From Patescibacteria group bacterium (GTDB lineage: Bacteria; Patescibacteriota; Patescibacteriia; UBA9570), in NCBI GenBank assembly GCA_024277435.1, contig JAJRVJ010000025.1, forward strand, positions 1 to 60,383: a DNA stretch of 60,383 nt. Direction: 5' to 3'. Of the stretch, positions 1 to 60,383 are shown in pieces (positions within the stretch are counted from its first letter, which is position 1; each line of letters starts with the position of its first letter). A program made the position numbers and the translations under genes. The notes under the pieces are model-generated. The model did not search any database. It was given only the letters and a program-made list of their open reading frames with translations, and had not been told where the DNA came from.

Positions 1-931
1 CCCTAACATCAATTGTCCCAGTCATCAACCTACCATCGTTTAACGTAGTTGTGCCATTTACGATAGCTTTGTCTCCTGACACCACAATGAATTGCCAATT
101 ATCAGCTTTCGCAACTGTAATATTATTAAATGTTTCACTAGCTGCCACATTAAATGTGGTGTTTGTATTACGATAAAATTCAACCGTACCGTTACCATGG
201 TTAAACGTACCACCAGCGGTGTGTGTCCAATCATCACCAACGCGCATGGTACCAGATGGAGCATTAAATGTGCCACCAGATAAGTTAAAATGCCGATTAA
301 TATCCAACGTACCACTAGAGCCAGTAAACGTACCATCTGCTTGTTGAAAACCACCGCTCCCTACAGTAATATTATTATTGGATCCCTGTGTGATAATACC
401 AGTATAGCCAGACTGAATATCAATACCACTAACACTAATAGCTTCATCTATGGTGATATTTTTGGTACTGGTGGCATTAAAGATTACCACGTCCCCGCTG
501 GTCGGTTTAGAATTAGTGGACCAATTAGCACCTTCACTCCAATTATTAGTGGAACCACCTCCATCCCAGGTAATGGTAGCTGCTAATGCTGATTCAACAC
601 GAAAATCAAGCATGAATAGCGTAATGTAGTTTACCGCTATGACACTCATAACAATGATGACAAACGATGATAATGAAAAAAGGCGCGCTCGCTTCTTATA
701 GTTCAAATGATCACCATATGAAGTTTTATACGTACCATCTTCTTTGCGCCAAGCAGCTCGCGTAAAACTAGTTTGCGGTGAAGTGAATAATAAATCGTAT
801 ACATGTACGAATGCTTCTGCAATCAATAAAAAAAACAAGCGCCCTACTATTGTAAAGCGATGAATTGATGGTTGTTCTTTAGCAAGATCGCACTCTAAAG
901 ATTTGTGTTTATCAACAAGCTTTTGCCACAT
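1..931 (-). CDS. Large surface/envelope beta-helix repeat protein, N-terminal part. The gene runs off the left edge and is absent from the ORF track because it has no stop inside the window.
   Basis: Hand translation of the minus strand in the frame of ATG 929-931 shows no stop in the stretches checked codon by codon (bases 2-121 and 479-1066). It reads MWQKLVDKHK..., then a hydrophobic segment LSSFVIIVMSVIAVNYITLFML, then ATITWDGGGSTNNWSEGANWSTNSKPTSGDVVIFNATST. Gly/Thr/Asn-rich repeats follow (GTFTGSSGTLDI, GGTFNAPSGTMRV, GGTFNHGNGTVEF), typical of parallel beta-helix adhesin-like proteins. An alternative start is ATG 647-649. Confidence 0.6.
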   Translation of the reverse strand, partial: MWQKLVDKHKSLECDLAKEQPSIHRFTIVGRLFFLLIAEAFVHVYDLLFTSPQTSFTRAAWRKEDGTYKTSYGDHLNYKKRARLFSLSSFVIIVMSVIAVNYITLFMLDFRVESALAATITWDGGGSTNNWSEGANWSTNSKPTSGDVVIFNATSTKNITIDEAISVSGIDIQSGYTGIITQGSNNNITVGSGGFQQADGTFTGSSGTLDINRHFNLSGGTFNAPSGTMRVGDDWTHTAGGTFNHGNGTVEFYRNTNTTFNVAASETFNNITVAKADNWQFIVVSGDKAIVNGTTTLNDGRLMTGTIDVR

Positions 932-1020
932 ATATTTAAATTTTTTATATAGCTTATTTAGCTTTACACTAAAAATACCAAAAAAATAATATTTTGCCAA
1001 AAATAATGATACAAAAACCT

Positions 1021-2088
1021 CTAGGCTACCAACTGCATTCCAGGTCGTTCTAGTACTACTGTTGGACTAACAGTATTCTCATCATCACCTTGTAATAATT
1101 TTGGTAACTCTTCTACCTTTCGAGCCCGGCGAGCCCGTAATACAGCTCGCATCCCTTTCGATGAGTATTCAGCTAACTTAGGATGACGCGCTATAAACTT
1201 AGCGCCAGTAAATAAATGCTGCGATGCTTTAAATAGTGAACTCGCTCTATCACCCTTAGCCAATACCCGGCACGTTGCTGCTGCACGTGATATAAGCTTT
1301 GGCGTTAATCGTGCGCCCTTATACACAATCTTACCGCCCTCTACCATTTCACCAGCGCCAGTGAAGTCTAATAACAAAATAACAGCACCCTCTGTGCCGT
1401 GTAAAAACCGAGACCAACCTTCAAGATCATCACCGCCGGCAGTTTTTCCAACTACTGCCTCTCCTAACATTTTAGCAGCACCGACTCCAAACGGAATAAA
1501 ATCACATGCAAACATTGCTGTTTTCCATAAGCGATCCTTTGATTCAGGATCATCTTCCATTGCCGCTTTACTTACTGTCTCTTTCAGATTTTCGTAAAAC
1601 TTTTGCTGATCTGCTGTGAGTTGATCTTTACCAACAGTTTCTACTGTAGCAAACAGATTGTTTGCTAATGATTCAGCTTTTGTAAAATCACCAGCCTCTA
1701 CAGCCGCAGCCGTTTCTTGAATCGAAGCTTCTAATGTTTGCTGCATTTCTGAAACAGCTTCTATAGCTTGCTTTTTTACTTTATCAGGAGAAACAACAAT
1801 GCCTTCAAGCGACTCATCTTCTGCAATACCTTCACTGCGTAATATCTCATTCAGCATCTCCGGCGTAATATTGTCTGCTAGATTTCGCAAAGCTTCCATG
1901 GCCTGCGCCATGCCATCACGAAAAGTTTCTGCAAAAGCACCGCTTTCTGCGGATTGTTCAAACCCTGCATTTACCTCCTCAACTGTTAGTGGACGGGCTT
2001 CAGCATGATCTTCACCCTCTACATGAAATGTATCATCACCTTTATTCTTTGCGGGTTGATTGTACATATCATGATTAAACATGTACAC
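1021..2088 (-). CDS. Hypothetical protein with an acidic N-terminal half and a Gly-rich hydrophobic C-terminal half
   Basis: 355-aa ORF with host-like composition. I recognised no family. The C-terminal segment FIPFGVGAAKMLGEAVVGKTAGG...LLLDFTGAGEMVEGG is glycine-rich. Confidence 0.55.
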   Translation of the reverse strand: MYMFNHDMYNQPAKNKGDDTFHVEGEDHAEARPLTVEEVNAGFEQSAESGAFAETFRDGMAQAMEALRNLADNITPEMLNEILRSEGIAEDESLEGIVVSPDKVKKQAIEAVSEMQQTLEASIQETAAAVEAGDFTKAESLANNLFATVETVGKDQLTADQQKFYENLKETVSKAAMEDDPESKDRLWKTAMFACDFIPFGVGAAKMLGEAVVGKTAGGDDLEGWSRFLHGTEGAVILLLDFTGAGEMVEGGKIVYKGARLTPKLISRAAATCRVLAKGDRASSLFKASQHLFTGAKFIARHPKLAEYSSKGMRAVLRARRARKVEELPKLLQGDDENTVSPTVVLERPGMQLVA

Positions 2089-2096
2089 AGTATAGC

Positions 2097-2129
2097 AAAA
2101 AAGAGGCGGTAAATCAACCCGCCTCTTTT
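2097..2129 (-). terminator. Rho-independent terminator downstream of rnj
   Basis: Stem gaggcgg (2103-2109) pairs with ccgcctc (2119-2125). It is flanked by an A-run on one side and a T-run on the other, so it could act in both directions. Confidence 0.6.
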
Positions 2130-2152
2130 CATTTTTCTCTATGAAGTGTCGC

Positions 2153-3991
2153 TTATACTTCTATCACAACTGGTAGAATCATTGGGCGACGTTGAGTTTT
2201 TTGAAACAAGAACTGTCCCATATCATCACGCAACTTATTCTTCAACCATTGTGGGTTGCTTGTTGTATTTTGAGATCCTTTATCAACAATCTTACGTACT
2301 TTTTCACGAGCATCTTCAATAAGATGTTTAGCATCTTTCATATACACAAATCCTCGAGAGATGATATCAGGACTACCAACTAATTTACCGGTCTGTTCAT
2401 GAATTGTGACAATGATCACAAACATTCCATCTTCACTTAGTGATTGACGATCGCGCAATACAACCTCTTGTACATCACCAACGCCTAATCCATCAACCAT
2501 CACGTAATCGGTTGGGATTTTTTCTTTGGTCAATTTACCTTCACCACCAGCAAATTGTACAATTTGCCCGTTTGTTACCACGTGTACCTTATCATCTTGC
2601 CAACCTAATTCCAACGCAATAGATTTAGAAGCCTCTAATAGAAAGCGGTTACCTTCTACAGGAATGATGTATTTTGGATTCAATAATCGGAATAATAACT
2701 TAAGATCTTCTGCCTTAGCATGTCCACCCGCATGCACATCCATCATTTGATAATGAATAACATGAGCACCTTCTTTTAAGAGAGTATCCTTCAAGCGCTG
2801 TACAGTGCGTTCATTACCTGGAATAACTGATGATGAAAAGATCACTGTATCGTCTTTATCAATACGGAAATTACGATGTTCGCGATTAGCAATACGCATT
2901 AATGCAGCTCGACTTTCACCTTGCGCGCCAGTACACATAATTGCTACTTTTTGTGGCGGCATCTTCAGCGCTTCACGTGCGGAAATAACAGTTTTTGGAT
3001 TCATCTTTAAGTATCCAAGTTTGTGTGCAATTTCAATGTTGCTACGCATACTATATCCTTCAATAACAATTTTACGACCATATTTCTCTGAGATCGAAAT
3101 AATTTGCTGTAAACGATTTAACAATGATGCGAATGTACCAACAATAATACGACCCGGCGCATCACGGAAGATAGAATCTAACGTGTTACCAATTTTACTT
3201 TCTGATAATTGATGACCAGGTTGTGCGGCATTAGTAGAATCGGATAGCAGAGCTAATACACCTTGTTGACCAATGCTGGCAATCTTATGGAAATCAGCTA
3301 CTTCATCCATCACTGGTTGTAAATCAAATTTGAAATCACCAGTGTGTACTAATGTTCCTTCTGGAGTATGAATAATAACACCAACTGAATCTGGAATATT
3401 ATGGTTTACACGAAAAAATTCTAACGTGAATACACCCATATTAATGGATTTATCAACATCAATCTCACGCAAATCGATTTGTCCTTTATCTGGAAAATCT
3501 TCCTGTCGCTTTTTAATAATTCCATTAGTAAGCTTCGTGCCGTAAATTGGAGGATGGTGAAGCACTGGTGAAAGATGTGGAATGCCACCAATATGATCAT
3601 AATGACCATGAGTAATCACAACACCTTTAACGTCCTTCTCACGCCCTTTGAGGTACGATACATTTGGAATAATATAATCAACACCCGGTTGATCTTCTTC
3701 TGGAAATTGCAATCCCATATCAATAAGAACAATGTCCTTACCGTATTCAATTAAGGTCATGTTACGGCCAACTTCTTCAGCGCCACCAACAATAGCTACG
3801 CGAAGCTTTCCACCTTTTCCATCAGGTTTCTTAGAGTAATTATTGCCGATCACCCTACGATGAGCGCTTGATTTTTTTGCCACAGTTCTCTGTAAGCGGC
3901 GTGGCTTCCGCTTGTAGTTTGTTCGTTTCGAACCTGCACTTGAAGATGAGCTTAAAGTAGAAGTTGAACGAGTAGTTTTACGTTCTGTCAT
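2153..3991 (-). CDS. rnj: Ribonuclease J (metallo-beta-lactamase/beta-CASP) with a basic, Ser-rich N-terminal extension
   Basis: 612 aa. It has the HxHxDH motif ITHGHYDHIGG, a beta-CASP region and an RNase J-type C-terminal domain. Confidence 0.9.
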   Translation of the reverse strand: MTERKTTRSTSTLSSSSSAGSKRTNYKRKPRRLQRTVAKKSSAHRRVIGNNYSKKPDGKGGKLRVAIVGGAEEVGRNMTLIEYGKDIVLIDMGLQFPEEDQPGVDYIIPNVSYLKGREKDVKGVVITHGHYDHIGGIPHLSPVLHHPPIYGTKLTNGIIKKRQEDFPDKGQIDLREIDVDKSINMGVFTLEFFRVNHNIPDSVGVIIHTPEGTLVHTGDFKFDLQPVMDEVADFHKIASIGQQGVLALLSDSTNAAQPGHQLSESKIGNTLDSIFRDAPGRIIVGTFASLLNRLQQIISISEKYGRKIVIEGYSMRSNIEIAHKLGYLKMNPKTVISAREALKMPPQKVAIMCTGAQGESRAALMRIANREHRNFRIDKDDTVIFSSSVIPGNERTVQRLKDTLLKEGAHVIHYQMMDVHAGGHAKAEDLKLLFRLLNPKYIIPVEGNRFLLEASKSIALELGWQDDKVHVVTNGQIVQFAGGEGKLTKEKIPTDYVMVDGLGVGDVQEVVLRDRQSLSEDGMFVIIVTIHEQTGKLVGSPDIISRGFVYMKDAKHLIEDAREKVRKIVDKGSQNTTSNPQWLKNKLRDDMGQFLFQKTQRRPMILPVVIEV

Positions 3992-4083
3992 AATCTGAAT
4001 ATAGAATTCTTCAATTCTGTTATAGCCTATTAAGTTAGATAGTTTAATTAATTATATTGTATAGCCATTCGGCCGATAATATC

Positions 4084-5859
4084 CTATTGAGTGTTTTCGT
4101 CTGTTTTCTTTACACGTTCTGTGTTTATATACCAACTCTCAATATCAGCATACCGGTCAGCTGGTGTAGTAATGTACTGAGAATCAGCTCCGCGCACATT
4201 CTCATGTAGTGCATACGTATAAAATGGATTGTATAAAAATATTGCTGGCAATTCTTCTGCTAAAATGTTCTGAAAGTGCAAATATTTTAATCGACGCTCT
4301 TCTTCATCACTTGTTTTACGAGCAGTTTCAAGTAAGTCATCAATGTTCTTTTGATAGAACACGGCCAGCGCTAAGCCAGGATGCTCCATCTGAGTTGAAT
4401 GCCAAAAAGCATATGGATCAGGATCTACCCCAACAATTTCTCCAAACAGCAGCGCTTCATACTCACGAGGTTTAATGATGTTTTCCTGAACGTCTGCTGG
4501 AGAATAGACATTTACACTAACCTTAATGCCCATTTTTGTCCACTGCTCTTTCAAAATCTCTAGCGTATTTAAGAATTCAGGTTGATCAATAGTAGCAATG
4601 CTAAATTCCAATATTTCATCATTACGTTTGCGGAATTCTTCACCTTCTTCAAGGATCCAACCACCCTCTTCAAGAATCTCAATTCCCTTTTGTATATCAA
4701 AGCCATACTTCTCTACCGCTTCATTATGTCCAATATATCCTTCAAGAATAGGCGTATAAATAACTTCACCTTCACCCTGCAATACATCCTGAACGATCCT
4801 ATCACGATCTACACCCCATACCAAGGCTTGGCGCACTTCATCTCGAGCTAATATATCAGAATGATCCTCATTAAAGAAGATAGCGGTATACTGAGGTAGC
4901 TGCAATCGATAATAGTTCAGCTGTTCATGATCTTCCTGCAATTCACTCTTTTGTTCTGGCGTAATGAATGCCAACCCATCAATTTGCTTTCGCCGTAAAC
5001 CTTCTTTCGCACTATACAAATCTGGATAAAATACGAAGGAGATTTTTTCAATGTATGACATATCTCCATAATACTGATCGAATGGCTGTAAATGATACGA
5101 TAATAAATTACCACTTGTGTCACGCACTAGCTCATCAAACATGTATGGACCAGACCCTACAGGCTTAATGTTATATTCTGACAATGTAATATTTTGTAAC
5201 GAGACTTTGTATGCATCAAACCAAATGTGTTCTGGCAAAATACCAAATGTAAGCGCAGACAAAAACGGTGCAAATGGCTCATCCAGCGTTAATGTAAATG
5301 TATAATCATCAATTTTCTGTGACTCAACACCTCGTAAACTTGGCTCTAACGGGCTTTGATAATTCGGATCTTGAATAGCCTCAACAGTAAATAATACATC
5401 ACTAGCTGTTAATGGCTCGCCATCATGCCAATAGGCATCACGACGTAAATAAAATGTATACGTTAACTGATCTTCAGAGATTTCATAATCGGTTACTAGA
5501 TCTGTTTCTAAACGCTGTCCTTTGTTACGTTTAAATAAACCTGAGAATACCAATCGTGAAATATCTAAATCTACATCATTCGTATGTGCCAAAATTGGAT
5601 TAATATATTCTGGATGCCCAACAACACCTTCAGAGTACTCTCCTCCATACGCCGGAATCAGTTCTGTAGTATCATAATAATGATAGAGAAGAATAAATAC
5701 ACTAGAAGCAACAAACACTAAACCAGCTACCGCAACAATAATGCGCTCTTTAAAGCTCAATAAATTATTGATGTAGCGCAGTTGCGCACGAGTAGGAATT
5801 TTCCGCTCGGACACACCCATCACTAATCGTGAAGAATCTTTAATTGTTTTTTTCGACAT
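4084..5859 (-). CDS. ABC-transporter family-5 (peptide/nickel type) solute-binding protein, membrane-anchored
   Basis: 591 aa. It has an N-terminal TM helix (IIVAVAGLVFVASSVFILLY) followed by SBP_bac_5-like sequence (WHDGEPLTASDVLFT). No permease gene is adjacent. Confidence 0.75.
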   Translation of the reverse strand: MSKKTIKDSSRLVMGVSERKIPTRAQLRYINNLLSFKERIIVAVAGLVFVASSVFILLYHYYDTTELIPAYGGEYSEGVVGHPEYINPILAHTNDVDLDISRLVFSGLFKRNKGQRLETDLVTDYEISEDQLTYTFYLRRDAYWHDGEPLTASDVLFTVEAIQDPNYQSPLEPSLRGVESQKIDDYTFTLTLDEPFAPFLSALTFGILPEHIWFDAYKVSLQNITLSEYNIKPVGSGPYMFDELVRDTSGNLLSYHLQPFDQYYGDMSYIEKISFVFYPDLYSAKEGLRRKQIDGLAFITPEQKSELQEDHEQLNYYRLQLPQYTAIFFNEDHSDILARDEVRQALVWGVDRDRIVQDVLQGEGEVIYTPILEGYIGHNEAVEKYGFDIQKGIEILEEGGWILEEGEEFRKRNDEILEFSIATIDQPEFLNTLEILKEQWTKMGIKVSVNVYSPADVQENIIKPREYEALLFGEIVGVDPDPYAFWHSTQMEHPGLALAVFYQKNIDDLLETARKTSDEEERRLKYLHFQNILAEELPAIFLYNPFYTYALHENVRGADSQYITTPADRYADIESWYINTERVKKTDENTQ

Positions 5860-5871
5860 AACTACCGTGTG

Positions 5872-6120
5872 CTATTGTAGAAAGAATGCGGCCATTCCTA
5901 GCCCTAAAAATAAAACGGAGAGTGTAATACAAGAGTAATAAATAAATTTTTCTGGTCCGCGACGTGTTGTATATACACTATCGCCACCACCAAACGCCGA
6001 TCCTAAACCAACGCCTTTTTGTTGCATTAAAACCGTTGTTACAAGCAATGCTGCAACGATAATCTGAATTACTGATAATAGAAGTTGTGTATCCATAAAC
6101 CGGGACCTATAGTATAACAT
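5872..6120 (-). CDS. secG: Preprotein translocase subunit SecG
   Basis: 82 aa with two TM helices and the SecG-like loop MQQKGVGLGSAFGGG. Confidence 0.8.
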   Translation of the reverse strand: MLYYRSRFMDTQLLLSVIQIIVAALLVTTVLMQQKGVGLGSAFGGGDSVYTTRRGPEKFIYYSCITLSVLFLGLGMAAFFLQ

Positions 6121-6210
6121 GAATGCCGTAATGTCAATATAACGTAAATTTTAGGCTAATATTAGTACCAAAACTGTACAGTTTCCAGAAAACCTCTACT
6201 ATATATAGTA

Positions 6211-6612
6211 ATGAAGAAGCTACTAAGCATACATGATCTACTAATAATACATGCTATTTTAGAGATCACATTTGGATTAATGATCATTTTTGCACCAGAA
6301 ACACTACTCATATTGGTTGGATCCACCCTTACCGAGCCAGAGGGAATTCTGTTCGCTCGCCTATTTGGAGTTGCGGCGATGTGTATTGGCTTAACTGGCT
6401 GGCTATTTCGTAATACCAATAGCGCTGAAGTAAAACACAAAATTGTAGGAATATTACAAATGTTTCAAATATTAATGACTGTTATGCTTGTAGTGAACCA
6501 GCTCTACGGCACGCGTAATTCTTGGGGATGGTTAATTGCTGCAATGCACGGAATCATTGCTATCGCATTTACCAGCCTATATTTTTTAGAACCCAACCAT
6601 CGTACTAAATAA
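6211..6612 (+). CDS. Small integral membrane protein (about 4 TM), function unknown
   Basis: 133-aa hydrophobic ORF. The overlapping antisense ORF 6162..6440 is rejected. Confidence 0.6.
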   Translation: MKKLLSIHDLLIIHAILEITFGLMIIFAPETLLILVGSTLTEPEGILFARLFGVAAMCIGLTGWLFRNTNSAEVKHKIVGILQMFQILMTVMLVVNQLYGTRNSWGWLIAAMHGIIAIAFTSLYFLEPNHRTK

Positions 6613-6823
6613 CTATCCCGCTAAATACAATTTGCATTATATATAACGGGATGCTGGTCGTTTCTTTGAAACAAATGACATGATGTATGGAAATGTACTT
6701 GTTATATTCTCCGTAAAAGAAGAAATTTTTGCTATTACCATAGAATCCTAAGCTATTACGCAAACCTACCGCACGCTATTTAACATGACCTGGCGAAGTG
6801 GGAAGAAAATATAGCACCCAATC

Positions 6824-7741
6824 TTATAGTGTATCCAGCACTTCTTGCATGGAAGCAAATCTACTCTCTTTATCGGGTTGCGTCATTTTCCGCAATACAG
6901 TTTGTAGCATCAGCTCGGCATTCGTATCGGCTTCAGGCATGAGATGATATTTTAAACTTTCCTTTTTGGCCACAGCTTTTGCGATCCTATCTTTATGGCG
7001 AGCAATAATTTTTCCATTCTCATCAACAATATACCGTTGGGTAATTTCTGGGCCATAGCGTAATAACGCCACTACCGCTCCCAATGAATAAATATCGGTA
7101 CGAATATCAAGCTCTTGCCCGGTAATATGCTCGTACGACATAAACTGCACCGTACCAATTACTGTATGCTCCGGCGTGCTCCATGAGCGATCTTGTTCAA
7201 GATGCTTGAGATCTTTAGCTGTACCCCAATCCACAATGCTGTAATACCCTTTATCGTCAACCATAAAATTACTTAACTTCAAATCACGATGAATCACATT
7301 GCGCTCATGTGCGTCATATAAAATGCTAGCAACTTGCTTCAACATCGCGATGGCCTCCTCGGTTGTTAAGCGATGTTTAGGATCTTGCTTACGCCGCTGT
7401 TCTAAATCAATTCCATTCATTTTACTCATCAGTAATACAAACTGTTCCTGACTTGATCCCGCTACTACTCGTTCGGAATGGATAAATTGTGGCACTCCAT
7501 ATATACCCCGTAGACGTGGTAAAATATGTAACTCGCGTAACATATTCATTTTTTCTTTAGCAATATCTGCCTCGGTACTCTCTTCTGGAAATACATGTGA
7601 TAACTTTGCTACAAGCTCTTGATGTGTAGCTTCATTCACCGCTTCAACCAGTGTACCCTGATTACTAGTACGGATAATCCTATCGGTCCACACAGATATT
7701 GGATCTCCAGATTCTAATGTAAGCGGAATATATGGCTGCAT
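6824..7741 (-). CDS. Ser/Thr protein kinase-like protein
   Basis: It has the catalytic loop HRDLKLSNFMV, a DFG-equivalent IVDWGTAK and an activation segment/APE region. There is no canonical Gly-rich loop. Confidence 0.75.
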   Translation of the reverse strand: MQPYIPLTLESGDPISVWTDRIIRTSNQGTLVEAVNEATHQELVAKLSHVFPEESTEADIAKEKMNMLRELHILPRLRGIYGVPQFIHSERVVAGSSQEQFVLLMSKMNGIDLEQRRKQDPKHRLTTEEAIAMLKQVASILYDAHERNVIHRDLKLSNFMVDDKGYYSIVDWGTAKDLKHLEQDRSWSTPEHTVIGTVQFMSYEHITGQELDIRTDIYSLGAVVALLRYGPEITQRYIVDENGKIIARHKDRIAKAVAKKESLKYHLMPEADTNAELMLQTVLRKMTQPDKESRFASMQEVLDTL

Positions 7742-7781
7742 ACTAGTTAGTATAATAAATTTATGATATTCTTTCTATCCT

Positions 7782-9884
7782 ATGCATGTACTACTCGCCA
7801 CCTTAAATCAAAAGCAACGCGAAGCGGTAGAGGCCACGGATGGTCCTGTTTTAATTTTGGCAGGCGCTGGTTCTGGAAAAACCAAAACATTAATTCACCG
7901 TATAGCCTATATTATTGCGCAAGGTAAAGCCAAACCATGGAATATTATGGCGGTAACCTTTACTAATAAAGCCGCGCAAGAAATGAAGGCGCGTTTAAAA
8001 AATCTATTAGGTGAACAACTTACGCATCCACCAGTAGTAGGAACGTTTCATTCATTTTGTGTACAAATTCTCCGCCGCGAAATTGAAGTGCTGGACTATG
8101 ATAAAAATTTTGTTATTTATGATAGCGCCGATACGGATCGCCTGGTAAAGAAAGTGATGAAAGATCAAGGTATTAATACTAAAACAGTAGCCCATGGCGC
8201 TATTAAAGCGTTAATTTCTAAAGCCAAGAACGAACTACAAGACCCCACCATGATGCTTGGTGAAGCTGGGGAATTTATGGAAAAAACTGCTGGCCAAGTA
8301 TATGTACAATACCAACGCGAACTCCAAGCCAGTAATGCCGTTGATTTTGATGACCTCATTATGTTAACAGTGCGTTTATTTAAAGAACATAATGAAGTAC
8401 TTCAAAAATATCAAAGTGCTTTCACCTATTTATTTGTAGATGAGTATCAGGATACAAATAATGCACAATATGAACTCATTCACCGGTTAGCTGAAAAAAA
8501 TAAAAACATTTGTGTAGTGGGAGATGATTTTCAATCAATCTACTCATGGCGCGGTGCCAACCTACAAAACATTTTAAATTTTGAAGATGATTATCCAAAA
8601 GCTAAAGTAATTTTACTTGAGCAAAACTATCGTTCTACACAAAGAATACTAGATGCCGCAAATGAAATTATTAAATACAATACACAACAGAAAGATAAAA
8701 AATTATGGACAGAAAATGAGCGTGGCCAAAAAATTACTATCATTGAAGTACTCAATGAACAACTTGAAGGCGAAGCGATTATTCGTGAAATATTCGACCC
8801 ACTCGCTGGCACTGGAGAACTTGTTTCATTAGAAAATGAAGATACCGGGGAAGAAAATGAGCTCGAATATATTGATGAAACTACTATAAACGAAGACGAA
8901 GCTCCATCTCTGTTAGATAAAATAATGGCTAGCCAAACCTTCACACAATATAAAAAAGATAAAGGCTTAGAACAAAAAATACGTGAACAAATTAGCACGA
9001 TAGATCTTGCCAAATACGTAATTCTCTATCGTACAAACGCTCAATCCCGTGCTCTGGAAGAAGCTTTTCTAAAATACAATGTTCCTTATCGTATCATCGG
9101 CGTAATTAAATTTTACGAACGCAAAGAAGTAAAAGATATTGTTGCTTATGCTCGCAGTCTAGTAAATCCAGTAGACTGGGTAAGTTTAGAACGCATTATT
9201 AATGTACCGGCTAGATCCATTGGCCCTACCAGTTGGGCAAAAATTGAAGCAGCTTGCCGAGAGCGTGAAGTTTCCTTTCTTGATATTGAAGAAAATGAAC
9301 TTCCCAAACTCCGCACCCAACAACATACCGCATTCATGACATTTCAAGATACAATGAAAAAACTCCATAAATCGATTGCAGATAAATCCCCTTCAGAAAT
9401 TCTTAGCTTGATTGTAAGTAAAACAAAGTACAAATCATTGTTCGATCCAAAATTACCAGAAGATCAACGACGGTTAGAAAATCTTGAAGAACTAAAATCA
9501 GTTACTAAGAAGTTTGATAATCTAAAAGGTGAAGAAGGATTAACCTCATTCTTAGAGGAAGTAAGTTTAATTTCAGATCAAGACAGCATTGATGAATCTG
9601 TAAGTGCTGTAAATCTTATGACTATGCATGCCGCTAAAGGCTTAGAGTTTGATTACGTATTTATTACAGGTATGGAAGAGGGTCTCTTCCCTCATTCGCG
9701 TAGCTTATTTCAAGCAGAAGAAATGGAAGAAGAACGACGTTTATGTTACGTAGCGCTTACTCGTGCCAAAAAAGGTGCTTACTTATTATATGCCAATCAA
9801 CGCACTGTATACGGCAATACCCAAATTAGTGCGCCCTCACGGTTTATTGAAGATATTCCTGAAGATCTTGTCGAACGACGGTAG
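7782..9884 (+). CDS. pcrA: ATP-dependent DNA helicase PcrA/UvrD (SF1)
   Basis: Walker A AGAGSGKT, motif II VDEYQDTN, QNYRST, and TMHAAKGLEF...LCYVALTRA. Confidence 0.9.
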   Translation: MHVLLATLNQKQREAVEATDGPVLILAGAGSGKTKTLIHRIAYIIAQGKAKPWNIMAVTFTNKAAQEMKARLKNLLGEQLTHPPVVGTFHSFCVQILRREIEVLDYDKNFVIYDSADTDRLVKKVMKDQGINTKTVAHGAIKALISKAKNELQDPTMMLGEAGEFMEKTAGQVYVQYQRELQASNAVDFDDLIMLTVRLFKEHNEVLQKYQSAFTYLFVDEYQDTNNAQYELIHRLAEKNKNICVVGDDFQSIYSWRGANLQNILNFEDDYPKAKVILLEQNYRSTQRILDAANEIIKYNTQQKDKKLWTENERGQKITIIEVLNEQLEGEAIIREIFDPLAGTGELVSLENEDTGEENELEYIDETTINEDEAPSLLDKIMASQTFTQYKKDKGLEQKIREQISTIDLAKYVILYRTNAQSRALEEAFLKYNVPYRIIGVIKFYERKEVKDIVAYARSLVNPVDWVSLERIINVPARSIGPTSWAKIEAACREREVSFLDIEENELPKLRTQQHTAFMTFQDTMKKLHKSIADKSPSEILSLIVSKTKYKSLFDPKLPEDQRRLENLEELKSVTKKFDNLKGEEGLTSFLEEVSLISDQDSIDESVSAVNLMTMHAAKGLEFDYVFITGMEEGLFPHSRSLFQAEEMEEERRLCYVALTRAKKGAYLLYANQRTVYGNTQISAPSRFIEDIPEDLVERR

Positions 9885-9904
9885 CTTATGTATACTAATG
9901 TTCT

Positions 9905-10855
9905 ATGTTGGAGGACAAAAAATCAAAGGCGAAAAAACCAGCTAAAAAGAAAGTAACGAAGTCATCAACTTCAAAGTCTTCTGGTGCCAAAAAAGCTACA
10001 GCAAAAAAACCTGTCACTAAAAAAGCAGTTGTTAAAAAAGCTGTTAAGAAAAAAACTACTGTAAAAAAGAGTGCTAAAAAAGCTACAGCAAAAAAACCTG
10101 TAACAAAACGTAAAGCAGCTACTAAAAAAACAGCAACCAAAAAGAAAGTACCTGTAACTGTAAGGTCCGGTGAGGCAACACCTACTACTAGTTTCGAAAT
10201 GCCGGATATTATTTTGCCGGAAGTTATTGAAGTACAAGCCGCTCCAGTTCCAGAGCATGCCGTACTTTCTAAACCTGAGAAACAACATATTTCTTTCTTT
10301 CAAAAAGTTGTGAGCATTACTGCTGTAATCATCGTAGGATTAATAGCAATGTATGCGGTTACCGAATATTATCAAGTAACAATATCTAACATTGAAAGTA
10401 ACTACGCATCTTCTCCTGTGGTAATAGATCCAATTAAATGGAGTGACCGCACCATGCAAACCGACGCCGGACGCATTACCATAACCTTCCCAGAATTTTG
10501 GAAAGTACAATCGCTTGGTAATGATCACATTCGTTTTGTAAGTAATGATAATGAGGCCACTACTACAATACAAATTCATAAATCTAAAAGTCCAAGCGTA
10601 CTACACTGGCTACAGCAACAAAGCCTAAAGTATACTGACTTTGAAGTAATTGAATTATCTCCGGCACTCAAGAAATTTGAACCTGCCGTATTTGCTACCG
10701 CCATTGATGATCAAAATAATCACTATGCGGTATTTTATGTACAATCTGGAGAATATGTTATTGAATCAACTATTCAGTATTTATTAGATTCAACAAATAC
10801 AAAAAGGAATGTCGTTGGCTATACTAACTTAATTGAAAATCTTAAAATCGAATAA
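9905..10855 (+). CDS. Membrane protein with a Lys/Ala-rich histone-H1-like N-terminal tail
   Basis: 316 aa. The first roughly 85 aa are KKxxAKK repeats, followed by a TM helix (VVSITAVIIVGLIAMYAV) and a C-terminal domain of about 170 aa. Confidence 0.65.
   Translation: MLEDKKSKAKKPAKKKVTKSSTSKSSGAKKATAKKPVTKKAVVKKAVKKKTTVKKSAKKATAKKPVTKRKAATKKTATKKKVPVTVRSGEATPTTSFEMPDIILPEVIEVQAAPVPEHAVLSKPEKQHISFFQKVVSITAVIIVGLIAMYAVTEYYQVTISNIESNYASSPVVIDPIKWSDRTMQTDAGRITITFPEFWKVQSLGNDHIRFVSNDNEATTTIQIHKSKSPSVLHWLQQQSLKYTDFEVIELSPALKKFEPAVFATAIDDQNNHYAVFYVQSGEYVIESTIQYLLDSTNTKRNVVGYTNLIENLKIE
9989..10101 (+). repeat. Direct repeat inside the Lys-rich coding region
   Basis: The 26-nt string aaaaaagctacagcaaaaaaacctgt occurs at 9989-10014 and again at 10076-10101. 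The offset is 87 nt, or 29 codons, and each copy encodes KKATAKKPVT. Confidence 0.85.
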
Positions 10856-10888
10856 TATATTTTACACATTAGTTGCTATAAAAATAAT

Positions 10889-10914
10889 AAAGCCCGGGCA
10901 TGTGTCCCGGGTTT
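10889..10914 (+). terminator. Rho-independent terminator of the 9905..10855 gene
   Basis: aaagcccggg-catgtgt-cccgggttt: a 6-9 bp GC stem followed by Ts. Confidence 0.7.
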
Positions 10915-10960
10915 CTCTATAACTCATACAAATTTAGCTTCCACATAAAATGGAGGACGA

Positions 10961-10988
10961 GGAGGTGGTACATTTGTATCCCACCTCC
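10961..10988 (-). terminator. Terminator-like hairpin immediately after the island-1 ORF
   Basis: ggaggtgg (10961-10968) pairs with ccacctcc (10981-10988) and abuts the TAG stop. The downstream U-run is weak. Confidence 0.4.
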
Positions 10989-11566
10989 TACTTGTCGCTC
11001 CCGGCTTCCGGGTACTCCCTCGTCAGAACCAGCGGATCGCGCTGAGACGAAGTGCGCCACAGAAGGAAGAGCCGGCGATCTCGGCGAAGATTGTAGTCCT
11101 CGTCGATGATGTCGGTCAGCACCGTGCCACTCGGCAGTGCCACATAGATGTAGATGGCATCCGTTGCCGGAACCACCTTCACGATGTGGGGAACCAGTGG
11201 TTCTCCACGCTCGCTTTTTGGAACATGCGAGGGCTCGCCGAACTCGGCGTAAACCTTGCGGCTTACATCGAACACGTCGACCGGGATCACATCCGCAGCA
11301 CCTACACCAGTGGCATAGGGCACGATGATTACCAGGTTGGCTTGGCGAACCAAAGGCGAAGTGTTGGGTTCGAAACGAACGTCTCCAAACATGCGGGGTT
11401 CCTCCTGCAGTGGGGGTACCAGCTGCAGATGGGGCTTCCGCTGCTGTTCAGGTTCGCTCCGAACATCTTCCTGAGAAACCAGAGCTTGGCTCACAGGGTC
11501 TGCCTCACCTCTGAACAGGTGAGTCAGTGGCTGGATAACCAGCGTTTGAAACGCGGCTTTCAGCAT
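10988..11566 (-). CDS. Hypothetical protein encoded by G+C-rich island 1 (foreign composition)
   Basis: 192-aa ORF with an ATG start preceded by gtGAGGTGattc. The line 11041-11100 has 35/60 G+C by hand count, against 15/60 for the host line 10741-10800. I recognised no family. Several overlapping shadow ORFs are present, as is typical of high G+C. Confidence 0.6.
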   Translation of the reverse strand: MLKAAFQTLVIQPLTHLFRGEADPVSQALVSQEDVRSEPEQQRKPHLQLVPPLQEEPRMFGDVRFEPNTSPLVRQANLVIIVPYATGVGAADVIPVDVFDVSRKVYAEFGEPSHVPKSERGEPLVPHIVKVVPATDAIYIYVALPSGTVLTDIIDEDYNLRRDRRLFLLWRTSSQRDPLVLTREYPEAGSDK

Positions 11567-11700
11567 GAATCACCTCACAAGGTGTGGTAAATTGTACGGC
11601 ACGACTAGGGAATAGGGCTTTATGTCGCCCGCGACCCAGTAGAACCAGCACGAAAGACCCCTCAGAGGGGCCCCTCGTATCCCCCAACGGGGGACGAATA

Positions 11701-11729
11701 ACCATACCACTGTATTTAACAAATGTCAA
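11701..11729 (-). promoter_or_regulatory. Sigma70-type promoter for the island-1 gene
   Basis: On the minus strand: TTGACA (11724-11729), a 17-nt spacer, then TATGGT (11701-11706). A leader of about 130 nt follows. Confidence 0.5.
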
Positions 11730-11789
11730 TGGCTAATTGACCATGAATACTACTTTGAAATAAGCACAAAAAACTGGTACACTTCTTGC

Positions 11790-13061
11790 ATGCCAACAAT
11801 AATTACACAAAATCCTACTCTACCCACTGAAGATAAAAAAATAGCACCAAATCCAGGCGCTGGTCCTAAAATCGTTCTCGACCAAACTCCTGAAGAGCCT
11901 ACAACATCTATGCAGCCACATCCAACAACGTCAGATCTTAAACCAGTTCCAAAAGCTACCGCACCAGTAACACAACCAGAGCCAAAACCTTTTCCGGAAA
12001 ATAAACCCCATGTTGAAGCTAATCTTGAAGAACTTGATAAGTTACAAGCTGAACTCACTGCTAAACTTGCACACAAGCATAGTGAAGAAACTAAACTACT
12101 TGAACAAGTCCAAGAACTCATTAAACAAACAGGACAAATTGAAGGTAGTGAAGCTGAACTTCACAAGCAACTGCAAGAATTACAAGACATGCGTAAAAAT
12201 ATTGCTGCGCAACCAGAAAAAGCAGCAGAGCATATACAAAACAGCGCATTCACCACTTTAGTGAAAGATATCGAACCTACTCCAGCTGAACCAGCCGCTC
12301 CAGCAGCAACCAAACCTGATGCACTCAAGCCTGTTGAAATGCAGGTTGATAAAAAAATCCTCAACGCATTGCGACAAACGTTTAGTAATACCGATCCCGC
12401 GATTGCTGCCACTCTCACAGCCAATGCAACAGTTGAACAATCGGACGATGGCGGTGTACTTATTACAGGTAATAATAATCAAGTACATTTTTCTCCAGAG
12501 GATCTTAGGCAGGCAAATATCACTGCTATAGATGTAGCGATGCTTCCAAAAACAACTTTAAAACCTAACGCTATTCCTGAACCTATGCCTGCTCCGGAAA
12601 TTGCGCCAGTACAGTCTGAACCCACTCCTACGCCTAGACCAGTTACTGCAGGCACTATGAATGCTCCTGCGGCAGCGCTATTAGAAAAAATACTTCCTCA
12701 CTTAACATCAGAACAACAAGCTGCGCTCGTGAATCCATCAAGCCTGCAACGATCTGCCGATGGTAATGGAATAGTAATTACCACTCAAACAGGAGACGTA
12801 CATTTAAGTGATGCGGATTTAATTCGCGCTAGTATAACATCAGTAGATCTTCAAAATATTTCTACTAGCACACAACCCGTAGCTACCACCACGGAACCCA
12901 CACCTGCCGAACAACCAGCTCAAACTCAACCAGTGGCTACTGTAGAGCCTACGCCAGCTGTACAAACTACCCCCGAACAACCAGCTCCTGTAGCTGCACC
13001 TGTACAACCAACAGGACCACAACCTACACCTGCCCAACCTGGTCCACCGGCTATTGGGTAG
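11790..13061 (+). CDS. Pro/Thr/Ala-rich low-complexity protein with a duplicated globular module
   Basis: 423 aa. Two related segments are present: ...VEQSDDGGVLITGNNNQVHFSPEDLRQANITAIDV... and ...LQRSADGNGIVITTQTGDVHLSDADLIRASITSVDL.... They are separated and flanked by PxP-rich linkers. Confidence 0.6.
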   Translation: MPTIITQNPTLPTEDKKIAPNPGAGPKIVLDQTPEEPTTSMQPHPTTSDLKPVPKATAPVTQPEPKPFPENKPHVEANLEELDKLQAELTAKLAHKHSEETKLLEQVQELIKQTGQIEGSEAELHKQLQELQDMRKNIAAQPEKAAEHIQNSAFTTLVKDIEPTPAEPAAPAATKPDALKPVEMQVDKKILNALRQTFSNTDPAIAATLTANATVEQSDDGGVLITGNNNQVHFSPEDLRQANITAIDVAMLPKTTLKPNAIPEPMPAPEIAPVQSEPTPTPRPVTAGTMNAPAAALLEKILPHLTSEQQAALVNPSSLQRSADGNGIVITTQTGDVHLSDADLIRASITSVDLQNISTSTQPVATTTEPTPAEQPAQTQPVATVEPTPAVQTTPEQPAPVAAPVQPTGPQPTPAQPGPPAIG

Positions 13062-13080
13062 CACACGCCATGGCGTGCAC

Positions 13081-14385
13081 CTACTGCATTAAACTTTTAC
13101 GATGTAGTTTCCGATAATATGATATCGCAAATCGATGCGCCTCATCGCGCATCCGTTGCACTAAAAATAATCCCTGACTACCGGTTGGTTGGGTAATGGG
13201 CATAGATTCTCCTGGAAGATATAATTCTTCTCGTTTTTTCGCTAATGATACAACTGCAACCTGTTTATCTTTCCAAAAATCTTCTACCGCACTCAACTGC
13301 CCCTTACCTCCATCAATAATCGCCAAATCTGGCAATGGCCAATCGCGCTTTAACCTACGCCTCACAACTTCTTGCAAACTTTTATAATCATCATTCTGTT
13401 TGATATTCTTTATTTTAAAACGACGATATTCACCCTTATCTGGTAAACCGTTAATAAACACCACCATCGAACCAACGGTATGCGATCCTTGTCCATGAGA
13501 GATGTCATAAATCTCTACCCGATGCGGCGGCTTCGCCAAACCAAGCACCTGGGATAATTCCTGTAAACCCATTTGTGGATCAATCGCCTTTAAAGCATAT
13601 TGCTCGGTAAGATATTGCTGTGGTGTTTTTTGTAACGTTTGCAATTGCTCAATCGATTTTAATTGATCACGAATCCGAGCAGCTTTCTCATACAATTGCT
13701 GTTCAGCAGCTTTCGCCATTTCAGATTCCAAAGCTATTACTAACTGTTTGGTGTCACCTTCAAAAAAATCAATGGCTCGATACACCATTTTTTGATAATC
13801 CTCTACAGTGATTTCATTTATACACGGTGCCTTGCAGCGTCCTATATAATATTCCAAGCAAGCTTTCTTCGGTAACTTACTACATGTGCGAAACGGAAAA
13901 ATACTATGCAATAATTGTAAGACCACCCGCGTGCTACGGGCAAATGGATATGGCCCATAATATACTCCGGCTTTTTGTAAGTTTGGCCTACGTACAGCCA
14001 ATACGCGCGGATACTCTTCATGTGTTACGTGAATATATAAAAAACTTTTATCATCTTTCGATAATATATTAAAACGTGGTTGATAATCCTTAATCAGTTG
14101 ATCTTCCAATAATAGAGCGTCTGCCTCTGTACCTGTTTCAATCCAATCTATCGTTTCAATTTGGCCAACCATAATCTTTTTTCGCTCTGAGAGGGTGGTA
14201 GAGACGCGTTGCAACGCGTCTCTACCACCAACAAAATAGGACCGTACACGGTTCTTCAATACCTTAGCCTTCCCCACATACAATACATTCCCTTGTCTAT
14301 TTTTAAATAGGTACACACCCGGGCTATTAGGTAGTTCTTGTAATCGTTTTTGAATAGACTTATCCATGGTGCATGCATTGTACAT
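13081..14385 (-). CDS. uvrC: Excinuclease ABC subunit C (short form, no C-terminal HhH domain)
   Basis: GIY-YIG motif GVYLFKNRQGNVLYVGKAKVLKNRVRSYF, a UVR-like helix and an Endo-V-like domain (IYDISHGQG). A more likely start is MDKSIQ at 14367. Confidence 0.85.
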   Translation of the reverse strand: MYNACTMDKSIQKRLQELPNSPGVYLFKNRQGNVLYVGKAKVLKNRVRSYFVGGRDALQRVSTTLSERKKIMVGQIETIDWIETGTEADALLLEDQLIKDYQPRFNILSKDDKSFLYIHVTHEEYPRVLAVRRPNLQKAGVYYGPYPFARSTRVVLQLLHSIFPFRTCSKLPKKACLEYYIGRCKAPCINEITVEDYQKMVYRAIDFFEGDTKQLVIALESEMAKAAEQQLYEKAARIRDQLKSIEQLQTLQKTPQQYLTEQYALKAIDPQMGLQELSQVLGLAKPPHRVEIYDISHGQGSHTVGSMVVFINGLPDKGEYRRFKIKNIKQNDDYKSLQEVVRRRLKRDWPLPDLAIIDGGKGQLSAVEDFWKDKQVAVVSLAKKREELYLPGESMPITQPTGSQGLFLVQRMRDEAHRFAISYYRKLHRKSLMQ

Positions 14386-14391
14386 GGTTAT

Positions 14392-14430
14392 ATCATGTAG
14401 GGACAGGATAATACCCTATCCCTACATGAT
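14392..14430. promoter_or_regulatory. 12-bp perfect inverted repeat in the uvrC/uvrA divergent control region
   Basis: ATCATGTAGGGA (14392-14403), N15, TCCCTACATGAT (14419-14430). It lies 14 nt upstream of the uvrA -35 element. Confidence 0.45.
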
Positions 14431-14444
14431 CGCTACCCACACGC

Positions 14445-14473
14445 TTGACCATATGTAAAATCAGCAGTATACT
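14445..14473 (+). promoter_or_regulatory. Sigma70-type promoter of uvrA
   Basis: TTGACC (14445-14450), a 17-nt spacer, then TATACT (14468-14473). Confidence 0.5.
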
Positions 14474-14509
14474 ACTGTAGTTCAAAATCTTAACTCCCTA
14501 TATACATTC

Positions 14510-15712
14510 ATGGATCCAGTAATCTCAATTAAAGGAGCTCGCGTACATAACCTAAAAAACATCTCACTGGACTTACCACGCAACAAGCTTGTGGTTATTA
14601 CTGGCCTATCTGGTTCTGGAAAATCCTCATTAGCGTTCGATACTATTTATGCTGAAGGACAACGTCGTTACGTAGAAAGTCTATCAGCCTACGCTCGACA
14701 ATTTTTAGGGTTAATGGACAAACCTGACGTAGACCGCATCGAGGGTTTATCGCCAGCTATTTCCATTGATCAAAAAACCACCTCCCATAATCCACGATCA
14801 ACTGTTGGTACAGTAACAGAAATTTATGATTACCTTCGATTACTCTATGCTCGCATTGGTACACCGCATTGCCCTAATGATGGTGAAGTTGTACAGAAAC
14901 AAACTATAGGGCAAATTCTTAACAAGATTCTAAAAATTCCCGCTAACTCTAAAATTCTTGTTATCGCACCAATTATTCGTGATAAAAAAGGTGAGCATAA
15001 ATCATTGATAGAAGAAGCTCGTAAATCTGGCTATGTGCGCATTCGCATCGACGGCGCGATGATGCCTATAGAAGAGGCTGAAGATAAAACTCTTGATAAA
15101 AAGAAGAAACATTCTATCGATATAGTAATTGATCGTTTAACCATTTCTCCAAAAATTGATAAAGAACGATTAACCGAATCAATTGAAACTGCTTTAAACT
15201 TAGCTAACGGATTATTACTTATTCATGACTCCGAGGAAGAAAAGGATTTACTATTTTCAGAACATTTCTCTTGTCCAAAGTGTCAGTTTAACTTAGAGGA
15301 TCTAGAGCCGCGGAACTTTTCTTTTAACAGCCCACACGGTGCTTGTGATGATTGTACGGGCCTAGGAACAAAACTAGAAGTAGATCCTGATTTAGTTATT
15401 CCAAATAAAAAATTATCAATCGCAGAAGGCGCCATTCGTCCATGGTCACGCACATCATCGAATCAAACTTGGATGATGCGTATTCTTGAAGCTGTAGCGC
15501 AAGCGAATGGCTTTTCAACTAATGACCCCATAAAAGACCTATCAAAAAAATCTTTGAAAGTTATTCTACATGGAACGGGTAAACAATCCTACGATGTAAA
15601 TAGTCCTTTTGCCACCGGTAAGGTTAAGGCATTTATGACGGAGTATGAAGGTGTTATTCCAAATCTTGAACGCCGCTATAAAGAAACCGAGTCCGAATAC
15701 ATGCGCTCTTAA
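14510..15712 (+). CDS. uvrA: Excinuclease ABC subunit A, N-terminal 400 aa, ending at an in-frame TAA
   Basis: [35 protein letters not shown], a zinc module CPKC...CDDC, and ...[19 protein letters not shown]. Confidence 0.9.
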
Positions 15713-15724
15713 ATCGAACGCTAC

Positions 15725-17344
15725 ATGCGCATATTTGATTGCCCAAGTTGTAACGGAAAACGATTAAATCCAGTTGCGTTAGCCGTTACTATTAATGACA
15801 TTAATATTGCTGAAGTAACCACTAAGAGTATCGATGATGTAAACAAGTACTTTACTAATCTTACACTCAACGCACGCCAAAATAAAATTGCTAAGCAAGT
15901 ACTGCAAGAGGTGCAGAATCGTTTAAATTTTCTGCATAATGTTGGCCTCGATTATCTTACCCTCAATCGCAGTACAAACACTCTCTCTGGTGGTGAAGCC
16001 CAGCGTATTCGTTTAGCAACACAAATCGGATCCTCATTAACTGGCGTTATCTACATTTTGGATGAACCATCAATTGGCTTACATCAACGTGATAACAATC
16101 GCTTAATTAAAACATTAAAAGAATTACGTGACCTTGGTAACACTGTATTAGTTGTTGAGCATGATGAAGAAACTATTCGAGAAGCCGACCTTGTTGTCGA
16201 TATTGGCCCTGGAGCCGGCAAACATGGTGGTGAGATAGTTGCCATTGGTACGCCAAAGCAAATTGAAAAATCTACCAAATCCCTCACTGGTAAATATCTG
16301 TCTGTAAAAGAAAGTATCCCCGTTCCCAAAAAATATCGTAAAGGCAACGGCAAAGCTATTGAAGTGGTTAACGCTGAAGAGTTTAATCTAAAAAGTGTCA
16401 CTGCTAAATTTCCACTAGGTATGTTGGTATGTATTAGTGGTATTTCTGGATCAGGTAAATCCACCTTACTCATTGATATTCTTGCTAAAGCATTAGCGCG
16501 TCACTATCACAACGCTAAAGATTACCCAGGTAAGCATGAAGAGATTAAGGGGCTTGAACATATCAATAAAGTAATTCATATCGATCAATCTCCAATTGGC
16601 CGAACCCCACGCTCGAACCCCGCTACCTATACCGGCGTATTTACCTATATTCGCGACATCTTCACTCAAGTACCTGAAGCAAAGATGCGTGGTTACAAAG
16701 CAGGGCGCTTCTCATTTAATGTAAAGGGTGGTCGCTGTGAGGCTTGCCAAGGTGATGGCGTACAAAAAATTGAAATGCACCTCTTACCAGATGTATATGT
16801 AAAATGTGATGAATGTCATGGAAGACGCTATAACAAACAAGCGCTAGAAATTGAATACAAAAATAAAACAATTTCTAATGTGCTAGAAATGACTGTAGAA
16901 GAAGCGCTTAAGTTTTTTGATAACATTCCTTCGATTCGTGAAAAACTACAAACCCTATTTGATGTTGGTCTCGGCTATATCCATCTCGGGCAAAATGCTA
17001 CTACATTATCTGGTGGTGAAGCCCAGCGCATCAAGTTAGCTACCGAACTTTCACGTCGTGCAACTGGAAAAACTCTCTACATTCTAGATGAGCCTACTAC
17101 CGGATTACATTTCGCTGATGTTAAACGACTACTACAAGTATTAAATAAACTTGTTGATAAAGGAAATAGTGTATTCGTTATCGAACATAATCTTGATGTA
17201 ATCAAATCCGCTGATTGGATTATCGATCTTGGCCCTGATGGTGGTGATAAAGGGGGAGAAATTGTAGCTACTGGCACACCACGTGAGGTAGCTAAAGTTG
17301 CTAGATCTATTACCGGACAATTCCTCAAAAAAATGCTAAAGTAG
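15725..17344 (+). CDS. uvrA: Excinuclease ABC subunit A, C-terminal 539 aa, in the same frame as 14510..15712
   Basis: [21 protein letters not shown], a second Walker [19 protein letters not shown] and a second [12 protein letters not shown]. Confidence 0.9.
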
Positions 17345-17348
17345 TTGA

Positions 17349-18266
17349 GTGAATCCCTCTACTTTAGAACAATCCGTCATCCATACTCTTGCGTATTTCA
17401 ATATTTTTAACTATCCGCTTACGGTAGCTGAACTCTACCGTTATTTGTGGAATCCTCCAGCCAATCTTACAATCGGTGAACTTACTGGCACTATTTCCAA
17501 CATGAAGCAAGTGGAGCTACATAATGGCTTAGCGTGCCTAACAGGCCGTAGTGAAATTATAGAGCGCCGTACGAAAGCCTACTTAGAAAGTGAACGTAAA
17601 TACAAAAAGCGCTTACGGTATATTGCATTACTCACATACCTACCTCACGTTCAAGCAATTTTCGTAGTGAATAGCCTGGCATTTCAAAACGTGCACGAAC
17701 ATAGCGATATTGATTTACTTATAATTTCCAAACCTGGAAAAATTTGGACTACTCGATTCTTTACAACTACTCTAGCAAAACTCCTCGGCATTCGGCCACG
17801 ACCAAATTATACAAAAGATACATTGTGTCTTAGTTTTTATTTAGATAGTGGATCACTCCATATGAAGCAATTACTCAGCAACCCTAATGATATTTATGAA
17901 CTGTACTGGCTGCGACATTTCTTTCCCATTTATGATCCAAAAAACATCAATCAAAAAATTGCTGATGAAAATACCTGGTTAAATACACACCTCCCTAATG
18001 CAAAGCCCGTAACTCCTCACCCGCTACGAACAATTACGCATACTTGGCTACAAAGCCTAACTCAAGGTCTGCTCGGTATATTACCATTAGAATCATTTTG
18101 GAAATGGTTACAACTAAAAATTCTTCCCCAGGAACTCAAAGATCTTAGCGGTCCAGTAGAATCATCAGTAGTAGTTCTATCCGATAACTTGCTTAAATTT
18201 CATACAAAAGATCCACGACCAGAATGGCAGCGGCAATGGAAAAAAACAGTAGAAGAGTATTTGTAG
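17349..18266 (+). CDS. Hypothetical protein (possible nucleotidyltransferase fold)
   Basis: 305 aa. The segment HSDIDLLIISKPGKIW resembles a nucleotidyltransferase DxD strand. The functional assignment is weak. Confidence 0.5.
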   Translation: MNPSTLEQSVIHTLAYFNIFNYPLTVAELYRYLWNPPANLTIGELTGTISNMKQVELHNGLACLTGRSEIIERRTKAYLESERKYKKRLRYIALLTYLPHVQAIFVVNSLAFQNVHEHSDIDLLIISKPGKIWTTRFFTTTLAKLLGIRPRPNYTKDTLCLSFYLDSGSLHMKQLLSNPNDIYELYWLRHFFPIYDPKNINQKIADENTWLNTHLPNAKPVTPHPLRTITHTWLQSLTQGLLGILPLESFWKWLQLKILPQELKDLSGPVESSVVVLSDNLLKFHTKDPRPEWQRQWKKTVEEYL

Positions 18267-18309
18267 AAGTAGAAACATGGCATGCCGCGTCTCTACTTTT
18301 CCACGGTAT

Positions 18310-20214
18310 TTATTCCCGATATGGGCCGCGTAACTCATATTCATTTGTTGTGGCAGCGACGTACATTCGAATGCTATTATTATCCCCCGCTAGATCAATC
18401 CCTCTTCCGCTGAACACATAATATGGTTCTATCCGTCTATTCAACTCATCAAATACATACTCTAAAGCTACATCATCAATAATAATTTCACTCAATCTAT
18501 CTTCTTGATATTGGTGATTCCATTGCGAATATACCCGTAAATAGCGTTGATATTCAGCCCGCTCATCAGTTGTTGGATAATAAAAGTCTTCAAGAATATT
18601 CACTGCTTGATCCAACGAAATAATATCGGTAATTGTCGATCGCACCATATGCTCACGTAATGTATCAAGCCGATCTACCTTTATACTTGTTACGGTATTG
18701 CCATGTAATTGCACACTAATACCACGAAAACGCATTGGCATTGTATCTTCAGCTGAATCTCCATAACGTAATAGTGTATGCACTGGATAGTAAACAAACT
18801 GCCAATCCTGAATAGAATCCTGACTCCCATCTTTACACACCGCATCTTTTTTAATTCTCTGACCATCGGAACTTATCCGAATTGCTCGCAGCTCATCTTC
18901 TTCAACCTCAACAAAATTATGTGAGCGTAAAAAATCATATCCAATCTCTCTAATATCATCCTCATCATATTGATCTGTTAAGTTCTCTAAATCACATATA
19001 GCAGCCTGGCGCATTTGGTAATCCACTCGACCATCATTATTAAATGAAACAAAGAGGGGTTTAAAATCTGTATCAGAATCCTCAATATAATACGTGCCAT
19101 TCACATATGTGAAATCATTTAACGGCAATGAGAAAAAATGACGGAATGCAGCAAGTTGCAACTGCTCCTTTGTAAGAGCTTCTGGAACAGTATAGGTAAA
19201 TGTTTCAGTAATCGCACGATAATCCTCGGTGATTATATTTACATCAATATCTGGCCGCACCTCTTCCCCGCTACCAGACTCTGTTAAAGTGTCCTTCACG
19301 TAATTCGTTCCATACAACCTACCTTCGGCCTCCGTGAGTGATTCTTTTGTTTTTTGAATATCTGGTAATGCCCCACTATTTAATAGTGCTTGAGGACGCT
19401 GATCAAGAATTGGTCGAATTATAGGCTTCGTCTCTTCCACTACTTCTGTAACAATCGGCTGTGGTGCATTCACATACCAGGTAGCCACACTAACAACAGC
19501 AATAATACTAATCACAAATCCTAACGGAATTGGGCCAAGAAATGAACGCCACCATGATCGACGTACAAATGTTGGAGAAGATGATTTTCCACCCATTACC
19601 TCACGATTCATGCGTGTTAATTTAGAACTCGATAAAGAAGCAACGCTAGACCTACTAGAAAACAGTTTCTGTAGCGCTTGCTCAGGATCTTCCATACTGT
19701 GTTGTAAACGCTTTAATACAGATGTATAAATTTCTTCGATCTGTGTAAATTCCTTATTCAATACCAACCCAATTTCATAACTTGAAAGATGCGGGCCATG
19801 CCATAATTCGATAACTGTTAATGAATCAAAATCCAAATGCTGTAAGGCCTGCCATAAATGTAATTGATCGGCTGATAATTTCTTACGTAGCGTTTGTGGA
19901 ACCTGACGCTGCGTTTTTGTAAACTTCGTTCGATGACGACGAGCCTGACTATATGCTAATGAAAATAAATACGAACGATATGTTACTTGCCCTGGTACAA
20001 AAGCATGAAAATATTTGTACGCCTTCCAAAATACATACTGCGTTGTATCTTCCGTAAGATGTGTATGATAAAATAGCGTACTATAACAATAGCTATATAT
20101 TTGATTACTATAGAGTTTGAATAACTCAATAAATGCGCGATCAAGATCCTCATCTTTAGCGTGCAATATATCAGCTTCAGTAAGTGATTGAGCTTTGGGT
20201 TTACGAGGTGTCAT
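18310..20214 (-). CDS. ECF sigma-70-like domain fused to a TM helix and a large extracytoplasmic domain
   Basis: The N-terminus has region-2-like (LFKLYSNQIYSYCYS...EDTTQYVFWKAYKYF) and region-4-like (LTVIELWHGPHLSSYEIGLVLNKEFTQIEEIYTSVLKRL) sequence. A TM helix follows (GPIPLGFVISIIAVVSVATWYV), then about 390 aa. Confidence 0.65.
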   Translation of the reverse strand: MTPRKPKAQSLTEADILHAKDEDLDRAFIELFKLYSNQIYSYCYSTLFYHTHLTEDTTQYVFWKAYKYFHAFVPGQVTYRSYLFSLAYSQARRHRTKFTKTQRQVPQTLRKKLSADQLHLWQALQHLDFDSLTVIELWHGPHLSSYEIGLVLNKEFTQIEEIYTSVLKRLQHSMEDPEQALQKLFSSRSSVASLSSSKLTRMNREVMGGKSSSPTFVRRSWWRSFLGPIPLGFVISIIAVVSVATWYVNAPQPIVTEVVEETKPIIRPILDQRPQALLNSGALPDIQKTKESLTEAEGRLYGTNYVKDTLTESGSGEEVRPDIDVNIITEDYRAITETFTYTVPEALTKEQLQLAAFRHFFSLPLNDFTYVNGTYYIEDSDTDFKPLFVSFNNDGRVDYQMRQAAICDLENLTDQYDEDDIREIGYDFLRSHNFVEVEEDELRAIRISSDGQRIKKDAVCKDGSQDSIQDWQFVYYPVHTLLRYGDSAEDTMPMRFRGISVQLHGNTVTSIKVDRLDTLREHMVRSTITDIISLDQAVNILEDFYYPTTDERAEYQRYLRVYSQWNHQYQEDRLSEIIIDDVALEYVFDELNRRIEPYYVFSGRGIDLAGDNNSIRMYVAATTNEYELRGPYRE

Positions 20215-20555
20215 CAGAACTCAGTATACTGAAAATACGGTGTTCTGGCGAGTGCATCATTATATGGAATGATTGGCCGACTACGCACGAGCCTACACGT
20301 AATCGACCAGTCGCTCAACAAAAAAACGGCACCCTTTTGGGGTCACCGATATCCTGTCTGCGAGGTGAGTTTATAGATGTACTTTGCTTATAAGAGCCTA
20401 CACAGGAAGCACATATGAATTTGTGCCATTATATGATACTGAACGTATTTGTCAATTGTGCTACTATGCTTTTGACATCAACTATTATTATAGGTTTGAC
20501 AATACTACGATTCTCCTATAGTATTTGCTACGCACTCTCTAAAAGAGTACTACGT

Positions 20556-20627
20556 CGCGGGGTGGAGCAGTGGCAGCTCGGGTGGCTCATAACCATCAGG
20601 TCGAGGGTTCGAATCCCTCCCCCGCAA
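20556..20627 (+). tRNA. tRNA-Met (anticodon CAT), probably the initiator
   Basis: A cloverleaf was built by hand: acceptor cgcgggg/ccccgca with a C1-A72 mismatch, D arm gagc-agtggca-gctc, anticodon arm ggtgg-ctCATaa-ccatc, and T arm gaggg-ttcgaat-ccctc. No CCA is encoded. Confidence 0.85.
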
Positions 20628-20633
20628 CATTCT

Positions 20634-20661
20634 AAAACCCGGTTAATTAACCGGGTTTTTT
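20634..20661 (+). terminator. Rho-independent terminator after the tRNA
   Basis: aaaacccggttaattaaccgggtttttt. Confidence 0.75.
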
Positions 20662-20706
20662 ATTAACAGCGATAAATAATAAACTGACCGCTATATTGTT
20701 ATTGGT

Positions 20707-21945
20707 ATGTTGACAAAATGGCTTTTTTTGTCTATACTGCAATGTTATATAATCAACATTTTAGATACATACATGGGATACCGCGGAGTAGAAAGATTTT
20801 ATCAACGACATGGAAGGTCGGATCCCTTTGCGCGAAATCGTGACCGCCTATCAAAACAAGCAGCCACAAACAATCCACTAGAAACTGAAAGTATAGCTGA
20901 AACGTGGCAAGATAGAGCCTTTGCGGAACTTTCTCCGGCTGATAGAAAAAAGATGGATACATTACGCTACTCTTTTGCGAAACGTGGCCCGAATCAACAA
21001 TGGTACTATGCAGGCGCAGGAGCTGATGAGCTACCAACTCTAATAGCGCCAACAGACACTAATCACTGGCGAGTTGATCTACGATACGGTGATGACACCA
21101 TATACAGTGGTGGACCTTATAAAGATCGCACATTGCTACCATATAAACATTTGGGAGTAAGTACAGAAGTATCCTCATCAAGAAAAAATCGAACTGATAT
21201 TTCAGTTGACTCAGAAACTCAAATACACCTCATAGAAGGAGATGCTACAAATTCAGAAACATTACCGGAAGCACCCATTGATGTTATATATAATACTAAA
21301 ACATCCTTCTTTGATACCGCTGGCCCAATCACTGCTCTAGAACGATTAAAAAAAGGTGGATTATATGTAGATGTAGCACGTACAAACAACAATCATAAAA
21401 ATCGAAATCCCTATATGGTAGGAAAAACATTGGAGGATTTTGGGCTACGCCAATTAGCACAAGTTGAAATTGAATCACTAAACATTCCTGCGATTAATAA
21501 CACATCAAATATTGCACGCGGACAGCGGGTAGTATTTACTGTATTTGAAAAAACTCGCGACTTTGCCCCAGAGGAAGTTGATGAGCTCACGGCAGACGCT
21601 CTACTAAAAAATATTATTCATAATATTGGCTTTATTCTAAGGGCAGAATATAGTGATGATTACAATGATCAAATAGAAAGATTACATCAGGAATATCAAG
21701 ATATGCTACAAAAAACTGTTACGCACTTATTCGAATGTAGCTCCTCTCTAGCAAAAGAGAGTATAAGCAATGCCCTAACGAGCCTTTTGCACAGCGAGGT
21801 AGGTTTAAAAATCATAAAAATAAAAATGGGAATGAGTCAAATTCCCAAATCTATTATCGATTCAATAACTGAAAGACCAGCAATCTTCGATGAACTTCAC
21901 AATAACTACGTACAAGCTGTGCGTAGATATAGCGAAGGTAGTTAA
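20707..21945 (+). CDS. Hypothetical protein
   Basis: 412-aa ORF with host composition. I recognised no family. A possible start is MGYRGVERF at 20773. Confidence 0.55.
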   Translation: MLTKWLFLSILQCYIINILDTYMGYRGVERFYQRHGRSDPFARNRDRLSKQAATNNPLETESIAETWQDRAFAELSPADRKKMDTLRYSFAKRGPNQQWYYAGAGADELPTLIAPTDTNHWRVDLRYGDDTIYSGGPYKDRTLLPYKHLGVSTEVSSSRKNRTDISVDSETQIHLIEGDATNSETLPEAPIDVIYNTKTSFFDTAGPITALERLKKGGLYVDVARTNNNHKNRNPYMVGKTLEDFGLRQLAQVEIESLNIPAINNTSNIARGQRVVFTVFEKTRDFAPEEVDELTADALLKNIIHNIGFILRAEYSDDYNDQIERLHQEYQDMLQKTVTHLFECSSSLAKESISNALTSLLHSEVGLKIIKIKMGMSQIPKSIIDSITERPAIFDELHNNYVQAVRRYSEGS

Positions 21946-21978
21946 GTAAGACTTCAATATATACGCTATACTATATAA

Positions 21979-22869
21979 ATGCACATACTCGTAGTCTATA
22001 ATCCGGTTGCCGGCTTTGCCTTTAAATTAGAAAATGCCAAAAATGTTATTCAGCGCTATTTAGATAAACGCGATATTAAATATACGTGGCTAGAAACCGA
22101 TAAAGAAACGAATCAACATATTGTTGATGAATTACACAAAAACTATGAACGTATTCTCGTATGTGGTGGCGATGGTACCGTTCGCGAAATTGCCAACGAA
22201 CTCATCCGCCTCAAAAGCCCAACACCATTAGCCATCATGCCATTAGGAACTATGAATGTAATGGCATTAAGCTTAAATATTCCACTAACAATTCGGCGGG
22301 CACTGCATTATGCGTTGTATAAACCATCTACCTCCCTTGATGTTGGTTTAGTAAACAATAAACGGCATTTCTTTATTGCCTGCGGCGTTGGTTATGACGC
22401 AGAAATAATGCACGGTACCAAACGCTATATTAAACGCTGGTTAGGTCCATTTTCCTACTGGATCGTAGCGTTTGCTAAATCGTGGCGCAACCAACCTATT
22501 AAGGGCACTCTTACCACAGACTATGGTAGTGAGAATATTTCTATAAGTACACTAATAAGTTTTAATGTAAAAACTCTGATTGCTCGCCATCCATTAATAC
22601 GCCGGCAACCACATGCTGGAAAACTGGATATCCTGATTGCTGATTATATATCTGTAGGAAATGTACTACGATTACTATGGTATATTGTTTGGGATAAACC
22701 CAGAGACACACCACCACTGCGATTATTTACTACATCACAACTTACCTTTACAGCCGATGAACCATTTCAATATGAAATTGATGGTGATGTATTTCAAGAT
22801 ACATCTGTTACTATTACCCTAGTTCCCAACGCATTAAATATAATATGTCCACCACAAAACAAGCGCTAA
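21979..22869 (+). CDS. Diacylglycerol/lipid kinase family protein (YegS/DagK type)
   Basis: VVYNPVAG, VCGGDGTVREIAN and PLGTMNV. Confidence 0.8.
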   Translation: MHILVVYNPVAGFAFKLENAKNVIQRYLDKRDIKYTWLETDKETNQHIVDELHKNYERILVCGGDGTVREIANELIRLKSPTPLAIMPLGTMNVMALSLNIPLTIRRALHYALYKPSTSLDVGLVNNKRHFFIACGVGYDAEIMHGTKRYIKRWLGPFSYWIVAFAKSWRNQPIKGTLTTDYGSENISISTLISFNVKTLIARHPLIRRQPHAGKLDILIADYISVGNVLRLLWYIVWDKPRDTPPLRLFTTSQLTFTADEPFQYEIDGDVFQDTSVTITLVPNALNIICPPQNKR

Positions 22870-24092
22870 ACCAAATTCTCAACTGGAGTATCATACTCTG
22901 GATATTTTTACTCCCCTGGCAAACCCGCTGGATCACTAACCCTGATGCTGCAAATGAGTTTGTAAAATTTGGAATATACGCCTTCGACATATGGTTCGTT
23001 GTACTCGTTACTATTTACAGCATCTGGTGGTTCATGCATAAAAAAGCTTTTAACGTTGATTCGGTATTCTGGATAATAGCAGGTACATTCACATTACTCA
23101 CTGTAGTAACCTACTTTAGCGATGCTGATGGAGCGTCATTTGCCTATTGGCTACGCATCATTCAAGCCCTTATTGGTTTTGCTATTATCTACACTACAAA
23201 AATTCCTGCACTGCGCATTTTATTAACGCTAGTTATTAATGGGGTCGTACAATCTGGATTAGTACTCTGGCAAGTACTTACACAACACATTCCAGCAAAC
23301 ACCTATTTAGGCATAGCTGAGCATGTACCTACCGTTTCTGGAGTTTCTGTAATAGCCACAACCAGCGAACGCTTACTACGTGGCTACGGAGGGATGCCTC
23401 ATCCCAATAGTGCTGCCGCCATAATACTCCTAGGATCAATTGCTGCGATTATTGCATGGAATCTCTCAAAATCACAATGGATTAAATCACTACTGGTGGC
23501 TGGTGGAGCAATTACTGGATTTGGTATGGTACTTACATTCTCACGAGCAGCCGTACTGGTATGGGTAGGAATAGTGCTACTAGCTATCCTGCTGCGCTAT
23601 ACAGGATTACGAGTGATTACCGCAACACTACTTGGCGCCGTAGTTATTGGTAGTCTATTTAGTTCAGCTATCGTAAGTAGAATTACCGTGAATCAGTATA
23701 CTGAAACCTATTCTCTGGATGAGCGCGCCAATCAAACAAACGTGGCTTTAAAAACATTAGAAGACGTTTGGCCATATGGTATTGGCATAGGAACCTCTAC
23801 ACTTGTTGAACGCGATGACACAAAGGATGATGTAGTATATGCGCCAGCTCCCGTACACAATATGCTACTACTTATTGCTGTTGAATCTGGAATATTTATG
23901 GCTATATTATGGTATCTCATTCCACTTTGGGGGATTACCAAAACTAAACGTTCATCAAACGCAGGATTTGGAACTATGCTGTTAGTAGTAGCCTGTGTAG
24001 GTTTAAGTTTGTTTGATCACTACTTCTGGACACTCCCTACCATGGTTATTTTATGGTGGATGGTGCTTGGGTTACATTTCCGAGAAAATTAA
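22845..24092 (+). CDS. O-antigen ligase/polymerase-like polytopic membrane protein
   Basis: 415 aa with about 10 or more TM helices and a Wzy_C-like loop (LTFSRAAVLVW). Confidence 0.6.
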   Translation: MSTTKQALNQILNWSIILWIFLLPWQTRWITNPDAANEFVKFGIYAFDIWFVVLVTIYSIWWFMHKKAFNVDSVFWIIAGTFTLLTVVTYFSDADGASFAYWLRIIQALIGFAIIYTTKIPALRILLTLVINGVVQSGLVLWQVLTQHIPANTYLGIAEHVPTVSGVSVIATTSERLLRGYGGMPHPNSAAAIILLGSIAAIIAWNLSKSQWIKSLLVAGGAITGFGMVLTFSRAAVLVWVGIVLLAILLRYTGLRVITATLLGAVVIGSLFSSAIVSRITVNQYTETYSLDERANQTNVALKTLEDVWPYGIGIGTSTLVERDDTKDDVVYAPAPVHNMLLLIAVESGIFMAILWYLIPLWGITKTKRSSNAGFGTMLLVVACVGLSLFDHYFWTLPTMVILWWMVLGLHFREN

Positions 24093-24128
24093 ACAAATCA
24101 CGCCTAATGTTAGCCTTTATTAGGCATC

Positions 24129-24156
24129 TTGACAGTATGCCCAGGACTGCTAAAAT
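24129..24156 (+). promoter_or_regulatory. Sigma70-type promoter of groES-groEL
   Basis: TTGACA (24129-24134), a 16-nt spacer, then TAAAAT (24151-24156). Confidence 0.6.
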
Positions 24157-24159
24157 AGC

Positions 24160-24186
24160 TTAGCACTCTTTATAGATGAGTGCTAA
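24160..24186 (+). promoter_or_regulatory. CIRCE element (HrcA operator)
   Basis: TTAGCACTC-tttatagat-GAGTGCTAA is a perfect match to the TTAGCACTC-N9-GAGTGCTAA consensus. It lies directly downstream of the -10 element. Confidence 0.9.
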
Positions 24187-24240
24187 ATATCTTAAAGATA
24201 TTACTAATATTAGCTAATAAATAACTAATCAAAACGATTT

Positions 24241-24516
24241 ATGAATTTACAACCCGTTGGTGATCGCGTATTAGTACGACCCCTCAGCGAAGAAGAAGTA
24301 ACCGCTTCTGGCCTTGTTCTTCCTGATACCGTAGACCGCGAAAAAAAAGCTGAAGGCGAAGTAGTAGCCCTTAGTGACTCTGAAGACGTTAAAAAACTTA
24401 ACCTCAAAGTTGGCGATACTGTATTGTACGGAAAATACGCCGGCGAAGATGTTGACTATAAAGGTGAAGATTTTAAATTTTTGAAAGACGACGAAATTTT
24501 AGCTGTCGTTAAATAA
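24241..24516 (+). CDS. groES: Co-chaperonin GroES
   Basis: 91 aa: LQPVGDRVLVRP...GLVLPDT...VGDTVLYGKYAG. Confidence 0.95.
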   Translation: MNLQPVGDRVLVRPLSEEEVTASGLVLPDTVDREKKAEGEVVALSDSEDVKKLNLKVGDTVLYGKYAGEDVDYKGEDFKFLKDDEILAVVK

Positions 24517-24538
24517 TAATTAATTCAGATACTGATAG

Positions 24539-26182
<1,644 letters not shown>

Positions 26183-26204
26183 ATCATACCTAAGGAAATA
26201 CATG

Positions 26205-26230
26205 CAGGCGCTCATATGGGCGCCTGTTTT
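26205..26230 (+). terminator. Rho-independent terminator after groEL
   Basis: caggcgc-tcatatgg-gcgcctg followed by tttt. Confidence 0.75.
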
Positions 26231-26304
26231 GGTAGTAGAAATAAACTCCAAATTATGATATACTACTGTATAGACAACATTAATTAGTTATATACATTAC
26301 ATAT

Positions 26305-26628
26305 ATGACACCAGAACAAGGATCCGTTCTCAACTTCGATCCAAAAGATGTTGAGGAAAATAAAGTGATAGCTGCGCTTAGCTATCTTAGTATTTTGGTA
26401 TTCATACCTCTACTTACTAAGAAAGATAGTAAATTTGCACAAGCTCACGCTAAACAAGGTTTAGTAATGCTTATTGCAGCAGTAGTACTCAGCTTTATTC
26501 CGATTGCTGGCTGGGCGCTCGATATTGTTATCTTCATTATCGGGTTAGTGGCATTAATTAATGCGCTACAAGGTAAATACTGGAAAGTGCCTTTGGCTCA
26601 TGACTTGGCTCAAAAGCTTAATATCTAA
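26305..26628 (+). CDS. DUF4870-like small membrane protein
   Basis: 107 aa: KVIAALSYLSILVFIPLLTKKDSKFAQAHAKQGLVM plus two further TM helices. Confidence 0.65.
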   Translation: MTPEQGSVLNFDPKDVEENKVIAALSYLSILVFIPLLTKKDSKFAQAHAKQGLVMLIAAVVLSFIPIAGWALDIVIFIIGLVALINALQGKYWKVPLAHDLAQKLNI

Positions 26629-26645
26629 ATCCAAAGAGTTAGATA

Positions 26646-26675
26646 TAAAAACCGCCCCTCTCGGGGCGGTTTTTT
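26646..26675. terminator. Bidirectional terminator between convergent genes
   Basis: aaaaaccgcccc-tctc-ggggcggttttt. Confidence 0.8.
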
Positions 26676-26725
26676 AGTAGGGTTTTTTCAGAATAGTAGA
26701 GCTGCTATTAATTATAGCCCTACTA

Positions 26726-27808
26726 TTATGCCTTTTTACCTCCCTTGGGAGCTTCGGCTTTTTTAGCTGCTACATCCTCATCATCTTCGGATGTTTTTAC
26801 TGCTATAACAATATCTGCTTTAATTTTTTTCACTAACTGAACATTGTCACGTAAATACTGCTTGGCATTCTCACGCCCAACACCCAATTTTTCTTCTTTA
26901 TAACTATAGGTGTTACCAGATTTATCTACCACACCAAATTGAACACCAACTTCTAAAACGTCTCCCGCAATAGAAATGCCTTCGTTAAACATGATATCAA
27001 ACTCGGTTGTACGAAATGGAGCAGCTACTTTATTCTTTACAATCTTCGCTTTTACTCTATTACCTACTACACGATCACCTTGTTTAATCTGCGCACGACG
27101 CCGCACTTCAATACGTACGGAAGAATAAAATTTCAATGCGTTACCACCCGGTGTTGTTTCCGGATTACCAAACATCACACCAATCTTCATACGAATTTGG
27201 TTGATGAAAATAACAATACAATCACTCTTACCAACAACTGGAGTTAACTTACGCAGGGCTTTACTCATAAGCCGAGCTTGTAGACCCATTTGTTGATCGC
27301 CCATCTCACCTTCAATTTCTGCTTTTGGCGTAAGTGCAGCTACTGAATCTACAACAATTACATCTACTCCACCAGATCGCACAAGTGTTTCCACAATATC
27401 AAGAGCTTGCTCACCACTATCCGGCTGAGAGATTAATAGCTCCTCAATGTTAATACCAATTTTTTTAGCATACTCTGGATCCAGAGCATGTTCAGCATCT
27501 ACAAAAGCAGCTACTCCACCTTGCTTCTGAGTCTCAGCTACAATGTGTTGCGCTAGTGTAGTTTTACCAGCAGCTTCTGGCCCGTAAATTTCTACTACTC
27601 GTCCACGCGGCACGCCACCTACTCCAAGTGCTAAATCTAATGAGATACACCCGGTAGGTATAGCATCAACTTTCATTTTTTTAGCTTCTCCCATTTTCAT
27701 AATAGCTGTTTCACCAAACCGCTCTCGGATCTGGCTAATAGCCGCCTGCGTTGCCTTACTTTTTCCTGCTGTACCATCTACAGCATCAGTTGTTTTTTTC
27801 TTTGCCAT
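26726..27808 (-). CDS. recA: Recombinase RecA
   Basis: 360 aa: [54 protein letters not shown]. Confidence 0.97.
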
Positions 27809-27819
27809 ATATTTTATTG

Positions 27820-27839
27820 ATCGAATTCATAAATTCGAT
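27820..27839. promoter_or_regulatory. Palindrome immediately upstream of recA
   Basis: ATCGAATT-cata-AATTCGAT has 8-bp perfect arms and lies 12 nt upstream of the recA ATG. Confidence 0.35.
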
Positions 27840-27857
27840 TTACTGTTTATTGATTAA

Positions 27858-28574
27858 CTATTCTATTTGATTATCTGTAGGTTGCGCTTCATCAGTTATA
27901 TTATCAATAGCACCCTGCACTACCACCTGACGAAACTCAACCCGTTCTTTACTACGCTTTGTTTTAGCAACAACCTTAAATACATTAATACCCTCTTGTA
28001 ATAATACATCTTCACTAAATGCGCCATCCTCTGTAACATCAATTGATTTATCATTAATTTGAACGGTAGCTTCAGAAATTGTTTCTCCACTAATAGTCAC
28101 CTTACGATCATCAATATGTAATTGTTCGGGAATTGGGTCCAAATACAACTCTGGAGGCTGAATGATATTGGCCACAGCAAAGCTTACATAAGAGCCTACC
28201 GCAACGATGCCAAAAATCACTGCCAACAATATTACTACCATACGCACCTGTAGTGGTTGCTTAGCTAAATGTGAAGTAGTTGTTGGAATATCAGGATTAG
28301 CCTCATATACTGCTAACTCCTCACGTAGCAATTGTTCTGTATAGTGTTTTCCAAGCTTCAAGTATACAGCGTATTTGCGAACATAATTTTTCACAAACAC
28401 ACTTCCTGGTAAAGCTGTGTAATTACTCTCTTCAATAGCCTTGATATATTCTGGACGAATACGCAGATCTTCCGCTACCACCTCTATATCTATTCCTGCA
28501 TCATTACGGACGCGCCGTAATCGTTCACCCAAGATTTCTGCTCCAGTTACTGTTCGGCGATTAAAATCGTTCAT
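27858..28574 (-). CDS. RodZ-like HTH (XRE-type) membrane protein
   Basis: An N-terminal HTH (LGERLRRVRNDAGIDIEVVAEDLRIRPEYIKAIEE), a TM helix and a C-terminal beta-rich domain. Its start overlaps the ftsK stop (ATGA). Confidence 0.65.
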   Translation of the reverse strand: MNDFNRRTVTGAEILGERLRRVRNDAGIDIEVVAEDLRIRPEYIKAIEESNYTALPGSVFVKNYVRKYAVYLKLGKHYTEQLLREELAVYEANPDIPTTTSHLAKQPLQVRMVVILLAVIFGIVAVGSYVSFAVANIIQPPELYLDPIPEQLHIDDRKVTISGETISEATVQINDKSIDVTEDGAFSEDVLLQEGINVFKVVAKTKRSKERVEFRQVVVQGAIDNITDEAQPTDNQIE

Positions 28575-30391
28575 GATTGATCATCATCAGTGTCGTCATC
28601 CGGTTCATCATCCTCATCACTATCTTCGTCAATAACTTCATCTTCATCAACTTCTTCATATTCTATTTCATCATCCTCATCGAGATCTTCCTCGGCCACC
28701 TCATAGTCTTCATCAAAATTATCTTGAGATTCATCATACGAGGACTCAGTCATATCTTGCCCTCCAAGCACCTCTCTTGGCTTCGCTCCATTGGCTGGCC
28801 CAATGAACCCCTGCTCCTCTAAGATGTCGAGAATTCTAGCTGCTCTAGCATATCCAACCCGTAACCGCCGTTGCAGTAATGAGGCTGAAGCCTTCTGCGC
28901 CTTTACAATTACATCCTTAGCCTGTGGTAATAACTCATCCTGATCTTCACTACTGTCACTAGATTTGCTACCTGGTATATTTGTATTCACCTTAGTAGTA
29001 ACCACCTCATCATCATACTCGGCTTTAGCTTTACTCTTCAAGTACTGCACAACATTACCCACATCTTCTTCATCTACCAACGCCCCTTGTACACGTGTAG
29101 GCTTTGGTGAAGCAGCGCTTAAGTACAACATATCTCCACGGCCCAGTAACTTCTCCGCGCCAGACATATCGATAATTGTTCGAGAATCAACTAATGAAGC
29201 CGTATTGAAGGCGCAACGTGATGTAATATTGGCTTTAATTAAACCGGTAATCACATCAACTGATGGGCGTTGTGTAGCAAGCACTAAATGAATACCTACC
29301 GCACGAGCCATTTGTGCCAATCGCACAATCGCCGCCTCTACCTCTCTTGGAGAAGTTGCCATCAAGTCTGCTAATTCATCAATCACAAATACAATGAATG
29401 GCATGGTTGCGTCTGGATTTGCTTTATTATACCCAGCAATATCACGCTTCTTTGCATTTGATAACACATCGTAACGCCTATCCATTTCATTCACACACCA
29501 ACGCAATGCGTTAATTGTTTTCTGTACATTAGTAATTACCGGGGTAAGTAAATGAGGAATATTATCATACATTGTAAATTCCACACGCTTCGGATCAACC
29601 ATAATCAACTTCAAATCATCTGGTCCATTCTGATACAACAAGCTAATCAAAATTGTATTAATACATACCGATTTACCAGAGCCAGTTGCACCAGCCACAA
29701 GTAAATGAGGCATCTTATCAAGATTCGCAATTAATGGCTTACCAGATACATCTCTACCAAAGGGAATACTAAGATGACTTTTACGATTCTTGAATTCTTC
29801 AGATTGTAATAATTCGTGTAAACCAACTTGCGCAGCTGCTACATTAGGTACTTCTATACCAATAAGTGCTTTTCCAGGAATAGGAGCTTCAATTCTAATT
29901 GGATGAGCAGCTAATGCTAATGCTAAATCGTTTTGCAAAGACATAACTTGCGAAACTTTCACACCACTCGCTGGCTTAAATGTATACTGCGTAACGGTAG
30001 GGCCGATATTTACAGCACCCATATCTACATCAATACCAAAGTTCTTCAATGTTTTATGAATAATCTCTTTATTACTCTCAATATCTCCACTAGTTGGCTT
30101 GCTACGCTTCTTTGATAACAGGCTCAATGGTAAATCTATCTGCCGATGCCTCTTAGACAAATGAATTAACTCCATCTGCTCAGGATCCTCCGCTTCTCCA
30201 CCATCCTCTTCTTCATCGCTTTCATCAATATCTTCTTCCACTGTATCTTCATCCTCATCTTCTTCAGTGCCCTCCTCATATTCATCTTCATCCTCTACGT
30301 CTCGTTGAGAAAAATCATTAATTACAGTTTCTTCATTTTCGTCTTCATAATAATCTTCTTCGACTTGCTCTACTACACGCTCTCTTGCCAC
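28571..30391 (-). CDS. ftsK: DNA translocase FtsK/SpoIIIE: acidic linker, motor and gamma domains
   Basis: Walker A VAGATGSGKSV, Walker B FIVFVIDELADL, and the gamma winged helix SASLLQRRLRVGYARAARILDILEE. A GTG start directly follows the TAA of 30392..30961. Confidence 0.9.
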   Translation of the reverse strand: MARERVVEQVEEDYYEDENEETVINDFSQRDVEDEDEYEEGTEEDEDEDTVEEDIDESDEEEDGGEAEDPEQMELIHLSKRHRQIDLPLSLLSKKRSKPTSGDIESNKEIIHKTLKNFGIDVDMGAVNIGPTVTQYTFKPASGVKVSQVMSLQNDLALALAAHPIRIEAPIPGKALIGIEVPNVAAAQVGLHELLQSEEFKNRKSHLSIPFGRDVSGKPLIANLDKMPHLLVAGATGSGKSVCINTILISLLYQNGPDDLKLIMVDPKRVEFTMYDNIPHLLTPVITNVQKTINALRWCVNEMDRRYDVLSNAKKRDIAGYNKANPDATMPFIVFVIDELADLMATSPREVEAAIVRLAQMARAVGIHLVLATQRPSVDVITGLIKANITSRCAFNTASLVDSRTIIDMSGAEKLLGRGDMLYLSAASPKPTRVQGALVDEEDVGNVVQYLKSKAKAEYDDEVVTTKVNTNIPGSKSSDSSEDQDELLPQAKDVIVKAQKASASLLQRRLRVGYARAARILDILEEQGFIGPANGAKPREVLGGQDMTESSYDESQDNFDEDYEVAEEDLDEDDEIEYEEVDEDEVIDEDSDEDDEPDDDTDDDQS

Positions 30392-30961
30392 TTATAAGCG
30401 ATGTCGTGCGCTAGAGAAAAATGCAACAATGAAACGCAATATCTTACCAAGTACTGTTTGAGCAGGAATATATTGAATAAGATGATCAATTGATGTATTG
30501 AATACAATCAAAATCGAGATAACTAATAGAGCCAACAATACAACTACAGCTACAGCAATACTAGCAAACTCCCGAAATAAATAGGTAATAGCTATACCTA
30601 CATATCCACCGGACTCAGCCGCAAATACATCAACTAAGCCAAATAACGAAACCGCAAGCACTCCTATACCTATAATGTATAATGCTGGAACTTCACGATC
30701 TGCAGGATACAGCAATGTATACACTATCAATGCAAAGATGAATGGTACTAAGTATCTACCAACTCCAACTAGTTTATTTAAAACCAAATCAATCAACTCA
30801 CCAATTTCGCCAGCAAAGCCAAATAAGCTAAATGTAATGATAATTCCCAAAGCTAACAATACGATACCGAGAATACCTCTTTGGGTATCTGGATCGATGT
30901 CTAAACTAGAGAATGATGGTAATTTTGGGCTAAATCTAGCACCTTTTTTCTTCTTTGCCAC
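30392..30961 (-). CDS. ftsK: FtsK N-terminal 4-TM membrane domain, a separate ORF in frame with 28571..30391
   Basis: 189 aa with a basic N-terminus MAKKKKGARF and four TM helices, matching the FtsK_4TM architecture. Confidence 0.7.
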   Translation of the reverse strand: MAKKKKGARFSPKLPSFSSLDIDPDTQRGILGIVLLALGIIITFSLFGFAGEIGELIDLVLNKLVGVGRYLVPFIFALIVYTLLYPADREVPALYIIGIGVLAVSLFGLVDVFAAESGGYVGIAITYLFREFASIAVAVVVLLALLVISILIVFNTSIDHLIQYIPAQTVLGKILRFIVAFFSSARHRL

Positions 30962-31105
30962 TTGAATACTATATCATATTGTCAATGTACCGGCTACCTC
31001 TCCAGCCGGTATTTTTCCATAAAAATAACGCCTCAGAGAGGCGCTCGTTCAACAATAATACACGAATATAAAAAAATCGTCAATATACTCGTTAACTAAC
31101 CATTC

Positions 31106-32281
31106 ATGGTGTATATTGTATACATAATAACTACTAAGGATAATTTTATGCGTTTAGCCATTGTATCAATTCTTTCATCTCTGTACCCTCGCCTAGTCAA
31201 GCCTCTCCTATTTTTATTTGACCCTGAAGACATGCACAATATTTTTATAAAATTAGGTAGAATATTTGGAAAAACTAAACCAACACGATGGATAATACGT
31301 TTATTACTACGATACGACAATCCAAAATTGAAACAAACAATAGCTGGCATTACCTTTAATAATCCTGTTGGATTATCCGCGGGGTTTGATAAAAATGCTG
31401 ACCTTATTAATATTATTGAAGATGTTGGATTTGGTTTTACACAAGTAGGCACTATTACAAACGAAGCCTACGAGGGAAATCCTAAGCCTCGCTTATTTCG
31501 GCTTCCACGCTCTAAAGGCATTGTTGTATATTTCGGTTTAAAAAATATAGGTGCTAAAAAAATATTACAACGCGTAAAACGGCAAGTATCTTCTATTACA
31601 ACAAGCATATCGATTGGTAAAACAAATTCCCAAACCACATGCACAACCGAAACTGGCATCGCTGATTATTACGCCTGTTTAAAACAAGTGATAAAGAGTA
31701 CACAAAGTGATTTTTATACAATCAATATATCGTGTCCTAATACATTTGGCGGAGAACCTTTTACTATCCCCGATACATTAAATGCATTGCTAAAAAAACT
31801 ATTTACGCTAGACATACGTAAGCCCGTGTTTCTAAAAATGCCTATTAATTTACCTTGGGAAGAATTTACATTATTAGTTGATGTGGCAATTAGTCATGGA
31901 ATAACTGGATTGATTATTGGTAATCTCAATAAAAATCATCGAGATGAATCCATTCAAGATAACATACCAAGTAATGTACAAGGTGGTATTAGCGGAAAAC
32001 CTACTTGGGAATTATCAAATGCCTTAATATCAAATACGTATAAACACTACAATAAACAAATTGTCATCATTGGTGTTGGGGGAATATTTTCAGCTGAAGA
32101 TGCTTATGAAAAAATCAAACTCGGAGCTTCACTTGTGCAGCTCATTACAGGCATGATCTTTCAAGGACCACAATTGGTTGGAGAAATAAATCGCGGACTT
32201 ATTCAATTACTACAACAAGACGGATACCAGAGCATTCAAGAAGCTATTGGAGCGCATCATGCCCCGGTTACAAAAACATAA
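31106..32281 (+). CDS. pyrD: Dihydroorotate dehydrogenase
   Basis: FNNPVGLSAGFDKN, GFGFTQVGTIT, PRLFRL, NISCPNT, GGISG and IIGVGGI. The likely start is MRLAIV at 31148. Confidence 0.85.
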   Translation: MVYIVYIITTKDNFMRLAIVSILSSLYPRLVKPLLFLFDPEDMHNIFIKLGRIFGKTKPTRWIIRLLLRYDNPKLKQTIAGITFNNPVGLSAGFDKNADLINIIEDVGFGFTQVGTITNEAYEGNPKPRLFRLPRSKGIVVYFGLKNIGAKKILQRVKRQVSSITTSISIGKTNSQTTCTTETGIADYYACLKQVIKSTQSDFYTINISCPNTFGGEPFTIPDTLNALLKKLFTLDIRKPVFLKMPINLPWEEFTLLVDVAISHGITGLIIGNLNKNHRDESIQDNIPSNVQGGISGKPTWELSNALISNTYKHYNKQIVIIGVGGIFSAEDAYEKIKLGASLVQLITGMIFQGPQLVGEINRGLIQLLQQDGYQSIQEAIGAHHAPVTKT

Positions 32282-33361
32282 TTATTCCCACTCAACAGTA
32301 GCAGGTGGTTTATGCGTAATATCGAAAAATAAGTAATCAATATACTGTACTTCTCTCAAAGATTTCTTGATATCGGTAAGTACTTTAGGTGGCATTTCAT
32401 AAAAATTCACTGTCATTACTTCGCGTGACTGAATAGGCCGTAATACTATCGACTCTCCATTCGTATTTGGATTACCAAATGGCACTAATACAACTGGAAA
32501 CTGCCAAATATCATGGAATACTTTATGTTCAACGATTTTCTTCATCACAATATCATCTGCTACCCGTAACAAATCTAAACGATCTTTCGTCATGTAACGC
32601 TCATGCATTTCAGCTCCATCAGAAATCTCCTTAGGATCTACTAACCACAACACCCTATTCACAGCAAATACCTCATTAGTAATACGTACAGATAATTCAT
32701 TCAACTGCTTCCATGTAGCCTTACCTTGAATAGCAACGGGATGCTTATAGGATCGTTCATCACCCTGCACGCCTACACTCTTCATTGGCAACACACTTGC
32801 CGTTACATCTAGTTCGGATTTTTCTATAATCTCTTGTAATTGCGAATTAATTACCACTTCATCCTCAATAGTGTCGTCTCCATCGGAACATAATACACGA
32901 ATAGCTAAGCCTGGCCCTGGAAATGGATGCCGCTCTAATAAGCTTTTACCAATCTTAAAACGCTCACCAATCTCGCGCACTTCATCTTTGTATAAATCAC
33001 GCAGTGGCTCAATAACCTTCCCTTGATTAATCATCTCTTGAATCAAATCAATTTGATTATGATGCGTTTTAATAGTGTCGGCATGCTTAGTTCCTCCAGA
33101 TTCAATCGTATCCGGATAAATAGTACCTTGTCCTAAGATGTATTTATCAATATCCAGTTTAGTCATTTCTTCATTCGCAATCTCTACAAATAATTCTCCA
33201 ATAGCAATCCGTTTTTCTTCTGGCTCAATCATACCCTGCACAGCACGTAAAAATCTACCCGTAGCATCAATGGTATGTAAATTATCAAATCCAGCACGTT
33301 TTAATGCAGTTTCCACTTTCGTACTTTCATTTAAACGCATAAAGCCATTATCTACATGCAA
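32282..33361 (-). CDS. guaA: GMP synthase, ATP-pyrophosphatase/dimerisation part, in frame with 33374..34099
   Basis: (L)HVDNGFMRLNE..., GTIYPDTIESGG, HHN, and the C-terminal KPPATVEWE. The annotated start is TTG. Confidence 0.9.
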   Translation of the reverse strand: MHVDNGFMRLNESTKVETALKRAGFDNLHTIDATGRFLRAVQGMIEPEEKRIAIGELFVEIANEEMTKLDIDKYILGQGTIYPDTIESGGTKHADTIKTHHNQIDLIQEMINQGKVIEPLRDLYKDEVREIGERFKIGKSLLERHPFPGPGLAIRVLCSDGDDTIEDEVVINSQLQEIIEKSELDVTASVLPMKSVGVQGDERSYKHPVAIQGKATWKQLNELSVRITNEVFAVNRVLWLVDPKEISDGAEMHERYMTKDRLDLLRVADDIVMKKIVEHKVFHDIWQFPVVLVPFGNPNTNGESIVLRPIQSREVMTVNFYEMPPKVLTDIKKSLREVQYIDYLFFDITHKPPATVEWE

Positions 33362-33373
33362 GCCATATACCCG

Positions 33374-34099
33374 TTATTTACCCAGTGTTTCTTCTAATAA
33401 AGCAAAGGCCACTGTTGAATCTACTCCACCGGATACTAATAAGAACACGTGTTTATCTGGACCGATGGTTTTTTGAATATCTGCAATGATCTCTTTTTCA
33501 ATTGCTGCGATATTCCAATCTGCCTTCACTTTACAAATATCAAATAAAAAGTTTTCCAACATTTCTAGCCCATGTTCTGTATGATGCACTTCTAGATGAA
33601 ATTGAAAACTCCAAATCTGTTTTTCTACATTACGCATCGCTGCCACTTCACAATCGTGCGTACTACCAATAACCTCAAACCCTTCTGGTACTTCCGTGAC
33701 TACATCCCAGTGACTCATCCATACCCGCTCTTTATCAGCTAACCCCTTAAACACATCGTCCTTATTCTTTATTTTCACATCGGCTTGGCCATATTCTTTT
33801 GTGATACCCTTTGCAACTTTTCCACCAAAATGAAGGGCCGTTACCTGGTGTCCATAACATAATCCAAGAACCGGTACGCCCATCTCAAATACTCCTGGAT
33901 CATATTCAATTGCTCCTTCGCCAATTGTACTTTTAGGACCACCGGAAAGAATTACGCCCTTGGCATCAGCATAAGCTGAAGCCGACATATCTGGTGTGAA
34001 TATTTTTGCTAGAACGTTATGTTGTCGTACCCGTCGCGCAATAAGATGAGCGAACTGGGAGCCAAAATCAATAACGGCTATATAATCATGTTGTTGCAT
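33374..34099 (-). CDS. guaA: GMP synthase, glutamine amidotransferase domain plus PP-loop, ending at an in-frame TAA
   Basis: GLCYGHQ (catalytic Cys), FQFHLEV, and the PP-loop LLVSGGVDSTVAFALL. Confidence 0.9.
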   Translation of the reverse strand: MQQHDYIAVIDFGSQFAHLIARRVRQHNVLAKIFTPDMSASAYADAKGVILSGGPKSTIGEGAIEYDPGVFEMGVPVLGLCYGHQVTALHFGGKVAKGITKEYGQADVKIKNKDDVFKGLADKERVWMSHWDVVTEVPEGFEVIGSTHDCEVAAMRNVEKQIWSFQFHLEVHHTEHGLEMLENFLFDICKVKADWNIAAIEKEIIADIQKTIGPDKHVFLLVSGGVDSTVAFALLEETLGK

Positions 34100-34182
34100 G
34101 GAAATAGTATAGCATAATTGATAAAAAATTGTATGATATCTACCTTGATTTTTATCTGAAAAAATGATATTACTTACTGATT

Positions 34183-35229
34183 ATGGCACGAAGACGACGC
34201 TTTGGTGGGTTAAAAAATACAGAGCCTAGAAGAGCTAGAAAATTAGACTCTCAATCATCGCAACGTGATTATCAACCAAGTAAAGAACAACTTGATGATA
34301 TTCAGCGTGCGAACGATGAATTGCAGCGCCGTCAACAACAGCGTCCTACTGCAGAAACTCAAGGTATCTTGGTGCGCAACGATACATCTGCGCGTCAAAG
34401 TGGCTCAAACCAATCCATGCGCCGGACTCACCCAGATGGAATTCAAAACCTACCCCGTCGCGCTTTTAAGGAAAATCGTCATTGGGGCGATAGAGCTAAT
34501 CAACCAGCAGATAAAAACGCTAAAGACGATCGAAAAGATAGAGCTAAAATCCGAAATTTAAAAGAACAATTAGGCGCCCCAATTAATGATGCGGAACTAA
34601 TAACTGATGAAGTTGAACTGAATAATGAGGAAGTAATTCACGGCACCAAGGATTGGGATATTTCCACAATAACCGCCAAGGAATTAACACTGTCAGCGTT
34701 ACCAGAAAATGCAGCGCACGGGAGATATAATGAAGAGCACATTGCTCTACTGCAAAATCGACTTGAAAAAATTCAAAGCAAACAACTCCGATATTTACGT
34801 GAAATTATTGAAACCATCTTAGCAGAGACAGATACATTTTTACGAGATAATTCAGCCGCTCTACGACTACCTAAACGAGAGCTACACACCGATCTGATTA
34901 GCTATCATAAACAACGATTATTACTACAATTTCTTGAACGAGCGCTCCATAGCTTAGATTTTTATGATAATCCTAAACAATTATCTAACTCCGATCATGG
35001 ATCAATAATTTATGACGCCAAAACCAAGCTGCACTCCGACGTATTAACATTATTTGGCGGACGGTATTACGAAAAAAATATACAAAATACGTTTGATACA
35101 GACCTTCCCGAAGCAGAAGGAATGCAATTTGTTATTGAACGCTTTGGACGCGAAATTATGGAATTACTTGAAAATTGGCAACGACAACAATTCGATCAAC
35201 TACGTGATCGTCAACCAAAGGCCATCTAA
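34183..35229 (+). CDS. Hypothetical protein with an Arg/Gln-rich N-terminus
   Basis: 348-aa ORF. I recognised no family. Confidence 0.55.
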   Translation: MARRRRFGGLKNTEPRRARKLDSQSSQRDYQPSKEQLDDIQRANDELQRRQQQRPTAETQGILVRNDTSARQSGSNQSMRRTHPDGIQNLPRRAFKENRHWGDRANQPADKNAKDDRKDRAKIRNLKEQLGAPINDAELITDEVELNNEEVIHGTKDWDISTITAKELTLSALPENAAHGRYNEEHIALLQNRLEKIQSKQLRYLREIIETILAETDTFLRDNSAALRLPKRELHTDLISYHKQRLLLQFLERALHSLDFYDNPKQLSNSDHGSIIYDAKTKLHSDVLTLFGGRYYEKNIQNTFDTDLPEAEGMQFVIERFGREIMELLENWQRQQFDQLRDRQPKAI

Positions 35230-35245
35230 TCCTCAATACTATTTT

Positions 35246-36796
35246 TTAATGTAAGAACGCGCGGTGACCGGTTAGTACCATCGCCATTCCTTTAGAATTT
35301 GCTGCGTCGAATACTTCTTGATCTTTAATAGATCCACCTGGTTGGATAATCGCTTTAATTCCTTCTGGCGCTACAGACTCTACTGTATCTGGAAATGGAA
35401 AAAATGCATCAGATGCTAACACTGCACCTTCTGTTTTGGAAGCATCTTTATCTTCACCCACTCCTTGAGCTTTCATGATAGCCATACGCGTTGCATCAAT
35501 GCGAGACATCTGCCCAGCGCCAATCCCTATAGTTACGTTATCCTTCACTAATACAATAGCGTTAGATTTTACGTGCTTACATACTTTCCAAGCGAATAGT
35601 AAATCTTTCATTTGTTGGTCGGTAGGTTTAATATCTGTAGCAACCTGTAAATCTTTTTCTTGCAATTGATGTTTATTCGTTTCCTGTACAAGTACGCCAC
35701 CTACTACCTTTTTCGTTTCCCATAATGCATCAGCTACTTTAATTTCACCAAGACGTAATAAACGTACTTTCTTTTTCTTACTAAATAATTCTAGTGCCTC
35801 TTCTTCAAATTCTGGAGCTAATACTATTTCGATAAATACCGTTGATAAATATTCAGCAATTTCTTTCGTACATGATCGATTTAATGCAACGATACCACCA
35901 AAGGCCGACATTGAATCTGCCGCAAAGGCTCGTTTAAACGCTTTTGAAATATCGCCATCCGTAGCCACGCCACATGGATTAGCATGCTTTACCACAACTG
36001 CTGTTGGCTCTGTAAATTCTTTCACGCAACGCAATGCGGCATCAGCATCCATAATATTGTTATACGAAAGTTGCTTACCCTGCAGTACTTCTGCGTCTGC
36101 GATGTTTGTTTCTTCAACAAATGGCTCTTTATAAAAAGCAGCAGCTTGATGTGGATTTTCTCCATAGCGCATCTCAGCAACTTTTGTATAGCCAAATGTT
36201 AGTTCATTACCAAATACTTTTGTACGATTCATATGACCAGCAATCATGGAATCATAATACGCTGTATGTGCAAACGCTTTTTGCATAAGGTAATAGCGAG
36301 TTTCAATTGAAACATCTCCGGTTTCTTTTAACTCGGTAAGCACTTGTGGATAATCTAGTGGATCAACTACAACAATTACATGCTTGTAATTTTTAGCAGC
36401 CGAACGCACCATGCTTGGACCGCCAATATCAATGTTCTCGATAATATCCTCATAAGCAGCGCCTTTATTTACCGTTTCCTCAAATGGATATAAATTTGCT
36501 ACTACAATATCAATTAACTCGATATTATGTTCTTTTACAGCTGCTAGATGTTCATCATTATCGCGTAGCGCCAAAATAGCTCCGTGCACCATTGGATGAA
36601 GGGTTTTTACACGACCATCCATCATTTCTGGAAAGCCGGTAAAATTCTGAATCCCACGTACTGGCACACCAGAATCCTCTAATCGTTTAGCTGTTCCGCC
36701 TGTAGATACTATTTCTACTCCTAGCTCTTGTAATTGGCGACCTAGCTCTTCAATACCTTCTTTGTTTGATACGCTGATAAGTGCTCTTTTAATCAT
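35246..36796 (-). CDS. purH: Bifunctional AICAR formyltransferase / IMP cyclohydrolase
   Basis: 516 aa: MIKRALISVSNKEGI..STGGTA...VKTLHP...GGPSMVRSAAKN...QPGGSIKD. Confidence 0.95.
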   Translation of the reverse strand: MIKRALISVSNKEGIEELGRQLQELGVEIVSTGGTAKRLEDSGVPVRGIQNFTGFPEMMDGRVKTLHPMVHGAILALRDNDEHLAAVKEHNIELIDIVVANLYPFEETVNKGAAYEDIIENIDIGGPSMVRSAAKNYKHVIVVVDPLDYPQVLTELKETGDVSIETRYYLMQKAFAHTAYYDSMIAGHMNRTKVFGNELTFGYTKVAEMRYGENPHQAAAFYKEPFVEETNIADAEVLQGKQLSYNNIMDADAALRCVKEFTEPTAVVVKHANPCGVATDGDISKAFKRAFAADSMSAFGGIVALNRSCTKEIAEYLSTVFIEIVLAPEFEEEALELFSKKKKVRLLRLGEIKVADALWETKKVVGGVLVQETNKHQLQEKDLQVATDIKPTDQQMKDLLFAWKVCKHVKSNAIVLVKDNVTIGIGAGQMSRIDATRMAIMKAQGVGEDKDASKTEGAVLASDAFFPFPDTVESVAPEGIKAIIQPGGSIKDQEVFDAANSKGMAMVLTGHRAFLH

Positions 36797-36818
36797 GGAA
36801 TAGTAAAAATTACTCTTT

Positions 36819-36855
36819 ATATACTATATTATTGAGGGCTAATAATATAGTATAT
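36819..36855. promoter_or_regulatory. 15-bp perfect inverted repeat between the GNAT gene and purH
   Basis: ATATACTATATTATT (36819-36833), gagggct, AATAATATAGTATAT (36841-36855). Confidence 0.4.
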
Positions 36856-36885
36856 TGTACCATTTGTAAATGGGTTTAACTATAC

Positions 36886-37317
36886 TCACCATCGATATCT
36901 GGTGAGATTTTTTTCAAACATGATACGCTCAGCCGTATCTATAGTATGATCCATAGCTTCAATGTAAAAGATATACTCGCTACGCAACGCACCATCTTCA
37001 TGTATAAAGCGCTCAGGATACTCTTCTATCTCTTGAAGCAACGCCACTCCTTGTTCATCTGCTGGCGTAAATCCATTACGTTCAACCCACTGTATCATAT
37101 TACTCTGAGCAACTGAAATTGATAGTGTTACAGAACTACCAGATACATCGGCTGCTTGCTGACAAAATTGCTCTACTCTACCCAATAACTGCGTTCCAAT
37201 TCCTTGATCACGATACTCAGGATCAACAAATCGATGATTTAGTTCATAATTTTGTGCATCATACTGCTTAGCGGAAAATAATACAATCCTCTTTTCGGTA
37301 CTAGCATCATAATACAA
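36886..37317 (-). CDS. GNAT-family N-acetyltransferase (C-terminal two thirds?)
   Basis: Motif A RFVDPEYRDQGIGTQLLGRVEQF. The annotated start is TTG. Confidence 0.6.
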   Translation of the reverse strand: MYYDASTEKRIVLFSAKQYDAQNYELNHRFVDPEYRDQGIGTQLLGRVEQFCQQAADVSGSSVTLSISVAQSNMIQWVERNGFTPADEQGVALLQEIEEYPERFIHEDGALRSEYIFYIEAMDHTIDTAERIMFEKNLTRYRW

Positions 37318-37337
37318 AAAACTTACTTGTGACCTCT

Positions 37338-37574
37338 CTAGCTGCGAGGATCCACTCCATAATGTACATTATATCTACCACGCTTCACTCCTGGAATATG
37401 TTCAGCAGTTTCATATACTTGATATAGGGCAGCAGTTTCATCAGTAAGTAATACCTCTAAAGAGGTACAGCCTTGATCTATAATATTACGCACGATTTGT
37501 TCAGGTAACGGACGAAAAATCACATCAGTATGGCATTCTTGTCTGCGATGTTGTATAGGCTCACGTAGCGCCAT
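37338..37574 (-). CDS. Small hypothetical ORF, possibly the detached N-terminus of the GNAT gene
   Basis: 78 aa. It ends 20 nt upstream of the GNAT ORF, in a different frame. Confidence 0.35.
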   Translation of the reverse strand: MALREPIQHRRQECHTDVIFRPLPEQIVRNIIDQGCTSLEVLLTDETAALYQVYETAEHIPGVKRGRYNVHYGVDPRS

Positions 37575-37582
37575 AATAAATA

Positions 37583-38161
37583 TTAGTGACTATTAACAAA
37601 TTGCTGAATACCCTTCAATAGGGCTACCTGTTCAGCTTGCTGCACACGATCTTTCAATGTCTCCGGAGTGTCGCCTTCTACTACCGGTACGGTTTCTTGA
37701 AGAATAATAGGTCCCTCATCAACCGTAGTAGTAACATAATGTAATGTACAACCAGTTTCTGTATCACCGCTCTTTAATACCTCGGCATGCACATCCATAT
37801 TCATACCTCCAGAATACTTGGGCAATAAAGATGGATGAATGTTCATAATGCGATTTGGAAATTCCTGTACAACTACGTTGGAAAGAATGCGCATGAATCC
37901 AATAAGAATAATCAAATCAATATTACGATCTTGTAGTGCCGCTAAAATTTCTTGATCAAACTCTTCCCGCTTTTTACCCTTGCTTGGAATCACTACAGTT
38001 TCAATACCTGCCTGTTGCGCGCGTTCTAGAATGTACGCATTAGGTTTATTCGAGATCACCACAGCAATTTCTGCGCCAAGCAATTCACCAGCTAATTGTG
38101 CATCAATAAGTGCTTGTAAATCTGTACCTTTAGTTGAGCCCAATACTGCTATACGTATCAT
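37583..38161 (-). CDS. purN: Phosphoribosylglycinamide formyltransferase
   Basis: MIRIAVLGSTKGTDLQALI, NIHPSLLP and the remaining formyl_trans_N motifs. Confidence 0.9.
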   Translation of the reverse strand: MIRIAVLGSTKGTDLQALIDAQLAGELLGAEIAVVISNKPNAYILERAQQAGIETVVIPSKGKKREEFDQEILAALQDRNIDLIILIGFMRILSNVVVQEFPNRIMNIHPSLLPKYSGGMNMDVHAEVLKSGDTETGCTLHYVTTTVDEGPIILQETVPVVEGDTPETLKDRVQQAEQVALLKGIQQFVNSH

Positions 38162-38172
38162 AAATAGTAGTG

Positions 38173-39489
38173 TTATTTACGTAAATCGTTCATCATAACT
38201 GTTCGCTCCTCAATAAGTGGTGCCGTACCAATGTCTTCCCTATGAAATAAAGGCCCTTCAATTTTTTGAATTTCAGCCTCAGCTTTTTTCTCCGCTTCCT
38301 CTAGGGTATCAGCAATACCTACTATACCAACAGTACGCGATCCTTTTTCAATTAAACCTTCATCCGTTTCATCAACCGATGCATAGAACATATTTACTGT
38401 AGTTGTATCTACAAAACCAACATTAATTACTTGATCTTTCACTGGCTTATCAGGATAACCCTCCGGTACCATATATTTACATACCGAGGCTTGATGAGAA
38501 AATTTCACATCAACCATGTCAAGAGTACCCCCAACAATGGCCTTTGTAATTTCTACTAAATCACTTTCTAACAATGAGAGTAAATTCATAGCTTCTGGAT
38601 CACCAAACCGTGCATTATACTCAGTTAAACGTACACCGTCTTTTACAGCAAAGAAACCGCCATACAAAATACCTTTATACTCCACGCCATACTCATCTTT
38701 TAGTGCACTCATAGTTGCCTCATTAATTTCTTGCGCCCGCCTTACATCTGCCTTAGTAATAAAAGGTAGTGAATGGTCTGGCATCGTGTATGAACCCATA
38801 CCACCTGTATTTGGCCCTTCATCATTTACATACGCTCGCTTATGATCTTGCACAACTGGCATATGCACTATGTGTATACCATCTGCAAAGCTCATTAATG
38901 AAAATTCTTGGCCGACCATTTTTTCCTCTAATAATACCTGCTCTGCTCCGACTGCAAATAATTCTTCACAATACGCAATCGCCTCATCTACAGTAGTAAG
39001 CTGATCTCCCATCACCCGCACACCCTTACCGCCAGTAAGGCCATCTGGTTTTACAACAACTTCTCCAGCTAAATCCTGCTCCATAAATTCACGCACACCC
39101 TTAATAGTTGAAAAGTGTTTATACTTAGGTGAAGCATCTACATTGTGTTTAGCTAACAAATCACGAGTAAACGACTTAGAAGATTCTAATTGTGCAAGTT
39201 CCTGAGTAGGGCCAACGCATCCAATACCCACGCCATGTAATGCATCCACAACACCTGCGGCCAGTGGCGCTTCCGGACCAACCCAAACAATATCAATTTT
39301 CTGATCCTGCGCATATGCCACAATCGAGGCAACATCAGCAACATCACCACGGCCAACTTCTTCAACTAAGCCGCCAATACCTGGATTATAGGTAGGGCCA
39401 AAATTAAATAATGTAACATTGAGTGATTGAGCAAGCTTCCATGCTAAAGCATGTTCACGAGCTCCAGTACCGATGATAAGAATACGCAT
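38173..39489 (-). CDS. purD: Phosphoribosylamine-glycine ligase
   Basis: MRILIIGTGAREHALAWKL with an ATP-grasp core. Confidence 0.93.
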   Translation of the reverse strand: MRILIIGTGAREHALAWKLAQSLNVTLFNFGPTYNPGIGGLVEEVGRGDVADVASIVAYAQDQKIDIVWVGPEAPLAAGVVDALHGVGIGCVGPTQELAQLESSKSFTRDLLAKHNVDASPKYKHFSTIKGVREFMEQDLAGEVVVKPDGLTGGKGVRVMGDQLTTVDEAIAYCEELFAVGAEQVLLEEKMVGQEFSLMSFADGIHIVHMPVVQDHKRAYVNDEGPNTGGMGSYTMPDHSLPFITKADVRRAQEINEATMSALKDEYGVEYKGILYGGFFAVKDGVRLTEYNARFGDPEAMNLLSLLESDLVEITKAIVGGTLDMVDVKFSHQASVCKYMVPEGYPDKPVKDQVINVGFVDTTTVNMFYASVDETDEGLIEKGSRTVGIVGIADTLEEAEKKAEAEIQKIEGPLFHREDIGTAPLIEERTVMMNDLRK

Positions 39490-39521
39490 GATGCTGTAAA
39501 ATTAGAAAATTAATTGTTGCA

Positions 39522-41045
39522 TTAACAATGCGCTGCACTGGCGTCATCAAGACGTTCTTTTTCTATTTGTCGTAATAATTTTGTATTCACTTCCTTGGTT
39601 GGGTATTTATCTGTAAAACAGGCTGTACAGAAATCTTTAGCCGGCCCCTTAGTAATGCGAACCGCATCAACTAGATCTTTTATCGTTTGATAAATAAGAT
39701 AATCTGCCCCAATATGCTTTCGAATAGACTCAGTAATTTTTTCTTGCGGTGTTTTGACTGTACGCTTAATAACTTGATTTGCGATAAATTCTTGACGTGT
39801 TGGCATATCAACACCATACACACATGGTGATATAACGGGCGGAGACGCTGAAGCGACATACACATTTTTAGCGCCAGCCTCACGCATCATTTTAATGATT
39901 TCCTTAATGGTATTGCCGCGCACAATACTATCATCTACTAACAAAATGTTCTTGCGCCGTATTTCCAATGGCTGAGGATTTAATTTATACCGCACAGATT
40001 TTTTACGATTTTCATTACCCGCCATAATAAATGTTCGACCGATAAAATGATTCTTCACCAATCCCTCACGATACTTCACACCTAATTCATGTGCTAATGC
40101 CAGCGCAGAAGTTGTAGATGATGACGGAACTGGTACAACAACATCAATCTTTAATTCATCCATCTTAGGCTTAATCCGTTCTGCGAGTTTTTCACCCATG
40201 CGCAAACGTGCTTTATATACACTAATATTATTCTCAAGAGAATCTGGCCGAGAGAAATACACATATTCAAAAATACATGGTCGCCATGTACCTTCGGTAA
40301 CTTGCTTACGATGTAACTCTCCGTGCTGATCGACATATACAGCTTCGCCCGGTTTTACATCATCAACGTATTCAAAATCAAGCATTGTAAACATCACGCT
40401 CTCTGAAGTAAAAATATATTCTGCCTCACCATTATTCATGCGCTTACCAACAATTAATGGCCGAATACCACGCGGATCACGAAACGCCACCATTCCTTTA
40501 TCGGCAATAATAGCAATCGCAGAATACGCGCCCTTACAACGTTTATGTACAGCACTAACCGCTTGAAATATATTATCGGTAATTAATGCGTTCTTTTTTG
40601 GCGGCTGTTTAGTAGTAGCCTTAGCAAGTTCCTGAGCAAATACATTTAATGTAGCCTCAATATCACTATTTGCATTCAGTTTTACTAAATCTTTTTCATG
40701 AAGCTCTTTACGTAATGCAGAAAAATTTGTGAGGTTACCATTAAAAGCCATGCTAATACCATATGGTGAAGAAACCGTAAATGGCGCTGAATCTTCAATA
40801 GTCATGCCACCAGCTGTAGCATAACGAATAAAACCAATTCCCTTACTACCTTGCAAGCGCTTCATATTAGATGCATCAAATACATCACGTACAAAGCCTA
40901 AGCCTTTCTTTGTATGAAATTGATCGTTATACGTAACTATGCCACAAGCATCATGACCACGATGCTGCAACGCAATCATGCCATCATATAAATCCTGAGC
41001 AATACTACTATCTGGTTTACCGCTAATACCAATGACTCCGCACAT
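39522..41045 (-). CDS. purF: Amidophosphoribosyltransferase
   Basis: An N-terminal MCGVIGI nucleophile and the PRTase motif ILLVDDSIVRGNT. Confidence 0.95.
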   Translation of the reverse strand: MCGVIGISGKPDSSIAQDLYDGMIALQHRGHDACGIVTYNDQFHTKKGLGFVRDVFDASNMKRLQGSKGIGFIRYATAGGMTIEDSAPFTVSSPYGISMAFNGNLTNFSALRKELHEKDLVKLNANSDIEATLNVFAQELAKATTKQPPKKNALITDNIFQAVSAVHKRCKGAYSAIAIIADKGMVAFRDPRGIRPLIVGKRMNNGEAEYIFTSESVMFTMLDFEYVDDVKPGEAVYVDQHGELHRKQVTEGTWRPCIFEYVYFSRPDSLENNISVYKARLRMGEKLAERIKPKMDELKIDVVVPVPSSSTTSALALAHELGVKYREGLVKNHFIGRTFIMAGNENRKKSVRYKLNPQPLEIRRKNILLVDDSIVRGNTIKEIIKMMREAGAKNVYVASASPPVISPCVYGVDMPTRQEFIANQVIKRTVKTPQEKITESIRKHIGADYLIYQTIKDLVDAVRITKGPAKDFCTACFTDKYPTKEVNTKLLRQIEKERLDDASAAHC

Positions 41046-41048
41046 AGT

Positions 41049-42404
41049 TTATAGTTCTGCTACTTGCTTAGATAAACCTACGTATGTAGATGGAGTAAGT
41101 TTCTTGAGGTGTGTTTTATCTTTTTTAGGAATATCTAATCCATCAATAAATATATGTAGTGTTTCTTGATTCAATTGTGCTCCACGAGTTAGCGCTTTTA
41201 ATTGCTCGTACGGTGCATCTTTACCAAGCCGACGCATCACAGTTTGAATTGGTTCTGCTAATACCTCCCAGTGATTATTAAGTTCATCAAGCATTACTTT
41301 TTTATTTGGTTGAACACGGTCTAATGCGCGTAGTGTATTTTGTATAGCTAATAATGAATGCGCAATTGCAACACCTTGATTACGTAGCACTGTACTATCG
41401 GTTAAATCTCGCTGCATTCGCGACACTGCTAATTTGTCGGCCAAATGATACAACAGCGCATTCGCAATACCAATATTTCCTTCGCTGTTTTCAAAAAAGA
41501 TTGGATTAATTTTATGCGGCATTGCTGATGATCCAACTTCATCTTTTTTATTTTGTTGAACGAATAATTTACGAGAGATATACATCCACATGTCCTGATC
41601 AAAATCTTTAGTGATTGCATTAATCCGTGCCACTGCGTGATATGTTCGAGCCACTTGATCATGAGATTCGATTTGTGTGGTAGCAAGGTTAGGCTCTAAA
41701 TCAAACGTACTTACAAATTTCTTGGTAAATACCATCCAGTTCACTTGCGGATAGGCTACAACCATAGCTGCCCAATTTCCTGTGGCCCCACCAAACTTAC
41801 CCGTAAACCGAATAGATTGCAACGCTTCAAGCTGACGTTCTAATCGTTGAACATACACCATGTATTCCTTACCAAGCGTTGTAGGGGTAGCCGGCTGACC
41901 ATGCGTAAGACTCAACATTGATAATCCTTTATCACGACGAGCCAATTTACGCAGTGCGGTAATAAATGTTTCAACCTCTGGAACATACACTTCTTCAACA
42001 GCATCCTTCAACATTGATGTGAACGCTAAATTATTCACATCCTCACTAGTGAGTGCAAAATGTACAAACTCAAGAACTGGCTTTAACGAAGTACGCTTAA
42101 GCCGTTCTTTAATAAAATATTCAATAGCTTTAACATCGTGCTTAGTAGTATCTTCAATTTCTTTTACACGTTCAGCTTGTTTGATGGTGAATTTTTCATA
42201 CAAGGCATGAACTTTTTCCTTCTCGGCTTTAGTAAATCTTCGAACTTCTTTAATTTTTGGCTCTTCAGATAGAGCGATAAGATACATTACCTCTACCTTA
42301 ATGCGATACCCCATAAGCGCCATTTCTGAAAAATAATCAGTCAGCACGTGCATCTTTGTTCGATAACGGCCGTCGATTGGGGAAATAGATTGTAGAGGAT
42401 TCAT
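41049..42404 (-). CDS. purB: Adenylosuccinate lyase
   Basis: SPIDGRY..., the signature GSSAMPHKINP, and a 451-aa length. Confidence 0.95.
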   Translation of the reverse strand: MNPLQSISPIDGRYRTKMHVLTDYFSEMALMGYRIKVEVMYLIALSEEPKIKEVRRFTKAEKEKVHALYEKFTIKQAERVKEIEDTTKHDVKAIEYFIKERLKRTSLKPVLEFVHFALTSEDVNNLAFTSMLKDAVEEVYVPEVETFITALRKLARRDKGLSMLSLTHGQPATPTTLGKEYMVYVQRLERQLEALQSIRFTGKFGGATGNWAAMVVAYPQVNWMVFTKKFVSTFDLEPNLATTQIESHDQVARTYHAVARINAITKDFDQDMWMYISRKLFVQQNKKDEVGSSAMPHKINPIFFENSEGNIGIANALLYHLADKLAVSRMQRDLTDSTVLRNQGVAIAHSLLAIQNTLRALDRVQPNKKVMLDELNNHWEVLAEPIQTVMRRLGKDAPYEQLKALTRGAQLNQETLHIFIDGLDIPKKDKTHLKKLTPSTYVGLSKQVAEL

Positions 42405-42489
42405 ATAAGAAGAATAAAATTAGCAATATTGTCTAATAGAAGCTGTAGTATAACATGAATTTTACAATAATAAAAGCGCAAAATTTGCT

Positions 42490-43014
42490 CTAAATACCAA
42501 TATTTCGGTAACCCAGCGGGAAGGTGATTAACCAACCCGCCGGAGTGAATCCCGCGCTACCAAGTAGTTCACGTACCACGTTGCGCTTCAGTGCCGGCAC
42601 CTTGATGGCCGGCAAGCCAATTGGGTGCAGCAGCGCAATGGCTGCACTTAATAGTAGCGAAGCACGCCACTCTGAAGCAGCCTCCAACCAAACAAGTATC
42701 GCGAATAGCTCCCAAAATACTTCATTCAGCGTACCAGGCCACGAAGCGGTAGTCCTGAGCAATGTGCTTTGCATCCCACGACAGAATTTTCGCTGACTCT
42801 GGTTGTGCGCGTAGCACTGCGCGAAAAACATCTGTCCGATCACATCAAAAAACCGATGAGGCGGATGGAACCTCAGATACTCCACGCAGGCCTCAAACAG
42901 CTCGCGAATCTCAGTCACATCCACCAAACCCAACAAATCGAGCTCGGCCAATAACCTTTCGATATCTGTCGCCTGCTCATCATGGGTACGCACGGTAATC
43001 CATACATCCTCCAC
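42490..43014 (-). CDS. Hypothetical protein encoded by G+C-rich island 2 (foreign composition), inserted between purE and purB
   Basis: 174-aa ORF with a GTG start. The line 42601-42660 has 33/60 G+C by hand count. The C-terminal half is hydrophobic and Trp-rich (EVFWELFAILVWLEAASEW...LLLSAAIALLHPIGLPAI). I recognised no family, and the start is uncertain. Confidence 0.5.
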   Translation of the reverse strand: MEDVWITVRTHDEQATDIERLLAELDLLGLVDVTEIRELFEACVEYLRFHPPHRFFDVIGQMFFAQCYAHNQSQRKFCRGMQSTLLRTTASWPGTLNEVFWELFAILVWLEAASEWRASLLLSAAIALLHPIGLPAIKVPALKRNVVRELLGSAGFTPAGWLITFPLGYRNIGI

Positions 43015-43190
43015 TAACGGAACTCATTTCCACGCTGTATATGTTAATAGCATTCACACATACAATACGAAATTGATAAGGTCATAACAAAAAAGAGCTA
43101 TCAATACAATATCTCCTTTTTCCTGTTTGAAGATGATATGAGGACCAACCTTATAAGAGGCTGCACAGAACGGCCATAAATTTGGCCCCC

Positions 43191-43218
43191 GTTATATCAT
43201 TAGATACCTAGGCGTCAA
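43191..43218 (-). promoter_or_regulatory. Candidate sigma70-type promoter upstream of island 2
   Basis: On the minus strand: TTGACG (43213-43218), a 16-nt spacer, then TATAAC (43191-43196). It lies 16 nt downstream of the purE stop. Confidence 0.35.
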
Positions 43219-43233
43219 GACTTATGTGTAGCC

Positions 43234-43644
43234 TTATACTGCGAAAATCCGCTCGATAGCCTGTGCCGCATTCTTTGGCTCTAGCACAGTAAGTACCGGA
43301 GTATTAGATGGCATCTGTAGTGTAGAATTGATATTCACCATAAAATCATCTTTATCTTTAAATGGTGGTACTGCTAACACTGGATGCTTTGTATTACACG
43401 CTACTACACCAGACAGAGCATTCGAACGCCCCGCTACCGTAACATAGACAATTGAATCACCAGAATTTTCCCAGCCCTCAATTAATTCTAATAGCCGTTT
43501 TGTTTCCTTATGCGCAGAACACGCTTCCCATTCATGGATAATGTTTACTTCATCAAGAGCTAATTCAATTTTTTGAACGAACTCTTGGTCGGATTTTGAT
43601 CCTGAAATGATAATTACTTTATTCATGCAACTAGTATAGCACAA
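43234..43644 (-). CDS. purE: AIR carboxylase/mutase PurE (short form)
   Basis: VIIISGSKSD, SAHK, and VTVAGRSNALSGVVACNTKHPVLAVP. The likely start is MNKVII at 43626. No purK is present in the cluster. Confidence 0.8.
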   Translation of the reverse strand: MCYTSCMNKVIIISGSKSDQEFVQKIELALDEVNIIHEWEACSAHKETKRLLELIEGWENSGDSIVYVTVAGRSNALSGVVACNTKHPVLAVPPFKDKDDFMVNINSTLQMPSNTPVLTVLEPKNAAQAIERIFAV

Positions 43645-43652
43645 CTAATAAT

Positions 43653-44432
43653 CTATGCCGCCTCAGATTCTTCACCCTCTGCACTTTCATCTAAACGCCT
43701 CTTACGCTCCTGATAATCTCTACGTCCGCTCCTACCTAAATTTATCCAACCTTTTTCTTTATATGCATCCATCACAGCCGCATCGCCAGCATCCGGCTGC
43801 CCCTCTAATCGTGATTGATCATATGACGAGCCCTGCATTTCAGAAATCTGTGTAGGAACTTCATCAAAACCTCCAGGTAATCCCTCGGAAGAATTCATTG
43901 CTTCTACTATTGGCTGTAAAGAATCTAAAGTGCGTTGCTCATGAGGCAGTAATTCACCCTGATTTGGACCAGCCGCCAATTCGCGTTGTCTATCCAATAA
44001 ATATGTATAACGATCCTGCACCGCTTCTTTCAATGTATCCGGCGCATCTGCCATATCTACACGAAATCTAGAAACAGGCGTGCCATCAACACTATCCGAT
44101 AGTGCAGATTGAAATTCATGCCCCACAGATCCAACTACATCTACATACGGGGATGGACCTTCAGCTACACCGGATTTATACTCTGCTCCAGCAAGCTTTT
44201 CCGACTGCGCCATACCAAGTTGCACCGTAACTTCTTTCGTTCTTTTTCCATCTGGCATATCAAATGTAAATCCACCTTGCTCAAGCAATTTCTCACGAGT
44301 AACCTCAGCTTGCTGAGCATCCTCTAACTGGTGCCGGGTCATTTTAACTGTATCTACCTTAATTGGCTTTGCTTCGCGTCGTTCCTCTTGAGCTCTTCTA
44401 GCTCGCCGAGCACGCCCTCGTGAATGTGCCAT
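43653..44432 (-). CDS. Hypothetical protein with an Arg-rich N-terminus and an acidic C-terminus
   Basis: 259-aa ORF. I recognised no family. The sampled line 43741-43800 has 29/60 G+C. Confidence 0.5.
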   Translation of the reverse strand: MAHSRGRARRARRAQEERREAKPIKVDTVKMTRHQLEDAQQAEVTREKLLEQGGFTFDMPDGKRTKEVTVQLGMAQSEKLAGAEYKSGVAEGPSPYVDVVGSVGHEFQSALSDSVDGTPVSRFRVDMADAPDTLKEAVQDRYTYLLDRQRELAAGPNQGELLPHEQRTLDSLQPIVEAMNSSEGLPGGFDEVPTQISEMQGSSYDQSRLEGQPDAGDAAVMDAYKEKGWINLGRSGRRDYQERKRRLDESAEGEESEAA

Positions 44433-44465
44433 AATGATTGACTAATTACGAATGAATTATGATAT

Positions 44466-44494
44466 AGAATATCAAAAAAACACGGCTTTGTCAA
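44466..44494 (-). promoter_or_regulatory. Internal sigma70-type promoter downstream of purC
   Basis: On the minus strand: TTGACA (44489-44494), a 17-nt spacer, then TATTCT (44466-44471). Confidence 0.45.
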
Positions 44495-44498
44495 TCTA

Positions 44499-45479
44499 CT
44501 AAACCTTATCTGGAAAAGCTGCCTTCAAATTTTGAACAATGCGTTCATTTACTGGTATGCTTGCGTCTGGATATTCAAATTCCTTACCAGTAATAGCTTC
44601 ATACAACTGAATATAACGAGAAGATAATTCTACTACCAATTCATCTGGAGCTGCCGGTAGCTCTGCATCATTATACGGATCACAATTTTCTTTAAACCAC
44701 AGTCGCAAAAATTCTTTATCAATATTATCTGGCTCTTCACCAGCATTGAATTTAGCTTCATAACTATCAGCAATCCAGTAACGTGATGAATCTGGCGTAT
44801 GAATTTCATCCACTAATGTAATTACACCATCCTTATCTTTTCCTAATTCATATTTTGTATCTACAAGAATCATTCCATTCTCATGAGCAATTTTCTGTCC
44901 ACGCGCAAATAATGCTAATGCAATTTCAGCACAGGCATCCCAGTCTTCTTGTGTCATTAATCCGCGCTTCACAATTTCTTCAGCAGAAATTTTTTCATCA
45001 TGCTCATCACTCTTTGTAGTAGGAGTAATAATTGCAGTTTTAAATGCTTGATTTTTTACCATACCCTCAGGCAGAGTATTTCCACAAAATTCTCGCTCTC
45101 CTTTTTCATACGCTGTCCACGCTGCTGTGCTAGTTACACCCGTGAGATACCCTCGTACAACAAATTCAACTGGAAATACATCACACTTCTTTGCAATTAG
45201 CACGTTAGGATCTGGTACTGAAAGCATGTGATTTGGTACAATATCCTTTGTTTCTTCAAACCAAAATTGCGATACAGTATTTAACACCTGCCCCTTAAAA
45301 GGAATTGCGGCCAAAACACGATCGAACGCAGATTGCCGATCGGTGGTTACTAATACAAGTTGATCGCCAGCATCATAGGCGTCGCGCACTTTACCATTAT
45401 ACTTCTTACCCAAGCTATCAAATGCAGTTTCTGTTAAACAGTTATTAAGGTTAGCAGCGATCTTATCTTTATCAATCAT
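44499..45479 (-). CDS. purC: SAICAR synthetase (long form)
   Basis: 326 aa: GKVRDAY...LVLVTTDRQSAFD...LVDTKYELG. Confidence 0.9.
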   Translation of the reverse strand: MIDKDKIAANLNNCLTETAFDSLGKKYNGKVRDAYDAGDQLVLVTTDRQSAFDRVLAAIPFKGQVLNTVSQFWFEETKDIVPNHMLSVPDPNVLIAKKCDVFPVEFVVRGYLTGVTSTAAWTAYEKGEREFCGNTLPEGMVKNQAFKTAIITPTTKSDEHDEKISAEEIVKRGLMTQEDWDACAEIALALFARGQKIAHENGMILVDTKYELGKDKDGVITLVDEIHTPDSSRYWIADSYEAKFNAGEEPDNIDKEFLRLWFKENCDPYNDAELPAAPDELVVELSSRYIQLYEAITGKEFEYPDASIPVNERIVQNLKAAFPDKV

Positions 45480-45500
45480 AATGGTAATTTCGGTTATGTA

Positions 45501-46775
45501 TTATTTAATCAATGTACACTCTTGTGAATATGGATTATATAAAATGTATGTTTGCAATATTTCTGTGGCAATTTCTAAACGCTTACCAGCATTATCCTCA
45601 TCAATATGTAATTCCCATACCACACCTTTACGAATATTTTCAATCATGTGCATTTGCAAACGATCTTGTAACATTTTCGTAACAGACCTACCCTCATAAT
45701 CATCTGAATAGCGCACAAGGAACGAAATCATTTTATCATCTACCACATGTTTCGTAGTATAGATTTCTTTATTTGTATTTAACAACTCACCAGATTGCAC
45801 AACCTCATTAATAATCACTTCCTTTTGATCCTCTGGCGCTGAATGCCACACTTCCCAATGGGTTTTACGAGTAACAGTTACATTAGTATACCCTTTTTGT
45901 TGAAGAACTAACTCTACAGACTTAGCCGCTTTATCAGTAATAATTAAATCAACATACAACTCTATAGCCTTCCCCGAATCATACGGAGCAACTTTATTAG
46001 CTGGCGGCTGCCAAGCAATACTATATGGCTTCTGTTTTGGCTTTTCTTCCAAAAATGTTTTTAACGAATCAAACAATGGAATACCGGTATCAAATCGCTC
46101 TGGATGCGGCATGTACGCCACTACATTGCCTTCTTTATTACATAGGCCAGCAATACCCCATTCCGCTCCATTGGGTGTGGTTGGAAATTCATTCAATACC
46201 TTACCATCCTCGGTAGAATATTTAAATAGGATCTGATTATGTTTTTCCAGCTCCATCAGAAGATCATTGGAAAAAATAAATCGTCCTTCACCGTTTGCTA
46301 CACTCGCTGGAATAATATCACATTGTTCATAATTCATAGTTACGGCGCTACGACCCTTAGGCGAAACCGATTGCATATATATTGTGTCGTGATAAAAACC
46401 TGTACCGATAATTTCACCCTCGCGTACTCGCGTATTCATAGCAACGGCTCCAGCTAACGCATGATTATCTAAGCCAGGAACCATCCCAGTTTCAATAAGT
46501 ATCTGACAACCATTACAAATACCAATTACGGGCTTACCAGTATCAGCCTGCTCGGTAATTAAACCAATAATAGGATCTTGCGATGCAATAATTCCAGCTC
46601 GGCTACGATCCTCATATGCAAAACCACCGGGTAGTACATAGCCATCAAAATCTTTAATACGATCTCGCTCATTCCAACGCACAAAATCCGCTTGCAATCC
46701 AGCGTTCTCTAATGAGCGCTTAGTTTCATTTTCACAATTTGTTCCTGGAAACTGCAGTACGGCTATACGAAACAT
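45501..46775 (-). CDS. purQ: FGAM synthase glutaminase subunit PurQ fused to two PurS-like domains
   Basis: N-terminal FRIAVLQFPGTNCE...GICNGCQIL...MPHPER, followed by two segments of about 80 aa with PurS-like alternating patterns. Confidence 0.85.
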   Translation of the reverse strand: MFRIAVLQFPGTNCENETKRSLENAGLQADFVRWNERDRIKDFDGYVLPGGFAYEDRSRAGIIASQDPIIGLITEQADTGKPVIGICNGCQILIETGMVPGLDNHALAGAVAMNTRVREGEIIGTGFYHDTIYMQSVSPKGRSAVTMNYEQCDIIPASVANGEGRFIFSNDLLMELEKHNQILFKYSTEDGKVLNEFPTTPNGAEWGIAGLCNKEGNVVAYMPHPERFDTGIPLFDSLKTFLEEKPKQKPYSIAWQPPANKVAPYDSGKAIELYVDLIITDKAAKSVELVLQQKGYTNVTVTRKTHWEVWHSAPEDQKEVIINEVVQSGELLNTNKEIYTTKHVVDDKMISFLVRYSDDYEGRSVTKMLQDRLQMHMIENIRKGVVWELHIDEDNAGKRLEIATEILQTYILYNPYSQECTLIK

Positions 46776-47803
46776 ACGTCCTGCTTTCCTTTAATAATTT
46801 TACCAATAGCATACGCCTTTACATCATCATGTCCTTCAACAAGTGCCTTGCTTACCTCTTCCGCTTGTTCGGCTGGTACAATCACCGCTAAACCAATTCC
46901 CATATTAAATGTTGTATACATATCCTCATCAGGTACATCACCAAATTGTTGAATAGCTTCAAAAATAGGGGTAATTTCCCAACTATCTTTTTCAATTTCT
47001 GCAGCTAAACCAGGATGAATAATACGTGGGATATTTCCCACTAATCCACCGCCGGTAATATGAGCAATACCACGAACGTCGTAATCTTTTAAAACAGGTA
47101 CAACATATTTTGTATAATTTTGATGGGGTTTCATTAATGCAGCTCCAACAGATCCTGGTAGTTCAGCCATAATATCGCGCACGGTATATTTCATTTTATC
47201 AAACAGTACCTTACGAGCCAATGAATACCCATTAGTATGTAGACCGGTTGAACTCAATCCAATAATCACGTCACCTTCTTGAATTGCTGAACCATCAAGT
47301 ACCTTAGATTTTTCTACAATACCTAATACTGCGCCAGCAATATCCCACTCACCCATTTGATATGTCCCAGGCATCTCTGCTGTTTCACCACCAACTAATG
47401 ACAATCCATTAGCCTTACACTCTTTTGCCATTCCCGTAACAATTTGTTCTAATACGTCTGGGTCTAAATTTTCTGTAGCAACATAATCTAAAAATGTCAG
47501 CGGCGTAGCCCCCTGACACAATACATCGTTACAACTATGCGCCACAATATCTGCTCCAACTTGTTCATATGAGTTCATCATGGCTGCTACAGCCATTTTT
47601 GTACCTACACCATCGATACTTTGAACCAATACTGGCTCTTTATAATCCTTCAATAATGGGGTAAGGTCGTATAATGAACCAAATAAACCAATACCCGTAA
47701 GCACCCGTTCATTAAACGTACTTTTTACTATTGATGAGATTCGATCAACCGCCTCTTTTCCTTTGTTGATATCTACTCCTGAGTCCTTATATGTAATTGC
47801 CAT
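46763..47803 (-). CDS. purM: AIR synthetase
   Basis: YKDSGVDINKG...DGVGTK...GGETAEMPG. Confidence 0.95.
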   Translation of the reverse strand: MAITYKDSGVDINKGKEAVDRISSIVKSTFNERVLTGIGLFGSLYDLTPLLKDYKEPVLVQSIDGVGTKMAVAAMMNSYEQVGADIVAHSCNDVLCQGATPLTFLDYVATENLDPDVLEQIVTGMAKECKANGLSLVGGETAEMPGTYQMGEWDIAGAVLGIVEKSKVLDGSAIQEGDVIIGLSSTGLHTNGYSLARKVLFDKMKYTVRDIMAELPGSVGAALMKPHQNYTKYVVPVLKDYDVRGIAHITGGGLVGNIPRIIHPGLAAEIEKDSWEITPIFEAIQQFGDVPDEDMYTTFNMGIGLAVIVPAEQAEEVSKALVEGHDDVKAYAIGKIIKGKQDVCFV

Positions 47804-47852
47804 ACAGCGCTACTTTATCACAAATTAATTAAAATCGAAAGCCTTTTTGCTA

Positions 47853-49127
47853 TTATCTCTGAAGTTTACGAGCTAAAGCGGTTAATTGCTTGCGATACCG
47901 TGAAATACTGATTGTTTTTTGAGCTACACCATCACGCATAGCTGCTTTTGCCACTACAGAAGATACCTCTACTAATGCCCTATCATCAAATGGCTTAGGC
48001 ACAATATAGTCTGCTCCAAAACGCAATGGCTTTCCACCGTATGCCCTGCGAATACGCTGCGGTACAGATTCATGAGCGAGTTGCGCTAAGGCAATAGTGG
48101 CAGCCACCTTCATATTATTAGTAATACGCTTAGCTCGCACATCAAGGGCTCCTCGAAAGATGAATGGGAAGCCAAGCACATTGTTAATTTGATTAGGATA
48201 ATCACTACGGCCAGTGGCCATAATAATATCATCACGAGTACGCTTAGCCAGTGCATACGCAATTTCAGGATCTGGATTTGCTAACGCGAATACAATAGGA
48301 TCACTTGCCATTGTCATGACCATTTCCGGCGTAAGAATATCGGCCATTGATACTCCCACAAATACATCAGCGTTCATAATAATTTCATCCATGGTACGTT
48401 CAACACAATTCTGGGCATAGGTTTTTTTATGCTCGGTAAGATTTTTACGACCTTTCGTAATTACACCTTTACTATCTATCATGTACACATTCTTCTTGCG
48501 CGCACCCAATCGAATATAATGCTCTGCACATCGAATACCGGCCGCTCCGGCTCCAGAGATCACAATCTTTACATCTTCAATCTTTTTACCAGCCAACGCT
48601 AACGCATTAATAAGCGCTGCGCCAGAAATAATTGGCGTACCATGTTGATCATCATGAAATACTGGAATATTTAAGCGTTTTTGTAATTCATCTTCTACAT
48701 AAAAACACGTTGGGGATGAAATATCTTCTAAATTTATTCCTCCAAATGATGGTGCTAGTGATGCGATAATATCTACCATCTTTTCTGGATCAGTTTCATC
48801 AATTTCCAAATCAAACGAATCTACTCCGGCGAATCGCTTGAACAATACGCTCTTGCCCTCCATTACTGGCTTACTCGCTTCAGGACCAATATCACCTAAG
48901 CCTAGTACCGCCGTGCCATTACTAATAACCGCTACTAAATTACCTCTATTAGTATAGTCGTATACTTTGGAAACATCCTTAGCAATCTCTCGGCTTGGAT
49001 CGGCAACGCCAGGTGTATAGGCCAATGATAAATCACGCTGTGTATTACATGGCTTAGTAATGTCTGTACCAAGTTTTCCAGCTGGTTCTTTAGAATGATA
49101 ATCGAGAGCTTGTTTTTTAGTAATCAT
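47853..49127 (-). CDS. NAD(P)-dependent malic enzyme (short, about 420-aa type)
   Basis: [18 protein letters not shown] and the Rossmann motif ISGAGAAGI. Confidence 0.9.
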
Positions 49128-49136
49128 AGCGAACAG

Positions 49137-49694
49137 TTATTGTTTTTTATATATTGTTGTTGAAGCTTTTTCTACTTTTTGAAATAAACTACTACCTTTC
49201 GTATCCATCATACATACTACCGGAAAATCTTTCACTTCAAGCTCCCAGATTGCATCCGTCATTCCAAACTCTGTTTTATATACATTCAATACTTTTACAA
49301 TATGGCTTGCATATACTACAGACGCCCCGCCAATTGCCGCACAATAAATTCCTTGTTTTATCAAAGCTTTACGTACCCCCTCATCCATTCCTCCCTTACC
49401 AATAATTGCGCGAATATTATATTTCTCAATAAGTTGTGGTGTATAGTGATTCACTCGTGCGCTAGTAGTTGGTCCCGCAGCAATAATAGTGTATTCCTTC
49501 CCTTTTTTTTCAAACATTGGCCCACAGTGATACACAACAGCATTATGCATTGGCTTAAAATCTGTTTTTAATAACCAACGATGCGCTTTATCACGAACAG
49601 TAAGCACTCTACCACTAAACAACACTTCATCACCTGCCTTTACGCGCATGATATCTTCCTTAGTTGGAGGAGTAGTAATATGAATTGTTGCCAT
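49137..49694 (-). CDS. Fe-S hydro-lyase beta subunit (class I fumarate hydratase / tartrate dehydratase type)
   Basis: VRDKAH..., GPTTS and GKGGM motifs. The real start MATIHI (49692-49694) overlaps the alpha-subunit stop as TAATG. The track ORF extends to 49733. Confidence 0.85.
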   Translation of the reverse strand: MATIHITTPPTKEDIMRVKAGDEVLFSGRVLTVRDKAHRWLLKTDFKPMHNAVVYHCGPMFEKKGKEYTIIAAGPTTSARVNHYTPQLIEKYNIRAIIGKGGMDEGVRKALIKQGIYCAAIGGASVVYASHIVKVLNVYKTEFGMTDAIWELEVKDFPVVCMMDTKGSSLFQKVEKASTTIYKKQ

Positions 49695-50572
49695 TATGGT
49701 AGTACTAATGTTACACGGCGCATACTCCAACATCCAACCGATATGCCTACAAACCAGGATGCGGGATGCACATAATTAGCTGAACACTTTACAGCAAGTG
49801 CAGTAGTGTTACCACCTACACCCATTGGGCCAATACCTAAATCATTTATACGTTTTAATGCACGCTTTTCTAGCGCAGCTAGCTTAGGTTCAGAATTTTT
49901 AGAAGTAATTTTTTGAATGTGTAATTCCTTGGCGCTCGCAGTAGCGTCAGCGATATTACTACTTACTGTTGCCGCAACAATATATGGCGGACAACCTCTA
50001 CCTTGTGCTTTAACAACTGCATCAACAATACATTGTTCAATGCCAGCCAAATCTCGTTCAGCACCAACTTCTAAATCTGGAAGTTTGTATACTTTCGAAA
50101 CATTTTCCGATCCACCACCTTTAAGCAATAATTCCACTCTGGTTTTTCCAGTAGTCTCTTCAAAATGAATGATCGGATGATTACCTACAGATTTTTCTTT
50201 TAATATATCTAATGCATTATCACGCAATGGCACCTCTTTAGTTGCTCGCTTTGTAGCTTGCTCGAGTAATTTCTTCAATTGAAGTTGTGAATAGTCTGCA
50301 GCATTATAGTGTACATACATAATAGGTACGCCTGTATCTTGGCAGAGTGGTTTTGTATTATCACATACTAATTCAATGTTCTCAAGCATCATCCTTAACA
50401 CACCTTTAGCACGAGTTGAAGTTTCTTTCTTCAGCCCAGTTTCTAACCCCTCCACAACATCGCGCGGTAATTCACTAATAGCTAAACGATACATTTCTAC
50501 AAATGCATCGAGTAACGTTTGATTGGTTGGTGTGCCTGATAGCGTAAGCACCGAACCACGCTTCTTTATCAT
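49694..50572 (-). CDS. Fe-S hydro-lyase alpha subunit (class I fumarate hydratase / tartrate dehydratase type)
   Basis: 292 aa: CQDTGVPIMYV..., KGGGSEN, GCPPYIV. Confidence 0.85.
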   Translation of the reverse strand: MIKKRGSVLTLSGTPTNQTLLDAFVEMYRLAISELPRDVVEGLETGLKKETSTRAKGVLRMMLENIELVCDNTKPLCQDTGVPIMYVHYNAADYSQLQLKKLLEQATKRATKEVPLRDNALDILKEKSVGNHPIIHFEETTGKTRVELLLKGGGSENVSKVYKLPDLEVGAERDLAGIEQCIVDAVVKAQGRGCPPYIVAATVSSNIADATASAKELHIQKITSKNSEPKLAALEKRALKRINDLGIGPMGVGGNTTALAVKCSANYVHPASWFVGISVGCWSMRRVTLVLP

Positions 50573-50575
50573 AAT

Positions 50576-55096
<4,521 letters not shown>

Positions 55097-55130
55097 GAAT
55101 CAAAATTCACTATTTCAAGTTAATTTAGAG

Positions 55131-55156
55131 ACAAATAAATCCCCGTTTCCGGGGAT
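55131..55156 (-). terminator. Intrinsic-terminator hairpin in the folD leader (attenuator candidate)
   Basis: On the minus strand: atccccg-gaaa-cggggat followed by ttatttg. It lies 35-60 nt upstream of the folD ATG. Confidence 0.5.
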
Positions 55157-55368
55157 GGGTATCCTCATCCAATATAGCAATATATATAGAGTGTGTAAAG
55201 CGTCTAATATTAGCTCCGATAACTTAATTATACACAGTTGATATATAGTCAAAAATCACGTTCAGAGTAAACTGATTACCTGATTAATCTATTTCACAAA
55301 ATCTCTAAGATATACCCTAAAAGGCTATAAACCAGAGCGTAAATACGTGAGATAATTAATCGGCACTT

Positions 55369-55761
55369 TTAGGTATAAGGTACATAAACGGGGTCTTTTT
55401 TAGATACCTGCGCCTCATCATCAACCCGATACTCGAAAGTTGGAAGAATTTTTGTATCACCATCACCATTTTCCACTTCAGCACCAAATTCTAAAAACAC
55501 TTTATCATCATTTACAGATTGCTCAAAATTAAATGCACCGGCCATACCGGTAGATGCATCGTATGGAGCAAAATCCACTAGTAGGTTTTTGAGAACTGGA
55601 TTTGGCGTTGTGGTGGAGCTATCTACACGATCACTCCAGGGACCACACGGGCCTTTTGTAGTACACGCGCGAATCTTAAAGCCGTAACTTCGCCCTGGTT
55701 TTAATTTAGTGATATACTTCTTTTTTGAATTTCTGCGAGTACGTTTAGTGTGTATACGCAC
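55369..55761 (-). CDS. Distal part of an FN3-domain secreted protein, frameshifted relative to 55772..55996
   Basis: Begins with the second half of an FN3 fold (YITKLKPGRSYGFKIRACTTKGPCGPWSD). The annotated start is GTG. Confidence 0.6.
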   Translation of the reverse strand: MRIHTKRTRRNSKKKYITKLKPGRSYGFKIRACTTKGPCGPWSDRVDSSTTTPNPVLKNLLVDFAPYDASTGMAGAFNFEQSVNDDKVFLEFGAEVENGDGDTKILPTFEYRVDDEAQVSKKDPVYVPYT

Positions 55762-55771
55762 AAATTTTCCA

Positions 55772-55996
55772 TTATTTTTTTCGAAATGTACGAATTTGAT
55801 AATAATTGACTATATAGTCGCTTATTGAAGCAATTCTGTTCCAACGCAACTGGATACGTTTGTGTTTTTCTTTAACAACATGAAAATTCTTAGGGGTTGG
55901 AATAGAGTAATCAACAGCCAGGGCTGGAACAACTCCAAAGAGGCTGCATACAAGAATTGTGCACGCACTGATGAGAAATAGTTTGCTGAAGCGCAT
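55772..55996 (-). CDS. Proximal part of an FN3-domain secreted protein: signal peptide plus the first half of FN3
   Basis: Signal peptide MRFSKLFLISACTILVCSLFGVVPALA, then PTPKNFHVVKEKHKRIQLRWNRI..DYIVNYYQIR. It stops right after an A7 tract. Confidence 0.6.
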   Translation of the reverse strand: MRFSKLFLISACTILVCSLFGVVPALAVDYSIPTPKNFHVVKEKHKRIQLRWNRIASISDYIVNYYQIRTFRKK

Positions 55997-56823
55997 TAGT
56001 TCTTAGATTTGGTCTTGAATTTCTTATACTTACTCCACTTTGTTACATCACCTGTTGGATACACAGCTTTCATTCGTACTTTATACTTCTTACCAGCTTC
56101 AAGATGCTTCTTGGTAAGTACTTTATTCACTTTACTAGATGAAATTTTCTTGAAACGCTTAATAAGCTTACCGTTGCGTTTTCGCAATTCAAGTTTTAAT
56201 TTCGTTGCGGAAGATATATATGCTGAATTCTCCCAATTTACAGTGGCTCTTCGCTTCTTGATCTTTTTTACTGTGGGTTTATCTAGGCGATTCCCATCAC
56301 CAAAGTCTGAGTTCTTAATGGTGATTTCATTTGACGTAATAAATGTGTTGTCATCATCAGGATTTACGAGTGAACCTGCTAATACATGATAAATTCCATA
56401 GCCACCGGGGGAGAGATTATTCTTAGCGTTGTTAATGGTAAATGTATATGTGCCTTCAGGAATATCTGCATCGACATAAAAATGAACATGGCGTTGTTCC
56501 AATGAATTTAGAGTTAGAAAGTCATCCAAACCATCAAAAAAACTCACACTTGCTTCATCACTATTATTAAAATCGATGTAGCTGGCAGATCCTCCATTGG
56601 CAGGTTTGGCTAATTCGTTCAAAAACGTTAAGTTGGGTTGCTCATACGCACCGCCATCAATTGTAAATGTAATTGTATAATCTGTTATATCTCCACTAGT
56701 GTATGATACAGCTTCAACTGATACGTCGGTTAATTCATCTGGTACATCAGCGGCTAGCGTTGCTCCCAATGGGAAAGCTAAGCTTAATAGTATTGTTAAG
56801 GTTAATTTTGCAGTAAAATTCAC
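55996..56823 (-). CDS. Secreted protein with a C-terminal FN3-like domain
   Basis: Signal peptide MNFTAKLTLTILLSLAFPLGATLA. The C-terminus reads PTVKKIKKRRATVNWEN...GKKYKVRMKAVYPTGDVTKWS. Its stop overlaps the next start as TAATG. Confidence 0.7.
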   Translation of the reverse strand: MNFTAKLTLTILLSLAFPLGATLAADVPDELTDVSVEAVSYTSGDITDYTITFTIDGGAYEQPNLTFLNELAKPANGGSASYIDFNNSDEASVSFFDGLDDFLTLNSLEQRHVHFYVDADIPEGTYTFTINNAKNNLSPGGYGIYHVLAGSLVNPDDDNTFITSNEITIKNSDFGDGNRLDKPTVKKIKKRRATVNWENSAYISSATKLKLELRKRNGKLIKRFKKISSSKVNKVLTKKHLEAGKKYKVRMKAVYPTGDVTKWSKYKKFKTKSKN

Positions 56824-56852
56824 AAATATCTCATATTAATTCTTGTGCATAC

Positions 56853-56881
56853 AACATAGCTGCCGAACTCATTATTGTCAA
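56853..56881 (-). promoter_or_regulatory. Sigma70-type promoter of the FN3 gene pair
   Basis: On the minus strand: TTGACA (56876-56881), a 17-nt spacer, then TATGTT (56853-56858). Confidence 0.55.
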
Positions 56882-57179
56882 GCGGTTATTGACGCAGAGC
56901 TCATTGCCGTTGGATATTCACAACCCGGTTTTGTCCACGACGAATCATCCTTTTTATGCGTTTTGATTTTCGCTCTGCAACGTAAATATACAATAGTATG
57001 TCTAATAAATTCCTTCCCCCGCAGCCCCTTCCTTTTTGTCCTTATTCGCGCCTTCCTATTCGGGAGAATTTTTCGAAAAAATTCGGCATAACATACATAA
57101 ACGTCGGCTTTTTTAAAGCCATTTTAAAGTATATCTTGTAATTGTTCTTTGGTTGGAGCAATAGTCTCAGAAATGGTAT

Positions 57180-58457
57180 TTATTGCTTAGGACTAGCTTC
57201 ACGTAATGCCATATCCATCCATAATATAGTTGATTGATGTACTGGCTTTGGGAAAGTGATACGAAGCGTATCTTGTTTTCCACCATGTGCAGATTCTACT
57301 TCTGTACCATCTTCAAGCGTTAGTGTATCGAGTACTAGTTCATACTCTTCACCCGGCATCATTACATGTACTGTCTCACCTTTGTAGATTTCATTTTTTA
57401 CAAGCACATCAGCCGTGTGCTCATCAATAATATTTGTAATAGTTCCAACAAATTTCTCCGTAGATTTTTCTGTACGTTTTTGTAAACTCTGTTTTGGAGA
57501 TCCAAAGAAGAAACCAGTATCAAAATCCCGAGAAGAACGTCGCAACAACTGTGCCTTTAATTCTGCTAGTCGATCTTTTTTATTTGAATCATCACTACCT
57601 ATTAAATCAATCGCCTCACGATAGGCTTTTACAATTTGTGCCGCATAAAATTCTCCGCGACCACGGCCTTCAATTTTGAATGAAACAATTCCTGCGTCAG
57701 CTAATTCATCAAGCCTATCTACTAGGCACATATCGTTAGCATTAAATATGTACGTGCCATTTTCATCCTCTTCTACAGTAATTATTTCATCCGGTCTCTG
57801 TGATTCTACAAATTGCATTTCTTTTGGCTTCACCTCTTTATAATGCCACCGGCAATTATTGGCGCACGATCCATGATTGGCTTTGTGTGAATCTGTCATA
57901 TAGGAAGATAACATACAGCGTCCAGAATATGCCATGCACTGAGCACCATGTACGAATGTTTCAATTTCAATATCTGGAAACTGATCATACATTTCACCAA
58001 TTTCTCGTAAATTTAATTCTCGTGCCAAAATCACTCGCTCGGCTCCTTGATCAGCCCAAAACTTCACGCCCAATGAATTAGTAATACTGGCCTGTGTAGA
58101 AATATGAATTGGTAGCGATGGCGCTACTTCTTTAATAAGTGAAAATACTCCGGCGTCGGAAACAATCAATGCATCCGGTTTAATTTCTTCAAGTTTTTTT
58201 AACGCTCTAGTAATTACCTTAATGTGATGATTGTGCGCGAACACATTTACTGTAACGTACACTTTCTTTCCACGCTCATGCGCATACTCCACCATTTCCT
58301 GAAGCTGTTCATAGGAAAAGTTCCCTTTATGTTGGCGTAAAGCAAATATATTCGTTCCACAAAAAATCGCATCAGCTCCGTAATCAATAGCAAGCTTACC
58401 CTTACGAAGGGTTCCGGCTGGTGCTAATAATTCTGGTTTATCGAGTGTATGAGCCAT
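57180..58457 (-). CDS. Peptidase U32 family protein
   Basis: MAHTLDKPELLAPAGTLRKGKLAIDYGADAIFCG... is a typical U32 N-terminus. The track ORF (to 58748) is extended artefactually into the G+C-rich island. Confidence 0.85.
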   Translation of the reverse strand: MAHTLDKPELLAPAGTLRKGKLAIDYGADAIFCGTNIFALRQHKGNFSYEQLQEMVEYAHERGKKVYVTVNVFAHNHHIKVITRALKKLEEIKPDALIVSDAGVFSLIKEVAPSLPIHISTQASITNSLGVKFWADQGAERVILARELNLREIGEMYDQFPDIEIETFVHGAQCMAYSGRCMLSSYMTDSHKANHGSCANNCRWHYKEVKPKEMQFVESQRPDEIITVEEDENGTYIFNANDMCLVDRLDELADAGIVSFKIEGRGRGEFYAAQIVKAYREAIDLIGSDDSNKKDRLAELKAQLLRRSSRDFDTGFFFGSPKQSLQKRTEKSTEKFVGTITNIIDEHTADVLVKNEIYKGETVHVMMPGEEYELVLDTLTLEDGTEVESAHGGKQDTLRITFPKPVHQSTILWMDMALREASPKQ

Positions 58458-58552
58458 AGGGTTGATAGAGTACATAAATATTGTTAAAGGCGCAAGACAA
58501 ATTATAGAAAGATCGAGCGGGACAGCACTCAATCCTCCATGATTGAAAATGA

Positions 58553-58592
58553 ACTTCATGCCTGTCCCGAACTCCGCGGAGTTACATGAAGT
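58553..58592 (-). terminator. Nested hairpin terminator after the island-3 ORF
   Basis: Outer stem acttcatg (58553-58560) pairs with catgaagt (58585-58592). The inner element is the perfect palindrome aactccgcggagtt (58570-58583). A T-rich tract follows on the minus strand. Confidence 0.5.
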
Positions 58593-58596
58593 ATGG

Positions 58597-59220
58597 CTAG
58601 CGGTACCAGCCGTTGGCGGTAAGGACAACCATGACCAGCATGGCGAAGACCTCAGCGTAGACGTCCACGGTCCGTTCCGTCCGTTCCTGCCATGCCTCCA
58701 ACGGCGGCAGGTGAATGAAGCCGGCCTTGCGCCGATCATTGATATCACGCCACGTCAGCAAGTGATAGTGCGCGGCATTGCAGAGGAAGCGACCGTCGTA
58801 GCCGTTGAGCGCCAGCCCCGGACTACCGCTGGGCAGCGCGGCCCGCTTGATAAGTGCACTGAGATCGCCCCAGCCAGCTTCCCAATGAAGGCCTGAGAGC
58901 AGAACCTCAGGGCCATTCGGAAGCATGTCCTGAGGAGGATCCTGCTTCTGCACGTCCTTGCCGCTAGCAAGACGGACGGCCATCTGTTCGATCGACATGA
59001 AGTGATCGAAGCCTTCGCCGAGGCCGATCACTCTGTCGTGGTTATTCAGCCAGCCCTCATCGAAGATCTCCTTGAGCGCAGCCCAGTTCGTGGGCACCTC
59101 AATGACGCTAGCAACATGACCAGAGTCCTTAATGTACTCACCAAGCTTGCGCGCGACAGAGATACTGCCATTCGTGCTTCGACCTCCGAATGGACCGAAG
59201 CAAAGGATTGCGATTTTCAA
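58597..59220 (-). CDS. Peptidase C15 (pyroglutamyl-peptidase I)-like protein encoded by G+C-rich island 3
   Basis: 207 aa: MKIAILCFGPFGG, VIGLGEGFDHFMSIEQMAV (Glu), DGRFLCNAAHY (Cys) and KAGFIHLPP (His). The start is TTG, preceded by AAGGAGGTGggat. The line 58801-58860 has 42/60 G+C by hand count. Confidence 0.7.
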   Translation of the reverse strand: MKIAILCFGPFGGRSTNGSISVARKLGEYIKDSGHVASVIEVPTNWAALKEIFDEGWLNNHDRVIGLGEGFDHFMSIEQMAVRLASGKDVQKQDPPQDMLPNGPEVLLSGLHWEAGWGDLSALIKRAALPSGSPGLALNGYDGRFLCNAAHYHLLTWRDINDRRKAGFIHLPPLEAWQERTERTVDVYAEVFAMLVMVVLTANGWYR

Positions 59221-59250
59221 ATCCCACCTCCTTGGGTTTGTGGGACCATT

Positions 59251-59279
59251 AGATTATGTGAAACATCATAATAAATCAA
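59251..59279 (-). promoter_or_regulatory. Sigma70-type promoter of the island-3 gene
   Basis: On the minus strand: TTGATT (59274-59279), a 17-nt spacer, then TAATCT (59251-59256). Confidence 0.45.
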
Positions 59280-59335
59280 GTCTAAACGCAATCTAGAATT
59301 GCTATATTAGGCCAATATTAGACACAAAAAAGGAC

Positions 59336-59590
59336 TTATCCACTAATAACTACTAACCCAATAATAACCCTAGGCGTAAACTGAGAGGCCATTTTTTATT
59401 ATAAAAAATGGCCCAATTATCCACTCTTACCCCATATTAATAAAAGTATAAAAGAGAGATAATTAAGTGTTCCTTTCGAGGGATAATAAAATAATTAATT
59501 ATGCACTAAATAGCTATGAACAAATAAACGGTTCAGGAGGACAATTACTGCACGCACATTTCGATTTAAAATATTTCTCACATATCCACT
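59336..59590 (+). promoter_or_regulatory. Cluster of DnaA-box-like 9-mers, with a fourth site at 60374-60382
   Basis: TTATCCACT at 59336-59344, TTATCCACT at 59417-59425, ATATCCACT at 59582-59590 and TAATCCACA at 60374-60382. All are on the plus strand. The consensus is TTATCCACA. Confidence 0.35.
59387..59413. repeat. Perfect 11-bp-arm hairpin/palindrome
   Basis: ggccatttttt-attat-aaaaaatggcc. Confidence 0.8.
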
Positions 59591-59747
59591 ACATATATCT
59601 TAGCAAGAATGCATATAGGTGAGATAATCAATTCGTACAGGACATTCTACATCTGATACTTCGAATTGATGAAGGCCTAATATATATTATTCAGCCTCTC
59701 TTGATTCCATTTGCCAGGTATACGAATATACTTCAAAGTTGTGACTA

Positions 59748-60258
59748 GGAATCGCTGAGGCCCCATATCACTATTCGGCTCATCACGATTCCTACTCAGA
59801 GCTAATAAGTAACAAGTTCAGTTTTCAGACTGAGCATTGGTGAAGACCCAACTCATCCTTTCGTCTCTCCCGATGCTCGCTCTGAGTGCTGAATGAATTA
59901 GCTGAGCGAGGTACACACTATATCCCTCCGACTCCTAATTCTCCACTCATAAGCTCTATTCCAATTTGGTTAGTAGGCTCACTGATAATAACGCTCGTCG
60001 TATTATCAGTAAGCCACTCCCAATTTCATTCACAGCTTCTGGTTTCTGATAGTTACAGACGTGCCCTCATTATAAATACGCACGATCTTGCTATCAGTAC
60101 TCAGCAGCGGTGCGTGTGGAACAGCCAGGCCATATATATACAACCTGCGCCTGTCCCACACACCCTCGCCGCTGATAGTTCTGAGTTGCGATATCCATGT
60201 CTATATGATTTGGGTCGCCGCTCAGAACTGTCAGCTGCGGCTGAGACCGTTTCATTTT
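59748..60258. other. Non-coding block dense in helices (candidate structured RNA or DNA structural element)
   Basis: Hand-paired stems are 59748-54/59786-92 (7 bp), 59876-82/59904-10 (7 bp), 59981-90/60001-10 (10 bp) and 60046-52/60091-97 (7 bp). A composite hairpin spans 60099-60186 (6+6+6+5 bp). An alternative 9-bp stem pairs 60177-85 with 60221-29, and a 5-bp stem spans 60231-44, followed by tttcatttt. Confidence 0.3.
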
Positions 60259-60383
60259 GGGCGCGTAAAAAGTCGTTTTCTCTGCTATGATTAGCTTCAA
60301 ATACATTGTTTAACCTGTTAAGAAGCTAATTATGATAAAAAAAACGAAACAATCCTTATTGTCCAAAGTGCGCTAATCCACAA

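Follow-up and report, generated by a model that had tools for sequence, protein, structure and literature searches.

Three G+C-rich blocks in a low-G+C chromosome

In the 60,383-nt stretch of contig analyzed here (hereafter the window), the G+C content of 300-nt windows averaged 0.397 (SD 0.042) and exceeded the mean by more than 3 SD at just three stretches in 60 kb, 10901-11700, 42501-42900 and 58451-59250. A 100-nt profile placed the cores of the blocks at ~10950-11720, ~42500-43010 and ~58510-59235 (islands 1, 2 and 3, respectively). The islands are 16-31 kb apart among housekeeping genes (groEL, recA, uvrABC and the pur operon), and composition switches sharply at their borders, within 50-100 nt. 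These are the three blocks that had been singled out in the first-pass annotation, and they are the sole G+C outliers of the window. The earlier range of island 2, which extended to 43233, was too wide, because the G+C content of 43015-43233 is host-like (0.33-0.43).

Each block is filled exactly by its own ORF, a single one on the minus strand, at 10988-11566 (192 aa), 42490-43014 (174 aa) and 58597-59220 (207 aa), as had been described (one minus-strand ORF of 174-207 aa per block). GC2 is the lowest of the three codon positions in each of these frames, which is a coding pattern, and the probability of finding no stop in 192 codons at 58% G+C, calculated from base composition, is ~1e-3. While GC3 of 46 host ORFs of the window was 0.286±0.030 (range 0.227-0.361), that of the island ORFs was 0.641, 0.575 and 0.700 (z of +11.9, +9.7 and +13.8), and the z of their fit to host codon usage was -10.7, -6.6 and -11.9 for islands 1, 2 and 3, respectively. 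The formal composition and codon-usage statistics that had been proposed as a check of the first-pass annotation hence bear it out (GC3 z of +9.7 to +13.8; codon-usage z of -6.6 to -11.9), and the three blocks are compositionally foreign.

PurL of the window is 73-74% identical to PurL of Kerfeldbacteria metagenome-assembled genomes, which assigns the host chromosome to Candidatus Kerfeldbacteria (CPR/Patescibacteria). A Shine-Dalgarno (SD) core, even as a 4-mer, precedes only 2 of the 37 long ATG-started ORFs of the window, below the 10% expected by chance, so that the earlier description of an SD-poor host holds. A -10-like hexamer lies ≤15 nt from the ATG of 10/37 such ORFs (chance expectation, 5%), which points to leaderless-type expression of host genes. 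The genes of the host's relatives are likewise without SD sites. GGAGG-type sites are found on islands 1 and 3 and on the inserts of two other loci discussed below (L001 and L012). The strong ribosome-binding sites previously read on islands 1 and 3 were recovered as GAGGTG at 11571-11576 and AAGGAGGTG at 59225-59233. Thus, islands 1 and 3 bear foreign-type translation signals within a lineage without SD sites.

Genes and signals of the islands

Island 1 is the only one of the three that passed a formal sigma-70 scan, with a promoter-like site at 11701-11729 on the minus strand (TTGACA-17-TATGGT with extended TG; 10/12 matches) that lies in the A+T-rich junction. The following G+C-rich leader (11567-11700, minus strand) is predicted to form three hairpins and, in addition, a CACCU/AGGUG hairpin (11584-11571), which would sequester the SD GAGGTG (11576-11571); its folding z was -3.56, with 0 of 200 shuffles as stable, and -3.78 in a second run. 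The ORF ends with TAG and is an ORFan: no homologue of its protein was found among 5.8e9 clusters, among 1.84e9 representatives scanned exhaustively with HMMER, or in plasmids, phages or viral contigs. Residues 1-70 of the protein are predicted to be disordered. An alternative start, ATG 11392 (M59), is better spaced, 8 nt past AGGAGG (11406-11401), and would yield a protein of 134 aa and a leader of ~310 nt. A hairpin, GGAGGTGG-12 nt-CCACCTCC (10961-10988, minus strand), overlaps the TAG stop and holds an 11-mer, AGGAGGTGGGA, that is common to the island 3 SD. It is followed by an intrinsic terminator (CCCGGG...CCCGGG and a T-run, 10893-10911) common to island 1 and the convergent gene at 9905-10855. 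With a putative promoter and a terminator around one ORF of deviant G+C, island 1 appears to be an autonomous unit.

Compared with shuffled sequences, island 1 RNA folded with a z of -9.8 for the 776-nt block (20 shuffles) and of -5.1 for the ORF alone, while three host genes gave -0.6 to -2.4. A z of ~-3.8 was obtained both for the leader and for the first 58 codons, and these codons have atypical GC1/GC2/GC3 values of 0.79/0.35/0.57. The antisense frame is fully open, and good folding is seen for the antisense strand as well (z -3.6). Island 1 is thus predicted to be unusually structured as an mRNA; islands 2 and 3 lie only slightly beyond the host range (z -2.8 and -2.85, respectively).

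Island 2 lies between purE and purB, in line with its earlier placement within the purine genes. Its ORF (42490-43014, minus strand, TAG stop) starts at GTG 43014 or GTG 42993; a GGAGGA at 43012-43007 overlaps the first GTG and is 13 nt before the next in-frame one. The protein is predicted to be all-helical and is also an ORFan, with no homologue among 5.8e9 clusters. The products of islands 1 and 2 are proposed to be small cytoplasmic or membrane-associated proteins. The sigma-70 scan found no formal promoter for island 2, only sub-threshold candidates, and neither a promoter nor a terminator of its own was detected. Upstream of island 2, after purE, an A+T-rich terminator-like hairpin (43083-43146, minus strand; weak STnc390 alignment, with a stem and then a T-run) sits in host-like DNA outside the G+C-rich block.

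Island 3 (58597-59220, minus strand; TTG start, which is ATG in its homologue; TAG stop) encodes a protein similar to Peptidase_C15/pyroglutamyl-peptidase I. Residues 1-174 matched Pfam PF01470 with 32.9 bits (gathering cut-off, 22.7; E 8.6e-8), and ~175 residues aligned to pyroglutamyl peptidases of the PDB, including 6ltq and 3giu. Among the C15 triad motifs that were checked (E-x-x-A-x-N, F/Y-x-C-N and F-I/V-H-x-P), E78 (SIEQMAV), C147 (FLCN) and H170 (FIHLP) align with 6ltq and 3giu, and the Glu-Cys-His triad is invariant across P0003, P0004 and P0005. Like Pcp (MEROPS/Pfam Peptidase_C15), the island 3 protein is above the PF01470 threshold and keeps the triad and the N-terminal GxxPFGG motif. 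Unlike Pcp, it has an insertion at about residues 85-135 and a hydrophobic C-terminal tail, and at 36.3 bits it stays far below the NCBIfam cut-offs (199 for the subfamily-level PRK13197 and 201.75 for TIGR00504, an equivalog level that was not reached). These alignments show that island 3 encodes a C15 cysteine peptidase of a divergent subfamily with intact catalytic residues, whose most likely activity is the removal of pyroglutamate from peptide N termini. The search for homologues that the first-pass annotation had recommended has therefore given an identity to island 3, but not to islands 1 and 2.

The island 3 SD, AAGGAGGTGGGAT (59221-59233, minus strand), is kept in the closest homologue as AAGGAGGTGGGGT. 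Upstream, a weak promoter candidate (TTGATT-17-TAATCT, 59251-59279, minus strand) was read from the sequence below the scan threshold. A promoter of its own, previously proposed as a candidate for every island, is thus formally present for island 1, though in the A+T-rich junction outside the G+C-rich block, and is sub-threshold for islands 2 and 3. Downstream, comparison with the homologue delimited a conserved 3' element of ~85 nt (58508-58592, minus strand) with two hairpins, one at 58592-58553 with an inner stem that co-varies and a terminator-like one at 58537-58508, between which a loop-loop pairing of 7-8 bp is possible (CGGGACAG, 58569-58562, with CTGTCCCG, 58525-58518). Both hairpins that had been noticed just past the stops are therefore recovered, GGAGGTGG/CCACCTCC at 10988-10961 for island 1 and the pair at 58592-58508 for island 3.

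Related inserts, mobility signals and known systems

A word-indexed search found just two homologues of the island 3 protein. The next-closest one (33% identity) comes from a contig with 65% G+C. The closest (54% identity) is encoded at locus L001 by an insert that likewise forms an island (65% G+C), here within an unrelated contig of low G+C, and that is present in three data sets. Island 3 and the L001 insert are bounded alike in different surroundings, with the SD at one end and the ~85-nt 3' element at the other, and the element, with most aligned columns invariant, seems to be conserved at least as well as the coding DNA. At L001, AGGAGGTGGG occurs on both sides of the cassette, its right copy being the complement of a tRNA-Asn 3' end.

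Among the related loci L010-L016 (60-75% identical), the order folD-purA-purL-...-purC-(hyp)-purB is kept. No island 2 homologue was found between purC and purB in any of them. In the comparison with empty sites suggested earlier, which covered island 2, the gene is thus missing at the syntenic site, but the content of the purC-purB interval itself varies across relatives and purE is missing there too. One of these relatives, L012, has two G+C-rich single-gene inserts of its own. Its island A is an autoinducer-synthase/GNAT-like gene; its island B (~730 nt) lies between a histidine kinase gene and folD, which are adjacent in L016 with the same folD promoter and leader. This analogous insert is the sole case in which a clean empty site was seen. 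The same kind of insert thus recurs in independent assemblies of related (L012) and unrelated (L001) low-G+C genomes.

The first-pass annotation recognized no integrase, transposase or flanking repeat, and our domain and repeat searches agree. No integrase or transposase domain, including that of tyrosine recombinases, was found in any window ORF of at least 100 aa, and no significant direct or inverted repeats flank the islands. A consensus regular expression for attC pairs (R'' RYYYAAC and R' GTTRRRY, 50-150 nt apart) had zero matches on both strands of six cassettes. With a covariance model, no further copy of the 3' element was detected in the window or among 18 loci, and a scan of viral and JGI metagenome contigs for the exact pattern gave no genuine match. 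In Rfam searches of the window, only a tRNA-Met reached its gathering score, and the islands gave only chance-level miRNA and sRNA matches at E up to 5. Neither PHROGs (no significant match) nor phage DNA searches returned a phage signal. The 11-mer AGGAGGTGGGA occurs in the window solely at island borders (3 matches vs. 0.4 expected), but it is an SD consensus and is therefore expected next to foreign genes. Apart from it, the three islands have no common motif and no mutual similarity, so that the earlier idea of a dispersed functional set found no support.

Individually transferred genes and small genomic islets have been documented in Patescibacteria (PMC12455944). Like these islets, the inserts are single foreign genes in otherwise syntenic CPR chromosomes and are told by deviant composition and absence from relatives. 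In contrast to them, the inserts keep a donor-type SD although the genes of the lineage itself have none, no donor is detectable for the two ORFans among the three, and one shares a structured 3' element with an island in another genome. Phage morons are autonomous one-gene units between prophage genes (Hendrix/Juhala et al.). The islands resemble them in having one ORF of deviant G+C with an RBS, a promoter-like site (island 1) and, past the ORF, a hairpin or terminator, and in their position between resident genes or operons; unlike morons, they lie outside any prophage, in a housekeeping region in which no phage genes were found. Moreover, promoter and terminator are both present only on island 1, whereas island 3 has a terminator-like hairpin and a sub-threshold promoter and island 2 has neither. 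Integron cassettes are one-gene units of 0.6-0.8 kb, often with ORFan cargo, and single attC sites without integrase occur. The islands are similar in size, in having one ORF with little 5' DNA and in the folded element past the stop, but they lack an attC pair (by regular expression), IntI and an array, and their 3' structures are unrelated to one another.

Origin of the islands

We consider it probable that the islands were acquired horizontally, in three independent events that each brought a single foreign gene into an intergenic region of a Kerfeldbacteria chromosome, from SD-using donors of moderately high G+C (~55-65%). Short pieces of foreign DNA would have been taken up, plausibly via the competence and type IV pilus machinery that is typical of CPR bacteria, and integrated by illegitimate recombination, and deletion in the streamlined genome would have trimmed them to the selected unit of RBS, ORF and 3' hairpin. 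Transcription would start at the A+T-rich junction promoter of island 1 and the weak promoter of island 3 and would probably reach island 2 by read-through of the pur operon; translation would use the imported SD, a putative signal in an SD-free host. So read, the islands clearly exemplify a type of event that is already known, though some details are odd. Several observations speak against acquisition. A high-G+C donor, as had been postulated, did not emerge: islands 1 and 2 have no homologue, the nearest relative of island 3 is itself an island in low-G+C DNA, and a recent transfer from an abundant neighbor should leave relatives in databases. Because no donor was found, the host of an episymbiont as donor remains a guess. 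The predicted folding of the island 1 ORF, outside the range of the three host genes, also fits acquisition poorly. That island 3 and L001 are both G+C-rich at only 54% identity would imply that they were transferred independently, from donors that had diverged and are unsampled, or that some force keeps G+C high. The acquisition reading accounts for neither the lack of donors nor the conservation of the 3' element.

Could the islands instead be discrete mobile cassettes of RBS, ORF and structured 3' site, integron-like or undescribed, that circulate among CPR-type genomes, with a recombinase elsewhere and the 3' element as the site of recombination or mobilization? The shared limits of island 3 and L001 in unrelated contexts, their persistent G+C richness, the conservation of the 3' element relative to the coding DNA, the resemblance to integron cassettes in size and mostly ORFan cargo, the restriction of AGGAGGTGGGA to island borders and the two copies of AGGAGGTGGG at L001 would all fit. 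This is nevertheless unlikely, given the lack of canonical attC core pairs in the six cassettes on either strand, of an integrase or transposase in the window, of flanking repeats and of further 3' element copies in the sets searched; in addition, island 3 has a 3' end unlike those of islands 1 and 2, and the 11-mer is an SD consensus. Slightly more doubtful still is a reading in which island 1, and possibly island 2 as well, is not chiefly a protein gene and acts instead as a large structured RNA or as a long leader that regulates in cis, with the ORF as a by-product of high G+C, even though the folding of the island 1 block, ORF, leader and first 58 codons, the odd composition and predicted disorder of the latter, the absence of protein homologues and the open antisense frame are all consistent with it. 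No Rfam family matched at E up to 5, and the antisense folding suggests palindromes at the DNA level rather than a strand-specific RNA; an SD with an ATG, a second well-spaced SD with the ATG of M59, a block-filling ORF and a correctly oriented terminator fit a protein gene, and islands 2 and 3 fold barely beyond the host range.

Two further readings are highly improbable. Pieces of a high-G+C genome might have been misjoined into a low-G+C contig during assembly or binning, as the metagenome-type assembly, the abrupt changes in composition and the lack of homologues tying islands 1 and 2 to any lineage would allow. Such an artefact needs six misjoins, all in intergenic DNA and at junctions without repeats able to cause them, that each time enclosed a single intact ORF together with its start, RBS, stop and hairpin; in the A+T-rich flank of island 1, the promoter is directed into the block, and other, independent assemblies show the same architecture (L012, and L001 from three data sets). 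The chimeric or engineered contig considered in the first-pass annotation is accordingly unlikely, with borders that match gene signals at all six junctions. Old resident genes kept G+C-rich by selection, e.g., for mRNA structure or slow translation, deserve equally little credence. They would explain the G+C richness of both island 3 and L001 at 54% identity and the strong secondary structure of island 1, but the island genes are missing from all sampled Kerfeldbacteria relatives (syntenic site compared for island 2) as well as from other genomes, the surroundings at L001 are not those of the window, amino-acid content does not account for a GC3 of 0.57-0.70 vs. 0.29 in the host, and L012 and L016 differ by an insertion polymorphism.

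Although independent acquisition is our preferred reading, a bolder and improbable proposal is that a pool of G+C-rich one-gene cassettes, each moving as a defined unit with an SD, an ORF and a pseudoknotted 3' element, circulates in SD-free, low-G+C CPR-type bacteria, with the 3' element or AGGAGGTGGGA as the site for an undescribed, in-trans and possibly RNA-mediated insertion. If this were true, the cassettes would stay G+C-rich through time mostly on an unsampled high-G+C replicon or host, and their ORFan cargo and imported SD would be the hallmarks of a distinct set of accessory genes that is translated in a special way.

Composition, coding content and genomic setting of the islands

The three G+C-rich blocks (islands 1, 2 and 3) reported in the first-pass annotation do differ from their surroundings. 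The mean G+C content of the window was 39.7%, and only three stretches, located at the same sites, exceeded the mean by more than three standard deviations (300-nt windows, standard deviation of 0.042). In a 100-nt profile, the G+C-rich cores extended from about 10950 to 11720 in island 1 (G+C of 0.51–0.63), from about 42500 to 43010 in island 2 (0.49–0.60) and from about 58510 to 59235 in island 3 (0.52–0.68). The range originally proposed for island 2 was too wide because 43015–43233 is host-like (0.33–0.43 G+C). Each core matches a single minus-strand ORF, as had been claimed: 10988–11566 (192 aa), 42490–43014 (174 aa) and 58597–59220 (207 aa), respectively. The GC3 of 46 host ORFs was 0.286±0.030 and did not exceed 0.361, compared to 0.641, 0.575 and 0.700 for the ORFs of islands 1, 2 and 3 (z of +11.9, +9.7 and +13.8); the z scores for their fit to host codon usage were −10.7, −6.6 and −11.9. 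In all three island ORF frames, GC2 was the lowest of the three codon positions, which is the pattern expected for coding DNA. As estimated from base composition, the chance of 192 codons without a stop at 58% G+C is ~1e-3.

The best relatives of the host PurL (50576–52924) are 73–74% identical and belong to Candidatus Kerfeldbacteria MAGs (CPR/Patescibacteria), and the order folD-purA-purL-fumAB-malic enzyme-purM-purQ-purC-(hyp)-purB-purF-purD is kept in Kerfeldbacteria relatives. The records of five loci (L012, L013, L015, L016 and L020), which are among the MAGs with PurL and gene order of Kerfeldbacteria or other CPR, are titled "uncultured Gammaproteobacteria bacterium" and are probably mislabelled. 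A near-complete clustered de novo purine pathway, which is unusual for reduced CPR bacteria, was found at 32282–55096 (purF, D, N, H, B, E, C, Q, M, L and A); the cluster also includes a two-part guaA, as well as folD and the fumarase and malic enzyme genes. Two other host genes are broken by in-frame TAA codons, uvrA at 15710–15712 (halves 14510–15712 and 15725–17344, in the same frame) and ftsK at 30392–30394 (halves 30392–30961 and 28571–30391, also in the same frame); possible reasons are pseudogenization, a sequencing error, a genuine gene split and read-through. The sole tRNA in the window is at 20556.

Translation and transcription signals

No Shine-Dalgarno site (SD) was found for the housekeeping genes of the window. 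A 4-mer SD core lay within 20 nt in only 2 of the 37 long ATG-started ORFs (~10% expected by chance), while a TAYRHT −10-like hexamer was found ≤15 nt from the ATG in 10 of them (~5% expected by chance). In many host genes, a TATACT-like −10 box precedes the ATG by 5–12 nt. The closeness of these boxes to the ATG indicates that host mRNAs are leaderless or near-leaderless; examples of this SD-free, leaderless type are the genes at 1021–2088, 6824–7741, 9905–10855, 18310–20214, 21979–22869 and 33374–34099. The loci of Kerfeldbacteria relatives (L010–L016) are as SD-free as the window. In contrast, strong SDs are found in island 1 (GAGGTG, 11576–11571) and island 3 (AAGGAGGTG, 59233–59225), so that the difference between these islands and host genes noticed before is right and, given the tally of host ORFs, can be put more strongly. 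Island 2 has an awkwardly placed SD-like GGAGGA at 43012–43007.

It had also been proposed that every block carries its own candidate promoter. A formal scan bore this out for island 1 only, where TTGACA-17-TATGGT (11729–11701) is situated in the A+T-rich junction, outside the G+C-rich DNA; the promoter candidates of islands 2 and 3 were below the scan threshold. Island 2 may be transcribed by read-through from purE. Upstream of island 3, an A+T-rich gap includes a perfect 13-nt palindrome, GGCCATTTTTTAT/ATAAAAAATGGCC, at 59387–59413, which is probably a bidirectional terminator.

Further analyses revealed an alternative start in island 1, ATG 11392 (M59), preceded by AGGAGG (11406–11401) at a spacing of 8 nt, which is better than that of the first start. 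In codons 1–58, positional G+C is odd (0.79/0.35/0.57), and disorder is predicted for the encoded residues. Given this second start and the oddity of the first 58 codons, the true product may be a 134-aa protein encoded behind a leader of ~310 nt. The leader is strongly structured (folding z of −3.4 to −3.8), and a predicted CACCU/AGGUG hairpin in it masks the first SD. The folding z of the whole island 1 ORF was −5.1, vs. −0.6 to −2.4 in three host genes, and islands 2 and 3 were slightly beyond the host range only. An amino-acid-composition score gave no discrimination between sense and antisense coding of island 1. G+C-rich blocks in A+T-rich genomes are often ncRNAs; known ncRNA genes were rejected here, as Rfam was empty at the gathering score and at E up to 5.

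Island proteins and the 3′ element of island 3

The three island proteins are mutually unrelated. By the measure of sequence searches, those of islands 1 and 2 are ORFans: neither had a homologue in a word-indexed search of 5.8e9 protein clusters, a match in Pfam, NCBIfam, PADLOC or PHROGs, or a tblastn/blastn match in plasmids, phages or viral contigs, and an exhaustive HMMER search over 1.84e9 representatives with the island 1 protein returned one spurious low-complexity match only. At a pLDDT of 44 and 43.5, respectively, their single-sequence AlphaFold2 models were uninformative and too poor for a fold search.

The island 3 protein passed the Pfam Peptidase_C15 threshold (32.9 bits vs. 22.7) and is alignable over ~175 residues to solved pyroglutamyl peptidases I (6ltq, E 5e-8). 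Glu78, Cys147 and His170 are situated in the family motifs and are invariant across island 3 homologues, and the score is far under the NCBIfam equivalog cut-offs. Given the Pfam match, the conserved triad and the sub-equivalog score, the product is predicted to be a divergent and probably active C15 peptidase. Its sole close homologue, P0004 (54% identity), is encoded on a 2.3-kb contig (L001) that was found in one NCBI assembly and two Logan runs. The P0004 gene is itself an island of 63–67% G+C within DNA of 30–45% G+C; its neighbors, a DUF2196 gene and tRNA-Asn, are unlike those of island 3, and nothing in the window corresponds to the L001 flanks.

The alignment between island 3 and the L001 insert runs from the SD (AAGGAGGTGGG) to ~90–115 nt past the stop. 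The post-stop segment, at 58508–58592 in island 3, folds into two hairpins, with compensatory substitutions in one inner stem, and contains the invariant CGGGACAG and CUGUCCCG, which could pair loop to loop. With two sequences at hand, this two-hairpin 3′ element with loop-loop pairing is suggestive but not proven. The element matched no Rfam family; a covariance model of it (R1), run on the window and 18 loci, recovered no copy other than the element itself, and an exact-pattern scan of viral contigs gave 0 matches. Three JGI metagenome matches to the pattern were rejected as plain chance hairpins.

Counterparts in relatives, island borders and origin

One Kerfeldbacteria relative (L012) likewise carries two single-gene inserts that are rich in G+C and have SDs. 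Island A (3190–3780) carries an autoinducer-synthase/GNAT-like gene with the SD GGAGGG. Island B (5676–6080, minus strand) carries an ORFan whose product has a hydrophobic segment at its N-terminus, together with a TTGACA promoter, the SD TAGGAGGA and a post-stop hairpin, GGGGAGGTGGCG/CGCCGCCTCCCC. The neighbors of island B are a histidine kinase gene and folD, the orthologues of which are adjacent in L016, with the empty site at 1611–1698. Given that L016 also keeps the folD promoter and leader hairpin of L012, ~730 nt in L012 constitute a clean insertion. The folD leader conserved in L012 (6150–6226) and L016 (1640–1697) comprises a TATATA −10 box, a CCCCG…CGGGG hairpin and a T-run right before the ATG, and may be an attenuator.

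No homologue of island 2 was found between purC and purB in the relatives retrieved. This interval is variable: it is empty in L014, is occupied by a hypothetical gene in L010 and L015 and by an unrelated gene of 400 aa in L012, and in the window contains a hypothetical gene, purE and island 2. The purE gene (43234–43644) is host-like in composition but has no counterpart at this position in the relatives retrieved. G+C peaks in L015, L021 and L022 were rejected as cassettes, as they fall in Gly-, Ala-, Pro- or Arg-rich ORF segments, which in L021 and L022 are within long host proteins. All three island ORFs end with TAG (10988–10990, 42490–42492 and 58597–58599), as do two of the three cassettes of other genomes (L001, 1560–1562; L012, 3778–3780); the stops of 44 other tallied ORFs were TAA (30), TAG (11) and TGA (3), the last being strikingly rare in the host.

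The reported lack of an integrase, transposase or flanking repeat was borne out: no integrase, transposase or phage domain was detected in any window ORF of at least 100 aa, and searches for flanking direct or inverted repeats and target-site duplications returned short, chance-level matches only. An integron reading was rejected, as no canonical attC core pair was found in the six cassettes (islands 1–3, the L001 insert and islands A and B of L012). In the window, the 11-mer AGGAGGTGGGA is found at island borders only (10960–10989 and 59222–59232), with 3 matches vs. 0.4 expected and as many in 1 of 100 shuffles. In island 3, it forms the SD. In island 1, it overlaps the stop codon, and the post-stop hairpin has the near-complement of the 11-mer as its other arm. 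On both sides of the L001 cassette is AGGAGGTGGG (943–952 and 1757–1766), the right-hand copy of which is complementary to the 3′ end of tRNA-Asn. As the motif is the SD consensus, we regard these occurrences as a lead that does not count as evidence of a recombination site.

On balance, we favor three independent single-gene horizontal acquisitions from SD-using donors of higher G+C content. After insertion, the inserts would have been trimmed to RBS, ORF and 3′ hairpin, and their genes would be expressed from junction promoters or through read-through. The islands are best described as genomic islets that a CPR genome acquired horizontally, which are of an already known kind; individually transferred genes are documented in Patescibacteria (PMC12455944). 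Phage morons resemble the islands in layout, but the islands are not in a prophage. The first-pass reading of repeated acquisition of expression cassettes from a high-G+C donor is partly supported by these results.

That two donors escape detection despite very deep databases is awkward for horizontal acquisition, as is the fact that island 3 has as its sole close relative a further unameliorated island embedded in low-G+C DNA. Both observations would suit a pool of cassettes from which the islands were drawn, as would the non-coding ends common to island 3 and its low-G+C-embedded relative; we nevertheless consider such a pool an unlikely source. Slightly less probable still is that island 1, and possibly island 2, represents a structured RNA or leader, in favor of which the folding excess of island 1 counts. 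That the islands are assembly artefacts seems very improbable, and the same holds for their being ancient resident genes.

CPR bacteria are believed to rely on other cells, and knowledge of the routes by which they gain genes is sparse. With horizontal acquisition as the preferred reading, three unameliorated foreign genes in a core chromosomal region keep a type of RBS that is never used by the recipient genes. The absence of a donor for two of them among billions of proteins suggests that they come from a gene pool yet to be sampled, for example from mobile elements or rare partners. The islands are also useful as markers of strain-level presence/absence and of MAG assembly quality, and the 3′ element common to island 3 and L001 is a concrete candidate RNA/DNA motif to seek in CPR genomes. 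Worth following are the imported SD in an SD-free lineage, the donorless ORFan cargo and the conserved candidate 3′ RNA/DNA structure. The islands provide a natural test of whether the SD-free, largely leaderless translation of CPR bacteria can use SD-led mRNAs, and bear on whether such genes form a regulated or a poorly expressed class.

What the first reader, a model, noticed from the sequence alone, without database searches (positions are those of the whole stretch)
10940..11735. Island 1: an orphan 192-aa protein with a strong RBS and its own promoter, antisense to its neighbours
ORF 10988..11566 lies on the minus strand between two plus-strand host genes. It has a strong RBS (gtGAGGTGattcATG) and a consensus-like promoter (TTGACA-17-TATGGT). 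A hairpin abuts its stop codon. The N-terminal roughly 60 aa are Pro/Gln/Glu-rich and look disordered. The remainder looks like a compact beta-rich domain (LVIIVPYATGVGAADVIPVDVFDV...AIYIYVALPSGTVLTDII). I cannot assign a family. Several long shadow ORFs overlap it, so the coding frame should also be confirmed.
Basis: partly seen in the sequence, partly recalled or inferred. Interest (0 to 1): 0.6.

Follow-up and report, generated by a model that had tools for sequence, protein, structure and literature searches.

The report
Conserved GC-rich orphan gene cassette
The 192-residue orphan gene is real, but it is not a one-off foreign insert: related ultra-small bacteria keep an equally GC-rich gene with unusually folded mRNA, behind the same promoter and leader, in the same slot.

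Summary
ORF 10988..11566 (-) lies in a 56-60% GC patch of a 40% GC, 1.33-Mb genome. It has a TTGACA-17-TATGGT promoter with an extended -10 element, a GAGGTG ribosome-binding site and a stem-loop at the stop codon. GC content shows strong codon periodicity (p 9e-10). No sequence relative turned up in 5.8 billion proteins, in 1.84 billion representatives, or in the Pfam, PHROG, PADLOC, Rfam, phage or viral-contig searches.

The "island from a donor" reading does not hold. Five other genomes from two other genera of the family carry a GC-rich antisense ORF in the same slot, between the same two neighbour genes. They share the promoter, the leader motif CCCTATTCC, an SD and a stop-codon stem-loop whose arms covary. 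A sixth genome keeps a short copy with no ORF, and two have an empty slot.

The coding parts are almost unrecognisably diverged (best E 0.03-0.07, colinear). GC3 stays at 0.60-0.64 against 0.23-0.42 in the neighbour gene, and the mRNAs are predicted to be unusually structured (z -5.9, -4.1, -4.4). Between two close relatives the whole cassette is 91-97% identical while its flanks are 71-90% identical (dS 0.15 against 0.97).

The modelled ortholog has a disordered N-terminus and an Ig-like beta-sandwich. Function is unknown. This scan has already described the same pattern at other GC-rich patches of this genome.

The parts
11701..11729 (-). Sigma-70-type promoter: -35 TTGACA, 17-nt spacer, TG-extended -10 TATGGT. 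Predicted transcription start is near 11694.
   Evidence: The -35 element and the extended -10 align with those of G005 and G006, and G009 has TTGACA...TATAGT.
11567..11694 (-). GC-rich 5' leader of about 128 nt, with two strong 5' hairpins, a small hairpin GGGC/GCCC that carries the conserved motif, and a helix pairing the SD and part of the AUG.
   Evidence: -59.9 kcal/mol, z -3.27. In the minimum-energy fold, GGUGA and GUG of the SD region pair with UUACC and CAC. No Rfam family matched.
11609..11617 (-). Invariant leader motif CCCTATTCC, 35-65 nt upstream of the start codon in every filled genome.
   Evidence: G003 has GCCCTATTTC. In G000 only this one of the 7 genome-wide hits lies at a GC-rich patch, and 7 hits are expected by chance. 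Beyond family f1 the extended pattern occurs at about the control rate.
11571..11576 (-). Shine-Dalgarno sequence GAGGTG, 4 nt before the ATG.
   Evidence: The 16S rRNA 3' end reads CACCTCCTTTCT.
10988..11566 (-). Coding sequence of 192 aa: a Pro/Gln/Glu-rich, disordered N-terminal part of about 70 aa, then a probable beta-rich domain. The mRNA is unusually structured.
   Evidence: coding; sense-strand z -5.94; antisense z -2.52; z -4.9 against synonymous-codon shuffles.
10952..10990 (-). 3' stem-loop that encloses the stop codon (GGAGGTGG, 12-nt loop, CCACCTCC), followed by the C/U-rich tail TCGTCCTCC.
   Evidence: Equivalent stems with different but complementary arms occur in G003, G005, G006, G010 and G011.
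10883..10911 (-). Intrinsic-terminator-like hairpin CCCGGG...CCCGGG followed by a T-run. It probably ends the transcript.

Best explanation
The region 10883..11729 (-) is one self-contained transcription unit running from promoter to terminator. It is this genome's allele of a cassette restricted to one family of CPR-type ultra-small bacteria. SHOWN: (1) It is protein-coding in the minus frame. (2) The cassette always sits antisense between the genes for the histone-tail membrane protein (9905..10855) and the Pro-rich coiled-coil protein (11790..13061). Five other genomes from two other genera carry it there, a sixth from another genus has a decayed copy, and two have an empty slot. (3) The promoter, the leader motif CCCTATTCC, the SD and the stem-loop around the stop codon are shared, while the ORFs are nearly unrecognisable to one another. 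(4) All alleles keep GC3 near 0.6 in hosts whose neighbour gene has GC3 of 0.23-0.42. (5) The three alleles folded with dinucleotide-shuffle controls (G000, G005, G006) are predicted to fold far better than those shuffles; against synonymous-codon shuffles the G010 allele is weaker (z -2.0). (6) Between G010 and G011 the whole cassette is much less diverged than its flanks. INFERRED: The ORFs are hyper-diverged orthologs. They encode a small, probably cytoplasmic protein with a disordered N-terminus and an Ig-like beta-sandwich, most likely a fast-evolving binding module. The GC richness is held by selection on the RNA (stable stems throughout the mRNA), not by recent import. Translation is gated by the leader helix that hides the SD and AUG. 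Alleles are probably exchanged occasionally between related lineages as whole cassettes.
For: Coding evidence. In every filled genome the ORF runs from an SD just after the conserved motif to the conserved stem-loop. G006 and G010 products align over 122 residues with only 6 gap positions (E 3e-7). For G010/G011, differences by codon position are 10/3/17 and omega is 0.34. Same slot: synteny pcrA, KK316, cassette, P423, uvrC; empty in G001 (10-nt gap) and G002; ORF-less copy in G003. Shared non-coding parts: (leader E 5e-10 and hairpin E 5e-7 between G006 and G010). Faint colinear protein similarity: hhalign of the 7-sequence profile against ours gives E 0.071 over 90 columns; ours against G009 gives E 0.029; G009 against the profile gives E 0.024 on the same strand motif. 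The neighbour KK316 is itself only about 30% identical between G000 and the others, so loss of detectable similarity is expected. Persistent GC. Structured mRNA: against controls 108, 111, 112. Low cassette divergence: dS 0.145 against 0.967, with sharp edges in the identity profile. Fold: ortholog model pLDDT 70, seven strands; best match is an Ig-like domain at Z 9.6. Independent assemblies share the element, so it is not an assembly chimera.
Against: Homology of the G000 ORF to the other alleles is not statistically established: Smith-Waterman shuffle p is 0.24-0.6 and hhalign probability is below 1%. The model of our own protein is unusable (pLDDT 43), and the language-model recognition score is low (1812). 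The cassette is less diverged than its flanks between G010 and G011 but more diverged than its flanks between G006 and G010. One constant constraint does not explain that, and it points to lateral allele exchange or episodic change. No consensus leader structure emerged from six sequences. Some other GC-rich patches also show z near -3.8, so the structure signal is not unique to this locus. There are no expression or protein data.
Confidence: 0.6

Rival explanations
1. The slot holds exchangeable, unrelated cargo. The promoter/leader and the 3' stem-loop are fixed 'bookends'. Different, unrelated GC-rich ORFs are dropped between them, or whole cassettes are swapped from an external GC-rich pool, by a recombination mechanism not yet identified. 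On this view the G000 ORF shares no ancestry with the other alleles.
For: There is no significant protein similarity between G000, G005 and the genus g2 alleles. At least three very different alleles plus an empty site occur inside one genus. The G010/G011 cassette is a sharply bounded block of 91-97% identity inside flanks of 71-90%, with dS 6.7 times lower than the neighbour's, as expected if cassettes move between lineages. GC content does not track the host's.
Against: Weak matches are colinear and recur on the same strand motif in three independent comparisons. The neighbour gene is equally near the twilight zone. The high-identity block in G010/G011 includes the bookends themselves. No integrase, attC-like core or flanking repeat was seen at the cassette edges (and direct reading). 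No copy of the leader motif sits at any other GC-rich patch of G000. No external pool was found in viral contigs, phages or 5.8 billion proteins.
Confidence: 0.22
2. A structured non-coding RNA gene whose GC richness produces an incidental long ORF. On this view the RNA is the only product.
For: Sense-strand z is -5.9 against -2.5 for the antisense strand. Orthologs are also structured. The non-coding ends are the best conserved parts. G003 keeps a copy with no ORF. Synonymous sites are constrained. The language model barely recognises the product.
Against: Codon periodicity is strong (p 9e-10) and absent from the leader. An SD plus start codon lies at the same place in all six filled genomes (the G009 ORF is cut by its contig end, so its stop is unseen), and in the other five the ORF fills the unit up to the stem-loop, including a 322-aa ORF in G005. 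Indels between G006 and G010 keep the frame. Position 2 changes least between G010 and G011. No Rfam family matched. A dual-function RNA remains possible and is compatible with the best explanation.
Confidence: 0.08
3. A recent horizontal acquisition from a GC-rich donor, specific to this genome.
For: There is a sharp 20-point GC jump, GC3 of 0.64 against 0.25-0.35 in host genes, and SD use that host genes mostly lack. The ORF is not found by sequence in 60 relatives. The genome has 53 such patches, and at least one other, the Peptidase_C15-like gene, was not found in the 12 family genomes searched.
Against: Homologous promoter, leader motif and 3' stem-loop occur at the same slot and orientation in four genera. 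No donor-like homologue exists anywhere. There are no mobility genes, tRNA or direct repeats at the edges.
Confidence: 0.05
4. An assembly chimera or contaminating read-through inside a metagenome-assembled contig.
For: Many GC-rich patches lie next to contig ends.
Against: The patch is flanked by host DNA on both sides within one 60-kb contig. The same element is present in independently assembled relatives. The contig-end patches are explained by a repeated IS-like element with target-site duplications.
Confidence: 0.01

Closest known systems
Phage 'morons' (autonomous promoter-ORF-terminator units of deviant base composition inserted between genes; concept recalled from my own knowledge of the Hendrix/Juhala work)
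   Same: A single ORF with its own sigma-70 promoter and its own terminator, base composition unlike its neighbours, inserted between two genes that are adjacent in relatives.
   Different: It lies in a cellular chromosome between housekeeping-type genes, not in a prophage. It occupies the same slot across genera. Its composition stays deviant over long divergence. It has a conserved leader and stop-codon stem-loop.
Integron gene cassettes / CALIN arrays
   Same: Small single-ORF units, often orphans. They have a structured imperfect inverted repeat at the 3' end, variable content at a fixed place, and composition unlike the host.
   Different: The cassette has its own promoter, whereas integron cassettes are normally promoterless. 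It is one cassette and not an array. No GTTRRRY core was seen at the edges on direct reading, no integrase lies nearby, and the 3' stem encloses the stop codon.
Horizontal-transfer hotspots (variable accessory genes between conserved core genes)
   Same: Presence/absence and allele diversity at one intergenic position flanked by conserved genes. The cassette genealogy appears decoupled from the flanks.
   Different: The variable units share homologous regulatory ends and probably ancestry. The slot is only about 0.4-1.3 kb with one gene. There are no mobility genes.
Taxonomically restricted (orphan) fast-evolving genes
   Same: No homologue outside a narrow clade, a disordered N-terminus, a simple beta domain, and elevated dN/dS relative to the neighbour.
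   Different: Orphan genes normally carry the host's composition. This one keeps GC3 near 0.6 in genomes with GC3 of 0.23-0.42 and has strongly constrained synonymous sites and an unusually folded mRNA.

Membership tests
Recently acquired genomic island | Deviant base composition relative to the host | tested here: met
   56-60% GC against 40%. GC3 is 0.64 against 0.25-0.35.
Recently acquired genomic island | Absent from the same site in relatives, with content traceable to a donor | tested here: not met
   Homologous cassette ends occur at the same slot in G003, G005, G006, G009, G010 and G011. No donor homologue was found.
Recently acquired genomic island | Mobility signatures such as an integrase, a tRNA target or flanking direct repeats | tested here: not met
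   The only tRNA is at 20556. No repeat family flanks the patch. The unit contains only the one ORF.
Phage moron | Own promoter and own terminator around one ORF of deviant composition | tested here: met
Phage moron | Located inside a phage or prophage genome | tested here: not met
   The neighbours are pcrA, a membrane protein, a coiled-coil protein and uvrC/uvrA. There were no PHROG hits and no phage or viral match.
Integron gene cassette | Promoterless ORF followed by an attC site with conserved core sites | tested here: not met
   The unit has its own promoter. The 3' stem-loop encloses the stop codon and has SD-like and anti-SD-like arms. No GTTRRRY core was seen on direct reading of 10880..10990.
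Integron gene cassette | Adjacent IntI-type integrase and attI site | not tested
   The ORFs I listed at 7782..15712 and 57180..60306 include nothing that looks like an integrase; the rest of the window and genome were not searched for IntI.
Ig-like beta-sandwich domain proteins | Seven-stranded two-sheet sandwich of about 100 residues | tested here: inconclusive
   The G006 ortholog model (pLDDT 70) has seven strands. Its best matches are Ig-like domains at Z 9.6, 8.9 and 8.5 (rmsd 3.1-6.0 over 95-107 residues), with generic rows below. The model of our own protein is unusable, and its homology to the ortholog is unproven.
Known cis-regulatory RNA leaders (Rfam riboswitches, thermometers, leaders) | Match to a curated covariance model | tested here: not met
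   No match at gathering score. At E up to 10 only chance-level hits appeared outside the leader.

The most novel reading that the evidence does not exclude
These CPR genomes carry a class of autonomous promoter-to-hairpin cassettes in which the RNA itself is under selection: a stable, GC-rich fold throughout a translated mRNA, with conserved leader and stop-codon stem. The cassettes are passed between lineages as whole units into fixed slots by a mechanism that needs no recognisable integrase. On this reading, persistent GC richness in an AT-rich genome marks an undescribed kind of RNA-constrained, laterally exchanged gene cassette and not foreign origin.
Probability: 0.3. Interest if true: 0.8.

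Novelty: new variant of a known kind. Interest (0 to 1): 0.62.

Why it matters
Compositional islands are routinely read as recent horizontal transfer. Here a GC-rich, SD-using orphan gene keeps its foreign look at one chromosomal slot across genera. Its synonymous sites change about seven times more slowly than the neighbour's, and its mRNA folds as well as a structured RNA. If selection on the RNA (or cassette-wise exchange) explains this, it gives a testable reason for the dozens of similar patches in this and related CPR genomes. It also cautions against GC-based island calling in such lineages, and it points to a pool of fast-evolving small beta-sandwich proteins that may act in symbiont-host or phage contacts.

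Tried and rejected
- Sequence searches on the 192-aa product found nothing usable: Pfam; PHROGs (best E 0.27); PADLOC; 5.8-billion-protein word search (self only); full phmmer over 1.84 billion representatives (self plus one low-complexity hit to residues 18-64, E 1.5e-4); 60 relatives in six frames; genome contigs; viral contigs; phage records by blastn; ESM Atlas (no usable hit).
- Pfam, PHROGs and PADLOC on the G005, G006 and G010 alleles also gave nothing.
- Single-sequence AlphaFold2 of our protein gave pLDDT 43, so no fold search was attempted on it.
- Foldseek on the ortholog model gave no match at E <= 0.001.
- I looked for a shared protein family among the 53 GC-rich patches of the genome. 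All-against-all blastp and blastn found only the IS-like repeat at contig ends.
- I asked whether the leader motif or an SD/anti-SD-type 3' hairpin marks all patches. The motif is unique to this locus. Similar hairpins occur at only about four other patch edges.
- RNAalifold on six leaders gave no meaningful consensus structure.
- The 18-codon mini-ORF inside the 3' hairpin (SD GGAGGTGG, 7 nt, ATG) has no counterpart in relatives and is treated as chance.

Full report
**Observation**

The window is contig C16 of a 1.33-Mb, 34-contig genome that is 97% complete and 40.2% GC. Positions 10921..11700 are 56-60% GC. The minus-strand ORF 10988..11566 encodes 192 aa.

- **Ribosome-binding site:** GAGGTG lies 4 nt before the ATG.
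- **Promoter:** TTGACA, a 17-nt spacer and TATGGT, with a TG extended -10 element.
- **3' structures:** The stem-loop GGAGGTGG / CCACCTCC starts inside the TAG stop codon. A GC-stem terminator with a T-run follows at 10911..10883.
- **Periodicity:** GC by codon position is 0.70/0.39/0.64 (chi-square 41.6, p 9e-10). The leader has no such periodicity.
- **Chance ORF:** An ORF this long arises in 0.9% of dinucleotide shuffles of the patch.
- **Shadow frame:** The antiparallel frame on the + strand shares the codon register and is open for 213 codons. Its first start codon (GTG at 11186, leaving 134 aa) comes only about 80 codons in, I saw no SD before it, and its product is rich in R, H, W and Q.

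The minus frame is therefore the gene.

**It is an orphan by sequence**

No family or relative was found in Pfam, PHROGs or PADLOC. The same was true of 5.8 billion proteins and an exhaustive phmmer run over 1.84 billion representatives. Six-frame searches of 60 relatives, 185,000 species genomes, viral contigs and phage records also found nothing. Rfam found nothing in the region.

**It is not a private island**

The neighbourhood pcrA, KK316 (9905..10855), P423 (11790..13061), uvrC is syntenic across the family. Between the KK316 and P423 homologues the slot has three states:

| State of the slot | Genomes |
|---|---|
| Empty (10-nt gap; about 2 to at most ~70 nt) | G001, G002 |
| About 360 bp, no ORF | G003 |
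| GC-rich ORF antisense to both neighbours | G000 (192 aa), G005 (322-383 aa), G006 (140 aa), G010 (146 aa), G011 (144 aa), G009 (cut by contig end) |

Reading these intergenic stretches side by side shows four shared features:
- a shared TTGACA promoter with an extended -10 element;
- an invariant CCCTATTCC 35-65 nt before the start codon;
- an SD;
- a long stem at the stop codon followed by a C/U-rich tail.

The arms of that stem differ between genomes but stay complementary: GGAGGTGG/CCACCTCC, GAGGTAGG/CCTACCTC, GAGGCAGG/CCTGCCTC, GAGAGGTA/TACCTCTC and GGGAGTAG/CTACTCCC. Each stem was predicted independently.

G003 keeps the promoter, a one-mismatch version of the motif and the stem, but no ORF. 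In G000 the motif is found at this GC-rich patch only; 7 hits genome-wide equal the chance expectation. In 401 genomes of the class, an extended pattern exceeded its control only within the family. Between G006 and G010 the leader (E 5e-10) and the 3' stem (E 5e-7) are the only parts alignable as DNA.

**Are the ORFs related?**

- G006 and G010 products are homologous: E 3e-7, 30% identity over 122 residues, with only 6 gap positions.
- The database holds six proteins of this type, all from close relatives.
- Our protein against them is not significant. Shuffle p is 0.24-0.6. hhalign gives E 0.071, but over 90 colinear columns covering the whole domain.
- The partial G009 allele matches ours at E 0.029 and matches the g2 profile at E 0.024, both on the same strand motif A-x-L-h-h-h-h-P-[YF].
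- The neighbour KK316 is itself only about 30% identical between G000 and the others, and 49% between G006 and G010, where the cassette ORF is 31.5% identical. Divergence beyond detection is what vertical descent predicts.

I rate shared ancestry as likely but unproven.

**Persistent oddities**

GC3 of the cassette ORF is 0.60-0.64 in all five complete alleles. The adjacent KK316 gene has GC3 of 0.23-0.42.

The coding mRNA is predicted to be unusually structured.

| Sequence | z against dinucleotide shuffles |
|---|---|
| Ours, sense strand | -5.94 (0 of 100 shuffles as stable) |
| Ours, antisense strand | -2.52 |
| G006 allele | -4.08 |
| G005 allele | -4.39 |
| Second GC patch of the window | -2.50 |
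| Host KK316 | -1.15 |

Synonymous-codon shuffles give the same order: ours -4.9, G006 -3.9, host genes -0.8 to -1.2. Other GC-rich patches range from -1.4 to -3.8, so the signal is not unique to this locus. Part of the 'disordered' N-terminus (codons 34-67) is encoded by a hairpin of about 45 bp.

Between the close pair G010 and G011:

| Gene | dS | dN | omega |
|---|---|---|---|
| Cassette ORF | 0.145 | 0.049 | 0.34 |
| Neighbour KK316 | 0.967 | 0.118 | 0.12 |

A sliding comparison shows the whole cassette, promoter, leader and stem included, at 91-97% identity, with sharp edges against flanks at 71-90%.

Either nearly every cassette position is constrained, or this cassette pair is younger than the genomes that carry it. 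The cassette is more diverged than its flanks between G006 and G010, so I infer both RNA-level constraint and occasional lateral exchange of alleles.

**Product**

Single-sequence AlphaFold2 of our protein failed (pLDDT 43). The G006 ortholog, modelled with seven sequences, gave pLDDT 70. It has a disordered N-terminal 31 residues (pLDDT below 50), and its first strand starts at residue 44, opening a seven-strand all-beta domain. Its best structural matches are generic Ig-like sandwiches: the GH2 Ig-like domain at Z 9.6, then S-layer, CopC and immunoglobulin domains at Z 7-9. I see no signal peptide or membrane segment on direct reading. The function remains unknown. I commit to a fast-evolving binding module whose synthesis is gated by a leader helix that pairs the SD and part of the AUG.

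**Genome context**

- The genome has 53 GC-rich patches totalling about 50 kb.
- Of ten of their ORFs tested, six have no Pfam family.
- Host ORFs rarely have an SD (2-7% of 955), while GC-rich ORFs often do (34-37% of 38). GC-rich upstream regions would contain more such G-rich motifs by composition alone, so part of this contrast may be compositional. The 16S rRNA still carries CACCTCCTTTCT.
- Earlier notes of this scan describe the same pattern at other patches of this genome: conserved slot, persistent GC, shared leader and structured mRNA. One of them names the lineage Kerfeldbacteria. I reached the slot reading before seeing those notes. I tested the slot, the structure and the SD contrast here, but I did not verify the taxon name.
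- A literature search found no paper describing this pattern.

**Verdict**

The 'foreign island with a donor' reading is not supported. The feature is a lineage-restricted, persistently GC-rich, RNA-structured orphan gene cassette. It is a new variant relative to morons, integron cassettes and transfer hotspots.

Noticed in passing
Genome contig ends (C1, C4, C7, C8, C9, C12, C19, C33 starts; C11, C15, C17, C22, C23, C29 ends); not in the window: An AT-rich IS-like repeat with about 23-bp imperfect terminal inverted repeats (GAGACCGTTTCATTTTGGGCGCG ... CGCGCCAGATATGGAACGGTGAC) breaks the assembly at 14 contig ends. All but one of the 14 ends abut GC-rich patch DNA (C19 is the exception). Nine-bp target duplications link C17/C7 (TCTTCATCG), C22/C12 (GCCCACCGT) and C29/C33 (AGAGGGTCC). 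It therefore seems to insert, or to be tolerated, mainly in the GC-rich patches.
   Followed up: partly
window 58597-59220 (-): A second GC-rich patch (58501-59200) encodes a 207-aa Peptidase_C15-like (pyroglutamyl peptidase) protein behind the SD GGAGGTGG and a TTG start (Pfam E 8.6e-8). It was not found in the 12 family relatives searched. Its mRNA z is -2.5.
   Followed up: partly
window 11755-11792 (+): A promoter-like site, TTGAAA-17-TACACT with TG, ends 6 nt before the ATG of the Pro-rich protein gene (11790). That gene may therefore be transcribed as a leaderless mRNA, back to back with the cassette promoter. In relatives with an empty slot the gene follows KK316 within 2-10 nt.
   Followed up: no
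L028:2409-2780 (-) in relative G010; equivalent gap in window 9885-9904: G010 carries another GC-rich (61%) ORF of 123 aa, with an N-terminus resembling a twin-arginine/lipobox signal, between the pcrA and KK316 homologues. In G000 that gap is only 20 nt. This is a second variable slot next to the first.
   Followed up: no
Whole genome: Only 2-7% of 955 host-composition ORFs have an SD-like motif before the first ATG, against 34-37% of 38 GC-rich ORFs, which may partly reflect GC-rich upstream composition. The 16S rRNA 3' end still has the anti-SD CACCTCCTTTCT.
   Followed up: partly
window 10931-10987 (-): Inside the 3' stem-loop, the SD-like arm GGAGGTGG is followed 7 nt later by an ATG that opens an 18-codon hydrophobic mini-ORF (MYHLLVLHFMWKLNLYEL). 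It is not conserved in relatives.
   Followed up: partly
window 11366-11464 (-), codons 34-67 of the ORF: A long imperfect hairpin of about 45 bp lies in the part of the CDS that encodes the Pro/Gln/Glu-rich 'disordered' segment. That peptide stretch may be shaped by RNA pairing more than by protein function.
   Followed up: no
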